A DNA stretch of 64,000 bases from positions 14,136,001-14,200,000 of the forward strand of contig CDPCPM010000029.1 of NCBI GenBank assembly GCA_976551045.1, read 5' to 3'. This DNA is from Glaucostegus cemiculus (lineage: Eukaryota). The notes beneath the pieces are model-generated. The model ran no database searches and was not told the origin of the DNA. It saw only the letters and a list, made by a program, of their open reading frames with translations. Both the position numbers and the translations under genes were made by a program. Of this stretch, positions 1-64,000 are shown in pieces; the stretch's first letter is position 1; each line of letters begins with the position of its first letter.

Positions 1-399
1 GTGTACTTTTAATGCATTTAAAGGCCTTATTTTCCACACCCTTACTCAGCAAGTGAGAAACAAGAAAAAGAGCTTAAAAGATTTTTATACCATATTCAGA
101 ACAATTTCATTGGTTTCTTTGTTTTGTTAGTAAATGTTGCTGCTGGCTTATACTTTATTAGTCATTTGAATAGGTACTCAATAATTCTTCATGTTTGATA
201 CATATATTCCTTTTCTTTCCTGCTTTTGTTTGTGTGAGAGCTATATAATTATTTAGTAGAATTTTCATGTACAAACATGGGATGCTTAAGTGTGACAACA
301 AAAATGTGTCAGATATAGTATTCTAAATACACTAAAGAATCTCTTAAGCTGTTATTCATGGGGAAACAAACGTTTCACTAATGTGAGGAGAATAAGTCC

Positions 400-810
400 T
401 TCCTCTTGTCATTGCCATAATCTCCATTCCCTCAGGACTAACCCAAGTGTCTGCCTTCACTGCATTCTCAGCTGAAGCAGACTGTTCACAGACTCTGCGT
501 CCTGTTGATCCCAGGTTGATGGGATCACATGTGCATCAGCAAAGAAGCACTTTTATCTGTTGCTGAAACCCTCAAATGTGACTTTTATCACCTCCAAGCT
601 CAGTTCTTGCATTCAGTCCTGAACGCTCTCCCAAGAGTCTGATGTCAGTTTCTATCCTGCACAAAGTTCTGCTCATACATTACCAGCCTGATCCTGTGGA
701 CATACCTTGGCTACTATCCTCAGAAACCCTAAGCTAAAATTCCTGTCCTTGCCTACTATTCATAACTTTCATCAATCATACAATCCCACTTCTCCAGGAG
801 TAACTTATAT
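400..810 (-). mobile_element. Possible highly decayed Gypsy/Ty3 LTR-retrotransposon pol remnant
   Basis: Broken minus-strand frames give ELSLE, CFFADAHVIP and HQPGINRTQSL, in the order of the Gypsy pol motifs ELSV..CLL.G.RVVIP and H.HPGI.RMKSL; many stops and indels. Confidence 0.35.
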
Positions 811-959
811 GTTTGAGGTTAGATGAAGAGTGACAGGTGCTGTGTCTTGTCTTGTGTGGACATTTATAAGACCAAACATGCAGAACAGTGTGCCACTGGT
901 GGCCGATACTCCCCCGTACATTTAGCCTTAGTGACCAAATATGAATTTCTTAAGAACAT

Positions 960-1670
960 ACAAAATAGAAACAGGAATAGGCTATTCGGCCCCTTGTGCC
1001 TGCTCCACTAGGAATAAAATCAAGGCTGATCTTTTAACCCAGAAGCACTTTCTTGTACTCATATTGATTGATTCCCTTAATATCCAACAATCTGTTGATC
1101 CCTTCCTTATATATCGAAGCAACCTGAGCCTCCATGGTCCTCTTGACTAGAGGATTCTAGGATTCATGACTCTCTGGCTAAAGACATTTCTTCTCATCTC
1201 CGGTCTGAATGACCAACTCCTTATTTTGAGACAATGATCCCTGGTTCTAATCACCCTTACCAGGGGAAATATCATCCCTGCACTTAACCTCCAAATCCTG
1301 TAAGAATTTTCCATGTTACTGTGAGAGCACCTTTCATTCTAAACTTGAGAAAGTATTGGGCCGGCCTGCTCAGTCTCTCCTCACAGGACATCCAATTCCC
1401 CCACACCCCGCCCAGGAATCAGTCTGATGAAACTTCACTGCACTGGCCCATTGCAAGAACATCCTTCCCCTGAACAGCAACATCTTTCAATCTGTCACTG
1501 TTTAGAAGTACTCAGCTTTCCTATTTGCTCTACCAAAGCAGCTAACTTCATAATATTCACAATATATTCCATCTGTCATGTCCTCACCTATTAGTTAGCC
1601 TGTCCATAACCCTCTGAAGCTTCTCTCCATCTTATTCACAACCCATACTGCCATCCAGCTTTGTGTTTGA
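960..1670 (-). mobile_element. CR1/HER1-like LINE 3' fragment (decayed)
   Basis: Begins with the reverse complement of the CR1-type 3' tail (AGGAATAGGCTATTCGGCCCCTTGTGCCTGCTCC), followed by sequence resembling the reverse complement of the 43.5-44.2 kb copy. Confidence 0.7.
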
Positions 1671-2481
1671 ATGCCTCCTTTCTCCAAATTGGCTTCTCTT
1701 GTGCTTTGCCTGTTTTTTCATTCCTTCCCTAAAGCCTTCCACGTCTCCACCTTCCCCCAGCTTCCTCCAATAGAAATCTTTGGCAAGTATTTTGGTCAAC
1801 CTGCAAATCTCCCATTCCTTGGCTTGGCTTGTGTTTTCCTTTCATCACTGTGAAGCACCTTAACCTAGAAATTGGATCAATTAGCACCCACTTTTATGCA
1901 TTACTCATACATAAATCATTATAACCCCAGAGTAGACTGCACTAAAGATAATTTCCTTTTGCAAAATTGGACTGGAATCTATTCATGTTAGCGTGTCTGA
2001 TGTTTTCCATGTGCCAGGCATCTGATGGCATCACTATCTGCACAATACCCAATTCCTCCATTACCAGTGTGAATTGGAACCCATTGGTCCAAACTAAGGA
2101 CTTTGTGCATCAGTCACAGAAGAACAAGAGCACATTGCCCTGCCTTGTTCCTTGTCTCCCTGTTTAAAGGGAGGGTCTGCTGATGTCAGTGGAGCTGACT
2201 GGGCTGCATCAGACTGCAGGCTGCTCAAACACCTTCCAAAATCTGCAGTCTGAAGCCTTGTGCTAAAACTGATGGGCACTGCTTTCTCCCACAGTTAGCA
2301 GCTGAAGTACACATTCAAGGGGCACCTCGGTAGTGGCACCCCTGACAGCATTCTGTTACTAGAGGTATCATTAGGGTGTTACCTGGACACTCAGTGTGGA
2401 TCCAGGGCCAATCTGCGAAGAGTCTGCTCCCACAAAGTCTTCAAAGACACTGTCTGGACTTCTCTGATGCACAATATGTTT

Positions 2482-2620
2482 ACATTCTGACGAAGAGTCT
2501 TCCACCTAAAATGTTAATTCTGTTTCTCTTCCCACTGATGCATCCTGGCCTGATGAATATTTCCAGAATTTTCTGTTTTTATTTTAGAGTTCCAGCATCT
2601 GCATTTTAGTTTTTGCTTCA
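2482..2620 (+). mobile_element. Penelope-type terminal repeat fragment with degenerate hammerhead motif
   Basis: CTGACGA at 2487-2493, a degenerate stem II, AAAATGTTAA, then the family body (CCTGGCCTGATGAATATTTCCAG...CCAGCATCTGCA). Confidence 0.65.
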
Positions 2621-2699
2621 GTATAGTTGCATTGTCAGGTTAGCCATGGTGGTCATCACTGAGGTATGGGAAATACTGCCAGAAGGCCTTCAGCCAGGT

Positions 2700-3360
2700 T
2701 CTCATGCCCGCACCAATATTCCTTGCCTGTCAGGGTCATATTGATTCTGAACTTGTTTGCCACAGGATTTTCCTAAGCACCTGAGACTGATCTCTGTCAT
2801 GTCTCCCAATGTGCTGCTCACTGCGCCATCAGAGAAGTCACCCAGCACCACATTTGCAGGGAGATGATTTCAAGGTACTTTGACTTCAGTGTTGGCAGTG
2901 CAGACACAGGGGTTTGCCAGCGTTTGCTGGCTTCCATGACTGCAGGCAGTCATTGACTGCACTCATTCTCATCAGGTCTTGTGTTAATAACCCAGACGTT
3001 TTCATCCCCTCGGTGTGCAAATTGTTGTCGATCACCAGAAGAGTTTCCTCACGGTGATTGCCAAGTTTCTGGGAAGCACGCATGACTGGGGTTATTTTCA
3101 GTGGTCAGCACTGGCCTAAGGGATGAAGCCTGGAAGACAAGGGCTGTCTTTTACTTCCCTGGCTCCTCACACTACTGATCTCCCCAACCACAGCAAATGG
3201 GTGCAAGTACAGTGAGGGCAGTGTGGGATGTAGAAGCAGAAACTTCATACAGTGTCCTGCTTGCTGCAAAACTTTGCAAATAGCCAGTGCCCAAGGAAGT
3301 GAAGGGGGAACAGAAGGTGGAAACTGAGGAACAAGAGGGGCAGGAGGAAGGCTGAAGCTG
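2700..3360 (+). pseudogene. PIF/Harbinger (HARBI1-like, DDE_Tnp_4) transposase remnant
   Basis: Collinear motifs across frames: SQCAAHCAIREVT (about 2800-2845), AVIDCTH (2946-2966), FHPLGVQIVVDHQKSFLTVIAKFLGSTHDW (3000-3089), LEDKGCLLLPWLLT (from 3130), VSCLLQNFA (about 3252-3278), then an acidic tail. These match Harbinger GAIDCTH, FHSLNVQLVCD...FPGS.HD, LGDKGY...WL.TP and ACC.LHNF. Confidence 0.8.
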
Positions 3361-3614
3361 CCAGGATGGGATGACCAGATTCAGCATCCACATGATGTAA
3401 GGGACTCCCAGATAGAGAGCTGCTTCTCACAAGGAACATATTAAATCATAGTCTGCGCAGCAACCCACAGTATGCACTCAAACAACCTAGGACCCAAAGT
3501 GATGCTGAATAATCCATCAAAAGCAACTTTGCCGGACTGCCTGAGGTGATTACATGATATTCTTTTCTAATGTGCTTAATTACTTAGGTTACTTAGGTTA
3601 TGTTGTTACTTGAT

Positions 3615-3960
3615 TATGCTCTGATGAAGGGTTATGGATCTGAAACACTAATTGTTCCATGATTGGGGCATGGAATGCGCTGCCTGGGGCGATGGTGGAG
3701 GCAGGTACATCGGTCAAATTCAAGAGATTGCTAGATAAGCATATGGACGAATGTAAAATAGAGGGATATGTGGGAGAAACGGTTAGATAGTCTTAGGCGA
3801 GGTTTAAAGTTTGGCATAACATTGTGGACCAAAGGGCCTGTATTGTGCTGTTCTACGTTCTATGTTCCCTCTCCACAGATGCTGCCTGACCTGTTGAGTG
3901 TTAACCACATTTTCTTCTTTTGCTTCACATTTTCAGTGTTTTGCTGTTTTTGCTTAGTTA
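3615..3960 (+). mobile_element. Penelope-type repeat (hammerhead core) interrupted by a CR1-like 3' fragment (about 3659-3866)
   Basis: CTGATGAAGGGTTATGGATCTGAAAC at 3621-3646; the repeat body resumes at about 3867 (CTCTCCACAGATGCTGCCTGACCTG); the intervening LINE tail ends TTCTACGTTCTATGTTC. Confidence 0.75.
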
Positions 3961-5849
3961 TCTAAATATTTACTTACTGCAGGCAGCTTCTTACTGCAGG
4001 GCACAGCAATCAGATAAAGTTTGCATACTTTTCAAAAACAAAATAATGGTCTCTGTCCAGCTAAAAAAAAGTTCAATTCCATTAGCTCCAAATGGTTGGA
4101 ATCGATTGAAACTTGCTGTTCTTGGTGTACAGTTTGAGAGTGTGGCTAGTTTTATGGATTGATCTGGCCATATACCTATTTCTAATAATGAAGATGGCTG
4201 GTTTGAATTGATTCCAGTCAAAAGCCTGAGCAGAAAATGAATAGGAAGGGATTGCTCTTACTGCCCCCTTGATTCCTACCTCTGCCCACCTCTGTTGCCA
4301 CAATGTCCAATCTCCCATCATCCATCAGTGCCACAAAAGCTCTCTCCCCTGGTAAAGATTGCAAAAGTATTGGAATAATTTTCTTTAAATTTCCAAGAAT
4401 TTTGCAGTGGTTTGGTTGATTTCTGCTGAACTATATTAATCAAACTAAAGTACCCTGATTGAAACTATGGATGCTCTGATAATGAGAGAGGGATGTTATT
4501 CAGGGCTTAGGGCCCTGCTATGTGTCAAATAACAAAATGAGATGTTTTACATATTCCATAGCAGGCAATTAAGACTTAGATCTAACATGTCATACAAGAA
4601 ACTGCATCACAGTTTACCCTTACTGAAGTCCGAAATACTTAGCTTGAATCTGTAGGGGAGGCTAATCCAGACTTTGATTTCAACTAAGAGTGCTGCCAAT
4701 TGACCTAAACTACTTGAATATTTGCTTTAGTCACAAAGTAATAAAGTGGAGTTTATTATAATAATAACAGAAGTTCAACATTTTAAGTTGACATCTGGCT
4801 GATTGCCTTGCCTTAAAATCGTGCAATTTAATAGCTTGTATCACTACAGCTAAAAATATCTAGACTTCCAAAGAAAGATTAATATTATTAAAATTAATAT
4901 GCACCAACCCATTAACCAGATGTCAAGTTTGAGCAAACTTTGTGAAAAAAGTTATTTTTTAATTATCTACTTAATACTTGATTTATGTTTCTTTTTGTCC
5001 AACATTAAAAATATTTCATTAATTTCAGAAAAGAAACATCTTGCACAAGTCAGTTTAAACATAGTGACCAAAGAATTTTAAAATGCAAGGAAACACAAGC
5101 TAAGCTGGCACTGCACAGTGAACTTCCATCATCATTTTTATTTAATGCAGAGGTAGGTATAGATGGAGTTAGACGTGTAGACCCCACATGGTTATATATT
5201 TTAAAAAGCACATGATAAGCGCAAATGAGCCTACAGGATTTCTTGCCATGAGGGGAGATCTTAAAGGAGTCCTTCAGGTATTGGGAATGTACCGTTTGAT
5301 CTAATCGGGAGCAACAGCAAAGAAAGGAGAAAGACCCACCTCCTGCCCCATTGTATGATTGGACATTGCAGCAGCAGAGGACTCTACTGCCCCATTGTAC
5401 TCCACCCAGCCCTACCGGGAACACTCAGGGACAACTGGTCCATCAGAGGAACTTCCATGGTCTGCTTTAACAATAGACCACCTATAAGGGCTGTTATATA
5501 ACAATTTAGAGCTGTTCTTTTAACACAATCTAGCAGATCCGTGCCACAGTTAAGCACTGCTTTGCTACTTAAAGCCAATGCTGTTACTTCAGTGCATAAA
5601 TGAGGTTCAGTGATGTAGCAGCAGCATCAAATTTGTGTTGCATGTTTATTGGCATTGCTGCTGCATACCCACTTTCTTGCATGCATTGAAGCCAGTGATT
5701 CATTTTCAAATGGGGTATTGTATGCACATGGAAGTGGTGACTGCATCTTTTGTACTGACATTCAAACATGTCACACATATTATATTTCCAGGTCAATAAT
5801 GTTGATACTGGAGACATGTCAAACACACAGCAAAATTGTGTTGTTATGT

Positions 5850-5952
5850 TATTTTATGGGACGAGCACCTGAGGAGGACGGTATCTCGCTCCTATGCATA
5901 CTATGTATGTATATGGTTGTGACAATAAAACTGATTCTGATTCTGATTCTGA
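5850..5952 (+). mobile_element. Young 5'-truncated non-LTR retroelement 3' end with (CTGATT)n tail
   Basis: AATAAA followed by CTGATTCTGATTCTGATTCTGA; about 83 bp identical to the reverse complement of 61330-61412. Confidence 0.75.
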
Positions 5953-6649
5953 AAATAAATCCTTCATTACCCCAAACTGGGTACACATATGATGATACAT
6001 AACAGTGGGACACTGGAATAGAACGACCTGAAGACAAAACTAATTTTATCATTTGCTTTCGTTATGATAATGTAAGTAAACTGGATGTCAATTAGATGCT
6101 CTTAATTAGCTCACCTGTCTATCAGGCCTTACCAATTTTTCTTGATGTGAGGGAGTTTGTGTGGTGTGTGCAGGGTTGGCAGGTTGACAGGAGAGGTAGA
6201 AGGAATTGAGTGGGGCGGCTGTGTTCCAGATTTGTTTTACATGGTCAGGAGATGTTCTTCCCACGTCACAAGGAGCATTTCAGAGGCTTTAGGATCTTTT
6301 TAGAGCTGGAATGGAAACAAACACATTCCATTTCAGGTAGCAATCAGAGCCTCCAAGCAAATGTCTTTGACCAATTAATTAATAGCTGGAAACCTTGGCT
6401 CATGGTTGTGCTCATTTAAGATCCCCAAAACATCTACAACTGTGTTATATTTAGATATCATACTGTGTCAAGAAAATGGTGATAAGATATAACTGAGGAA
6501 TGATTGTGATGTTGAACCTGGTGAATTGTTTCAGCCGGGTCTTCTTAAAGGTTTTTGGTGAGGTCCTAACATTTTTTCTTTATCTATTTAGGAAACTGTG
6601 AAGCTGTGAAAATCATGAGGGACTGGTGATCAATCTTTGCTTTGGAGTC

Positions 6650-6945
6650 AAGGTTTAAGGTGAGAGGGGAGAGATTTTAAGGTTAGAGGGGGGAGATTTA
6701 ATAGGAACCTGAGGCGAAACTTTTTCACCCAGAGAGCAGTCAGTATATGGAATGAGCTGCCAGAGGAAGTGTTTGACATGAGTACATTAACAACATTTAA
6801 AGGTACTACAGGTACATGGGTAGGAAAGCTTCAGAGGGATATGGGTCAAAAGCAGACAAATGGGACTAACTTAGATGGGAATCTTGGTTGACATGGACCA
6901 TTTGGGCTGAAGGGCCTGTTTCTGTGCTGTATGACTCAATGAGTC
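6650..6945 (+). mobile_element. CR1/HER1-like LINE 3' fragment
   Basis: TTTAAGGTGAGAGGGGAGAGATTT...TGGAATGAGCTGCCAGAGGAAGTG...GAAGGGCCTGTTTCTGTGCTGTATGACTC; has an internal tandem duplication of about 23 bp at its start. Confidence 0.8.
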
Positions 6946-7057
6946 TAAAACTGTATTAAGGTTGGCATGATCTCTCACCATAATGAAATCAGAAAATTGG
7001 TGAAAACCTTGGAGGAAACTGGTTAAAGCACCATCCTGTGAATGACCAGCAAAATAT

Positions 7058-7180
7058 AACTGCAAATGTTGGAAATCTGAAATAAATATATAAAGTGCTG
7101 GAGATACGTTGAAAGTCAGGCAACAAATGTGGTGAGCAAAACAGAGCTAACTTTTCAGGTTGATGACCTTTCATCATGAA
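7058..7180 (-). mobile_element. Penelope-type terminal repeat with degenerate hammerhead motif
   Basis: Minus strand reads ATGATGA-AAGGTCATCAACCT-GAAA-AGTT-AGCTCTG followed by the family body. Confidence 0.7.
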
Positions 7181-8182
7181 AATTGAGAAAAAGTAGAAAT
7201 CAAACATGTTTTAGGTTGCAGAGAAGGCAGTACTACTGTAAAAAGGACTGTTCCACATATCCTCATATGGACATGTTGGGCCCACATGCGCTTCCACAGC
7301 TACATCTTTGATTTGGAGGAAGTGGGTGGAGTTAAAGGAGAAATTGTTCAATGTGAGGACAAGTTCAACCAGACAAAGGGGGGTGGTGGTCGAGAGGCAT
7401 GAGTTGGCAATATGCTGAAGTAAGCCCTGGCAGAACAGAATGGACTTAAAACCAATGTCATTGTCACCATTAAAATGGCAAAGCAGTTTCAGTACCGAGT
7501 GTAATGGCAGTCTGTGATGGAAGGCAATAAGCGTATTTGATTAAATAGAGATTAATAATCTAGGCAATAAATTATAAAATGTAAAATACAATCTATGATC
7601 TAAGAATTTACACTGAATTTAAGAATTCAAATGGGAAGTGCAGGATACATTAAATAATTGTAAATAGTAAAATGAAATCAAATATTCTGAAACAATTTGC
7701 TGGCATTAGATTCTTTCAGATAAGATTTAAGAAGATTGAGTGGAATTGTTCAATCAAAAGGTGTAGCTTGTGTGAATAGGGAGATAATGCACTTGTATTT
7801 TACCTTCAAAACAAGACTAAGGGAACCTCTCCAGAAGTAATAACACAACCTGTAACTTTCTGGTAATTTTCACATAAACAGAAAATGAGGAATCTGATCA
7901 GCAGAAGATGAGGAATTAAAATCTGGCCATTCCCAATGGTGACTTCATCAGTAGAGATTCCAGAACTGCTGCATTTAGCATGTCAAAAAATTGAAGATTT
8001 AAACCAATCAATGTTGACACATCAAAACCATTGTATTATCTAAAAACCTATGATGAAAAATTTAAAAAATTAAAAAATCTTTCTAACTACAATGGTTGAG
8101 GCTTATGTTAAATAACTACTAGTTTCACTCATAAATTAATATCACATAAAATCATACATAGAATAATCATACATAAAATGAT

Positions 8183-8315
8183 GTCCTGATGCAGGGTTAC
8201 AACCCAAAATGTCAACAATTGCTTTCCCCCTAGAGGTGCTGCTTGACCCACTGAGTTCTTGCAGCAGATTGTTTGTTGCTCCAGATAACAGCATCTGTAG
8301 TCTCTTGTGACTCCA
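8183..8315 (+). mobile_element. Penelope-type terminal repeat (second subfamily) with degenerate hammerhead motif
   Basis: GTC-CTGATGC-AGGGTT-AC-AACCC-AAAA-TGTC then GGTGCTGCTTGACCCACTGAGTTC...CAGCATCTGTAGTCTCTTGTG. Confidence 0.7.
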
Positions 8316-11300
8316 TACATTGATGTTTCTTTGTCCATAGGATAAGTTCAGGTATTGGACACGAGATTCACTGGATAAATGAGTAGGGATTAAGTTTACA
8401 GAGGTGAGCTGATCACTTTCACTAATGTGAGATTACCATGCCTTACTGCTCTGCTCCACACTTGATCTCACCTCAATAGTATTTCTTCACAAATTTATGT
8501 ACTTAAAACTGAAGCTGTACTTTTTGAACTGTTCCTCAATGAATAAATGGATTATGTACAAGAGAACTACATACTGCAAAATGAATGAGCAGAAGTTTTG
8601 GAAGATGTAGTGTGTCTGATTTTACAGTAACCTAAATATTTTGAAGTATTTCACTGAGACTTTAGTTTCACAAAGCACTTTCAAAATAAAGGAAAGCTCA
8701 TTTTTCATGCACTGAAAAAAAATACATCAAACATACTCCTAGTCTCCATCTACAATCATTCATTGTAATAGAAAACTGAAGTAATCAGTCAATACTTCTG
8801 ACAAATAATTCCAAATAATATTTTGATTAGTCACTTCAATAGTAATAAAGCCTTAAACATGGCTTATCTAAAATAATACTGTTTTGAATGCACCCTGGTT
8901 TTTATATCTGTTGTGTTACTGCAATAAAACCAGGCTATTGCAAGTCTGTAGGCTAAACTTTATTGGTAATGAGACCCATTGTAAGCTCCTGTAGTTGCTT
9001 CCTTCCAACCATTCCACGTATGCCGCAGGAAGCAATATTGCTTATCTTTTATCTGAAGTTGATTTCTTGGTTAGTTTCTTCACCTGAGTATTCAGTCATC
9101 CTCTGCAAAGACGAATCATCCTCCTTGTTGAAAAGATCCCTGTCAAATAAAGAACATTTTAATTGAAAAGCAATGAGTTTATTCAAATCCAGGATGCAAG
9201 TGGATACGGTATTTTTTTTGTAAATAAATTCTTTCCTTTTGCTCTTTTGGCTTCCTATATTAATTTGATGGAGCCTGATTCAGCTGAGAAATTGAGGGGG
9301 CAGGGTGCAGCTGAATCTTGATATCCTCATGATTGTTGTCAAGGCCATTCTGTGAATCACCATATTGCAAATGTATATCTGTATAACAAAGAAAGGATGT
9401 GCTATGAGCATAGGATCTTCTCAAGAATATTGGAAATGCACCCTCAGAAGGATGTTGAATCGAAAAATGCATCATTCTGTCACTACTATTATCTCCCTAC
9501 AAGTAAGCAAATAACATTGTAAGAAAACTGAACATTTCAGTCTTTACTGAAGTTTCAATATCCTTATCAGATGATCATTTCAACTATTCTCGAATATAGT
9601 TGCAGACAACTAGAGGTCTTTTAGACTTGGGCTGATAGAGCTATTATAAGATTACTGGATTGTCCATGGCAGATTTTGTAAAATTGGCAAGTAAGTCCAT
9701 TTGAAAAGTGATATTGCAGCTTTAATCTGATTTGTTCATACTGGGCAGGGAATGATTTAACTCATTGCTTTACTTTAGCACATGACCCCGATATAACCTG
9801 AAAGAGAAACACTAAGTAGCCATCCCATTTCTGCCACTGTAAATACCAAGATATGTTCTTACTATTGTTTCTAACATTGCTTGACATCTAAATTCACTTT
9901 GAATTATTGGTAAATTGATTTTGTTGTTGTTAGAAACTTGCTAAGGAAAAGCATGGGTTCTTTGCATTTATCTAAAAGACAACTAGGATAATTTGCCCTG
10001 GTTTAATATCCCTGAAATGTTTTTTGGAGGATACTGTCTGCAAATATTTCCTTTGCAAAGCTCCTGTTGATATTTGTATCTTATTACTTTTCTCATATAA
10101 GATTGACTGATAGATTCTAACAAAAAATCAGATTTCAGTATATTTTATTGAACAAAATTGAATATTGCAGGCACTAGTTCAATCGTTTTCATCACAGTGG
10201 AAACAATAAAGATCCAACACACTTCAACTTAGACATGTATCAAGGAGCACCATGTATTGTGAATTGAGGAAACAGGTAATTAAAGGAAAATTGTAAGATA
10301 TTACCTTCAAGTCTGTATGAGTTGATAAGTTTATTTTCTTTTTGCTTCATATGTTTTTAGCTAAGAGATATTTACCAAAAGAAAATTACTGTAGGTGTAG
10401 TGGATTTCTGCATCCAAAAGCAATACTGCAACAATCTGTTTGTTTTATTTTGTCAGTTTAACAATAAAGTGCCTGTAGTATTGCCACAAGATATAGAAAT
10501 AAATGGATTTGCTATACATGTGAGGCAACACTGCCCATGCAGCTTTAAGTGAAGGACGATAAAGTGCATTACTTGTTTGTTTTTACTTTGATTAAAGTAA
10601 CAAATGATTAAAAGCACTTTTGCAATTTTTTTCTCGAGGATCAATAAATGTTTTTTTTTAACGTTGGCAACACTGTTAATGCATTTTTATTAAACACAAA
10701 TCTTAATGTTGACAAAACAAGTTTAGGATTCACTCTATCATTTGAAACAGAGGCGGCAATATTTACTTAGGCTTTACATTCTCTTATATATCTGCAGACT
10801 TTCTACTAATAATCACCTTTGCTGCATAGTCAGAGATAACCCTTACTTTGCCAGATAACAAGAGATTTAGTATTGATTTTTGACATCTGCCTAAATTACA
10901 AGATTCTCTCTCCCCCTTTATCCAGAAAATGGTAAACAATATTATGAAGCAAAAGAAGAGAAATAATCAGATTTCTGGGAAGATTTTACTGCTTTGGAGG
11001 CTAGCAGTGAACGATGTGTGCTTTTATGGAGATGGACGATGAAAAGCAAAATAATATCTCCCAACTCTGATTGTTCAAATATATTCTACAATACGGAGAG
11101 CTGCAAGCAGGCTGGAGCAGGCATGGGGCAGGAAGGTTAAGTAGAGAAAAAGGCACAATACTTCAGATTGGCAGCAGACTGCAGCAAGAATAATCTAATC
11201 AAAACTAAATTCAATTATCTATTCCCAGGGCAGGCTCCTGAGGCTGCTGCACTGAATACTAGGATAGCTCCTCCTAGACATTTTTCCTAGTCAAAGTTGC

Positions 11301-13694
11301 TTGATGAATGCAGATGAAATTTGAAATATGAAAATCCAAAATAATTTATGGAAGATGTCAGAATTTTGGACTGCTGGTGGTGTAATTTCCTCAGAGACAA
11401 GGCAGACTGGCTCATTGCTTCCAGTTTTAAAGCAGGCCCAGGTCTTCCAATAGATGGATCAAACCTTCTAAAATGCTGTTTCAGACAAATTACAGCTCAT
11501 TACAAACAGCCTTGCACCATGCCATTATGTCACAGGAAATCTTTTTTCATTTGCACAAATTTGCCTGGAATTCTTTTATTTATTTGAGTATCCATTATCA
11601 GATCCAAAATTGAATTACTCACAATTATTTTCTGGGAGGCGGATGTTTGTGTATGTTCAATAAGTGGGCACTATGCGAGTGCAATGTATTGCACTGGTCT
11701 TTATAAACAGTAGTACTAACATTAAACACATACATTTATATTCATTCCAAAGAGATATATTGTGGATAAAATTAACCTATTTAGATAACATACAAAATTA
11801 TTTTATTATAGGGAAAATTTAAATACCAAGAGGGGATAAAGTGCAAATTATAATCTAAAATGGGATTAAGTGCATGATACAAAATATCACTAAAATATGC
11901 ATGCTTTGCCTTTGTACAGTATGTTTGTCAGCACAATGCAAATCTTTTTCAATAAGACAAAACATGTGTTCTGTGTATCTACATATATAGATTCACACAA
12001 GAAAATTTCATTAAATTAAATGTGTATATTCTGGATATATCATAATACTGAAGACATACAATGAACAATGACTATAATTTATACTTAACATTAATGAGAA
12101 GAAAGCTATTCTGGACTACATGGCCTCTCTAAGTGGGGGTTCAAATATACAAATAGGATGTTTTTGTATCTTCTCAGCAACCCACTACTGCAGGAAACTG
12201 TGTAATAGCACTTAAATAAATAGAGGCACTGGGTAAGGGATTATTGCTTGTATTATGCTATTGTAGACATTGTTGCCCCATGGTCTGACATAACTGCATG
12301 AATGTGGGACAAGACAAATGCAATGTATGGCTGTGGGATAGTATTGAAACATGACCCCATATCTGGAGGGTTGAAAGTTATGGATCTATTGATTGCTCCT
12401 GGAGTTTTGAAGTGTGGCTGCCAAGGTCTGCCCGCTGGTAGCTGGCTGGTGTGTCTGTCTGCCTGTTGGGTATCAAAGTGCATGAATGGAACCACAGGCA
12501 GCTTTTCTTCAAACATCCATGAAGTTGTGCTTTCTTTTATAATAACTGACCACAGAAAAAGAAAAGTGGCCCCGTCAGGAAAGAAGAAAGGAGTCATAGA
12601 AAAGATTTGACTGACAAAGCTATACGACCTTATCCAGAAATTATACCAGTACTGGTGTTATAAATCCACTGCAATAGTTAATGCATTATAGACATATATT
12701 ACATATTCTTCCCTAAATTGATGGTTTTTTCACATTGTACTAGAAAATGAAAGCCCCTCAAAAATATAGCATCTCACAAAGAAATAGAAGTTGATGAGTA
12801 TAAAGCATTTTTTAAGAGTTATTGTGTCTGCTTTCTCTTGTCAAGTGGCAGGACAATTGAAAAGGAGCAGTATTATATCCTGAAGCTTCATTTCACTCCT
12901 TGTGTACAATTGAAACAAATGCAGAACACTATTGATGTCAACATTGAAAAAATATACACATAATTTTCTTCAAAAGTTTACAAAACAAATTTCAGCTCAT
13001 AAAAGTGAACCTAAGTGTTGAATTAAAGTAAATGTTCTGACAATCTACTTCTGAAGTACATATAAATATACGAACAATTGATTCTATTATCACATTTACG
13101 CTTTGAGGTTTACAGTCTCCGTGGGTAGATTGAATATTGAGTTTTTTATTACAAATCTGTTAATGTACACTCTATAAATTCATTTAAAAGAAAATTAGAT
13201 AAACATTTTGAAAAAATATATATATTAACAGGATAAGGGAGTTAACTGAGTAGTGAAACTTGACTAAGCAGAGAAATACACCAAGCCAGCCAGGAAGGAC
13301 TGAATGGTCTGTTCTAGTGCTGTAGGACTTTTAGGTTGAAAAAAGTAAGATCAAAGAAAAGTTTTAACTCTTATTCTAATTCCTTTGTATCATATTTGAC
13401 ATTACATTTCTGTAGACCCTATTATTACTGATATAATATTGGAAATGTATATTTTAAGCAGAAAAAGCTCTTTGGCCAAACAAGTTATTTCTCAGCATTG
13501 ATTCCAGTTTTGATTTCTCGTGACTGGCTTATGATGAAATTATGTTCTAAGGTAAAGACCTATTAAGTAATTGTTAATTCAGATTTCAAGGGTACCCTTC
13601 TAAGAAAGTATGAAATTCTGCAAGATAATTAAATAATTCAATAATAGTATGCTTGTCTTGTGGAATGCATAATGTTAGATTCTGTGTGATCTGT

Positions 13695-14370
13695 TGAAGG
13701 TGCAGCTCGAACAGCTGCTGGCTCACAGCTCCAGCAACTCGGTTCAGTTCTGACCTCTGGTGAATTCTGTGTGGAGTTTTCACATTCTCCCTGTGACTGT
13801 ATGGTTTTTCTCTGGTTGCTCAGTTTTCCTCTCAAATCCCTAAGACATGTGGGTTGGTAGGTTAACTGGCCACTTTAAATTGTCTTAGATTGTAGATCAT
13901 TTGTAAATGGAATTGGAATTGAAATTGGTTTATCATTGTCACTTGTACTGAGGCACAGTGAAAAACTTGTCTTACATAACATTCATACAGATCAATTCAT
14001 TACACAGTACATTGAGGTAGTACAAGGTAAAACAATACAGAATGCAGAATAAAGTGTCACAGCTGCAGAGAAAGTGCAGTGCAGTAGACAATAAGGTGCA
14101 AGGTCAAAATGAAGCAGATAGTGCTGTCAAGAGCCCACCTTTTCATACTAGGGAACCATTCAAAAGTCTTATAACAGTGGGATGGAAGCCGTCCTTGAGC
14201 CTGGTGGTACCTGCTTTCAGACTTCTGGAGGGAGTTGATGGGAATGTGTGGAGAATAAAATGCAAATAGTGTATGATTAGTGTAAATGGTACATGACAGT
14301 CAGCATGGACTCAGGGGGGCAAAGGGCCTGATTCTATATTGGATGATTCTGACTCTCTATGACTCTAGAT
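13695..14370 (+). mobile_element. HE1-like V-SINE interrupted by an antisense LINE 3' fragment (about 13910-14222)
   Basis: tRNA-like head, V-domain GTGTGGAGTTTTCACATTCTCCCTGTG...GTTTTCCTC, and HER1-type tail AAAGGGCCTG...GACTCTCTATGACTCT; the insert starts with an (AATTGG)-like tail and TTTATCATTGTCAC. Confidence 0.75.
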
Positions 14371-15059
14371 GGACTTAAATGGCTTTTTCATCATACAGTC
14401 TTGTGCTTATTTGTTTAAACTCTTCAGCTACATTTTGATTAAAACTATATTTTCCTGCTCAGTAATATGTTTGTCCTGTGCTTTAGAATATAATTTGGTC
14501 CATTATCTGATAGAATTCTAACAAAGAGGGAAATGTAATGATCTACCATTTCTTGATTAATAAATAATCTTTGTACTACTAATAACAACACATGGGATTA
14601 TCTTTGCTGCAGGGTCTGGGATTTGTATGACAACATTTGGTCTCCTTATTGTAGTTGTGCAAACTGGATTCAAATGATAGTAATTTATGTCACCATGCAT
14701 TAAATAAACCACACCAAAACCTAACTTCAAATCGTGATGTTTACATGAGTTTGAGGAAATTTAATGACATCCATGCTTTTCAGATGTAAAAGAGCTCTTA
14801 TTGACTTCCAAACACTGGAATTTATAGATTTGAGGTAAGTTGGGCATGTGCTCCAGTTGGAGTATCTTTAAAGTGAGGGGATACGCTGTGATAGAGGACA
14901 CAATGTTCTGACATTGTGAGTAATGGAAGAATCTTTTTGAAGTTCTTTTATGTTTGGGAGATGCGAGAGGTTTTCAATCTTTTTGTCTTCATGGAAAACA
15001 CAGGCAGGTACAGAGAAGTTTAACTTTAAATATTAGGGCATGATAGCAGAGCATTTCTA

Positions 15060-15425
15060 TCACTGGAGGAGTGATCCAGTTACTTGATGGATGGTCTGAA
15101 GATATCAAAATCCACCATGCCAGCAGGGAAGTGAAATTAGATTCTTTAAGTAACTCTGTAATAAAAGCTAATAACAGTAATGGTGACCATGTAGTGACAG
15201 GGTGGCGGCAAAACCACATCTAGTTTGCTCATGTCTTTTAAGAAGGGAGTCTGCTGTTCTTGCCTAACCTGCCTACCTACATAAGACTACTGAGCTACTT
15301 AAGTGGGGTTAATTATTGATCAGCATCTGAAATAGCCCAACTATCACTCAGTTCAAAAGCATTTTGGGATTGGCAATAAATGGTGGCCTTGTCAGCGACG
15401 CCCACATCTTGTGAAAACTAGTAAA
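15060..15425 (+). mobile_element. Chondrichthyan SINE with L2-type 3' tail (decayed)
   Basis: AAAAGCTAATAACAGTAATGGTGACCATG...GCAATAAATGGTGGCCTTGTCAGCGACGCCCACATC; a related copy lies at about 58810-59010. Confidence 0.6.
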
Positions 15426-17229
15426 ATAAATCCAATTAATTTGGCTCATTTTCAATATGGTGATATCAACAGATTTTTGTATGATTTAGGATTAATCAAA
15501 CAATAAGGAAACTATGCCAAAAAACTGCATTTTACAATTCCCTCAGACTCACAAAACTAAAAGGGACAATTTTTCAACATTTGCGCTGTGATCACTAAAA
15601 AGCAAATTTGCGATATCCATAGATTTCAATCTACAAAGCGATGGAGGAACTCAGTGGGCTAGGTGGCATCTATAGAGGGAAATGGACAGTCAGCGTGTGT
15701 CCATGTGTTGCAATCTCAGTTCTTATTTTAATCCTTATTCTTTAATTTGCTCTTGTCAGAATACCACACGCTTGATTCCATTGTGTATATCCTTCAATCT
15801 TTCTTGCTATATTGTGATGATTTTTGTAATTTGCTGGACCACCTTATAAAAAAAAATCAGTTTCCTGGCTAACTTCCAATTGTCAGATTGTAGCAAAAAT
15901 ATTTTTTAATCAAATATTGAAGTCTAGTCACCTGATCTCCTCCTGGCTTAAGGGAATTGTACATAAGTAAGAGGTCCTTGTACAAGAAGATATTGAAAAT
16001 CCTGATTAAAAAAATGTTCAATTTTCCCTTTAATTGTAGTTGTTAAAAAAATTAATTACCATATTAATTGTTTGCAGCTTTCAGAAATGAAAACAGTGAT
16101 TGGTGTTAGAAAGATTGCTTGCTTTGTTTACAAGTAGACTATGGGCTCAACTGTTCTGGATTTTTGAATAGGCATGACCCTAAGTGCACTGCATAATCCC
16201 ATTTATAAATCTTTTAACCACTCAGTGGTATTTGTTGTCATAAGGTAACCAATTTTGACAGAAATAAGAAGAAAAGTCAATATACATTCTGTTCAAGAAA
16301 GCTACAATCTGATTTTGTTTAGTTTTGTGAATAATGTGTTTCTAAGGTTCCTGTTATACTCTATTAAGCTAATATATAGCTACTAATTAGATATTGTAGC
16401 TAGTAGCTTTTTGATGAAGCTTTTTATGCCTTCAAATACTTAGTTTAACAACATCAATATATAATATGCCAGATAAGTCTTGCTGAAATGTAATTCAGTC
16501 TCCATATAACAGTTTATCAGAATTGTTTTACATTCTAAACTCGGCTGAGAGTTTCCTACTGCTGGTTTGCCACTAATCTTTTTCTCCTTTAAGATATGCT
16601 TTTGCAAAGAAAGCAATTACATGTTACATTTAAAATATTCAGTCATGGGTGAAATACAGCTGATGTCAGCCTTAATAAAAACTGAAATACAGTGTTTTTA
16701 ATATAAAATGCAAATAATGTGGTATGGTTTGTTTTAAAAATATAAAAAGTTCAAACATAACTTAATATTCCAAGGTTTTGTTTATGGTTGGTGGCCAAAG
16801 AGAAACTAGAAAAAAATGCCCTGAGGAAATGAAATGTTAGTTGGATTCCACAATTGGAATCACTGGAAGGAGTGGGATTGACTTATAATACATGGTTCTC
16901 GGATGCTTTTAGCTCAGACATATTTTGAGAAATTTGTATTATTTGAAATACTCAGGCCCAGAAAATGTTGGATCCCAGGTAATGGGGGATGAAGGGAGAG
17001 GGGGGGGGTAATGGAGAGGACTATGGATGGTGTCTCTCTGACAGCTTGTCCCTATTTGGATCTTTGGTACATGCTCATCTGACCATGGGATATCAGATTG
17101 GGTCCAATTGAAGTTTCCTGCAGTAGGACAGAGCAGGATTTTGAAGATTTTATGAACAAAAAAAATTATTATTTCTAAAACTTCATATAAACTGATAGGT
17201 TAGACAAGTTATTGGAACCTGTTAATAAT

Positions 17230-17960
17230 TTGGTAGAAATAAAAACAGAAATGTTGAGTATTTTTAAATGGAGTAAGATTGTTGGTGTTCAAAGGAACTT
17301 GGGCACCATTGTACCATCACCGAAAGCTAACATGCAGATGGAACAGGCAATCAGGAAGACAAATGTGATCAGATGATTTGAGTACAAGCATAAGGATTTC
17401 TTACTACAATTATATTGGGTCTTGGTAAGATCACACATGGAGACTTGTGTACAGTCTTGTCCTCCTTCCCTTAAAATGAATATACTCGCTAAAGAGGGAG
17501 CAGTGTGAAGATTCCCAGACTAGTTCCTGGGATGGAAGATTTTTCATATGATGAGAAACTGAGTGGGCTAAATCTCTTTTTTTTAGAATTTAAAAGAAAG
17601 AGAGGTGACCTGATTGAAATAAACCAAATTATTAGAGAGTTTGACAGGGCAGATATGCTGAGCTTGTTTCTTCTGGCTGAGGAGGAAACTAGGGGTCTAA
17701 CAGTTTGTCCGTATTTGGACCATATTTAGAATTAATGGTCTTAAAATAAGGTGCAGGTCATTTAGTACTAAAATAGGGAGAAATTTCTTCACTCAATGGA
17801 TGGTGAATCTTTGGAACTCTCTGCCCTGGATTTTGAAGGAACCGTGGATATAGGGAGACAGAAGGAAAATGGTACTGAGGTAGAAGATCAGCCTTGATCT
17901 TGTTGAATGGCTTTGCAGGCTCAGTGGGGCAGATGCATACTCTAGCTCCTATTCTTGATG
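17230..17960 (+). mobile_element. CR1-like LINE ORF2/3' fragment (decayed)
   Basis: ORF 17505-17729 (RLVPGMEDFSYDEKLSGLNLFFLEFKRKRGDLIE) is the CR1 ORF2 C-terminal motif; the fragment ends GCTCCTATTCTTGATGTTC. Confidence 0.85.
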
Positions 17961-20900
17961 TTCTTTTGCTTAAAAGTACCTCTGCATCATTGGGCTTTGT
18001 TACCCAATAAGCCTAAACGAAAGAAGACATCCAATAAGTTATTTTCCTTCCACAATATTAAATTTTGTTTGATGCAACAATTTGAAACATATCTGTACAA
18101 AAATGCAATGCTTGGAAACAGGTCCTTCAATAACTTTCTGAACTGTACCATGGGTAATATTAATCAGTATGAGAAAACAGGGCACCAGGATTTCAGAATC
18201 ATCTAGTCTTGGAAACTTATAACAGAGAAAGAGGCTATTCACAGCCCATTGTGCAAAGTTAACTGGAAAAGAACTATCCAAACAATTCCCAGTTCCCAGA
18301 ACTTGGTCCATAATTTCGTAAATTAAGGCACTTCTTGATTGCATTCAGGGTTTCAGCCTCCACCGCTCATTCAAGCAGTTAAATTTGAGTCCTACCGTGC
18401 TGCGGTCTAATTGTACTCCAATAGTTTTGAATTCCCTCTTGGTTACTAAGCTCTCTGCCAAAAAATCTGGGCCCTACCAATCCACATTGTCAGGAAACAT
18501 ATTCAAACTGCTATATTGTATTCCTAGAAACAGGAAGAGTGGGATTGTACAGGCCTGGTTCAGTTCCACCTCTCCAGCCACCACTTTAGAATTGCTGCCT
18601 GTGGTCGACCCACAACTGCATTGACCTAGGCTAGGTACAGAGGGCCTATCATGTTGTCCTTCTGCATCCCACAGTCTGGTGGCAGAATGAACAGACAAAC
18701 TTGGCCCTCCAAATTTGCCACTAAATCTCAGATTTCTGCTCTTCATGATGCTTAACCAGATGTCCAGGATTTAATTCAATTTCAAAAGCTAAACGTGAAA
18801 CTGGATTTTCTCCGGCCAAAGTCTGAAGCCCTGTTAATGTACATCAGCATTAACAGGCATTACAATATCATAACTTTCCAACAGTTAATAGAAATCAAGT
18901 CAAAATGAACCTTCTCTGCAACATCAAGTTTTGCTTTCTATATATGAAATAAATTAGAAATGGTAATGGTCCCATGGGATGATTCAACCAAATGTTCATT
19001 AAACAAATAGAAAGTGGATTCTGTTTTCAAGTGCGAAGATTATCTCTTAATATGCTTGATTGTTTTGAGTTTCTTGGGCTCCATAACATGTCAAAGCTAT
19101 CAGAACAAACAAACATATTGTTTTTTTCTTTTCCCTTTTTCAGTTACTTCATAAAATCTCAGTTTTCCATATTACTAAGACTTACCATATTGCTTTAATA
19201 TAGAGCAATTGTCATGAACACAAAAATAACTATATCTATAGGGTCCAGCTCATCTTTTATATAAAGAAGTATGCGTTAAACTGCAATGGAGTAGGCAGGA
19301 ACATTATAGGTCAATTAGTGCTCCACCCATGCTGTAAACATCTATGGATTTACATTGAATGCACCTCAAAGTAAAATCACACATTCTCCAGTCTTACCAA
19401 GGTAAAGGTGCAGCATCAACTGTTGCCTAGTAATAAAATCAACATTCTATGTATACTTCATGAAATATATAATTAAATGGAAAAGGTAGTACAAAAAAAA
19501 TCAATAAATTCTTAGCTGTGTTGTACTTAGGTAGCAATAGGAGATGAAGGCATTTGTGTTGAGCTCTCAAGTGCTGAAAGCACACAATATCATTGCAATA
19601 TGTTTTACCATATTATTAATCTAAACAGCAGTAGTATGCTTAACATAAAATGTGAACAAGCTCCATGATACTCCATCTGATTTTCTCCCCTTTAATGGTT
19701 TGACATTTTTTCCACATTCTAATAAGACTGCATAATTATTGATTCAACAGGACCTATACTGGTGTAAGAAAATAAAAGCTAATCAAATTTTGAGCCATAA
19801 GACAAGGAAATGTTTTAATTACCTCATACTTTGCTGCATAAAGAACTGGGTCATAAATAGTAGCCTGCATCAGATGAATTACCTTTACAGGTAAGTATGT
19901 TATATTTCATTCCTTTCATAAATTGGAATCTGAAATATATTCTTAATTTTTGTAGTTTTCTCCTACATAGATTAAAAATTTATTCATGCGCTTTTGCGGT
20001 CCTGGTTATACGGAAGTTATATACTCCGACATAAATGTTTCCTATATCAAACTTTAATCAATTTATGTTTCCTAATACATGTCTTCAGTTAAAATTATAC
20101 CTTGCATGATTAAGCATGTACTGCAGTTATTGCTAGACAAAGGTTGTTGTAACTTATCTACATGTACCACCAGCATTAAATGTTTCATTCCATTAAAAGT
20201 CTTCCCCATAATTATGTTGTAAACCATAGTCCCACAAATCCACCTAGCACATGATTAGCTTTTAGTCAAAAAAATACTTTTCTATTGATTTTGCAAGACT
20301 GAACTAAACTATTTCATCAGATTTTAGATTTAAGGTAGACCAGTAAGACAACACTATTCGACAACTAATTGTAAGTAATTACATATTGCAACCATGGCAG
20401 AGATGGTTAAAATTTGGAATCATTATAAGAAGACCATATGGTTAATCAAAAGAAATGCTATTGTTTTAAAAATTAAAGTAGACATTACCATCACGTTTTG
20501 GCCTAGGAGATTTAGTTCCACTGTACTTTAGGAATACTTCATTTCATGTAATACACAAAATGACTCCACCACTTATCAAGGCTACTATCAAAAAAAGTCA
20601 TGCAAGAATAAAATAACTTTAAAAAGGCAGAAGTTCTGTGCATGTCGAATATGCTTTTTTCGAGTCATTGTTGAGTATTTATTCAACACTGTTAAATAAA
20701 GAACAAAAATCTTCAGCAAAAGTAAAGTATCAATAGCTGTACAGGTAATCATGCAAAATCGCAGGTTACCTTTCAAGGCAATAATTGCCTGTTAAGGTCC
20801 AGCTGCTCATCTTACGATGAAAGTCTAGCAACACATCAATTTTCATTTGATTATCTTGGTCAACTTCTGCCTTGAATCATCTTTGATTCCATTCGCAAAT

Positions 20901-22941
20901 GGGCATTTTTCTAACTCTTTTTGAAAGAATTAGTTTGCCAGTTTTTGTTTGTTTCCCTCTCTATTGTTCCATTGATGCTTGGAAAGGTTGTTTCTCCACT
21001 GACATTTCCTTTAATTTGCTTTTTTGCATCACATCAGTATTGTGAATTTTAATCCTTAACAGAACTTGATCTCAATCAAATATCTTAATGACGATATACT
21101 TACCATGCACATTAATATGGATCATCTATCTTTCTACATCAAATGTAACATGACTCAAACAAGTACTGAATTAATGATGAGTGCTGAGAAATTATGCCAG
21201 ATTTTGATAAGTTAAATTGGAATATTTGCACTGATTATAAATCCATAACTGTTCCAGTAGTGCACTATAGATCTTGTCTGTATCCTACCTACCACCACAA
21301 GAAGTCAACACGTAGGTGCACACCTGCTCCAAAGTTCCTGAGCCAAAAAAAGAAGCCTGTCACCACAGGTATGCACACCTAGATAATAGATCTCAAATAT
21401 TGAGTCAGTAAGTGCTCGACTGAGTTACTGTAAGTTTAAGTGATTTAGTGTGTTGTCACATTTTCTTATATATGTTTTAGTTAGTGCATTGTTTAAGGAG
21501 TCCCATGGTTTTGCACTGGACCTCAAGGTCACTGGCTAAGGCATTGTGGGTGATTGAGGTTAGGGCTTGTTTGTGGATTTTCTGAGGTTCATTTTGTATG
21601 TTATGATTATTTTTTAGTCAATACAATTTTGCACATCTGGAAATAACAGATGAATTTTATGAATAATTTACCTCAGACAAACTAAACCATTTGTTGGTTA
21701 CATTGGCAACATCTCAAATTGTAGTTGTAGTTTAGTTGGTTTCCATACAGACTTGATGAGTCATATCAATTATATTACAGAAGAGGTCAAATTAAGTACC
21801 ATTCATCTGCAGAAGAACTCATATGTAATGATGCAATTGCTTATGTTTAAATATTTGTACATTAATTACAATTGGAATGAAAAGAGTTTACTGATTTCAC
21901 CACATGGTGAGGAACAATGTAAATGGAGTTTAGTTACCATCAGAGCTCCAGGTACCATTACGAGGCACAAATTCAAAAACATGATCCCGATATACATAGA
22001 GCTTCTATTTTCTTTCGCTCTTTCATTCCAGCCTTGCCACGGCTGTAACAAGTGCCTTGGCCCCATGCTGGGTTCTCAGGCAGCTGGAGGACAGATCATG
22101 CACTTGTGTAGCTGAGGGAGGGACAGTATGTCTTAGCTCTCCCCTTTCACCCCAGTTACTTCCTCTCCACCACTTTTCCTGTAGCAGACGGCTGGTGGCT
22201 CAATGCATAAAGATCATTAACTAACAACTGAGCACCTTCCCTCTCTGTTTAAGCTCTATGTAGTTGAGTAAGAGGCTTTGACTCAGCCCAGCCCAAGTAG
22301 TATGCATCCATTATAAGGGGCTGTATTGGGCTTTATCCGGCGAGGGCTCAGCCTTGCCCTGGGCTTCATCAATCATTAGATCAGATCAGATCCCCTTCAT
22401 ACAATCACGCCTCATTAATCGCATCAAGAAGTGCTAAAAAGGCTGTGTAGCTCAGGATGCCTCTACACTTCTCAATGCTTCATTGCTTGACGTTTCAGGC
22501 AATAAAAAGGTCCATAAAAAACAAATGGCAATGAATAAATTAAAATAAATTAAAATACAATGTCAAGATTTAACAATTTTATAATTTCAATGGTAAATAA
22601 CAAGTAATAAAACATACTTTTCATTATTAGTTTATTTCTCCCCTCTGGCATATTCATTTTGATAATTTTCTTAAAGGTTGGAGTAAGTTATACAGTAAAT
22701 ACTCATCAATACTGAGATGCAGGTAATTTTAAATGCTGCCATATCGTTTGCTGCAAACCAGATTAGTGTCTCGTGTTTTCTTTTCTCCAAAAATAATCCA
22801 GCATTTCTTTTTTAAGGTAATTATATTGTGTTGACGGAAATCAAATAAAGTGGCGCTCCTTGTTCCAACGACACGACAAAACTGCAGATCATGTAAGAGT
22901 TTGAGCTGACTGGAAGACAAAGCAGCGTCCAGGTGACTTAC

Positions 22942-23106
22942 CTTTAAATAATTTGAAGCGCTTTGTACCTATTTCAATCAATCACATCGATCCACTGACT
23001 CAACTTTAAATTGCCATATTGTTAAAGTGCATTGTAGGTTTGGTGATAAATGAACGTTAATTTCAATCACCTTGTAACAACCGCTTTGTAAAACTTGAAC
23101 ATTCCC
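22942..23106 (-). ncRNA. Candidate exon 2 of a minus-strand lncRNA
   Basis: Perfect donor AAG|GTAAGT (intron starts at 22941); plausible but weak acceptor TTTTCTTAAG|G at 23107-23108; no long ORF. Confidence 0.4.
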
Positions 23107-24254
23107 CTTAAGAAAACCCAGTTTTTTCTCTCTCTAAGCTGATACTTAAGACTTATTCCAACATGAATAAACTCTTGAATCTTGATGATCTGTGATTTTT
23201 ATTACAAGCTGATTTATATTAATAGGAATGATCTGATCTGCCAAAGATGCCTGTGTTCGAAGTCTTCGGTTAAATATCGAGCAAAATTAAAGGGTAAAGA
23301 GAGGGAAGTGGGTCTCCGTTTAAACGTTTTTAATAACGATTGGTTTCTGTGCAGCAAGCTCCCACCAAATCCTGGAGGAATTAAAGATCTGATTAACATT
23401 ATATTTTCCACCAGACCGAATGGAGCAATAAAGCAAACAGCGCGGAAATGGGACTTCACCCATCAATTAGATATCTATTAGCAGCCAATGCAGCCTTCGC
23501 CACAGGAAATGTCACTTCACAAGAACATCCACTCCTTTCACTTTCTCGTCAAATTAAACAATTCTTCATGGTTCGAAATATAACCCAAACAAACCTTTTG
23601 TTTTTAGCTCGGCACCTGCTTACACCACCCTCCTAAAACACACACAACAATGCGGTATGACCAGGTTCCCCAAAGCACCTGCGCAACAGCTTTGCCGCTA
23701 ATATACCATGCAATATACCATGCACATTTTTATTATTAATATAGAAAAACTAATTACTTTACCGTTTCCAAATGCAGCTAGTTTATCCCGATATACAGAA
23801 TTCCGTATTCGCTATGTACAGCTCAGTTTCCATCGTTTATTACTTATGCATAATTAATTGGAAGCAAATAATTCACAACAACTTTAAGGATTAGGGAGCA
23901 GAAATATAACTTGAAAAGAGTGCTGAAGCCCTCTAATATATTAGCAGAATGTTCATTATTTTGGTGGCTAACATATTAATTAAAAATGCAGGATCGTATG
24001 ATCATTAAATATAAGCAACTCATCTGATACGCGTCTCTTGTAGACTACGCTCACCTAGGGCGTGGGTTGTTTGTAAAGCCAAAAGCTTTGGTTTAGTATC
24101 TCAGTCAAACTTCAAAGGTGAAAAAGTGAAGCTAAAATGGTTGCATTTCACTGGTGGCTAAAGTTCTTCAACCCTTTGATGAGCAAATGTTACTTTTTCA
24201 ACTTTGAATTTGACAATAATGTCTTCAGGCAAATGAGGCACCAAAGATACTCAC

Positions 24255-24800
24255 CTTTTGTTTGGCGCTTTCACTGAACATCTTTTCCCCTTCTATATAG
24301 CTAAAATTTAGTAGTTTTCACACAAAAAAAAACAACAACAGACGGAGATCATTTATCATCAACGATAGTTTGGCAGTATGACAACTGTGTCTCTGCTTTA
24401 CAGTGACAAAGACTGAATCTGCTATAAACTAAGTAAAAAAAATGAAGGAACTTGCGAAGCAGAAAAGTTTGTGTATAAAGAAAGTACTGTTGCTCTATTC
24501 AAGGCGGTGAATTGAAATGGATATTTACAAATAAAACCAGCTGAAGACTCTGGTCAATGCATAAAAGCTGCAAAGCAGCTTAGATGGACATGCACTGTGG
24601 CTAATATTATAATTTTCATAATGCTCTTTTATGTTGTGTTAGACTCCTCCGGTGAGGAGCCCGCAGAGCTGGTCAAAGAGTCTTTGAGAGTGAGCAGAGC
24701 CGGGCAGCTCGGAGCTGCGAACCCCCCGCCGGAATGAGTGGCACTGCGTGCCCCAGCCGGGGCTGCTCTTCCTCCGCCTGCAGCACCTCGGCGGCGGCAG
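24255..24800 (-). ncRNA. Candidate first exon of a minus-strand lncRNA (position fits human LINC00682 between PHOX2B and TMEM33)
   Basis: GC/CpG-rich 5' part (24640-24805) and perfect donor AAG|GTGAGT (intron starts at 24254); CCAAT (24827-24831) and TTTTAAG lie just upstream. Orthology is inferred from synteny only. Confidence 0.45.
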
Positions 24801-24809
24801 CGGTGTCCT

Positions 24810-25050
24810 ACTTAAAATGCGCATTTCCAATGGCAAATCACTGCCTCACTAAACACCACAACATTTTCCCCCCTTCCCTACTCTGCCTTTCCTCTGTATT
24901 TTGGGAAACTCTTCGTCCCTCTTTCTCGTTGTCATCTATTCTCTGGCATTTTTTTTCTCCTTTTAGAATTCACTTTTTTTTTGGCTGCTCTGTCCCAACT
25001 CCCTCTGCTTCAAGTTTGACTCTAATCTGGTTACTCAAATCTAATTAGAC
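24810..25050 (-). promoter_or_regulatory. Candidate promoter of the minus-strand lncRNA
   Basis: 12-bp palindrome AAATGCGCATTT (24815-24826), CCAAT box, and paired PHOX2-type sites TAATCTGGTTA (25023-25033) and AAATCTAATTA (25037-25047). Confidence 0.4.
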
Positions 25051-27279
25051 CTATTTGCTTTCACTCGTATTTCAGATTATTTTATTTGAAAACACGTCTT
25101 CCTTCAAACGTTATCCGACTCCTTTCAAATCGTTTTACTCACTTTCGTGTCATTATTGTTTTTAATTCTTTCGCGGTCAGTTTTCATTTTGTAATTCTTG
25201 GGTTAATCTTTCGTATTTCGTGTATATGTCATTTACTTCCTATTTCTTCCATGTTGTTCTGTTAAGTCTTTTGGACACTTTTCTCCTATGTCATCCTTAT
25301 TCTTTACTTTCTCCGCCTTCGTGCGTAGTTTCGTGTTTTCAGAATATTCTTTCTTACACCCCGTTTATCCACTTTGCACGTTCCAACTCGCCCTTAGTTT
25401 CTGCTTACAGCCACCCACAGTATAGTTACACCAGATCAATGTCTTTCATAATCAGTTAACGTATCTCCAGATCCTCCCCACCAGACACAAAACAGAATTC
25501 TCAGAAAGTAAAGATCTTCACGTTTTATGAATCGATTTTTTTGAAAGGCCTTTCATTTTTCACACTTGTGCATTTTTCTTCTTAACTGCGTGTATAACGT
25601 ACAATAATGCAAACCTGCAGCTCGAATTACATTCATTGATACCGTGTTGCTATAGTGTGCCATTATCTGTGGCACCGTGGAAATCGTTTCAAACTTTGTA
25701 AAAGATAACCCTTTTATTCTAATTCATCATGTCCGGACATTCTTTTGTTCTTCATCTTCTTGGAGATTTAAACACATATACGATGCGATTGATTTGTTTT
25801 AAACGAAGCTCCAGAGAATGTGCAAAACATTTAACATAATATTTCTAATAAGTTCTAAAACGTTCGATTAGATCCAGTAAAACGAGAGAGAGAGAAAACA
25901 AGAAAATGACTTCAACTCTGATAATTTAAATCTCTTCCTGAAGCCTGAACTGGGCACAAAGATATCCTACAAAAGAGTGTGTATATATGATTCAAGTATA
26001 TCCATAATCAATGAAAGTGAAACCAAACTAAAACTCTTGTTTTATTTGCCTGAAAGGGACTCCATTTATCATCTCACAAGACAGCTTCAATGATCTTTAT
26101 CTGCTTTGCCCAGATTCTGACCCAAATTCAGCATTTTTATGGAAAATTGCAGTCAGTTTGATTGATGAAATCTAAAGGCGCCTAAAACGGCACCAAAGAT
26201 CCCCAGCAGTGAAACTCCAACTGAGTGCATCAATGTTCGCATTGTTCCTGCAAAAAAAGTGGAAAACGGATAAAAAGTTAGCGATTATTGTTAAAATTGC
26301 ATAATTTTAAAAGGAGATAACAAACTTAATATTCATGTTCACGTGTGCACACAGGTGCCTAACACCAACGTATATTCCAGATACATTTCCGCAAAAAATA
26401 ACATATAGGCACGGGTTTAACTGTTATATGAAATGCACTTCAATTTTTTTTAGTATAATGGTTAATCCTTAAGGGAAACGCGAAAATGCAGACTTAGTGG
26501 ATTCAGTTTTATGTTGTTGGTAATTACTGCTTCTCAAAAGGTACATAAAAGCGTTAACGCGACATCAAACGGGTAACCATAACAATTAAGTTTAATGTTT
26601 ATTTATCAAGTATAGACTGTTTCATAAATCATGATTGGCCAAGAGGTGTGCATTATTACACCATATATCAGATGCTATTGAAAGTGAGTCATTTATTGAT
26701 GCTGGATGCTCCGGGGCGCTGTGAACTCCGAGTTGGGCCTTGCTGATCTGCCTATTTGGTTAAACCAACGCAGTATCCACCAATCATACAACCGGAAAAT
26801 TCGTCTCATTGATATGCTGAATAATATATTTAAAATCCTGAATATCTCTGTTCTCTACTGAGCGAATCTTCAAACAACAAATCTGCACATTTACAGAATA
26901 ACGTAATTTTTTTTTTTGTTTTCATCGGGCAAGCTTCCTAAAAGAACTTTTTGCATATTCTAAGTACCAGAGTTACTTAGAAGACTCCTATTTAGCTTTA
27001 TTCAACTGCAAGGTGGACTACAGGAGTGGGGGAAAAAATCCGGTAGATTTAAGCTTGGAATCTAGAACAAAACAGCACTCAAAACGGTAAACCATGCAAA
27101 AAAGCTATTCCATAAACGGATAATACATAGATCAACGGGATCGTTACCGTGCACGAATTGGTTTGATATACTGCCGCAGAATATTGACACCTGCCTAATT
27201 ATTCTAATCTGTCTCCTTTTATTAATAATGGAAACGTGGCTCCCAGACATGGTGATAGAGTGAGAAGTTGATGAATGTA

Positions 27280-28130
27280 ATCCTACTTAGGATGGGGTTG
27301 GGGCGGGGTGGCGGGGGGGGGGGGGTCTGGCTGGTGGTGGAGATTGCCTCTGTCGCAGTACCAAAGGGGTTTCTATAAACCTCCCTTTAAGTTTTAACCA
27401 GTTCGGCCCTTAGACTCCTTCGGGCGGGGGAGGGGATGGTGCTGAGTAAAAAGTGTGCTGGTGTGCCAGTGTTCAGGAACAGCTGCTCCTAAATACAGAC
27501 AAGCCCTTGTCAATTAAGGCATTGACAAGCAGGTCCACACAGCCCTGGGGCGTTCAGCAGCCAGCAGTGTGCAGCCCCTACAATTAGTATCAATTTTTAC
27601 AGGGACCTCGGGGGCACAAATGCACAGCCAAGTAAGAAACAAAACAACAGGCAACGCCAAAGCTAGAAGCAGCCGGAAATTTGGATGATGTTGAGCAGAT
27701 GATTACGAGGAGACCATTTGCGAATGCCTTCTCTCCGGAGCTCATATGCAAAGTCTTTCTCTGTACATGTCCTCATTCTATCTGCCAGGCTACAAGGCTA
27801 GAGCACGCACCAAGTCCCGGAGAAGAAGAATGAAGACATTATTTATCATCTATGAGCAAAAGTTCGTCCCTTCCCGTGTCCTTTTGTGACCAGTGTCACC
27901 TCCAGCAGCTGGTGGCATGAAACGCTCCCATGGTCCTGGCCTTTGGCCTGAGAGGATTGGACAAGGGCCGTTGCTTCAAGGAGCACAAATGGGCTGCCTC
28001 AGGTCAGAGAGGCCAAGCTTCCAGCAGGACTACAAATACACCAGAAACCGAACGAAACAAAACCCAGAGGAACAAGGAGGCCCGGGGGATCATTAGCGAA
28101 GGTGTTTGTTTAACTAATTAGGAAACTGGT
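27280..28130. promoter_or_regulatory. GC-rich promoter/enhancer-like block
   Basis: G-tract at 27293-27325, TATA-like TCTATAAA (about 27372), GC box GGGCGGGGG, E-boxes, and inverted repeat CTTGTCAAT-N6-ATTGACAAG (27506-27529); not transposon-like. Confidence 0.4.
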
Positions 28131-31100
28131 ATTCGGGGGAAAGTAGCTTGTTAGACATGATACCGCTGAGGCAAGGCAAGGTTCAGAATGCAGGAGGACA
28201 GGCAACATCACAACTCTGACTAGGTGACCCTGTGAAGTTCAAGAACAGAACAAACAGCACATGCCAAAGGGAACAGCAGTCAACTGGAAGGCAACAAAGC
28301 ACATGACATTGAAAAAATGATTCAGTATTAAATATGGGAAAGTTTAGGGAGAGGGGCAAGGGGTCAAGAAAAGTCAACAAGAGAGCAGGTTTAATGAATG
28401 AAGGAATTTAATATCAAAAATACATAAATCTTCAAGTGAGGGCAGAGACATAATGAACACAAAAAAGGACGAGTGTTCAAGTCAACACTGATTTAATAAT
28501 GGCACGAAAACGGATTGCTCCATCTTGTTAACATGTGATGTAAAAACTTAACAAGGGATAAAAGCTCTGAGTAGTCTGAAGAATGACAACGGACAAAGGC
28601 CGATCCGTGAATTATGTTTTATACATGTTAGAAAATAAATACCAAAAACTACCATAACATAATACAGAACTTGCAACACACTATTTCGTAAGAATATAAA
28701 TTCTTTAGAAATGTGCAACAAATGATACAAGATCACTAACTGACGAGAACAAAGGGCAGTTTAACAAGTTATTCATGACAAGAAGCATACCTGATTGACT
28801 CAAAGCACATTAGTAATAGCGCGTTGCCAGACACTTGTATGCATATCGCAGAACACATGCGTCTTTCTGTTAACATATATCTGTGCAATACTTCTTCGCG
28901 TGTTTTAGAAGAGGTTTCTGTTTTGACAGTTTTGTTAAGAGACCTGAATTTACCATCGGCTGTAAGTGAATGGAGTTCAAGTTCCGTGAACGGGTCTAAA
29001 TTTATCTGATTTAGTCAGTTGTAACATTGTATTATTGCACAATCTGTCTGCATACACCTGCTGATGTAGGCTGAGGGTCAAGATTGGCTACGGCCTCCAT
29101 GTTTGAATAGACGAATTTTTATTTCTATCTCGGTGTTCTGTCTGGGATTTAACACAGGATATTCTGGTTTCCCGTGTAATTCTGGGTGCAATGTCTGTTA
29201 AATACAGAAAATTACAGATTAGATCATTTGGGTGGCATGTTGCACAGTGTGCTGAGGTCAGTGGCAGTCAGTCCATCCATTAGGAGACAATAATTGCCTC
29301 AGGTCTGACAGAATGTCGTGCACTTCTGGAGGCACCATCAATCTCCATCCAGTTATCCTATTGTGTACGGCCCGCTAATCCGGGTCATCAATTCAACATT
29401 TTACTTATATTTTGTCCAGATCACCAATAGCAATGCAAGTATTTGTCCACGCTGCGTCAATTCTTCCCTTTATTTTTTTCTCTGAGCATAAACCCACCAT
29501 ACTCCTAACCCTCGATTCTTTTGCTGTGCTGTATATATTTATGTCAGTTTTATTTACTCCCAATTGCTTTTGCCTTACATAATCCTTTTTATTTTAGTTT
29601 CGAGCGCTTTTCGCGTGCTTTCTCCCCTTTCAGTTCGCTTATGTTTATTGCTCCCTTTTCACTCGTTCTTCTTACTGTTTTCCAGCGTTTTTAAATGGAT
29701 TCATGCTCCTAACTTTTCATAGCACCGACTCCACACAGATGCACCTCACTCCCCCCTTTCCTCCGTCCCATTCCCAGTCTCCAGGTTCCCAACCACTCTG
29801 TCTCCTTCGTTCCCCGGCTTCATATTTCTTCATAGAAACGCAATTATTAGAGAAATCCTTCCCTTTCTGACAATTTAATAGGACAAACTAATCATCTGCA
29901 TGACATTCCCCATTCATCTACTCAGGAGCCGAAAACAAAGAATGGTTTTTCCTTAGGCTTGTCCACTTCCCAGTCTATTTTAGGACCAATTTTAGGTCAA
30001 CAACTGCATACAATACCACCCTTATGTGCCTGACTGATCGTGTTTATGAAACCAATATTTCCTATGTATTAATAGGAGTTTGTGCTCTTCTAGAACGTGA
30101 TCTAACTGCGACCAAACAAAGATGAACTGTTCACTCTTCCAACAATTTGTCAGATACACTTATGTAATGTATAGCTTATTTACAACAAATGTAGTTTTAC
30201 AGTAAAGTTCCGTGTCTGCTACACGCTCAAACTGTTTATAGTGAGATGATGGACTGTTAGTCAAACAGCTCAATTTAGCGGTGGTTTGAAGCAATTCTTG
30301 AAGCATTTTTCCGAAGGGAATCGCCAGAACAAAATTATTCCAACGGGACTTCACCTCAAGGAACTCTCCAATAACGTCAATCCTGGCAACAGTCGATTAC
30401 GGGATAATTTTTTAATATATATGCAATAAATGTTCAATTTGTTACAATGAATGACAGAAAATAATACCGGCAAATTTTAATATACATCCATTACTGACAA
30501 ATGATCTACACGCATGGTATATTTAAGTTTGATTAATTTATTTGGAGATTATTTTTGATAAAGCAATAAGTATTACGATGAGCCTGACATTTGCTCTTCA
30601 CTGGGGGTATACAGATGAATATCTCTCATTAAAGTAAGATGATGAAGTTGTTTAAATGTTATTAATAATTAATAGATTGCAATTAATTTTCCACATTGCT
30701 GTGCTAAAAAAAGGAAAACTAATCAATGTTTTATAGGAACGGGCCAAATCCCAGCATAACGCATAGAAATTGACAAGAAACGTTTCCATTCGCTACGCAT
30801 TCTGTTCTAAGATCCTTTATTATTTAATGCAAATAATTATCATCATATTTATCAAAGATGTTGGTGCTTCGAATGCACTCGAGCAATACGTAGATGCTCA
30901 AGCAACAGTCCAGGGGCTGGATGTGGGTTGGGGTGTGGAGAACTGCAAAGGAACAGGAATTGGTCTTCCAGATCGGGATGGTAATCGTGCACCTGCATTC
31001 CTCCGAAATATGGGTCACCACCCTGAGGTAGAAATCAATTGATATATGAACAGGGGAAGCCTGGAAAAAGAGAGACTACGACTGTTGAGTATGCTCTGCG

Positions 31101-31387
31101 TCAGGTATTATACGTATGCTATTATTCATGAAGCACACATAATACGAAAAGTTTTTGTTCTCTGTTACACTGAAGCCGGCATTTGTTTCTAATAATTTAA
31201 CTAAGGGGAATGAGAAGTTGTATTAGAAGGTATAAAACATTCAAACTCCACAGCTAATTCTTAACAGACAGCAGGCGTTTCCAGCTTTCGTGCTGCTGTT
31301 GTGCTGTTTCAGCGCCGGCGGGTTGGCATTAAAAGTGAAAATGAAGTTTCTTTCCACCCCCCCACCCCCCACAAGCGGTCTTGCGAA

Positions 31388-31840
31388 ATGGAGCTAACAC
31401 CAAATAATTACTCGGTAAAAGGGCTGAATCTTCCTATCTTTTTCCTAGTGGTGATGGATCACAGGTTGCTTGGAGTTTCTGCCATCTATCCACAGCCTGG
31501 ATTCCCATCTTCACCTTCCCCTTTACCCTCACCCCCCCCTCCCACCCCCGACAGACATTTAAAGTACAAGGGGGTCGAGGGATATGGGGAGAAAGCGGAA
31601 CGGTGATGTTGAGGCCAAGATTGGTTCGCCGTGATCTCAATAAATTGTAGGGGAGGCCGAGGAGCCGATTGGCCTATTGCTGCTCCTGCTTCTTGTGTTC
31701 CCTGTCGTCAACCTTCACCATGGAGCTAACACCAAACAATTACTCGGTAAAAGGGCTGAAACTTCCCATCTTTTTCCTAGTGGTGATGGACCACAAGGTG
31801 CTTGGAGTTTTTGCCATCTATCCGCAGCCTGGATTCCCAT
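31388..31840 (+). repeat. 121-bp direct duplication (31388-31508 and 31720-31840) flanking a CR1-like 3' fragment
   Basis: 8 mismatches in 121 bp, no indels; CTTCACC at both inner junctions; LINE tail at about 31545-31700. Confidence 0.9.
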
Positions 31841-32037
31841 TTTCAGATGAAGTTGCCATTTGTTTATAGATGGGGCATTTTCGTGGCACAGCTTCGTTAC
31901 ACGCGTTTATTCTTGCACCTCTACTGCGTGCTAAAATATGATATCATTCAGTTTGCTCCACTGAATTAACGTCGTGTTCTCTTTTACCCTTTCTGCTGTC
32001 CTGCGATGGCCGCCCGTTGCCCAGGTGTACGTTTAAA

Positions 32038-32170
32038 ACAAGTTCAGACAAAAGGTCATTGACCTGAAGCGCTAACATTTTTCTCTCTCCGCAGATACTG
32101 CCTGGCCTGCTGAATATTTCCAGTATTTTCTGTTTTTATTTCAGAATTCTAGCATTTGCTGTATTTGTTT
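32038..32170 (+). mobile_element. Penelope-type terminal repeat with degenerate hammerhead motif
   Basis: AGTT-CAGACAA-AAGGTCATTGACCT-GAAG-CGCT-AAC followed by the family body. Confidence 0.7.
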
Positions 32171-35100
32171 TGTCTTCACGCCTCACGGTGTCTGCAATTG
32201 GTTGATAGTAGATCACTTAAAGGCATGGTTAACACTGCAAATTGGGACTGACATACTTTAGGGCCAGGTTGCTGTCGAGTTTCAACATTAGAAAAATGGT
32301 TCCACGTTGAACTGTTCCCCTTTATCACTGAAATCCAATGACTGACGCGTTGAAGTTAGTTTATCCTTCAAAGCAGCCATTGGAAAATGAAATGTAAACG
32401 TGTGAGTAGAACTTGAATTTTAAATCTTCTTTCCCTTGCTGATTTGTGGGGGTTTTTTTGCAGTTAATGTTGAAGTCATAGATAATTAAATTCAGCAAAC
32501 AATTCGGGCCATCAGTGTGCTCCGGCATTTTGGGATCAACGCAGTCTGTGCAGCCGAAACATTATTTCTATTTCGGGTTCGTATATGGATGTAGTTCGGT
32601 AATTTGACCCAGAAAGTCAATCTAAAGGCAATTGCGGAACGCCAGGCCTGGAGAGTGAACGTGTTATATCTTCATCCAAACTGTGAAGCTCCTCCCTGCA
32701 CTGATACTAACCCAACGGAATGCTGTCACACTACCGAACACACGCAGAGACCATACAAAACCACTTTGTCCACAATGGACAGATCTCACCACCATCCACT
32801 TGGCGCTCTCTTTATCCTCTCCTAAATATCACGGTGTAATATCCTTTTGTAACAGCAATGAAGATTAAAAACTAATAAAAGATTATTATGGCCACTGTTA
32901 TGTGCGTCTTGTCTAGGCAATGTATACAGATCTAGTTGGCAAATGCCAAAAGTCGTAGGGAAAGCCCATGGCAAATTAAAATAAATAAGAAAGCGAAAGA
33001 AATCCACGTAGGGTAATAATTCGGAAATACCTTTATGTTTAGAAAGGGGACGTCGTAATTCTACAGTTGCTGTAGTGCAACGCAAAAGCAACGACTAAAA
33101 GTGAAATGATCTACTAATCTTCCTGGATTTTTTAGTTCAGTTAAATGTTTTCTGAGGCATTAATTGATTATAGTTAGAAAGGAGGAAAGGATATCAAGCC
33201 GATGCGATCCCATTAAAGTGTATAATTCGATTAACATTAAGAAGACATGTTTGTATTAAACTTTGTCTATCTTGACATTTCCAATGGGGTTGCTGCTTCT
33301 TTTTTTTACTGCCACTGTATTCAACTACAAAGGAAACGTATTCATAAGAATGTTCCCTTTCCCCCTTGTTTTCTCCTTTCTCTATTTTCTCGTTTGTATT
33401 CTCTGGTTCTCTTTCTTCGCTCTGTTTGCTTTGGTGAACTTTTCTTTACGGCTGAGAAAAGAATCGGAGCCTTTTATTTTTCGATTTCATCTGAATTCCT
33501 ATTTTTCTGTAGCTTTAATTCTTGCATTTACTTCCTTTGACTTCTCTGTCAGTCGCGTCGGGTTGCATTCTTTTGTCTCCTCCCACATATTCTATAGGAA
33601 ATTCTTCAGAAAACGCCTGGTACCCAGTGATGAATCAGCTTTAAAATGGAGCAAATGAAACGAATACTGAGGAAGCTGGTTTCCTTAGTAATTGCTCTTG
33701 TTTTGGTGAAAATGCATATATTTCGTTTATTGTTGGTGCATCATAACAGCGGGGGTTGGAAATGGTGATTATGGAAAGAGCGATCAATTTAGGTTAATAT
33801 TTGTTTATACGAAAACATCCCCCTGTTGAGTTTTTTTAAAAAAGAAACGATGGTAAATATAGAAAGATGTGTACGGGCATTTAAAGAACAAAAACATCGT
33901 TAATCTACATAAGTACTCACAGTTTCGCACTTATAAAACCTTTGCGGAAATATATTGTACATAGAATGGCGAAAGCGCTCTATTCACGATTTACATCGTA
34001 CTGAAATTTTCAATCTAATGCTCACAAATCAAGCAACAAAAACAAAGCCCAATTTCCTTAAAGATATATTCTAAGACTTGTTAGTTTGAAATTACAATAG
34101 GATAGTGGACTTAGTGAGCAAAGAAATATTTTTCTTTCAAAATTACACGTAACGTGATTGAATATCATATAATTGCAGTATTTTACCAATTACACAAATT
34201 CAAACTGATTTTTCACGGTATAAATGCACACCAGCACGTACAGAGCAATAGATTTTCGCTTTCAGTAGTTCTTATTATTTAGCTTTACCAAAGGATATTA
34301 TATTCTTTGCTATGTTTTCTCGCGTTTGACGTTTGACTTTATTGTTTTCAAGGTGATAAATAACAGCAATCTGGCGCCAGAGTAGGATTTCATTTTTTGA
34401 GCAGGAAAATAAATTGATTCTGATTTTGTAAGATTACAGAGATCCCTATACTGTAATTTTAATCAAAATATGTGGAAGAAATATTCTACAGAGTCCTTTT
34501 CGACATTGCTGTGGTTGTAGACACATAATAACTCATAAGGAAAGACTGGTTCAGGTTAGATAATAAAAAGTAATGTACTCGGAATTAAACCCCTCCCCCA
34601 TCTCACTTTAAAAGCGTCGTGCCCAACATGTACATTTCACTCTTCCAAATGATGCATTCTACTCTGCCAAGGAATGTGCATTTACTTACAAATAACTGTC
34701 CAATGTGAAATATTTCTTTTTTATCGCTAAAAAAGCTGAACATTATTTTATAGCCATCTCCTTCAAAGCAATTAGATAAGAAAATACAGATCTGCTGGAA
34801 AATTGCCAAGAGATATACATTAGAAAAGTGATTGTAATATCTTTATATATTAATAGCTGTCCTTAAAATGCATTCTCCTTTACGGGAAGCCTTTATGTTC
34901 ATATTAGTAATTAACACGGCCATTAACAAGCCGTTGTAACCTGAGCTCACACGAACAGTGCTGTATTATAGGTTTTTCCTTTAAAAAAAATCCAAGAGAA
35001 TCGTTGTTTAAAAATTAATTTCGGCTTTTGAATTGCCAGTAATCCTTTCAGTAGCTTAATAACTATATCACGCCAGAGAGGCAAAAAGGAATATCAAAGG

Positions 35101-35900
35101 TATTTAGTTACTATATTTCAATAGAAGTTCCAGTTTTTAAACACCAACACAAAATACACACATTTCCTTGCGATTTTAACGGTTTATTATATCCCCAGAA
35201 GCACTATAAACTAATGTAAACACAGTATAAGGTATTGTATTTTTCGATACAAGGCGCAAAGCAGATAATTTATATCCAGTGTTATACAAACATTCAGACA
35301 TTAAGGCCACAAACACTGCGTTAAACTAAAACAATTCGAACATTTCAGCTTTCCCTGATTTAAAAATGTTATTCAAAAACAGGGAGCATCAATTAAGCTT
35401 GAAATACCAATACTTACAGAGTGATCGGCGAACGACTATATTCAATATTATATTTTTCCCTCCATGTAGAATATGTAACATATTTCTGTTACAATCCACA
35501 CATAAACAAATGTGGGATTTTTGCATCATAGCGCACCATTTTATACATGATGAGCCATCAGTAATAGGATTATTAAACAAAAAACAGTCTCAGGCGCTGG
35601 CGTTAACCTTTTAAAATGGCTAATTAAGTTTTGAACTGAAAAATTAGATTCTACATTGCTTACCATTTTTGTTGATGGTTAAGCTGTTTCCAGTCACATT
35701 GCATATTAAAACCAAAATCTGCCCTTCGTTCTGAAGTAACATGTAACTTTACATTTTAAACATACCCAATTTTCCATTGTATTTGATTCTTTAGAACCAA
35801 GTTGGGATTATTAACCAACTCTGTGAGCTAATATTATATATGGATAAACTAATTATAGTCCAAAGCTGCCTGTGTCAATTACCTGAAATAGACAGATTCA

Positions 35901-35919
35901 CGGCGCCCTCCTGTGGACA
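35901..35919 (-). promoter_or_regulatory. CTCF-like motif (reverse orientation)
   Basis: Minus strand TGTCCACAGGAGGGCGCCG versus consensus TGGCCACCAGGGGGCGCTA; an isolated GC patch in AT-rich DNA. Confidence 0.6.
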
Positions 35920-37129
35920 CACTCCCTTTTATTGCGCTGGAGCATCATTTTATCCTTGAAATTTACAAGAAACCAGTTGACCAGGTCACGATTTTAATGC
36001 CATTTTCTTCACGTCTGCACCGTAAAATGTAGGCGTGCAATATAGGTCCTTACTTCCTTTTTTTATGTCCTTAAGTCTTGTGACACCAGAAATGCGAATG
36101 GAGCTTATTTTAGGAACAAATAATGAAATAATTTATTTTAGGATTACGACTAAATTTCATACCATTATTATTTATTTTTGTTAAGATGGCTTCTAAGCTA
36201 AAAAGCTCGATTGTTTATCTCCGCGCATATGGTTGCCTAATTCTACACAATAGCTTAATTTTATTTGATTGCTACTACGGTTAATTTAAACAATTTTAAA
36301 TTTGGTTGGGATCAGACAATATAGGTATAGTAGAAATCTAACTAATATGGGAAAATGCAGAGATCATTATTAGTTGTACCTAGAGATTTATTTCCAATGC
36401 GGTAGTGCATAAACTCCCACACGAAAGAAGTATTGAGAATACGATATTCAGTTGTATATATCATCGACATTTGGTTAGGGTTCCTAAGGTCCTTTATTTC
36501 TATGGGAGTCATGGGGTATATTTCGGCGTATTTTTTCAACCTTTTCCCCAATAAAAAGAAAACGTCAAAACCCTGGAAAATCAGTATAACTAGCTTCTAC
36601 CTGTGTGATATAACTGCCTGAGGAAAGTTTTTTTGTGTGGGGAGGGGAGACTCCCAGAGCAGTACGGTATCCATTCTGACCTGACCTCAATACTAAGCCT
36701 GCCCCACTCCTAACGGAGCGAGGAGAACATCAGCGAATTATGCTTGCATGTGTGACCTAACGGAGTGAGCAGAACTGCGGAGCCCGAGTAATGTTCGGGG
36801 CTCAATGTCTTCTCGACAGAACTAGCACGGCGGATTTCGTTCCGCTGCCCAAGAGAAAACTTATGAAAAGGAACGCTCGACCAGACGACCTCCTTCACGC
36901 CATGCTAAAACCAGTATGGGAGGCCGAACCGGCTCGACGTTTTTCATCCTTGATCTCTGAGGGCGAGTCTCGGGTGAGGTGAATTGTAGTTCACCGTCTT
37001 ATGGGGTGTCAATCACTTTCACTTGAAATGATTTTAGTAACTCCACTAAATGAATTATACTAAACTTTACTTAGATGAGGACACCATCCTCTGTTGTATG
37101 AATTGAATAAAGAGGGTACTCTAGCGATT

Positions 37130-37233
37130 TAGCAATAAAAACAGCAAATATTAGAAACACTCAGCAGGTCAGGCAGCATCTGTGGAAAGAAAAAGAGTTA
37201 ACTTTTCAGGTCCGAGACCCTTCGTCAGAATTC
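37130..37233 (-). mobile_element. Penelope-type terminal repeat with the best-preserved hammerhead core in the window
   Basis: Minus strand GAATT-CTGACGA-A-GGGTC-TCG-GACCT-GAAA-AGTT-AACTC then CCACAGATGCTGCCTGACCTGCTGAGTGTTTC. Confidence 0.8.
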
Positions 37234-37739
37234 GCGATTCAGTGTTCACAATGCCCTCCGCAAAAGAGGAGCAACTTTCCTTCAAGAATCAAATCGCGAT
37301 GATGCCCCTTCCACTTATTCATATGAATGTGAATGACCATTTCATGACCCGATGATCTAAATGTTAAAAACCTCGGAATCTGGTCATTTGGGAGAGAGAG
37401 AGATATCGTTCATGTAACAGAACAGTGGTGCTCAGCTGGAATCACTTCTGAAGGTCACACATGCAAGCAGAATTCACTGATGTTCTCTCGCAGCGGCAAC
37501 TTTCTACAGTTCCCCACTGGTAACTCTGGCCACTGCACTTGTGTCAGGTTACACGGGGCTGTTCAGGCAACTGTTAATTGAGTTGATTTAACTATGTTTT
37601 TTTTGTTTTGAGTGCATTGTCATCCTGTTCTTAACAATGCATAAAATAATGGTATGATTAACTGTTAATAGTTTGGTATCTTCTCCCCCACTGCTTGTGA
37701 AAGTCAGAAACATTTTTTACTATTGCAGGCAGTTTTTAC

Positions 37740-37980
37740 AGCCTGGGGCTCGGCTTGGTCGGTTGCCAATGTAGTTCTGGAGGCGGGGCCTGCATTTTTG
37801 GTGGGAAGACCCTGCGCTTCACGGTCCCGGCGGATTAAGAGCAGGCTTCGGAGTCAGATTGCCACTGCGTGTGAATGCAGGGAGGGGCGCGGGCGGCGCG
37901 GGCGGCAGACGGCTCACCGAGACGGGCCGAACCTGCAGGACCGATGCGGCTCACGGGATGCATGTTGTAAACCACCGATT
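37740..37980. promoter_or_regulatory. Orphan CpG island / promoter-like element
   Basis: High GC and CpG, CCAAT followed by GC box GGCGGGGCC, GGGCGCGGGCGGCGCGGGCGG; no adjacent coding exon. Confidence 0.55.
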
Positions 37981-38329
37981 TAGAGATTGATATTATCTTG
38001 TATATGTTAGTCTTTCTGAGCGGCAGACTACATATTAAATCTATTCTTGATCCGAAATTATACACGGTCGTATAGACAGCGGCTGTCTGTCAGTTATTAG
38101 CCGCGATGTTCATTTTATTTTTAAATTAAACCTTATTTTCATGTTTGTGATTCTTTAGGCTCTCTTTATACTGTGCCTTACGCTTCCTCGCCAGCGCAAA
38201 ACAGTTTCAAGGGCATTTCGTCTTGGAAGAAATGATGCAGAGTCAACGCGATTTATGAAAAAGAAATCGTGTTTAGGAAATCCGTTCGATATTATAACTA
38301 GCAGGGCGAATAATGTTCAAAGTACTTAG

Positions 38330-39310
38330 ACTTTCAAGAAGTATTTGATGAGATGTGACACAGGAGGTTATTACATAAAATTAGGGCTGATGGGATTATA
38401 TTAGCATGGTTTGAAGATTTGTTAACAGACATACAACTGTTCATTTTCAGTCTTGCAGGCCAAGAAGCAGACTGGTACAAGGATTAGTGCTGGGTGGGAA
38501 AATAAGTTATGAGAAAGATTCAAAAGAGATTGCAAAGGGACATTGACAGGTTAAGTTGTAGACAAGGACAGAACAGAGGGAATATAATGTGGAGAAACTT
38601 GTGATCATTCACTTTGGAGTTAAAATAGGAAAACATTTGTTAGAGGGTGAAAGACTAGAAAGCATTGGTATCCAGAGCATTCTGGGTATCCTTGTACAAA
38701 GATCACTTGAATGTAGCATGAGAAGACACAGCAACCAATGAGGAATGCCATTATCACAGTGGGATTGAAATATATGAGTAAAGATACCTTCCTGTAATAA
38801 TTAAGGACCTTGTAAAACTCATACTTGCAGTACTGTGCACAGTATTTATGGATGTGTATATTCGACAAAGAGGGAATGTACTAAAGATTCACTAAGACCT
38901 AAAATATTTTCTGGAATGAGGAGACTATCTTATGAGGAAAGAGGAGGGGACCAGATCTTTGTCACCCAGAGTTTATAAGAATGAGAGGTGACCTTATTGA
39001 AATCTGTGAAGGGCCTGACAAGCTGGGAGAATGTTGCCTCTGGCTTCAGAGCCTAGAACTCATAGTCATGGTCTCAAAATACAGATTTTTGCATTTGGGA
39101 GACTGAGATATGAAGGCATTTCTTCACTCAAAGGAATATTAGGAATCTTCTACTCATGAGATGATCGGAAAGGTGATAGATTTCAAGAGGGTTTTTGGGA
39201 AATGGGGAGATGGAGTGCAGGAAGATGGGGCTGAGGTAGATTTTCTGAATAACAGAGCAGGCTCAAAGGCCTGAATAGCCACTACCCCTCCTATTTTTAT
39301 ATGTCCTTAT
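38330..39310 (+). mobile_element. Old CR1-like LINE ORF2/3' fragment
   Basis: Recognisable CR1 reverse-transcriptase remnants (TTAGACTTTCAAGAAG, GATTGCAAAGGGACATTGACAGGTT, ATGAGAGGTGACCTTATTGAAA) and a CR1 tail at about 39250-39310. Confidence 0.8.
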
Positions 39311-40519
39311 TTAATTCAGTGATATTGAGGTCAACTAACATTTAGATTCAAATTATGAGGTTTTTTTTAGTTCAAAGTATAACATCATATAGCAGGACAA
39401 ATAACATAAATAATTTCTTTGTCTGTACTTTTTAACTTTCCAAAGCAGTAGATTTATTTTTGAAAATGTGTTTACTGGGCTGTTGCAGTGGAGCTTACAA
39501 TATCAAACAGCTTCTGGTCTTCCCCTGTTCCCCAAGCTTCATGGCTATTTCCAAAAAATCTGATTAAATATCCTGAAATATATAGACAAACTCCTTGAAG
39601 CTTAGCACTCATAGTATCTATATTATTACTACACCAACCATGGTACCAATTTTAGAAGAGATTGTGTCTGCCATTTCATTTTCAGGAGACAATATTTCCA
39701 ATTCCAGGACAAAACTCCATTGAATCTGCAATTAAAGCTAGTAATAATAGGAATTTATTTTATCTGCTAATTAAATTAGCTGATATTTGGTAGTGTAACT
39801 CATTTAAAATATGAAATACTCAGTTTAAAATATTACAAACCATGTTCTTTGTTACACTATAATTATTTTTCTTTCCCTAGATCTCCATGCCATTCTATTT
39901 AAAATATTCTCTTCTGCTCTGATATTTAGCTTGCAGTATTAATTTCAATACAGTTAGCCATCTTTTGTGATTTTTTTAAGATTTAGAAATCTTTCATTGC
40001 ACAATATTATACTGGCTTTGTATTCAACAATCAGCTAAGTGTTTGATTTTCACCATAATTGTTCTAAAGCAACCAATTTTTTTTTTGCTTAAATAAATTG
40101 GGAATGTATGTGAAATTCTAGATTTCACTAGAATGCTAATTTCAGCAGGGAACAGAGATAAGAGGATTGCTGATAATCTCTTGTTCTGAATCCAGGGGTA
40201 TACCAATAAATACAGCAGCTGAAAGGCACTGCAGGTTGAAGGGAGGGAGACAAAGGGATTGAGCATTATGTGAAGAACTAAGAGGTTGAGTAGAACTGTG
40301 GAATTGGAGTAAATCCGGTGTGCTTATTAAATCCATTCTTAAAAAATTGTTCAAAACATACCATCTTTCTTCATTCTTTCCCCCAAGAGTCAAACTTAAT
40401 GAGTTCAATTTTTGGCAGTGATGTACATTAATAATTAAGGGCAAATATTCTATTTACACTTGTACTCCCAGTCATTAGAATGTTATGCTCAAGCTAAATA
40501 CAAATTCAAATATGGAACT

Positions 40520-41640
40520 TGGAAACAGGACCACCAAGACTGGCAGTAGCTCCAAATTTTGCCTGCTTGCAGCAAGATCTGGATAATAAACAGATATGGG
40601 CTGATAGGTGGCAAGTACATTTGTGCCATAGAAGTGCCAGGCTATGACCATTTCCAACAAGAGTGAGTCTAACTATCTATCCTTGTAATTACAGCTACCA
40701 AATTTTCGCGTAAAGGGGTTACCATTGAACAGAAACTCTTGACACCATCCAAGAAAAAGTAGCTTACTTGCATCACACCTCACCTGCAACCCTAAATATT
40801 AATTTCCTCCACCACTTGTGCACCATGTCTGCCATCTACAAAATGCATTGCAATTACTCTTTGGTAAACTTTAGTTAGGGCACATTTGGAATATTGTGTG
40901 CAGTTCTGTCACCATACTAAAGGAAGGATACTAAAGGCTTCTGAGAGGTTCACCAGGATGTTTGTCTGGATTGGAGTGTACTAGCTATAACAAGAGGTTG
41001 GACAAACTTGGACTGTTTTCTTTGGAGCATCAGAGGCTGAGGGGTGACCTGATATAAGTATATAAAATGATGAGAGGCATAGATATGGTAGATAGTCAGT
41101 CTTTTTCCCAGGGTGGAAATGTCAAATACTAGTCGTATGTTTAAGGTGAGAGGGGGAAAATTTAAAGGAGATTTGTGAGGTAAGCAGATATGATAGCAAT
41201 GTTTGAGGCCTATAGACAAACATGAACCAACAGGGAACGAAGGGATACAGACCACGCACAGGCAGATGGGATTAGTTTAATCTGGCATCACGGTCAGCAC
41301 AGACATAGTGGGCCTAAGGGCCTGTTCCTGTCATGTACTTTCCTATGTTCTATGATCTATGTTCTATGTACTGACCTAGACTACTCCAGTAAAACCTCTC
41401 AAATCTGTGACCTCTATCCCCCAGGAGCTCAAAGGCAGTAGGTATACAGGGACATCACTGCCAGCAGATTCCCTTTCAAGTTGCACATGATCCTGACTAG
41501 GAAATATAAGGCTGGTCCCTCAGCGTTATTGGGTTTAAATCATGGAATTCTTTGCCCAGCAGGTCTTTGAAAGTACCTGCACCAGATGAGATGCAGTAGT
41601 TTAAGAATGTGGCTCTGCACCGCCTTTTCAAAGTCAATGT
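40520..41640 (+). mobile_element. L2/CR1-type fragment with a nested CR1/HER1 3' fragment (about 40860-41370)
   Basis: The inner element has GAGGCTGAGGGGTGACCTGATA and a (TTCTATG)n-like tail at 41338-41369; the outer element continues on both sides. Confidence 0.7.
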
Positions 41641-43503
41641 GCATGTTCATGGAAAGCATTCAGAAAATTCTAAATTAGGGGTTATTTTTAACAGAGTTAT
41701 GATACTTGTGAATATTTTGGAAACAATTTATTGTTGTACTCACTTTGATAATTAATGAGTGTATTGATTTATATTAATTTTGGGGGTTATAATTGATATT
41801 TAGAAATGTTTTTGATTTATCCTTTTCATGGTTATGTTTAGTTAAAGTAACATTTAAGCGCAGAACTTGAGATTTGTCATATGTGAAGCCTATTGCAGTG
41901 TGTATCATATCAGGGGCACATAGTTTATATTGTAATGTTGTGATTGAGAGATCAGAAAGGGAATATATTTATGTTTACCTAAGTTTTAATAGTTAACTGT
42001 ATATTTGTAAATAATTAGAAGTTAATTGAAATAATAATTTGATAGATGCAGATATTATTGTTATGGATTTATTTCTTTAAAAAAGCAGCATATCAGTTGT
42101 ACATATACCTTTAAAAGCTTGTGTATCATGTGATCAGACCTTTGATACTTTGTTGTATCAGCCATTGCCACTAGTTGGGTGAAGCTTGCCGTCAAGACAG
42201 AATGTTTGGTTACAAGCCTGTCTTTGTTACTTGCCTTACTGAGTAGCAATATATATATATAAAAATGCTTGCTACGTTGGTTGTCAAGGCAGCTGAGCTC
42301 TTCCTAGTTTCAGGAAGATGTGCATTTATGAGAAGGTTATTCAAAGGGTTAAATGTGTACACTTCCTGACAAATTGCCCCATCATTCATTCCATTTCCAT
42401 GTAAGCCCTTGATGATCATATATGATTATTAGAATACTTATCAGTACCTTTCTCTATGCAATAATGTGATCATGGAGTTAAATTATGCTTCAGGCTTGAA
42501 AGTGAAATGACATACTCTTGCATTTTTAAAATCAACCCTATCAGTGTTGAGAAAAACTGTCTATTGTATATTGTGGTTTTCTGTCTTTTGTGGCATTATA
42601 AGGAGTATTCACAACATGCTTCAATTGGTTTTAGGAATCTATAACAGAGGCTGGGGAAGACAAAAGGATCTGTTTATAATCCTAGTTTGTAGCACCCTGA
42701 GAACGAAAGTTACAAGTACAATATCTTCAAAGGTATTGAAATTGTGTACACTATGTTGTTTTCCATATGTGGAAGACAAATACAGATCAAGATTTTTTGT
42801 GTCATGTCAGAAGAAACCAGAGATTATAGAGAACAAGCCTATTACATGGATTTGTGCTGTTTCTTTTGGAATTGTCTCTTTTAATATTTCTAACACAGTA
42901 AGTGTAAATATTGTGAAAGCATTAAAAAGAAATATAGTCTTTGGAGGCATGGATCTAGTAAACAGTCTGAGAGGCACAGTTTAAATTCACTTTTACCATT
43001 TCATTTCTTCACTCTTAGTATTATTTCTTATCTGGCACAGATGTTTTCTTTCTGAAATTGTAAGATAATTTTCACAGCCTGTCGAAAAGTGAAATATGAA
43101 CAGGTAGGTGTCTCCCTACAACCTCTGCAAATTCTAGAATTTCAGCTCATCTCAATCTAAAGGTGGGTTGTGGGATTTTTACATTGACTAACTGGTTCAA
43201 TATTCCAATGGGTTCTTTACCTTTCTTGATAATGAAGAATTATGAATGTTCCATGATGTCTGAGGCACCAGCCAGGAACAGAGAAAAAAGACTTGAAGTT
43301 AGTCTCCAGGCAACATGGTGAATATTTTAATAACACTACTGCATCTTCTTTGGCAGTCTTCATGGTAAATCAGAGGATATGTTGCTGCTTAACAATAAAT
43401 TTAGTTGTGCCATATGAAGAGTAAAATCAAGACTGTTAATTCACAATGACCGAAAAGACTTTTTTATCCAAAAGTATTCCCGTTTTTAATCAATCTACTG
43501 AAA

Positions 43504-44192
43504 GTGAATGAGCAAGTACAGCAGGCAGTAGCGAAGGCAAATGGAATGTTGGCCTGTATTACAAGGGGAATTGAGTACAAAAGCAAAGAGATTCTTCTGC
43601 ATTTGTACAGGGCCCTGGTGAGACCACTGCTGGAGTATTGTGTACAGTTTTGGTCTCCGGGATTAAGGAAGGATATCCTGGCTATAGAGGGTGTGCAGCG
43701 TAGGTTCACAAGGTTAATTCCGGGGATGTCAGGACTGACTTATGCTGAGAGGTTGGAGAGACTGGGTTTGTGCACGCTAGAATTGAGAAGATTAAGAGGG
43801 GATCTGATTGAGACATAAGATTATTAAAGGTTTGGACAGGATAGAGGTAGGAAATATGTTCCAGATGTTGGGGAAATCCAGGACCAGAGGGCATGAGCTA
43901 AGAATTAAGGGTATGCCATTTAGGACAGAAGTGAGGAGAAACTTCTTCTCACAAAGGGTGGTAAATCTCTGGAATGCACTGCCTCAGAGGGCAGTGGAAG
44001 CCAATACACTGGGCACTTTCAAGGAAGAGTTAGATAGGTTTCTTATAGATAGGGGAATCAGGGGATATGGGGACAAGGCAGGAACAGGTTATTGAGGGTA
44101 GATGATCAGCCATGATCTCAAAATGGCGGAGCAGACTCCAAGGGCCGAAAGGTCTACTTCTGCTCCTATTGTCTATTGTCTATTGTCTATTG
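43504..44192 (+). mobile_element. Young 5'-truncated CR1/HER1-type LINE
   Basis: Near-intact ORF2 C-terminus (LYRALVRPLLEYCVQFWSP...RRLRGDLIET / KIIKGLDR...RRNFFSQRVVNLWNALP), one frameshift near 43815, and a (CTATTGT)n tail. Confidence 0.93.
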
Positions 44193-44506
44193 AATTGAAC
44201 TTCATGCCTCTCATTATTTCAGGAAAACTGCAAAAATGTAATTATAACTGAATTAGAATGGATGACCAAACCACAACATATTAATCTCAAACCAATGAAA
44301 ATTCATGTCAGATCATTCGTACGGCAAAATCCATTTTTAAAATATCAGTTTTTGAATGCTGCTTACAGAATGTGATGCTGTGATAGTGGTCTGCAATGTG
44401 ATTGAGTTTCTGACTGCAAATTTGCATTATTCATAGACTAACTTTGTTAATTTTACTTAAGATATTAAAACTATAGTGGCATGAATCCAATTGTGGTTGC
44501 GTGTTC

Positions 44507-44525
44507 TGACCACCAGGTGGTATTT
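44507..44525 (+). promoter_or_regulatory. CTCF-like motif (forward orientation)
   Basis: TGACCACCAGGTGGTATTT; the core CCACCAGGTGG matches but the 3' end is imperfect. Confidence 0.4.
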
Positions 44526-44721
44526 AGGTGCAAAGTGAGTTTTAGTTTAGGGTATTGTCTCAGATTTTGCTTTAGTCATGGTGATGAAATGACTTGAGAA
44601 AATGAGAGCAAATTCCAGGTTTCTCTGTATATTTACCATGAAGTTCACAAAGTTGCTGTTAATGATTCAGCACAACATCTTTTATGTATTTTCAAACTAA
44701 CGTCCTCTTATGCAAACAAAT

Positions 44722-44845
44722 AAAACTGCAGATGTTAGAATCTGAAACAAAAACAGAAATGCTGGAAAAACTCAGCCAGTCGACCAGTGTCTGTGGAAAG
44801 AGAAACCAATTTATGTTTCAGGGCAATGACCTTTCCTCAGAACAG
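44722..44845 (-). mobile_element. Penelope-type terminal repeat with degenerate hammerhead motif
   Basis: Minus strand GTT-CTGAGGA-AAGGTCATTGCCCT-GAAAC-ATA followed by the family body. Confidence 0.7.
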
Positions 44846-46489
44846 ATATCCTTTCCATGGATATTTCAAAATATATGTGGTTTAAAACAAGATGATTTAT
44901 TTTTAAAACTTTAGACTATATCAGCTTCTACCTTAATCATATGAATATGTTCCAATCTTTATTTAAAAAGTGAATTTAAAAATTGTGGTTTTATTTTTCT
45001 GGAATGCTGCCTGTGATGATTCTTTAATGTGATTGGCTGCACAGTCAGATTAATGGCCGCCCAGCTGCAAGATGCTAGTGATCCTGTGAAACAATTGTAG
45101 TGGACACTGCTGAAAAGGACGTGTTTGCCACTAAGATCACTAAATTTTTATGGGTAGCTTTCTTCAAGGCCAGCAGTAAGTGTTGTTTTGCCGGTGACTA
45201 TAAGTAGTGAACCCTTTTGTTCTGTTTCTGTTTCACAAATATGAAGTACCAAGAACTATTTGGAGGGAAATTCACAGAAGACAGAAGATGGAAATTAGTT
45301 ATTTGGCCTAACCAATCCTTGTCAACTGCCCCCCTTTTCAGATCAACTCATCGTGTAATTCTACAGGAAATCTGCTGGTAAAGATTAAATTAAAATCAAC
45401 GATAATACTTGCCTGAAGTAAAACTTCAATAATTCAATTTGAATCTTGCTCAAAAATCTTTTGAAAAAGGCAAAGAAAATCAAATCCCCACAGATTGACA
45501 AGATATCAAATGGTTGAAATCTGTCCACATATTATGAAGAAAAAATGTCAGGTCCATGCCAAATTGAGTCAAAATTAACAATTAGTTTTTATATAGTTTG
45601 TTTAACCTAGTAAAATGTCTTAAGTCACTTCATTGCATAGAAATTATATCAAACAAACACTGGCACTAAGGTATAAAAGACAGTGAAAGAAGCAAGGGTT
45701 AATGAAGATCTTAAAATAGGGGTAGACATAAAATTTTAGGAAGGAAACTCCAGAACAAGGTCTCGAGGGCTGAAGGCACAGCCCCCACTGGTGTAGCAAA
45801 AGAAAATCAGAAAAACACAGTACAATCATCCTATTCTAAAATGTTTTCTTTCAAACGTCTTTTGGTACGATTGAAATGTCAGTTTCTGTTGTCAAAAGGT
45901 GGACAAGTATTTTAATAATACATTTTGAATAATTAATCAAATAATAGTTAGACATGACAGCACATTGCAAAAAGTGCAGTCACTGAAGCCTTTCACCTGT
46001 TGATGTAACTTGTTCTTCACCCTATTCATACAGTAAAGCTTGGCACATTGGGCTGAACATCCCCTTGACCTCTGCTATCACGTTTTGTAAAGATTCAGAA
46101 AATATGGTGAAGATTTTGCCGAGAAAAATGGAAAAACGGTGTTAAAAATTAATTGTTAAGCTTAAAAAATGTTTGTTTCCTGAGTCCTGTGACTAGAACT
46201 GGATGCATTCTAAAAATTAGAGCCAGCCCTTTGTGGAATTCAAAAACAACTTTGCATGCAAAACCTGGGGAGTTTGGAAAACCCTTTCACAACTTGCTAT
46301 TGACACTCGATGAACTTTAAATCTTTAAAGCACTTTTTTTTCTCTCTGTGAAGCAAAGATATTGAGGGATAATGTGAAAGGCTGGGTTCTGAAGGGGGTG
46401 AATGAGGGTGGTGAATCTCTGTAGTTCTCTACCCGGGAGATTTAAGGGCTGGATGGGCCGAGTGGCCTTCTCCTGCTCCTGTCTTGTAG

Positions 46490-47290
46490 AGTTGGGAGCT
46501 CGGCGCCAGACGCAGCCGCCACCGGCTAAGAAACGGGTGCAGGAAACAGATCTGATCCGGGATGCCGGGCGGCCACACCGCCGGTGCGGTGCACGGCCGG
46601 GCAGCTGGCAGGAGCGGGACGCCCGGTCGGGGCAAAGGCGGCACCAACACGACGCCCATCGCGGCCGGCAGGGGGCGTCCGGCGACCACGCGCCTGCGCA
46701 GAAGGGGACGCCGGCCTGGCGAGGGTAGGGGGAGCGCGGAGCGGGCTTCGGCTGCCGGGAGCGGAGCGGCCGGAACCGGAACGGGAGTGGGAGCCGGCGG
46801 CGTGGGGTGGCTCAGGTCCTCCCTCCTTCCCTCACTCACTCACTCGGACTGTTGGCGCCACTGCGTGAGCTGCAGGTAGGGTTACCCGAGGTCGGGTTGC
46901 CGAGGAAACGCCGCGTCAAGGGATGGAACTTTCTAGAGCGGCTCCCGGGAGGTCGGAGGTCGCTCACCCGGTCTCTGCTGGTGGAGCCCGGGGGGGTGGG
47001 GGCAGGGTGTAGGTCCCATTCAGCCTCTTGTCACTGGAGAAGTCGGGGGGGTGGGGGGGGGAGGGAGGTACGGGCCGAGGGTCGTCGGCATTGCACCGGG
47101 GGCACGGTGCAGACACGCTCCTTCGGGTCGGCGAAGGCACCGAGCCTTGGGCCTCGTCAGTCTCACGGTGGGGTGGGGTGACCATTGATAGGTGGCACCG
47201 GTCGAGGTCGGGAGGTGTCTGCGGGTTTGGGCCCACGTTGCGGTGGTGGTAAAGACAGGGTGCTGCACGGTGGCGGGTGGAAAGGTTGCC
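46490..47290 (+). promoter_or_regulatory. TMEM33: CpG-island promoter of TMEM33
   Basis: Dense CpG; NRF1 motif GCGCCTGCGCA (46690-46700); tandem ETS-like CCGGAACCGGAA (46770-46781); lies 4 kb upstream of the first coding exon. Confidence 0.85.
46790..46875 (+). other. TMEM33: TMEM33 non-coding first exon (5' end approximate)
   Basis: Donor CAG|GTAGGG at 46875/46876 inside the CpG island; the ATG exon has its own acceptor at 50858, so an upstream exon is required. Confidence 0.65.
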
Positions 47291-47349
47291 TCAAAGGAAG
47301 TGGCGGTGTCAGGTCGTGGACCTGTTGGTTGTTATTTACAACATTCCCT

Positions 47350-48840
47350 GTGTTCAGATGTCCCAGAGGATTGGAAAATTGCAACTGCTACCCTGGTATT
47401 CAAGGAAGGAGGGAGACAGAAAGCAGAAAACCGAAAACATTCGACATCAGGAGTATGCTGGAAACCATTAATGAAGGGCTAATTGCAGGGCATTTTGAAA
47501 ATCATAAGACAACCAAAGTCAAATTGGTCTTATGAAGGGAATTGGTGTGACATATTTACTAGAGTTCTTTGAGGGTGTAACAAATGACGTAGTGTTTTTG
47601 GATTTCCAGAAGCATGGAGTAAGAAGCCACTTTAAAAGTTACAGCGCAAGATAAGAATGCATGGGTTTGGGAGTAATATATTGGTATAAATAAATGTGTC
47701 ATTTTGGATTGGCCATAAGTAACTAGTGGGGTTCCACAGGTATCAATGCTTTTGCCTCAACAATTTAATATACAGTGTCGAACATCGAACAGTACAACAC
47801 ATGGACAGGACCTTCGACCCACTCTGATGCCATTCTAAACTAATTCTGTTAGTCTGCTGAAGGTCCATCTCCTTCAGTTCCTTGCCTGTTCACGTGTCTG
47901 TCTAAATGCTTAAAAGTTGCTATCGTATGTGCTTCTACCACTTTTCCTGGCAGTGCATTCCAGGCACCTACTGCCCTCTGTAAAAAAAAACTTGTTTCTA
48001 AATCTCCTTTAAACTTGCCCCCTCTCACCTTAACCTATGCCCTCTAGTATTTGACATTCCCATCCAGGAAAAAAGACTGACCATCAACCCTATTTGTACC
48101 TTTCAAAATGTTTTATATTTCTATGTAGATGACCTTTGATGATCTAGTTGAAGGGACAAAGCGTTCTGTAGCTAAATTTGGTGGTAATACAAAGGTGTAC
48201 TTCCCTTAGTGGGGATAGCTTTAGAATTCAGAGTGAGATGAGAAGGAATTTCCTTTCTGAGGTTGTGCAGATTGAGAAACTACTTGTTTACTTTCATAAG
48301 CTTTAATACAATGTCTGGAGTTTTTAAAGAGTTAATACAATGTTTATGTAAAATCCATTTTAAGGCAAAAAAAAGGAAAGATTGTTCTCCATGGCTGTGA
48401 GGAGAACTTGAATCTAGAACAAGAAAAAAGGAAAAAGTTCACTAGATTGATTCCTGGGATGGCAGGTTTGTCATATGAAAGATTCAGACCTTGCCTATCC
48501 TCTCTTGATCTTAGAATGAGAGGTGCTGTCATTGTAGCATACAAAATTCTTATGGGTCTTGACAGAGATCAGAGTCTGAAGCATCACATAGTCAGCCATT
48601 TAGGACAGAAGAAATTGCTTCACCTGGAAGATAGTGAATCTTTGGAATTCTTGGTCCAAGAGGGCTGTGGAGGTTCAGTCACTGAATATTCAAGGCAGAG
48701 ATCAATAGGTTTTTAGACAATGAAATTGTGGGATATTGAATTAGTGCAGGAAAGTAGCACTGAATTAAAAGATCAACTGTAATTTTATTGAATGTCAGAG
48801 AAGACATAAGGGACAAATGGCCCCCTGCTTCTCCTTCTTA
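47350..48840 (+). mobile_element. Decayed CR1-like LINE with a nested antisense CR1/HER1 fragment (about 47775-48125)
   Basis: PEDWKIATATLVFKEGGRQKAEN (CR1 reverse-transcriptase N-terminal motif) and KFTRLIPGMAGLSYER; the inner fragment is a reverse-complement HER1 tail. Confidence 0.8.
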
Positions 48841-49179
48841 ATTTAAATGTGCTTAAAAAGAGGCAGGAAAGTTACTGACCATGTAAGATAAAGCATTTGA
48901 GCAATATTCTGCTCAGTTCCAGATCTAAACAACACATGTTGTGCCTGATGTAAAATGGTCTCAGGGCAGACTAGCTGTGAAGTGTCAAGGGAGAAATAAC
49001 AAGTGAAAGGAAAAAAATTCCCTTCAAAAACCTAGATTATATTTTTGATTATGAAAAATAGTTGATATTGATATCTGGTATAATTCTTGGTCATTTGGTA
49101 ATTGATCATTTGATTAGCTCTTTTTTTTGTTCAAACTAGATTAAGTATTGCATTGAATTTGATCTCTCATCCTTTGCTA

Positions 49180-49540
49180 TTGTTTTCCCTCATTCCTGTG
49201 GCCCCCTCCCCCACCCTCATGACCTGCCCACTCCTATTCCCCACCTCCTTCTCTGTATTCCATGGCTTACTCTCCTCTCCTACCAGATTCCTCCTTCAGC
49301 CTGTTGCCTCTCCACCTATCACCTCTCAGCTTCTTGCATCATTCCCTTTCATCCATCATCTCCCTCTCACCTGGACTCACCTATCACCTGCCAGTTTGTG
49401 CTCCTCCCCCTACCTTTTTATTCTGGCTTCTGCCCTCTTCCTTTCCAGTCCTGGTGCAAGGTCTTGACCTGAAATGTTGACTCTTTATTTCCCTCCATGG
49501 ATGCTGCCTGATCTGAGTTCCTCCAGTATATTGTGTGTGT
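49180..49540 (+). mobile_element. Longer Penelope-type terminal repeat with pyrimidine-rich arm and hammerhead-like motif
   Basis: About 270 bp of C/T-rich arm, then AGTC-CTGGTGC-A-AGGTC-TT-GACCT-GAAA-TGTT-GACT (49447-49482) with stems I and II intact, then GATGCTGCCTGA. Confidence 0.75.
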
Positions 49541-49829
49541 TATATATAATATTAACATTTCGGTGCTGAAAGTAAAAATGGCTTATTGCTTTGTCACTGA
49601 GGCATTCTGAAATGTACATTGCAACCTGTTTATTTTCTGCTTAACTGTCATCTCTGGAGCAAGAAAATAGAATTTTTTCTTGACCTTCTGAGTAACGTTT
49701 TTTCATTTCAGATTTCAGCATCTAAAATGTTTTGCATCTCTAGTCTATCTCACAGTTCCAGGATTTTTTTCTTTTTCTCTTCTGTCTTCATTCATCTTCT
49801 ACTTGCATCTCCAGGTGTAACATTTTATC

Positions 49830-50150
49830 ATGGAGGAGATACAGCATGGAAACAGGCCTTTTGGTCTAGCGAGTCCCACTGATCATCAAGTACCTATTTT
49901 TACATGAATTCTACTGTACCCTATTTTAATCTCCCCATGTTCCTATTAACTCTTCCCAGATTCTACCACTCATCTATGCATAATGGACAATTTACAGTGG
50001 CCAATTAACCCACCACCCTGCATATTTTTGGGATGTGGAAGAAAGTTGGAGCACTTGGAGAAAGTCAAGCAATCACAGGAGTAACATGTAAACTTCACAC
50101 ACACAGCCCTGGAGGTCAGGCTTGAACCCAAGCCCAATTTAGCTGTGCTA
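49830..50150 (-). mobile_element. HE1-like V-SINE
   Basis: Reverse complement of the 13.7-14.4 kb SINE (TTTACAGTGGCCAATTAACC...GGGATGTGGAAGAAAGTTGGAGCAC...AAACTTCACAC). Confidence 0.75.
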
Positions 50151-50870
50151 CCCTATCTGTGATTAATGCACCTTCATCACTTGTATCGTTCAGCCTCACT
50201 TAATCTCAACCCATTTTTACATTATTCCCATTGTTCTATCTCTTACATTACCTGCAGCTTAAATAATTTAATTTCTAAGTTTCTCAGTTCTGTTGAAAGA
50301 CATTGGGCCAAAATGTTAACCGACCTTCTGAGTTTTTCAAGCATGTTCTGAATTTATTCCTGATAAAAGAGTTGTTTCATATATTGGAACAAGAACAAGC
50401 TGAGTTTTTAAATGAAAGTGAATTGAATATTCTTTGTGAAGGGTGGTATTTTGTAGTACACAAATATTGCTTAGCAACCTCCACAAAGAACTTGCTAGCA
50501 TAATGTGAATCTGTAGCAAGGAAAATCTGGTTTTACAACTGAGTGAATGTTGGGGCGTATGCTTTTGTCATGACAATGGAATTTGCAGTAAATTCAAAAT
50601 TCTTTAGAACTATCATATTTGTTTACATTTAATTTAAAATAACAGGAAAGTTCAAACCATCAGGTGTAGTGTACATGTTATGATGTCCAGTGTACTCATT
50701 TATATGTAGCATTTTCCTTGAAATGTATACTATGGCTGTCAAGTTGAGAAATGTGCTAGCCATTTAGTATGGACAACATTACAGAGATAGTAGAGGATTG
50801 AATGCTAATATTTTCTTTTAAATATGTTTGATTAACTAAGACTTTGTTTCTCTTCCAGCATTATTCTGAA

Positions 50871-50912
50871 ATGGCAGACTCAACTAGAAATGGCCCCCAG
50901 GGCGGTATCTTG
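50871..50912 (+). CDS. TMEM33: TMEM33 coding exon 1 (exon starts at 50859)
   Basis: TTCTCTTCCAG acceptor; GAAATGG Kozak; MADSTRNGPQGGIL (human MADTTPNGPQGAGAV); donor TTG|GTGAGT, phase 0. Confidence 0.93.
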
Positions 50913-52560
50913 GTGAGTACAACAAAATACTCTTGTTAACAGTTTCTTATACAGCTGAGTAACCAGTTTTGATTTGACTATATTTTTATCTTTCATAAAT
51001 TCTTTTGCCTCCTGTACGTGACACTTTGAAGTAAACCAAGTACCTTTTTATCCATCTAAGTTTTGTCCGCATTATCAGTGTGATCACCTGAGCATGTTCA
51101 CTAATAGTTTCCTTATTTTTTTCAATGCTATTTGATTTTATTTTAATCACTGGCTCATCATCAGGAAATGATAACAGTGGATGTGTTACTGGCTATTAAA
51201 TAGATGCCTAGACTAATCTGGAGGAACAAGTATACACCTTACCGTTGAAGTTTGAGAATCAGCTTCAGAACTTTGGTACAGGGAATATAAACCTGTTGGT
51301 TCAGCTGAAGCACAGCTGTGGTGTCTATGGTGTGTTTGCTCTGTTGAGTAAGGTGATTTTTAAACATTTTTGTTTAGTGTAGTTCTTTAGACATTTGCAG
51401 TAGTAATAAGTAATACATGTAACCTGCTAGTTAACTACAGAATCAACTGGAAGTAATTAACTGAAAACAGTGTATCAAAATATCAGTGGGCTAAGTAACC
51501 TGTGGTAATAATAATTTGTTGAGATTTAGCAGAATAATGGAAAAGATGATAGATAAAGTAAGAGTGTAGGTTATAAATTGGAATAAAACTGTTCCTTTTA
51601 TTCTTTACACAATAGATGAAAATGATGAAAATTTGCATTTTTTTTCCTTTAAGTCCTGGGGTAATTATTGCATTATATTCCAGCCAAATTACTCCTAACT
51701 GGTTTATGATTCCTTCATTCAAACTGATGATAAATAAGAGAAAGCCATTAGTCTCTGTTTTATACTCCTGAATAATAAGATGACATTTATACTCCAGGAT
51801 TAAATTCCCTATGGGATGCCTTATGCATCCTCACTCTTAAATAGTTTGGTATTACCTACTGTCAAATAAAACAACAAATTGCATTTGCTCTAGAACTTGG
51901 TTAATTTGGTTAACAATAAAACCATTGTTGAAAATGGATAATCGTGGATAACCCTCTGAGTTAACCATGAGCATGAGCATCTGCTATTGATGCATATGCT
52001 TGTACATTCAAGTACCAATCCAAATTCACAAATAAGAATTGTACATGTCTGAGATATCAAAAGTGCTTTCCGCACAAGAGTTATATAAATAAAGGCTTTA
52101 TTTGGGTTGATCTAATTGATTTGTGACAATTCAAATTATTTGCGCTCTTCCATGAATATTATTACTGTGGCTTGATATTTTGTTCATTAACATTCCTGTG
52201 ATAGTTTTGCTACATGAAAGATAATGCTTTCAAATGGTTGCTATTTGCTGACTTCATTCCTGAAAGGCTTGGCTTTAAGTTTTAGGCTCTATCTCCTAGT
52301 ACTAGACTCCATAATTAACTGCAATTGTTGAAACAGAAATATAGAAATTAATGTTTTGGAATATGTATGTATTCTAAATTTGAGGTGTTTTTCATTAATC
52401 GTGTTAGCCACTAATCTCATGCAAGAACTATTTTTGTTAGCAAATGGCTCATATATCATTCTTTATTACTGAACAAGGGTACATTTTTTACTTTTTTTGG
52501 CATATTTGTATTTGTTAATAATAGTTCATAATTCACTTACAAATCACTCTTCATTTTCAG

Positions 52561-52655
52561 CAATACATGATGGCGAACAAATTGGAGGCTGCCATGTGGC
52601 TTTCTCGGCTTTTCACAGTGTACTGTTCCATCTTGTTTATATTTCCTTTTATGGG
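52561..52655 (+). CDS. TMEM33: TMEM33 coding exon 2
   Basis: TTTTCAG| QYMMANKLEAAMWLSRLFTVYCSILFIFPFMG |GTAAGT; 95 nt. Confidence 0.96.
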
Positions 52656-54330
52656 GTAAGTGGCACTCGTTAAGTTAATAGAATTAGCATCAACAATGAA
52701 CGCAGAAATCTTATTGGTATTGAAATATGAGTTAAATACTAGTAATGCAGTGTTGATTTAGTGCAATTATTTTGAGATATTAATACATTTTGATAATTTA
52801 TATCATATATTGTTTTATACACTAAGAATGTTAGCTTAATGTTTTATGGAAGCATTTGGTGTGGGAAACCAAATGGTGACTTATAGGATAATAGAAAAGT
52901 GTAGAATTTTACGTGTTTGGTCATTTGTAGGTTATTATTTGTTAATGGAGATAGCTAAGGATATTAATAATGAAGTTAATTCAAGGCTGTAGAAACCAAT
53001 AAGTAGTTCATACTTGCAGTTTTGAGCATACACAGGTATTTGAAGGATGTCCACTCTTCATACTTTTTCAATCTTTTGATCACCTGTCCTAACATAGATG
53101 TGGCTCGGTGTCAATTTTTATTTTTGACAATGCACCTGTGAAATGCCCTGGGGATTTTATGGGGTTAACTATCAGGAAGACTGAAGTTATTGCCTTTTTC
53201 TCTGCCAACAGTATGATCAACCCTGAAATGTAAAAACTGTTTCTTTCTACTTTTGTTTTTATTTAAGAGTTGCAGGATTCATGGTACTTTGCTTTTGCAA
53301 TTATTAGTTATGATCATGTGCCACTCAGTTGAGTTGCTTCATCAAGGCAAAGTACCCTCACCTATCCCTGGTTTAGCTAACTGTTGAATTCTTCATCAAT
53401 GCTGTTGTCACTTCCATATGTGGCTATTTCAGTGCTCTCCTGACTTGTACCTTGTGCACTCCCTAATCTTGAGTTCATCCGATATTCTGCTGTGCATATC
53501 TACATTCAAGCCCCGTACACCCATCATCACTGTGGTGATTGATCTACCTTGGCCCTCAATCTGTCATGACTTAGTTTTAAAATTCACCTTTAAATCCCTT
53601 CATGGCTTTGCCCTCCAAGTCTTCAGTAGCATGCTAAGTTGCTTTTTTCCCCACAAGGTTGGCACTAGTTGCGCATTCCTAAATAGTTTTGATGATGGGG
53701 ATAAGCTTGCATCCTTGAACTGCAGAAATACGGCTTCATCCACAGTGCTGTTAGATAGGAAGTTTCAGACAATGATAAATATCCAATTCAGTAGTTGAAA
53801 ACTGAGCATTGATCACAACATGTCAATGTTATGATTATACTGCTTATGTTTTGCACTGCAAAGCATTGGGTTTCTGATTCACTCACTCATTTATAGTGAA
53901 AAAGTTAAATTTTTGCAGGATTAATGACCGGGGCCCTACACCTGAATGAAGATAACGATTTGCCATTCCTGAGTTGTAGTCAACAATTCTTGGGAGTGTG
54001 TGTGTATACACACACTCAGACACACACTCTTTTTTTTGTTAAAAATAGAATGATGGTTGTATTAAGCAGAGTCGTGCAGGACCCCATCATTAGGATCAGG
54101 CTAGCATGAAGAAATGCAGGGTATTAATGCTATCAGTGTCCATGGAACAATCCACACTTTTAATAACTGCCTGTGGCATTGTACCTATGGCAAATCATTG
54201 TTGTCTTGAACATGAATATGAGACCAAAAATCCCAAGATTTTCCTTTGCAAAGTAGTATATAATTTGTGAAGCTTGCTTAAATTGTTGGTAACTAATAGA
54301 TTTATTGAAATCTGATCCCTTATTTTACAG

Positions 54331-54518
54331 ATTATATGAGGCTGCCAATTTTTACCAACGTGCTTTGCTGGCAAATGCTCTTACCAGTGCACTTCGACTA
54401 CATCAGCGTTTACCTCACTTCCAATTCAGCCGTGCTTTTCTGAGTCAGGCCCTGCTGGAAGACAGCTGCCACTATCTCCTTTTCTCATTAATCTTTGTCA
54501 ACTCCTATCCAGTTACTA
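54331..54518 (+). CDS. TMEM33: TMEM33 coding exon 3
   Basis: TTTTACAG| LYEAANFYQRALLANALTSALRLHQRLPHFQFSRAFLSQALLEDSCHYLLFSLIFVNSYPVT; 188 nt; followed by the U12 donor GTATCCTTT. Confidence 0.97.
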
Positions 54519-56107
54519 GTATCCTTTAAATATTGGCTGCGTTAAAGTGGAGTTAAAACACTGCCATAAAAGATAAAAAATTTTAGGTGTGTTAAACTGA
54601 TATTTCTATCTGTACTCTTGTCAATGAAATTTAAGTTTAAAGTGGATGTACTTTCACATTTAAAAATGAATCTCCAAGAAGTTCATTAAGTATGCATGTG
54701 TGGAAATAAGATATTGATCATTTTAAGTTGACTATTATAAGCAGTTGGTCTTTATGCCAAGGAGCTTTTTCCACACACTAATACTTGCACCAGATGTGAT
54801 CCTGGAAACCAAATGCCTGATGGTATCTCTTTCATTTGTGCTTTTACAATACTTTGATGGGAGCATCTCAGTTTAAGAGAGTGTAGCATTTTTGTAAGTC
54901 ACGAAATCCCTGGATCAAGGAGAGAGTTTCCAGGAATATTGGTCCAGAGACTTGAATCTGAGATGTTGGTCTTGAAGAGGGAAGACTTGGACACTAGAGA
55001 TGTCTTGGGATTTGTGTGCTTTGTAAAGGGAAATTCCGGCACTGAATATGGTGTTCTGAGGAGGGGAGTACAAAGGACCTGAGAAGGAGCTGTTTGGAGG
55101 ACTAGGACTTGACAGAATTGTAGGTTGTTGAGATTTTGGTAGGATTAGGGAAGTAATGTCTAGCAGCATTGAGTGGGACAGCAGAATGGAATCCAACTAC
55201 TTTTCTGTTTGAACCATTAGATCCCAAATTTTCACGAAGCTCACATGTCCACCCATTTCTCTACTTGAGTTCACACCATAATTACTTTGTGCATCATTTG
55301 TTTATCTCTTTGCACTTTCCCAAAACATTGCTCAAAAATTTCTTCCCTCAACACCAAGTTCCTAGGCTCTTCCCTCCTCGATTTCTGGAGCAATACTCAT
55401 AGAAACTCCAAAGAATTTAATGATACATTTTTTTTCTTAAAAATCATTAGATATCATAGGCTCAGGCTTCTTTGTTCATCTAGGTGAGTTTTATTGCAGT
55501 TGAAAGTTTAGTAATAAACATCCCATTTTATATGTACTCCATTCTCTAACTAGTATTGTTTTTTCACCCATCAGCTAAAATGCTGCTTTAGGTATTTCTA
55601 TACACGTCAGTTATTAATTATATACATTTAAATAAAGACTAGATATGCCTGAATTTAAAAAAAACCCAACAGTTTAGTCTCTGGTTTCTTTTGGAACATT
55701 TTGTGAGGTTGATAGCTGTTGAGTGGTGTGGGGGAAGTCAAATTTTAATGAAATATATTTGTACTTGTTCATTTCTGTTGATGCATTAAATACACATTGG
55801 AAGATTCTGCAATCTGTGCTGTAGGTTATCCAGGCACTTGTTCATTTAATTTGTTTTGCATAGGGCAATGTGTGGAAAGTAGTTTTTCTGCAACAACTTT
55901 AGAGGTGATCTTTGGTTGTATAGTGTTTTGCAATTCTCAAAAGAGGTGAAAGAGGATTTAAAATGTCAGTGCATTTATTTTTGCAGTGGAGTTTCTGGGT
56001 ACATCATACTATCAGCAGTATCATTAATTTTAAATATGTACGTCCATTAATTTAAATTTTACTTTCTGACTGTAATGAATAATTTCTTCCTTAACTGTCT
56101 CCTTCAG
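54519..56107 (+). other. TMEM33: U12-type (minor spliceosome) GT-AG intron of TMEM33
   Basis: 5' splice site GTATCCTTT; branch point TTCCTTAAC at 56087-56095, about 12 nt before the AG; the phase-1 join A+TG restores Met. Confidence 0.93.
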
Positions 56108-56175
56108 TGAGTATTTTTCCAGTTTTTCTATTTTCTCTGTTACATGCTACAGCCTATACAAAGAAAATTTTTGAT
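56108..56175 (+). CDS. TMEM33: TMEM33 coding exon 4
   Basis: (M)SIFPVFLFSLLHATAYTKKIFD |GTAAGT; 68 nt. Confidence 0.95.
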
Positions 56176-56959
56176 GTAAGTATTGCTGTTTTAGAAGAAA
56201 CACCTTCCTTCTGCTACTCTGGTGAAAAGTATAGACATTTTGTTAATGTGAAACATGTTCCTTTTTTTATATTACAAACTTCAAAAACTGTTTCAATAGT
56301 TTGATTTTCCTTTTTCCAGAATGAGAGAGAAAGCTGACTGGGGTGTTATCCATGGCAGCATGTGATAACTTTAACACCAGTCTCTAATCTGACGGGCTTG
56401 TGTTGATCATTTTTAAGATGTAGTGGCTAAAGACAAGCTTTATTTAATCATATTACCTTGGAGTTTTAATGACTATCCTTTAGAACAAAGCTTACAGGAA
56501 AAATGTTAATTGACAAATATAGAAGAATACTATTAAATTCCAATGCTAATCACTCCTTGAGGTACATAAGGCCTCTTCCCACAAAAGTCCAGATCTTATT
56601 TTGGAACCCCACATTTGTGCAGTTGTTTCTTCTATTGTGATGTATCAAATGAATTTCTTTTTTGCTTTTGTATTTGAGGCTCAGTTAATATTATGTATAC
56701 TCTCAAATGTTTTTGTACTATACTGTTAACACTATTGGCTTCCAGAATGAAGATAGTCTATTAAAACTATAAGATCTTCAAAAAAAAATGCAAGTAGAAG
56801 ATTTGCCCAATCATTTGATTTTCTCCTTCAATGGAAAAATACTCTTCAGGTGTGAAACTGAGAATATAAAGGAGGAGGTGACTTTACATTATTTGTCATT
56901 CAGTAAGGAAGCATGATATCTTGGAAAGTTCTTCAAATGAAGCCATATAAGTAGAACTT

Positions 56960-57740
56960 GGGAACAAAAAGGGTCTGATCAGTTTGCTAGGGTGTGCTAC
57001 GAGCTTCCAATTAACGAGAGATAGAGGAGTGGGTACATAGGCAAATCACATAAGTATTCAATTAAAAAGATAATAGTAGGGGATTTCAACTTTCCTAACA
57101 ATTTGGGATTGCTTTATTGTGAAAGGATTAGAAGGCAAAACTTTTGAAGTATATCCAAAAGAGCTTTTTGAGTCAGTATGTAAATAGTTCTACTAGAGAA
57201 GAAACAGTGCTGGACCTAATCTTTCAGGATGTAGCCATGGCAGTGGGGTGAGGTTCAGTGGAAGAGTATCTGGAGATAGTGGTTGTAATACGTTTTTAAT
57301 AGTTATAAGGACAAGGATAATCCAGAAATTAAGATCCTAAATTAGGGAAGGTTCATTTCCTATCAGACGGGAGCTGGTAGAAATGAGCTAGGAGCAGCTA
57401 TTTTCTGGTAAATCTACATGAGACCAGTGGAAATTAATCAAAAACTAAATTGAGAGTTCAGGTCCAATATATTCCTATAACAGTGAAAGGTGAGGCCAGC
57501 AAGTCCAAAGAACCCCAGATGTCAAGGGATATGAGGGTTGAATAAAGGGGAAAAATAAGTAGCTTATGGCAGATTTAATGAATTGAATTTAGGAGAGGCA
57601 TTGTAATGAGCGTGTGTCTGTGTGTGTGGCAGGTATTTATTAAAAAAGGCAATTAAGACAGTGGGGGCACTAAATAGTACTGGTGGGCAAGATGGAGGAA
57701 ATTCCAGAAGCATTTTATAAGTGGGTTATGGGTAATCGAG
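56960..57740 (+). mobile_element. Decayed CR1-like LINE endonuclease region
   Basis: IIVGDFNFP (ATAATAGTAGGGGATTTCAACTTTCCT) and PTRE..VLDL-like motifs of an APE endonuclease. Confidence 0.7.
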
Positions 57741-57959
57741 GAGGATTGCTTTATTGCTAGTAGGAATCTGTTCCTTAGTTTGAGAAGTTAACTGCAACAG
57801 TTGGAAGTTTGGGAACCACATGATTTCAACATACCTTGTTTTCTACATGTTGGGATTTGAGTGCTAATTGACGACTAAATAGTTTTCAAAACCACAAGTG
57901 ACGAGCGTGTCTCCAATTGAGAATCATCTTTTTGGCTTCTGTTAATTTTTTGGGATATA

Positions 57960-58570
57960 GTTAACATTTTTTCCACCCTTAAGTGCCCTTGAAGATGATG
58001 GTAGTCCACCTTCTTGAACTGCTACAGTCCTAATGGTAAAGATATTCCAATAATGTTGGGTAGAAAGTTCAAGGATTGAGACTGAATGATGATAAAGTTT
58101 GGCAATGTACTTCTGAGTCAGGGTGGGTGTACAGTTTGAAGGAGAACTGCACATGGTAGTGTTCCTTGGCACCTTTGCCTTCTGTTGTTGATACTATGCA
58201 TCTAGGCAAGTGATGAGTATTTTATCACTCTTCTGACCTAGATAGTAGAACGATTTGGGGTGTTGCAAGGTGATTCACGTACTGCAGGGTATTTGGTCTC
58301 TGACCTCTTGTCGACATGTTGGATTGCTGCATGCAGACAGTGAATTTTCTGCTTTTCTGAAGAACTGTGAATGGAATTTGTGCAATTGTCAGTGATTGTC
58401 CTAAATTTTGACCTAATGGGAGGATGTAAGTGATCTAAGAAGCTACCTTGAAGAACTCCTGCAAGGGTGCCCTGACATCTCCCTTGGAGGGATGTACAAA
58501 TCCAACCATTTTTGTTCTTTCCCTTGATACTTACTGACTTTGGTTTTACTAGGGGTCCTTGCCTTTACTT
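57960..58570 (-). mobile_element. Decayed L2/CR1-type LINE fragment
   Basis: Reverse complement resembles the outer element and tail at 41370-41640 (GCCCTTGAAGATGATGGTAG...CTTCTTGAACTGCTACAGTCC). Confidence 0.55.
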
Positions 58571-59427
58571 GGCAAGAGATTTAAAAATCCACCATGTGAC
58601 TTAGTAATGTTGTTGTCTCACATAGTTCCAACTAATATCTGACCTAATTTTCCAGATTCCAGATGCTTGGATTAATAATATAAATCATGTGTTCTAATAC
58701 CATTGTTGCAATTTGAAAGTCTGAATTTGTATTTTTTTAAGTATACAAAGCAAGATGATGAAAGTGGCTGAAAATGTTATTGTCATTAAAAAATACAACA
58801 CATTCAATTGTATTCTTTAGGAAAGAGATTTGCCATCCTTGCCTAGTGTAATCTGTACATGACTCTAGCCTCACACCAAATGTAGTTGGCTCTTAGCACT
58901 TCAAAATAGCAATCATTGCATTTTGCCTATAGCCAATTCACAGGGTGGTTTCCTTATCAGAGTAAGTTGGGATGGACAAAAGAATATTGACGTTCTGTGA
59001 TATTTGCATCTGGGGAATGATTTTTTTAACTATTTCTTTTAATGTTATATGTGTCCCTGCAATAGGTTAAATTGCTTCATTGTGTGATTGTGTTAGTTGT
59101 ATAATTTGAGTTATGATGGAAGAGGCACGATTTGTCATCGGCTCTTCCCCATTCTCATGTTATGAGTGGACACTCGAAAATCAATGCAGTGTGCTTAATG
59201 TTCCAAATGATGTTCTGCTGAGAAGAGAAAACAAAGTGAAAGTGAAGACATTTAAAACCACAAGTAGTTTTGCTACAGTGGCCTTTTCCATAACAGAAAT
59301 CGGATATAATGCGATTGATAAATTGGGAACGCTATTTATATTACATGGGGCAAATTGGTTATGATACGAATTTGATCAAGAACAAGAGAACCACTTAAGA
59401 GTAACTTTGGAAACTGAAAATCAGAAA

Positions 59428-59560
59428 AATCAGATGCAGGGACTCAACCTGAAACATTGACTGTGCCTTGGATTCCACAGATGCTGCTCAACCCACTGAC
59501 TTCTTCCAGCAGTTTATTTTTTGCTCCAGATTCCAGCATCCACAGTCTCTTGTGTCTCTT
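59428..59560 (+). mobile_element. Penelope-type terminal repeat (second subfamily)
   Basis: CAGATGC-AGGGACTCAACCT-GAAAC-ATT-GACTG then CCACAGATGCTGCTCAACCCACTGA...CCAGCATCCACAGTCTCTTGTGTCTC. Confidence 0.7.
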
Positions 59561-60267
59561 GCTTAGAGATTTTACTATTTCCATCAAATCTTACCACAAT
59601 AAAATTTAAAAGAAAAGGGGCAAAAGTGATCATTTTAATAAATATTGAAAATTGGGTTCTGAACTGGCACACTTTGGAATTTATTTTTTGGTAGTTAATT
59701 CACAATTTAAAGGAAAAGAATAACTAATTGAAATGGTCAGGTCTTTGAGGTTATTTGATAAATGTCTGCATCCTTTGCACCAGGAATTTCTTGGTTCTGC
59801 GTAGTGCCAAGAATTATCAGGTAAAAGCCTGCTGTTTTGATAATAAACCCACGGTCAGATAGAAAATGTACCCTGATGGTTTTCATTTAGACTAAACCAG
59901 TGAAGCAACTGGAGAGCAGTTAGAAATTAATCTCATTTGAAGGTAAGCAAAAAGATCCACCAACATTGGGAAAGATGTAATTATTGAATTCAGTAAGCCT
60001 GGTTATGATTACTGTCATAAACAAAACTCCTAAGATTTACAGGCATTATCTCAAAAAAGAGCTTCAAGCTATCTGTACATCCTATTCCAGATGTAATTTT
60101 GTATGTTATACTGCTCCAAATAGCTATCCAAGAAATGTTTATATCTAGGGACTTCTGCTTTCAGCATCCTATCACATCTGTATCCTTCTCATTCTTTATG
60201 TGACATGTCTTCAACTTGTCTCATATATAATATATATCCCTTATTATCTTGAAACTCTGTTCACTTA

Positions 60268-60502
60268 TCACAAGATCACAAGATAATGGAGCAGAAGCAG
60301 GCCAGTCGGCCCATCGAGTCTGCTCCAAAGGGAAGGGAGGGTGGGGATAAAGAGGATAAGAGAGGAAAAAAAAAACCCTATTCTAAGTCCAAATCCCTGC
60401 CTTATCTCCATATCCCTTGATACCTTGACCAATTAGATATCTATCTATTTCCTTCTTGAATATCCCCAATGATCTGGCTTCCACTGCTTTCTGTGGTAAG
60501 GG
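60268..60502 (-). mobile_element. CR1-like LINE 3' end
   Basis: CACAAGATCACAAGAT tail, then GGAGCAGAAGCAGGCCAGTCGGCCCATCGAGTCTGCTCC...CCATATCCCTTGATACC. Confidence 0.8.
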
Positions 60503-61147
60503 ATTATTTATCGATCCAACAGAAATCGATACTTTTTGTTAGGTCAAAAGCAGTCCTTACTGCTTAATCTGTCTAGGCCTCTCATTTTCATTTATTTTTC
60601 AATGTAAAGTGGTGCTTAGCAAGGATCAGGTCTACGCCAAAGCAGGGAATATTAAGTTCTCCAAAAAAAAAAGTGCAGACAATAGGACAATAATCATTCT
60701 TGGGGTCTGAATGAGTTTTTAATGGAGGCCTATTTATGTATTCCCTCTAAATATCCCAGGGAAAAAGTGTTAAGAGGAACTTTGAGCTAGTTTTTCTGAC
60801 CCTACATTGGAGTTGTAGTGCTTGGCAAATGAATCAGCATTTGTTTTCTAAAGCACATTGTGGGGTGGGGGCGAGAATTGATTTGTTGCTATTATTAACC
60901 TGGTAGCAGGGTTCCAGGGCTCAAGAACTATTACAAAAATAAATTCATGCAACAGAAGTACCAAATTAGAAGACAAATAATTTTTATCTAAGTTGAATAA
61001 AACATATTTGACCTTTACTATTGAAAATATCTCTACATTGTGATTGACTGCAGAGAATACTTTAGGTTTAGGTAGAACATAGTCTAGGACTTTATGGAGA
61101 AGTTTAAAAGGGCTACAACAACTATTAACTGTTCCTTTTTCTTTCAG

Positions 61148-61281
61148 ATCCTGGGTCCAGGCAGTTTGGCTTTTTTGAGGGCCATAGTAGATAAGATTTC
61201 AGCCAATCAGCAAAATATTTTGAAGTTTATTGCTTGCAATGAAATTTTTCTGATGCCGGCCACAGTCTTTATGCTGTTAAG
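61148..61281 (+). CDS. TMEM33: TMEM33 coding exon 5
   Basis: TTTCTTTCAG| ILGPGSLAFLRAIVDKISANQQNILKFIACNEIFLMPATVFMLL(S) |GTAATA; 134 nt. Confidence 0.96.
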
Positions 61282-61329
61282 GTAATATGTCTTAACTGGG
61301 AATATATTGGTACTTTTGGCATGTCATTA

Positions 61330-61590
61330 TCAGAATCAGTTTTATTGTCACAACCATATACATACATAGTATGCATAGGAGCGAGATACCGTCCTCCTCA
61401 GGTGCTCGTCCCATTAAATAACAACCAACAGAGACACACAGACACACTTAACAGAATAAACATTAAAAAAAAAACTAAACATTAAAAACTACGGAAGTTA
61501 AAACTAAATTAATACGCAGATTAAATTAAAAATGGCTGGTAAATAAATAAATAGTTCTTAAAGTGAACGGGCTGGTGTCGGGCATTTAAA
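61330..61590 (-). mobile_element. Young non-LTR retroelement 3' end in a TMEM33 intron (same family as 5850-5952)
   Basis: TCAGAATCAGTTTTATTGTCACAACC...GGTGCTCGTCCC is identical to the reverse complement of the 5.9 kb copy; the far boundary is approximate. Confidence 0.7.
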
Positions 61591-61761
61591 GTGCTGGTGC
61601 ATTTCTGTGCACCTAGCATCTCTTAGTGTTAACAAAGGAAGATGGAGGGATGAGAGAATTTACTATTTTATTAAATAGTAGATTAAGTTTTAATTATTTG
61701 CATACATGCAAATAATAATGTGATAGCATTATAATCATTATGCATTTTTGCACTTTTATAG

Positions 61762-61845
61762 TGGCCAGGGAAGTTTGTTGCAGCCTTTCATTTACTACAG
61801 ATTTCTTGCACTCCGATACTCCTCTCACAGGAACCCCTACTGCCG
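61762..61845 (+). CDS. TMEM33: TMEM33 coding exon 6 (terminal exon lies beyond the window)
   Basis: TTTTATAG| GQGSLLQPFIYYRFLALRYSSHRNPYC(R) |GTACGT; 84 nt. Confidence 0.96.
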
Positions 61846-62199
61846 GTACGTATTTTCAGTGTCTTGTTGGTGCGTAATATTTTTCTAACTTGAAATATAT
61901 CCAGTGTTAAGTGGAATGCAGTTACAAATTCCATTTTTAGAAATGGGATTATGAACTGTCAGGAGTAATAATTATTGGTCAAGGACTTGTACAAGACATT
62001 CCTTACTGTTGGATTTAATTCCATATTTGAGGATAACAACAATCCTAGTTTCATAGAATGTATATTAGATAGTTTGTTCTGAACTGGTGCTGATATTGTT
62101 CCAAATATCTGTTGCTTTGAAGTGAATAATATTTGTTTATTTTGTAGTTGAAAGAATTTATTTTCTTCATGTTGATTCTTAACCCCTGAAGACATCATC

Positions 62200-64000
62200 T
62201 TTGGGCATGATTATTCTCTAGTACACCACTCTATTCATTATTAATGATTGAGTATTGACTGTCTTTCACCTAATCCTGCAGTCCTGACTATGCACTATGT
62301 TGAATCTTTTGCAAATCACTTCAAATCTTTCTCCTCTAGTCCTCTGCTCCTTTGCTAAAGGGAATAGTTTCCATTTACTGGTCTAAATCTGGCATGATTT
62401 TTTGTACGCTTATCAAGTCTCCTTTCAACCTTCTCTGCTTAAAGGAAAATGGCCAGTGATTCTCCAGTTGATATTCCATTCATTCCTGGAACCATTCTAG
62501 GAAATCTCTTCTATTCACTCTTCCATTTTCACATACCTCCCAGACTGTGGTGATGAGAATTGGACCCTATACTGTAGTTCTGGCTTAGCCTTTGATTTTT
62601 AAAAGTTCAGCATAACCTTCTATGTATCTCCAGTGGTCTCTATTTCTGCTGAGGTATTGACAGCATCATTTTCCATGGTCAAGACTGATTCAGGGCAGTA
62701 CTTTTAAGTATTTCACCTATGCCCATACATTCATTGCCTTATGGACCCTCTCTATTTGGCCCAAATCTTTTAACTACTCAATTGTATGTCTATAAAAGAC
62801 CATTCATAATCCTTTTTATGTTGACTGTCAGTCTATTCTCACAATCTTTGTCCTTATTTCTTTTTCCCTTTCCTTTTGAGCTGTCTGTATTCAGTTAGGT
62901 TCTCGTGTGTCAGGCTGATAATTTGTCATGCACCCCTTGTTTTGGTTTATCTTGGTTATCTTTACAGAGAATTTGGAGAATTTTACAGAGAAAGCATTGG
63001 TGGTATGTTTCCAGAAACTTTATATGCCTGCTGCAGTTAGTCCGAGTTTCAGAAGCAGAGGGTAGGGTAGGGGTCACTGCTGCCCAGGAGACAATGAGTT
63101 TCTTGCTAGGTTTGAGGTATTGATCTTCACACACTGATGTCAGTGCCCTTGTCCAGGCCAATATCCCTAGCACTGTCTCCCTAATTACATTCAGTTGACT
63201 CTGTAAGATGGGCCATATTCCATATTGTTTCCAGACTCCTGAAACGGAAACTTTTCCAAGCTCAGTCAGACAAAGAAATAACCAGGCAGATGGAGGAAAA
63301 GATTCAAGGATAAAGCCACCCTGTAAAGGTGCAACATCCCCACTGACTCCTAGAAATCCCTGGACCATAACTGCTTCAAGTGGAGGAGGAGGATTTCAGT
63401 GGTACTGAGAACCCAGAGCCCAAGCAATGCAAGTACACAAAAGCCCAGTGTAAATAGCAGAAGGAATGTATCAGCTCACAAGCTATCTTTCCACTCATTC
63501 CATTTGTGGAGGAGCCTACCATTCCCACTTCAGCTTTGTTGGTTACCTCAAAACCCACAGAACCAAAATGGTAGTGAGTCATCCTTACTCCAGAGGCAGT
63601 GCTTAAGAAATTTCTAGTGTGTTCTGACTTTGATCTACCTTTTTGTGCAATGTACCTCAGCTATATCCAGATCAATCTCTTTATAGGTCATCAATTGCTC
63701 TATTACAGTTTTGTCTGTCAGTTGTCAGTTTCCCCTCCTCATCCACCTGAAGTGTGCTCCCCATGAATTGAAGAATGCTCCTCTAGCTTGCACCTTGCAC
63801 TTATCCATTACAAATCAAAATCCTCTGATACTGTATTTTCTGTTCCTAAGTGCTTCCCCATAGATAATTGGTCAACTTAACCTACTCCATTCCTTAGAAT
63901 TTGAACCAGTAATGTTTTAATGTAGCAGGAACATACTGATCATGAAAGCTCACCCGAAGTAGTTTAAAAAAAAAATTTCCTCCTCAGTGCCTTTTGCTCT
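62200..64000 (-). mobile_element. Several decayed antisense LINE fragments
   Basis: Reverse-complement CR1-like segments (AAGTCTCCTTTCAACCTTCTCTGCTT, CCTCCCAGACTGTGGTGATGAGAATTGGAC; endonuclease-like remnants at about 63.6-64 kb); the 62.9-63.6 kb part is unclassified. Confidence 0.5.

What the first reader, a model, noticed from the sequence alone, without database searches (positions are those of the whole stretch)
2482..59560. Dispersed family of short repeats carrying a minimal type I hammerhead-ribozyme core
Seen: about 10 related copies (2482, 3615, 7058-, 8183, 32038, 37130-, 44722-, 49447, about 50285, 59428) share one boundary. Their consensus is AGT(T/C)-CTGAYGA-A-(A/G)GGTC-loop-GACCT-GAAAC-GTT-(A/G)ACT. 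This equals stem I, the CUGANGA box, stem II, the GAAA box, an almost loopless palindromic stem III (ACGT), a GUH cleavage triplet and stem I'. Stem I covaries between subfamilies (AGTT/AACT versus AGTC/GACT). Established: Penelope-like elements and retrozymes carry minimal type I hammerheads thought to cleave as dimers, and an extra A after A9 is tolerated in some natural hammerheads. Inference: this genome holds a high-copy Penelope-derived non-autonomous family, about one copy per 6 kb here, whose copies usually begin just at the ribozyme. Every copy here has at least one core or stem substitution.
Basis: partly seen in the sequence, partly recalled or inferred. Interest (0 to 1): 0.7.

Follow-up and report, generated by a model that had tools for sequence, protein, structure and literature searches.

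The report
Penelope retrotransposon stubs, start-site hammerhead
These short repeats are the worn, dead ends of a known kind of jumping gene that carries a miniature self-cutting RNA motif, so they are mostly ordinary, but many begin at the motif's first letter with an extra G, which suggests they are copies of the capped, uncut start of the element's RNA.

Summary
The repeat and its minimal type I hammerhead are real: all 10 copies are there, and about 1 hit per 5 kb genome-wide. It is not a separate non-autonomous family. It is the terminal repeat (pLTR) of autonomous Penelope-like elements, likely Neptune: it lies 216-705 nt behind a GIY-YIG C-terminus in 15 of 20 loci, ahead of the ORF start in 4 loci, and shows the class's inverted partners and two 3' ends about 35 nt apart. 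Short and long copies share subfamilies and do not cluster apart. No window copy has an intact ribozyme. One point is worth keeping: 5' ends pile up at the first bases of stem I (39 of 102 at risk, p<1e-14), not at the cut site (p=0.24), and carry an excess non-element G (1,021 G vs 511 A; background 0.88). That fits run-off copying to the cap of uncut RNA (inferred). The scan noted this family and the cap reading before, in this and other genomes; I tested both here. Cleavage itself is untested.

The parts
2485..2613 (+). pLTR stub with tail; hammerhead C3 at 2487; G12 lost, stem II damaged
3618..3658 (+). 5' half of a stub (hammerhead, C3 at 3621; U16.1 lost), split from its 3' half by another repeat at about 3659-3865
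   Evidence: model positions 8-50 then 49-144; insert matches repeats in other loci
3866..3961 (+). 3' half of the same stub
7049..7226 (-). pLTR copy with about 49 nt of upstream untranslated region; C3 position 7177 mutated to A
7271..7423 (-). fragment of the element's reverse transcriptase, same strand, about 45 nt upstream of the 7049-7226 copy
   Evidence: tblastn E 3e-11 and 3e-8 against ORFs of L056 and L055
8183..8313 (+). pLTR stub starting at -3; A9C core variant, G12 lost
32041..32166 (+). pLTR stub starting at -4; A-U form of pair 10.1-11.1; four core changes
37130..37230 (-). best-kept stub: all core letters and stem II intact, C15.2 changed (palindrome broken); ends at the first 3' site, no tail
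44718..44845 (-). pLTR stub; core letters kept, G16.2 changed, stem II mismatch
49180..49555 (+). longer 5'-truncated copy: about 270 nt of untranslated region plus hammerhead (C3 at 49451; A6 and A9 changed)
   Evidence: 74.8% over 409 columns to ORF-linked copy L059
50252..50364 (+). decayed copy with about 38 nt upstream region and an internal deletion; C3 at 50290
59431..59558 (+). pLTR stub starting at about -1; U4A and A9C variants

Best explanation
The repeats are separately inserted, decayed end pieces (pLTRs) of autonomous Penelope-like retrotransposons, likely of the Neptune type, each carrying the class's known minimal hammerhead, and the shortest class likely arises when the element's reverse transcriptase copies only the first 100-135 bases of its capped, uncut RNA. 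Shown: in full elements the unit lies behind the GIY-YIG end of one ORF and directly ahead of the start of the next; copies end at one of two 3' sites (+92-100 or +125-146 from C3); their 5' ends are spread, with a strong peak at -8 to -2, and those ending at -4 carry an excess G; about half abut an inverted piece of the element. Inferred: Pol II starts at the A of an initiator-like YCAGTY, which is also the first base of stem I; the element's protein primes at an internal site of this RNA (as shown in vitro for the anole element); priming at the 5' pLTR runs off the cap and gives a stub, priming at the 3' pLTR gives ordinary longer truncations. The ribozyme is carried along uncut; genomic copies then decay and are likely inert.
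For: ORF link: 15 of 20 loci (13 of 18 without seed and duplicate; about 5% expected) and 10 of 12 longer loci; Pfam RVT_1 E 3e-7, GIY-YIG E 0.013; Atlas 0.96 to HTH_animal/GIY-YIG/RVT_1 clusters; DKG in 16 of 30, CX4CxxC linker in 6 of 12. Partial tandem L055, inverted copies L053, L056. Read-through into the ORF N-terminus in 4 of 30 loci. Two 3' ends in 26 and 21 of 50, the PLE tail of PMC8557442 and PMC11167929. 5' peak 39 ends in 565 copy-bases vs 26 in 4,425 upstream and 81 in 6,720 downstream (p 6e-21, 5e-15), absent in simulations, present in unique-flank copies alone (17 in 565). G excess 1,021 vs 511 against 0.88 background with 30 unlike flanks; control site 39 G vs 52 A equals background. 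Untemplated 5' G is attributed to the cap for L1/SVA (PMC3287187 passages). Hammerhead mutants do not affect insertion in vitro (PMC11167929).
Against: No RNA 5' end was observed: three RNA-seq runs show no pile-up of starts at -4 (fragmented reads, mostly read-through). The G excess is modest once limited to purine-preceded junctions (about 449 vs 363, p 0.016 against the control; hand count of the first 100 rows), the first control also showed 68 G vs 42 A but was mostly deletions and fold-backs, and the tally in loci in hand is small (7 of 15 vs 3.8 expected). In D. virilis the start site lies 46 nt ahead of an intron whose end, not the start site, abuts helix I (PMC2377424, PMC4209133). 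The clade rests on motifs, no tree. No intact full-length element was found.
Confidence: 0.62

Rival explanations
1. Same parent element, but the 5' peak is a stall or joining hotspot: reverse transcription stops at the folded or protein-bound hammerhead, or the self-complementary stems favour microhomology joints there; no RNA start is involved.
For: End rate is already raised across the core (+4 to +11 and -1 to +3); several inverted junctions use GTC/AGTC microhomology with stem strands.
Against: The peak is as strong in unique-flank copies; a stall does not predict the G excess; the enzyme would meet and open the 3' strands first (inference).
Confidence: 0.17
2. One reading: a non-autonomous, SINE-like or retrozyme-like mini-element that starts at the ribozyme and amplifies from short masters in trans.
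For: Very high copy number; sharp 5' peak; a start site inside the unit would let stubs be transcribed; tandem retrozymes derive from pLTRs (10.64898/2026.07.22.740005). Old subfamilies are mostly short (13 of 17 in B).
Against: No clustering of short copies (low power on about 97 nt); same boundary in every subfamily with long copies; no tandem arrays in the window; stubs stop at the priming site and lack the downstream ORF sequence that the anole protein needs to bind (PMC11167929; transfer inferred).
Confidence: 0.1
3. The boundary is a 3' splice site: a pyrimidine tract plus CAG sits two bases ahead of the core in all subfamilies, and spliced RNA is the template.
For: Acceptor-like sequence in 5 of 5 subfamily consensuses; the D. 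virilis intron ends at helix I (PMC4209133).
Against: No shared upstream exon among flanks; many stubs keep CAG; exon ends predict C or A, not G, at -5 (recalled consensus); no such joint among those listed in RNA-seq (99 joints not shown).
Confidence: 0.07
4. Stubs are copies of ribozyme-cleaved RNA, so the boundary records cleavage.
For: Slight excess of ends at +26 to +30 among unique-flank copies (7 ends, p 0.05, window chosen after seeing data); window copy 15696 begins there.
Against: The main peak is about 32 nt upstream of the cut site and keeps the whole core; overall cut-site rate not raised (p 0.24).
Confidence: 0.04

Closest known systems
Minimal hammerheads (min-HHR) in pLTRs of metazoan Penelope-like elements (Cervera and de la Pena 2014, PMC4209133; parts 1-2 of 4 read)
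   Same: Type I fold, short helix I, extra base between 9 and 10.1, G10.1-C11.1, palindromic 15.2-16.2, many variable families, mostly single motifs on truncated elements.
   Different: Copy number here is about two orders above the 4,000-9,000 given for coelacanth and Xenopus (different counting: profile hits vs descriptor hits); helix II is 4-5 bp; abundant U4A and A9C variants; the paper does not describe a 5'-end peak at helix I in the parts read.
Endonuclease-positive PLEs, Neptune clade (Craig et al. 2021, PMC8557442; passages)
   Same: RT then CX2-5CxxC linker then C-terminal GIY-YIG with CCHH; DKG; 5' truncation, partial tandems, inverted 5' copy, 30-40 bp tail.
   Different: No tree against reference elements was built; Nematis also has a (reduced) linker finger.
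Poseidon element of Anolis carolinensis (Frangieh et al. 2024, PMC11167929; parts 1-2 of 4 read)
   Same: Two internal priming sites that define the tail; hammerhead at the pLTR-ORF junction; uncut RNA is the template.
   Different: There the ORF starts inside the hammerhead; here the likely start codon is about 165 nt behind C3. Activity is untested here.
Non-LTR retrozymes (Li et al. 2026 preprint 10.64898/2026.07.22.740005; parts 1-3 of 5 read)
   Same: pLTR-derived, type I hammerhead, present in a chondrichthyan in that survey.
   Different: Defined as head-to-tail tandem units each with a hammerhead; the window copies are dispersed single stubs.

Membership tests
Minimal type I hammerhead of PLEs | CUGANGA and GAAA boxes, U16.1-H17 | tested here: met
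   Met in subfamily consensuses A-D and 112 exact genome matches vs 0 control; U4A in subfamily E; not met in 8 of 10 window copies.
Minimal type I hammerhead of PLEs | Helices I and II with compensatory change; extra base 9/10.1; palindromic 15.2-16.2 | tested here: met
   (pairs 2.1-1.1 and 10.1-11.1); few independent events.
Minimal type I hammerhead of PLEs | Self-cleavage, as a dimer or with protein help | not testable with these tools
   Folding puts the active-type dimer 14-21 kcal/mol above a stem II-stem II duplex; no assay.
Rfam hammerhead families | Covariance-model match | tested here: not met
   No hit at E up to 10 in the window or in 5 loci.
Endonuclease-positive Penelope-like element | One ORF with RT and C-terminal GIY-YIG linked to the repeat | tested here: met
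   all ORFs seen are broken; GIY-YIG below Pfam's cut-off.
Endonuclease-positive Penelope-like element | pLTR, partial tandems, inverted 5'-truncated partner | tested here: met
   107 of 208 copies abut inverted element sequence.
Endonuclease-positive Penelope-like element | Optional 30-40 bp tail | tested here: met
   26 and 21 of 50 subfamily C copies end at two sites about 35 nt apart.
Neptune clade | CX2-5CxxC linker, CCHH, DKG | tested here: met
   6 of 12 and 16 of 30 decayed copies.
Neptune clade | RT phylogeny with reference PLEs | not tested
   No reference set fetched.
Non-autonomous mini-element or SINE | Short copies form their own lineage | tested here: not met
   Nearest-neighbour test p 0.70, 0.24, 0.53 (low power).
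Non-autonomous mini-element or SINE | Target-site duplications | tested here: inconclusive
   0 of 10 window copies; 5 of 47 unique-flank copies vs 0-4 in shuffles; old copies.
Non-LTR retrozyme | Tandem units each with a hammerhead | tested here: not met
   Window copies are single and kilobases apart; no genome-wide search for arrays was run.

The most novel reading that the evidence does not exclude
In these vertebrate Penelope-like elements the hammerhead is the very first thing in the capped RNA: the initiator and stem I share their first base, roughly a quarter of all copies are strong-stop-like cDNAs inserted directly, and cleavage about 32 nt in would strip the cap, making the ribozyme an off-switch rather than a processing step; subfamilies with U4A or A9C cores still amplified massively.
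Probability: 0.4. Interest if true: 0.55.

Novelty: new member of a known kind. Interest (0 to 1): 0.3.

Why it matters
The family itself is a known arrangement (2014) and these copies are debris. What could matter is the record in the junctions: how PLEs are transcribed and what their ribozyme does in cells are open questions, and hundreds of thousands of stubs point to a precise RNA start at stem I and to uncut templates. That gives a cheap test (5' RACE, in vitro TPRT with capped RNA). For annotation, such stubs should be filed as PLE ends, not as a new SINE or as active ribozymes.

Tried and rejected
Rfam scan: no hammerhead family hit. Cut-site boundary: not enriched overall. Hidden subfamily as cause of the 5' peak: rejected, flanks are unlike each other and not pyrimidine-rich (54 of 56 under 0.65; leave-own-out simulation gives 0.75 or more). 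Shared internal deletion defining a derivative family: breakpoints differ among 8 copies looked at. TSD search weak. First G control unusable (deletions and fold-backs). RNA runs: no indexed RNA holder listed; three raw runs of one study, from an organism not shown to be this genome's, hold many family reads on both strands, 79-89% running on into unlike sequence, with no start pile-up or splice joint listed at the boundary: uninformative on the start site. Dimer folding gave no support. The 2017 paper on dimer cleavage was not held; I know it only from its citation in PMC6765202. A Pfam scan of other window ORFs failed on a frame error and was not repeated. No protein homologue search, structure prediction or RT tree was run.
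Full report
Observation. The ten copies are in the window as described. A profile made from 53 copies elsewhere in the own genome recovers 12 window hits, 78 hits at 20 bits or more in 400 kb of hand-picked stretches on 40 contigs, and none in reversed sequence: one per 5.1 kb, about 556,000 hits in 2.85 Gb (bootstrap 371,000-749,000). Three exact 30-32-base motifs of the 3' part occur 1,130, 8,858 and 10,102 times with 0 controls. The host looks like a cartilaginous fish; that is recalled resemblance plus earlier scan notes, not tested.

The ribozyme motif. Five subfamily consensuses (A-E) all give stem I, CUGANGA, an extra A, a 4-5 bp stem II, GAAA, palindromic ACGU and GUH. In 99 copies chosen by their 3' part, stems pair in 78.9% of cells against 14-39% for slid partners; 2.1-1.1 switches C-G/U-A (51/15) and 10.1-11.1 G-C/G-U/A-U (39/39/5), while the overall covariation score is reached by 28 of 500 shuffles and the count of doubly changed pairs is not above shuffles. 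So covariation is real but rests on few events. Core plus stems are intact in 1 of 22 unselected and 13 of 75 motif-selected copies and 0 of 10 window copies. Position 4 is A in 22 of 99 copies and position 9 is C in about 9 (my count), shared changes that must have been in active masters (inference). Rfam does not recognise the motif. The monomer fold lies 0.9-3.4 kcal/mol above the minimum; the active-type dimer lies 14-21 kcal/mol above a stem II duplex, so folding neither shows nor excludes dimer cleavage.

The parent. Upstream of long copies lies the C-terminus of a GIY-YIG domain. That peptide has 37,584 first-look candidates, 150 scored; the repeat follows it on the same strand at 216-705 nt in 15 of 20 loci, 13 of 18 without the seed and one duplicate, and in 10 of 12 longer loci. 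The broken ORFs match RVT_1 (E 3e-7) and weakly GIY-YIG (E 0.013), and PLE-type Atlas clusters at 0.96; DKG is seen in 16 of 30 and the CX4CxxC linker in 6 of 12, the Neptune pattern of PMC8557442 (passages). Partial tandems and inverted copies occur. In 4 of 30 loci the repeat reads through into the ORF's N-terminus, likely start codon about 165 nt behind C3. In the window itself one copy carries 270 nt of untranslated region and another sits 45 nt behind an RT fragment.

The ends. Subfamily C copies stop at +92-100 (26 of 50) or +125-146 (21 of 50): the optional tail that PMC11167929 (parts 1-2 of 4) traces to two internal priming sites. For 5' ends I took 208 copies anchored on the 3' motif (43 from the unselected sample, 160 from motif loci, 5 from the window; 73 from core- or ORF-selected loci left out). 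89 stop inside or behind the core, 56 at -8 to +3, 63 further up. The rate at -8 to -2 is 39 in 565 copy-bases, against 26 in 4,425 upstream and 81 in 6,720 downstream (p 6e-21 and 5e-15; unselected sample alone p 4e-7); simulations with constant truncation show no peak; the cut site is not raised (p 0.24). The peak holds for copies with unique flanks (17) and with inverted partners (21); 107 of 208 abut inverted element sequence. Flanks are not a hidden subfamily.

Why there. The peak's mode (-4/-3) is the A of YCAGTY, kept in all subfamilies and initiator-like (consensus recalled). If that is the capped start, run-off copies should gain a G. Genome-wide, copies ending at -4 have G before them 1,021 times and A 511 times, against a background ratio of 0.88; of 30 G copies 17 have unique flanks, 12 varied inverted partners, 1 direct. 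A control site at about +36 gives 39 G and 52 A, equal to background 0.75; the like-for-like purine-preceded ratio at -4 is about 1.24 (p 0.016; hand counts of the first 100 rows). Against: a first control gave 68 to 42 but was mostly deletions and fold-backs, and the tally in loci in hand is only 7 of 15 vs 3.8 expected, other end positions not raised. PMC3287187 (passages) attributes such a G in L1 and SVA to the cap. RNA-seq could not test the start. D. virilis differs: start 46 nt ahead of an intron that ends at helix I (PMC2377424 section 15 and passages; PMC4209133), which keeps the splice rival alive at low odds.

Mechanism. Shown: identity as PLE pLTR, two 3' sites, 5' peak, G excess, decay. 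Inferred: start at stem I; priming in the 5' pLTR and run-off gives stubs; priming in the 3' pLTR gives long truncations; cutting of both DNA strands by a protein dimer (shown for the anole element) gives head-to-head pairs; the template is uncut. Untested: any cleavage.

Prior knowledge. Minimal hammerheads in PLE pLTRs, mostly single and on truncated copies, were described in 2014 (PMC4209133). Nine searches listed no paper on a cap-ended stub class or on this shark or ray family, but the library lacks most subscription papers, the 2017 dimer paper was not held, I read no supplements (the 2014 supplementary alignments and the 2026 preprint's closed tables may list chondrichthyan cases), and Repbase was not available. 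Other papers seen as passages only: PMC6155905, PMC6765202, PMC3846280, PMC3088659. The scan's own notes record this family 50 times and the cap reading in four other genomes; I formed and ran the G test before seeing the cap notes, but they are not independent evidence.

Verdict. Real, a new member of a known kind, locally inert; interest 0.3, carried by the testable start-site reading.

Noticed in passing
L095:467-506, L089:9511-9550, window 59431 and others: A large subfamily has A at core position 4 (22 of 99 copies) and another has C at position 9 (about 9 of 99): shared changes in the catalytic core of lineages that amplified widely.
   Followed up: partly
all five subfamily consensuses, -30 to -3 from C3: A pyrimidine tract ending in CAG two bases ahead of the core looks like a splice acceptor, as at helix I in D. 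virilis Penelope; two more acceptor-like AGs lie downstream.
   Followed up: partly
repeat positions about +47 to +52 with +113 to +118: A conserved 6-bp helix closes the 3' part between the two 3' end sites; may be the priming or binding structure.
   Followed up: partly
L211, L194, L205, L208, L213: ORF pieces joined straight to a 3'-end copy at different points; in L211 the joint is at -5, the stub boundary, suggesting template switching after run-off.
   Followed up: partly
G000:C2:704034-704166 and G000:C5:17255399-17255531: Two head-to-head pairs on different contigs have the same 69-base gap between the motifs.
   Followed up: no
window 43450-43818 and 48336-48716: Open frames that look by eye like the end of a CR1-type LINE reverse transcriptase (label recalled, not scanned).
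   Followed up: no
window 46300-47500: Very G+C-rich stretch with overlapping open frames, possibly a CpG-island promoter of a host gene.
   Followed up: no
window 24656-25048, minus strand: Glu/Lys/Ala-rich coding-like stretch broken by stops, possibly a decayed gene copy.
   Followed up: no
L245 and L248 (contig C524): 99% identical over at least 1.5 kb, with three more matches on the same contig: a recent segmental array that includes a PLE fragment.
   Followed up: no
L003:1433-1541: A head-to-head pair scores weakly as a microRNA precursor (mir-3914, far below its cut-off); such fold-backs could yield double-stranded RNA.
   Followed up: no
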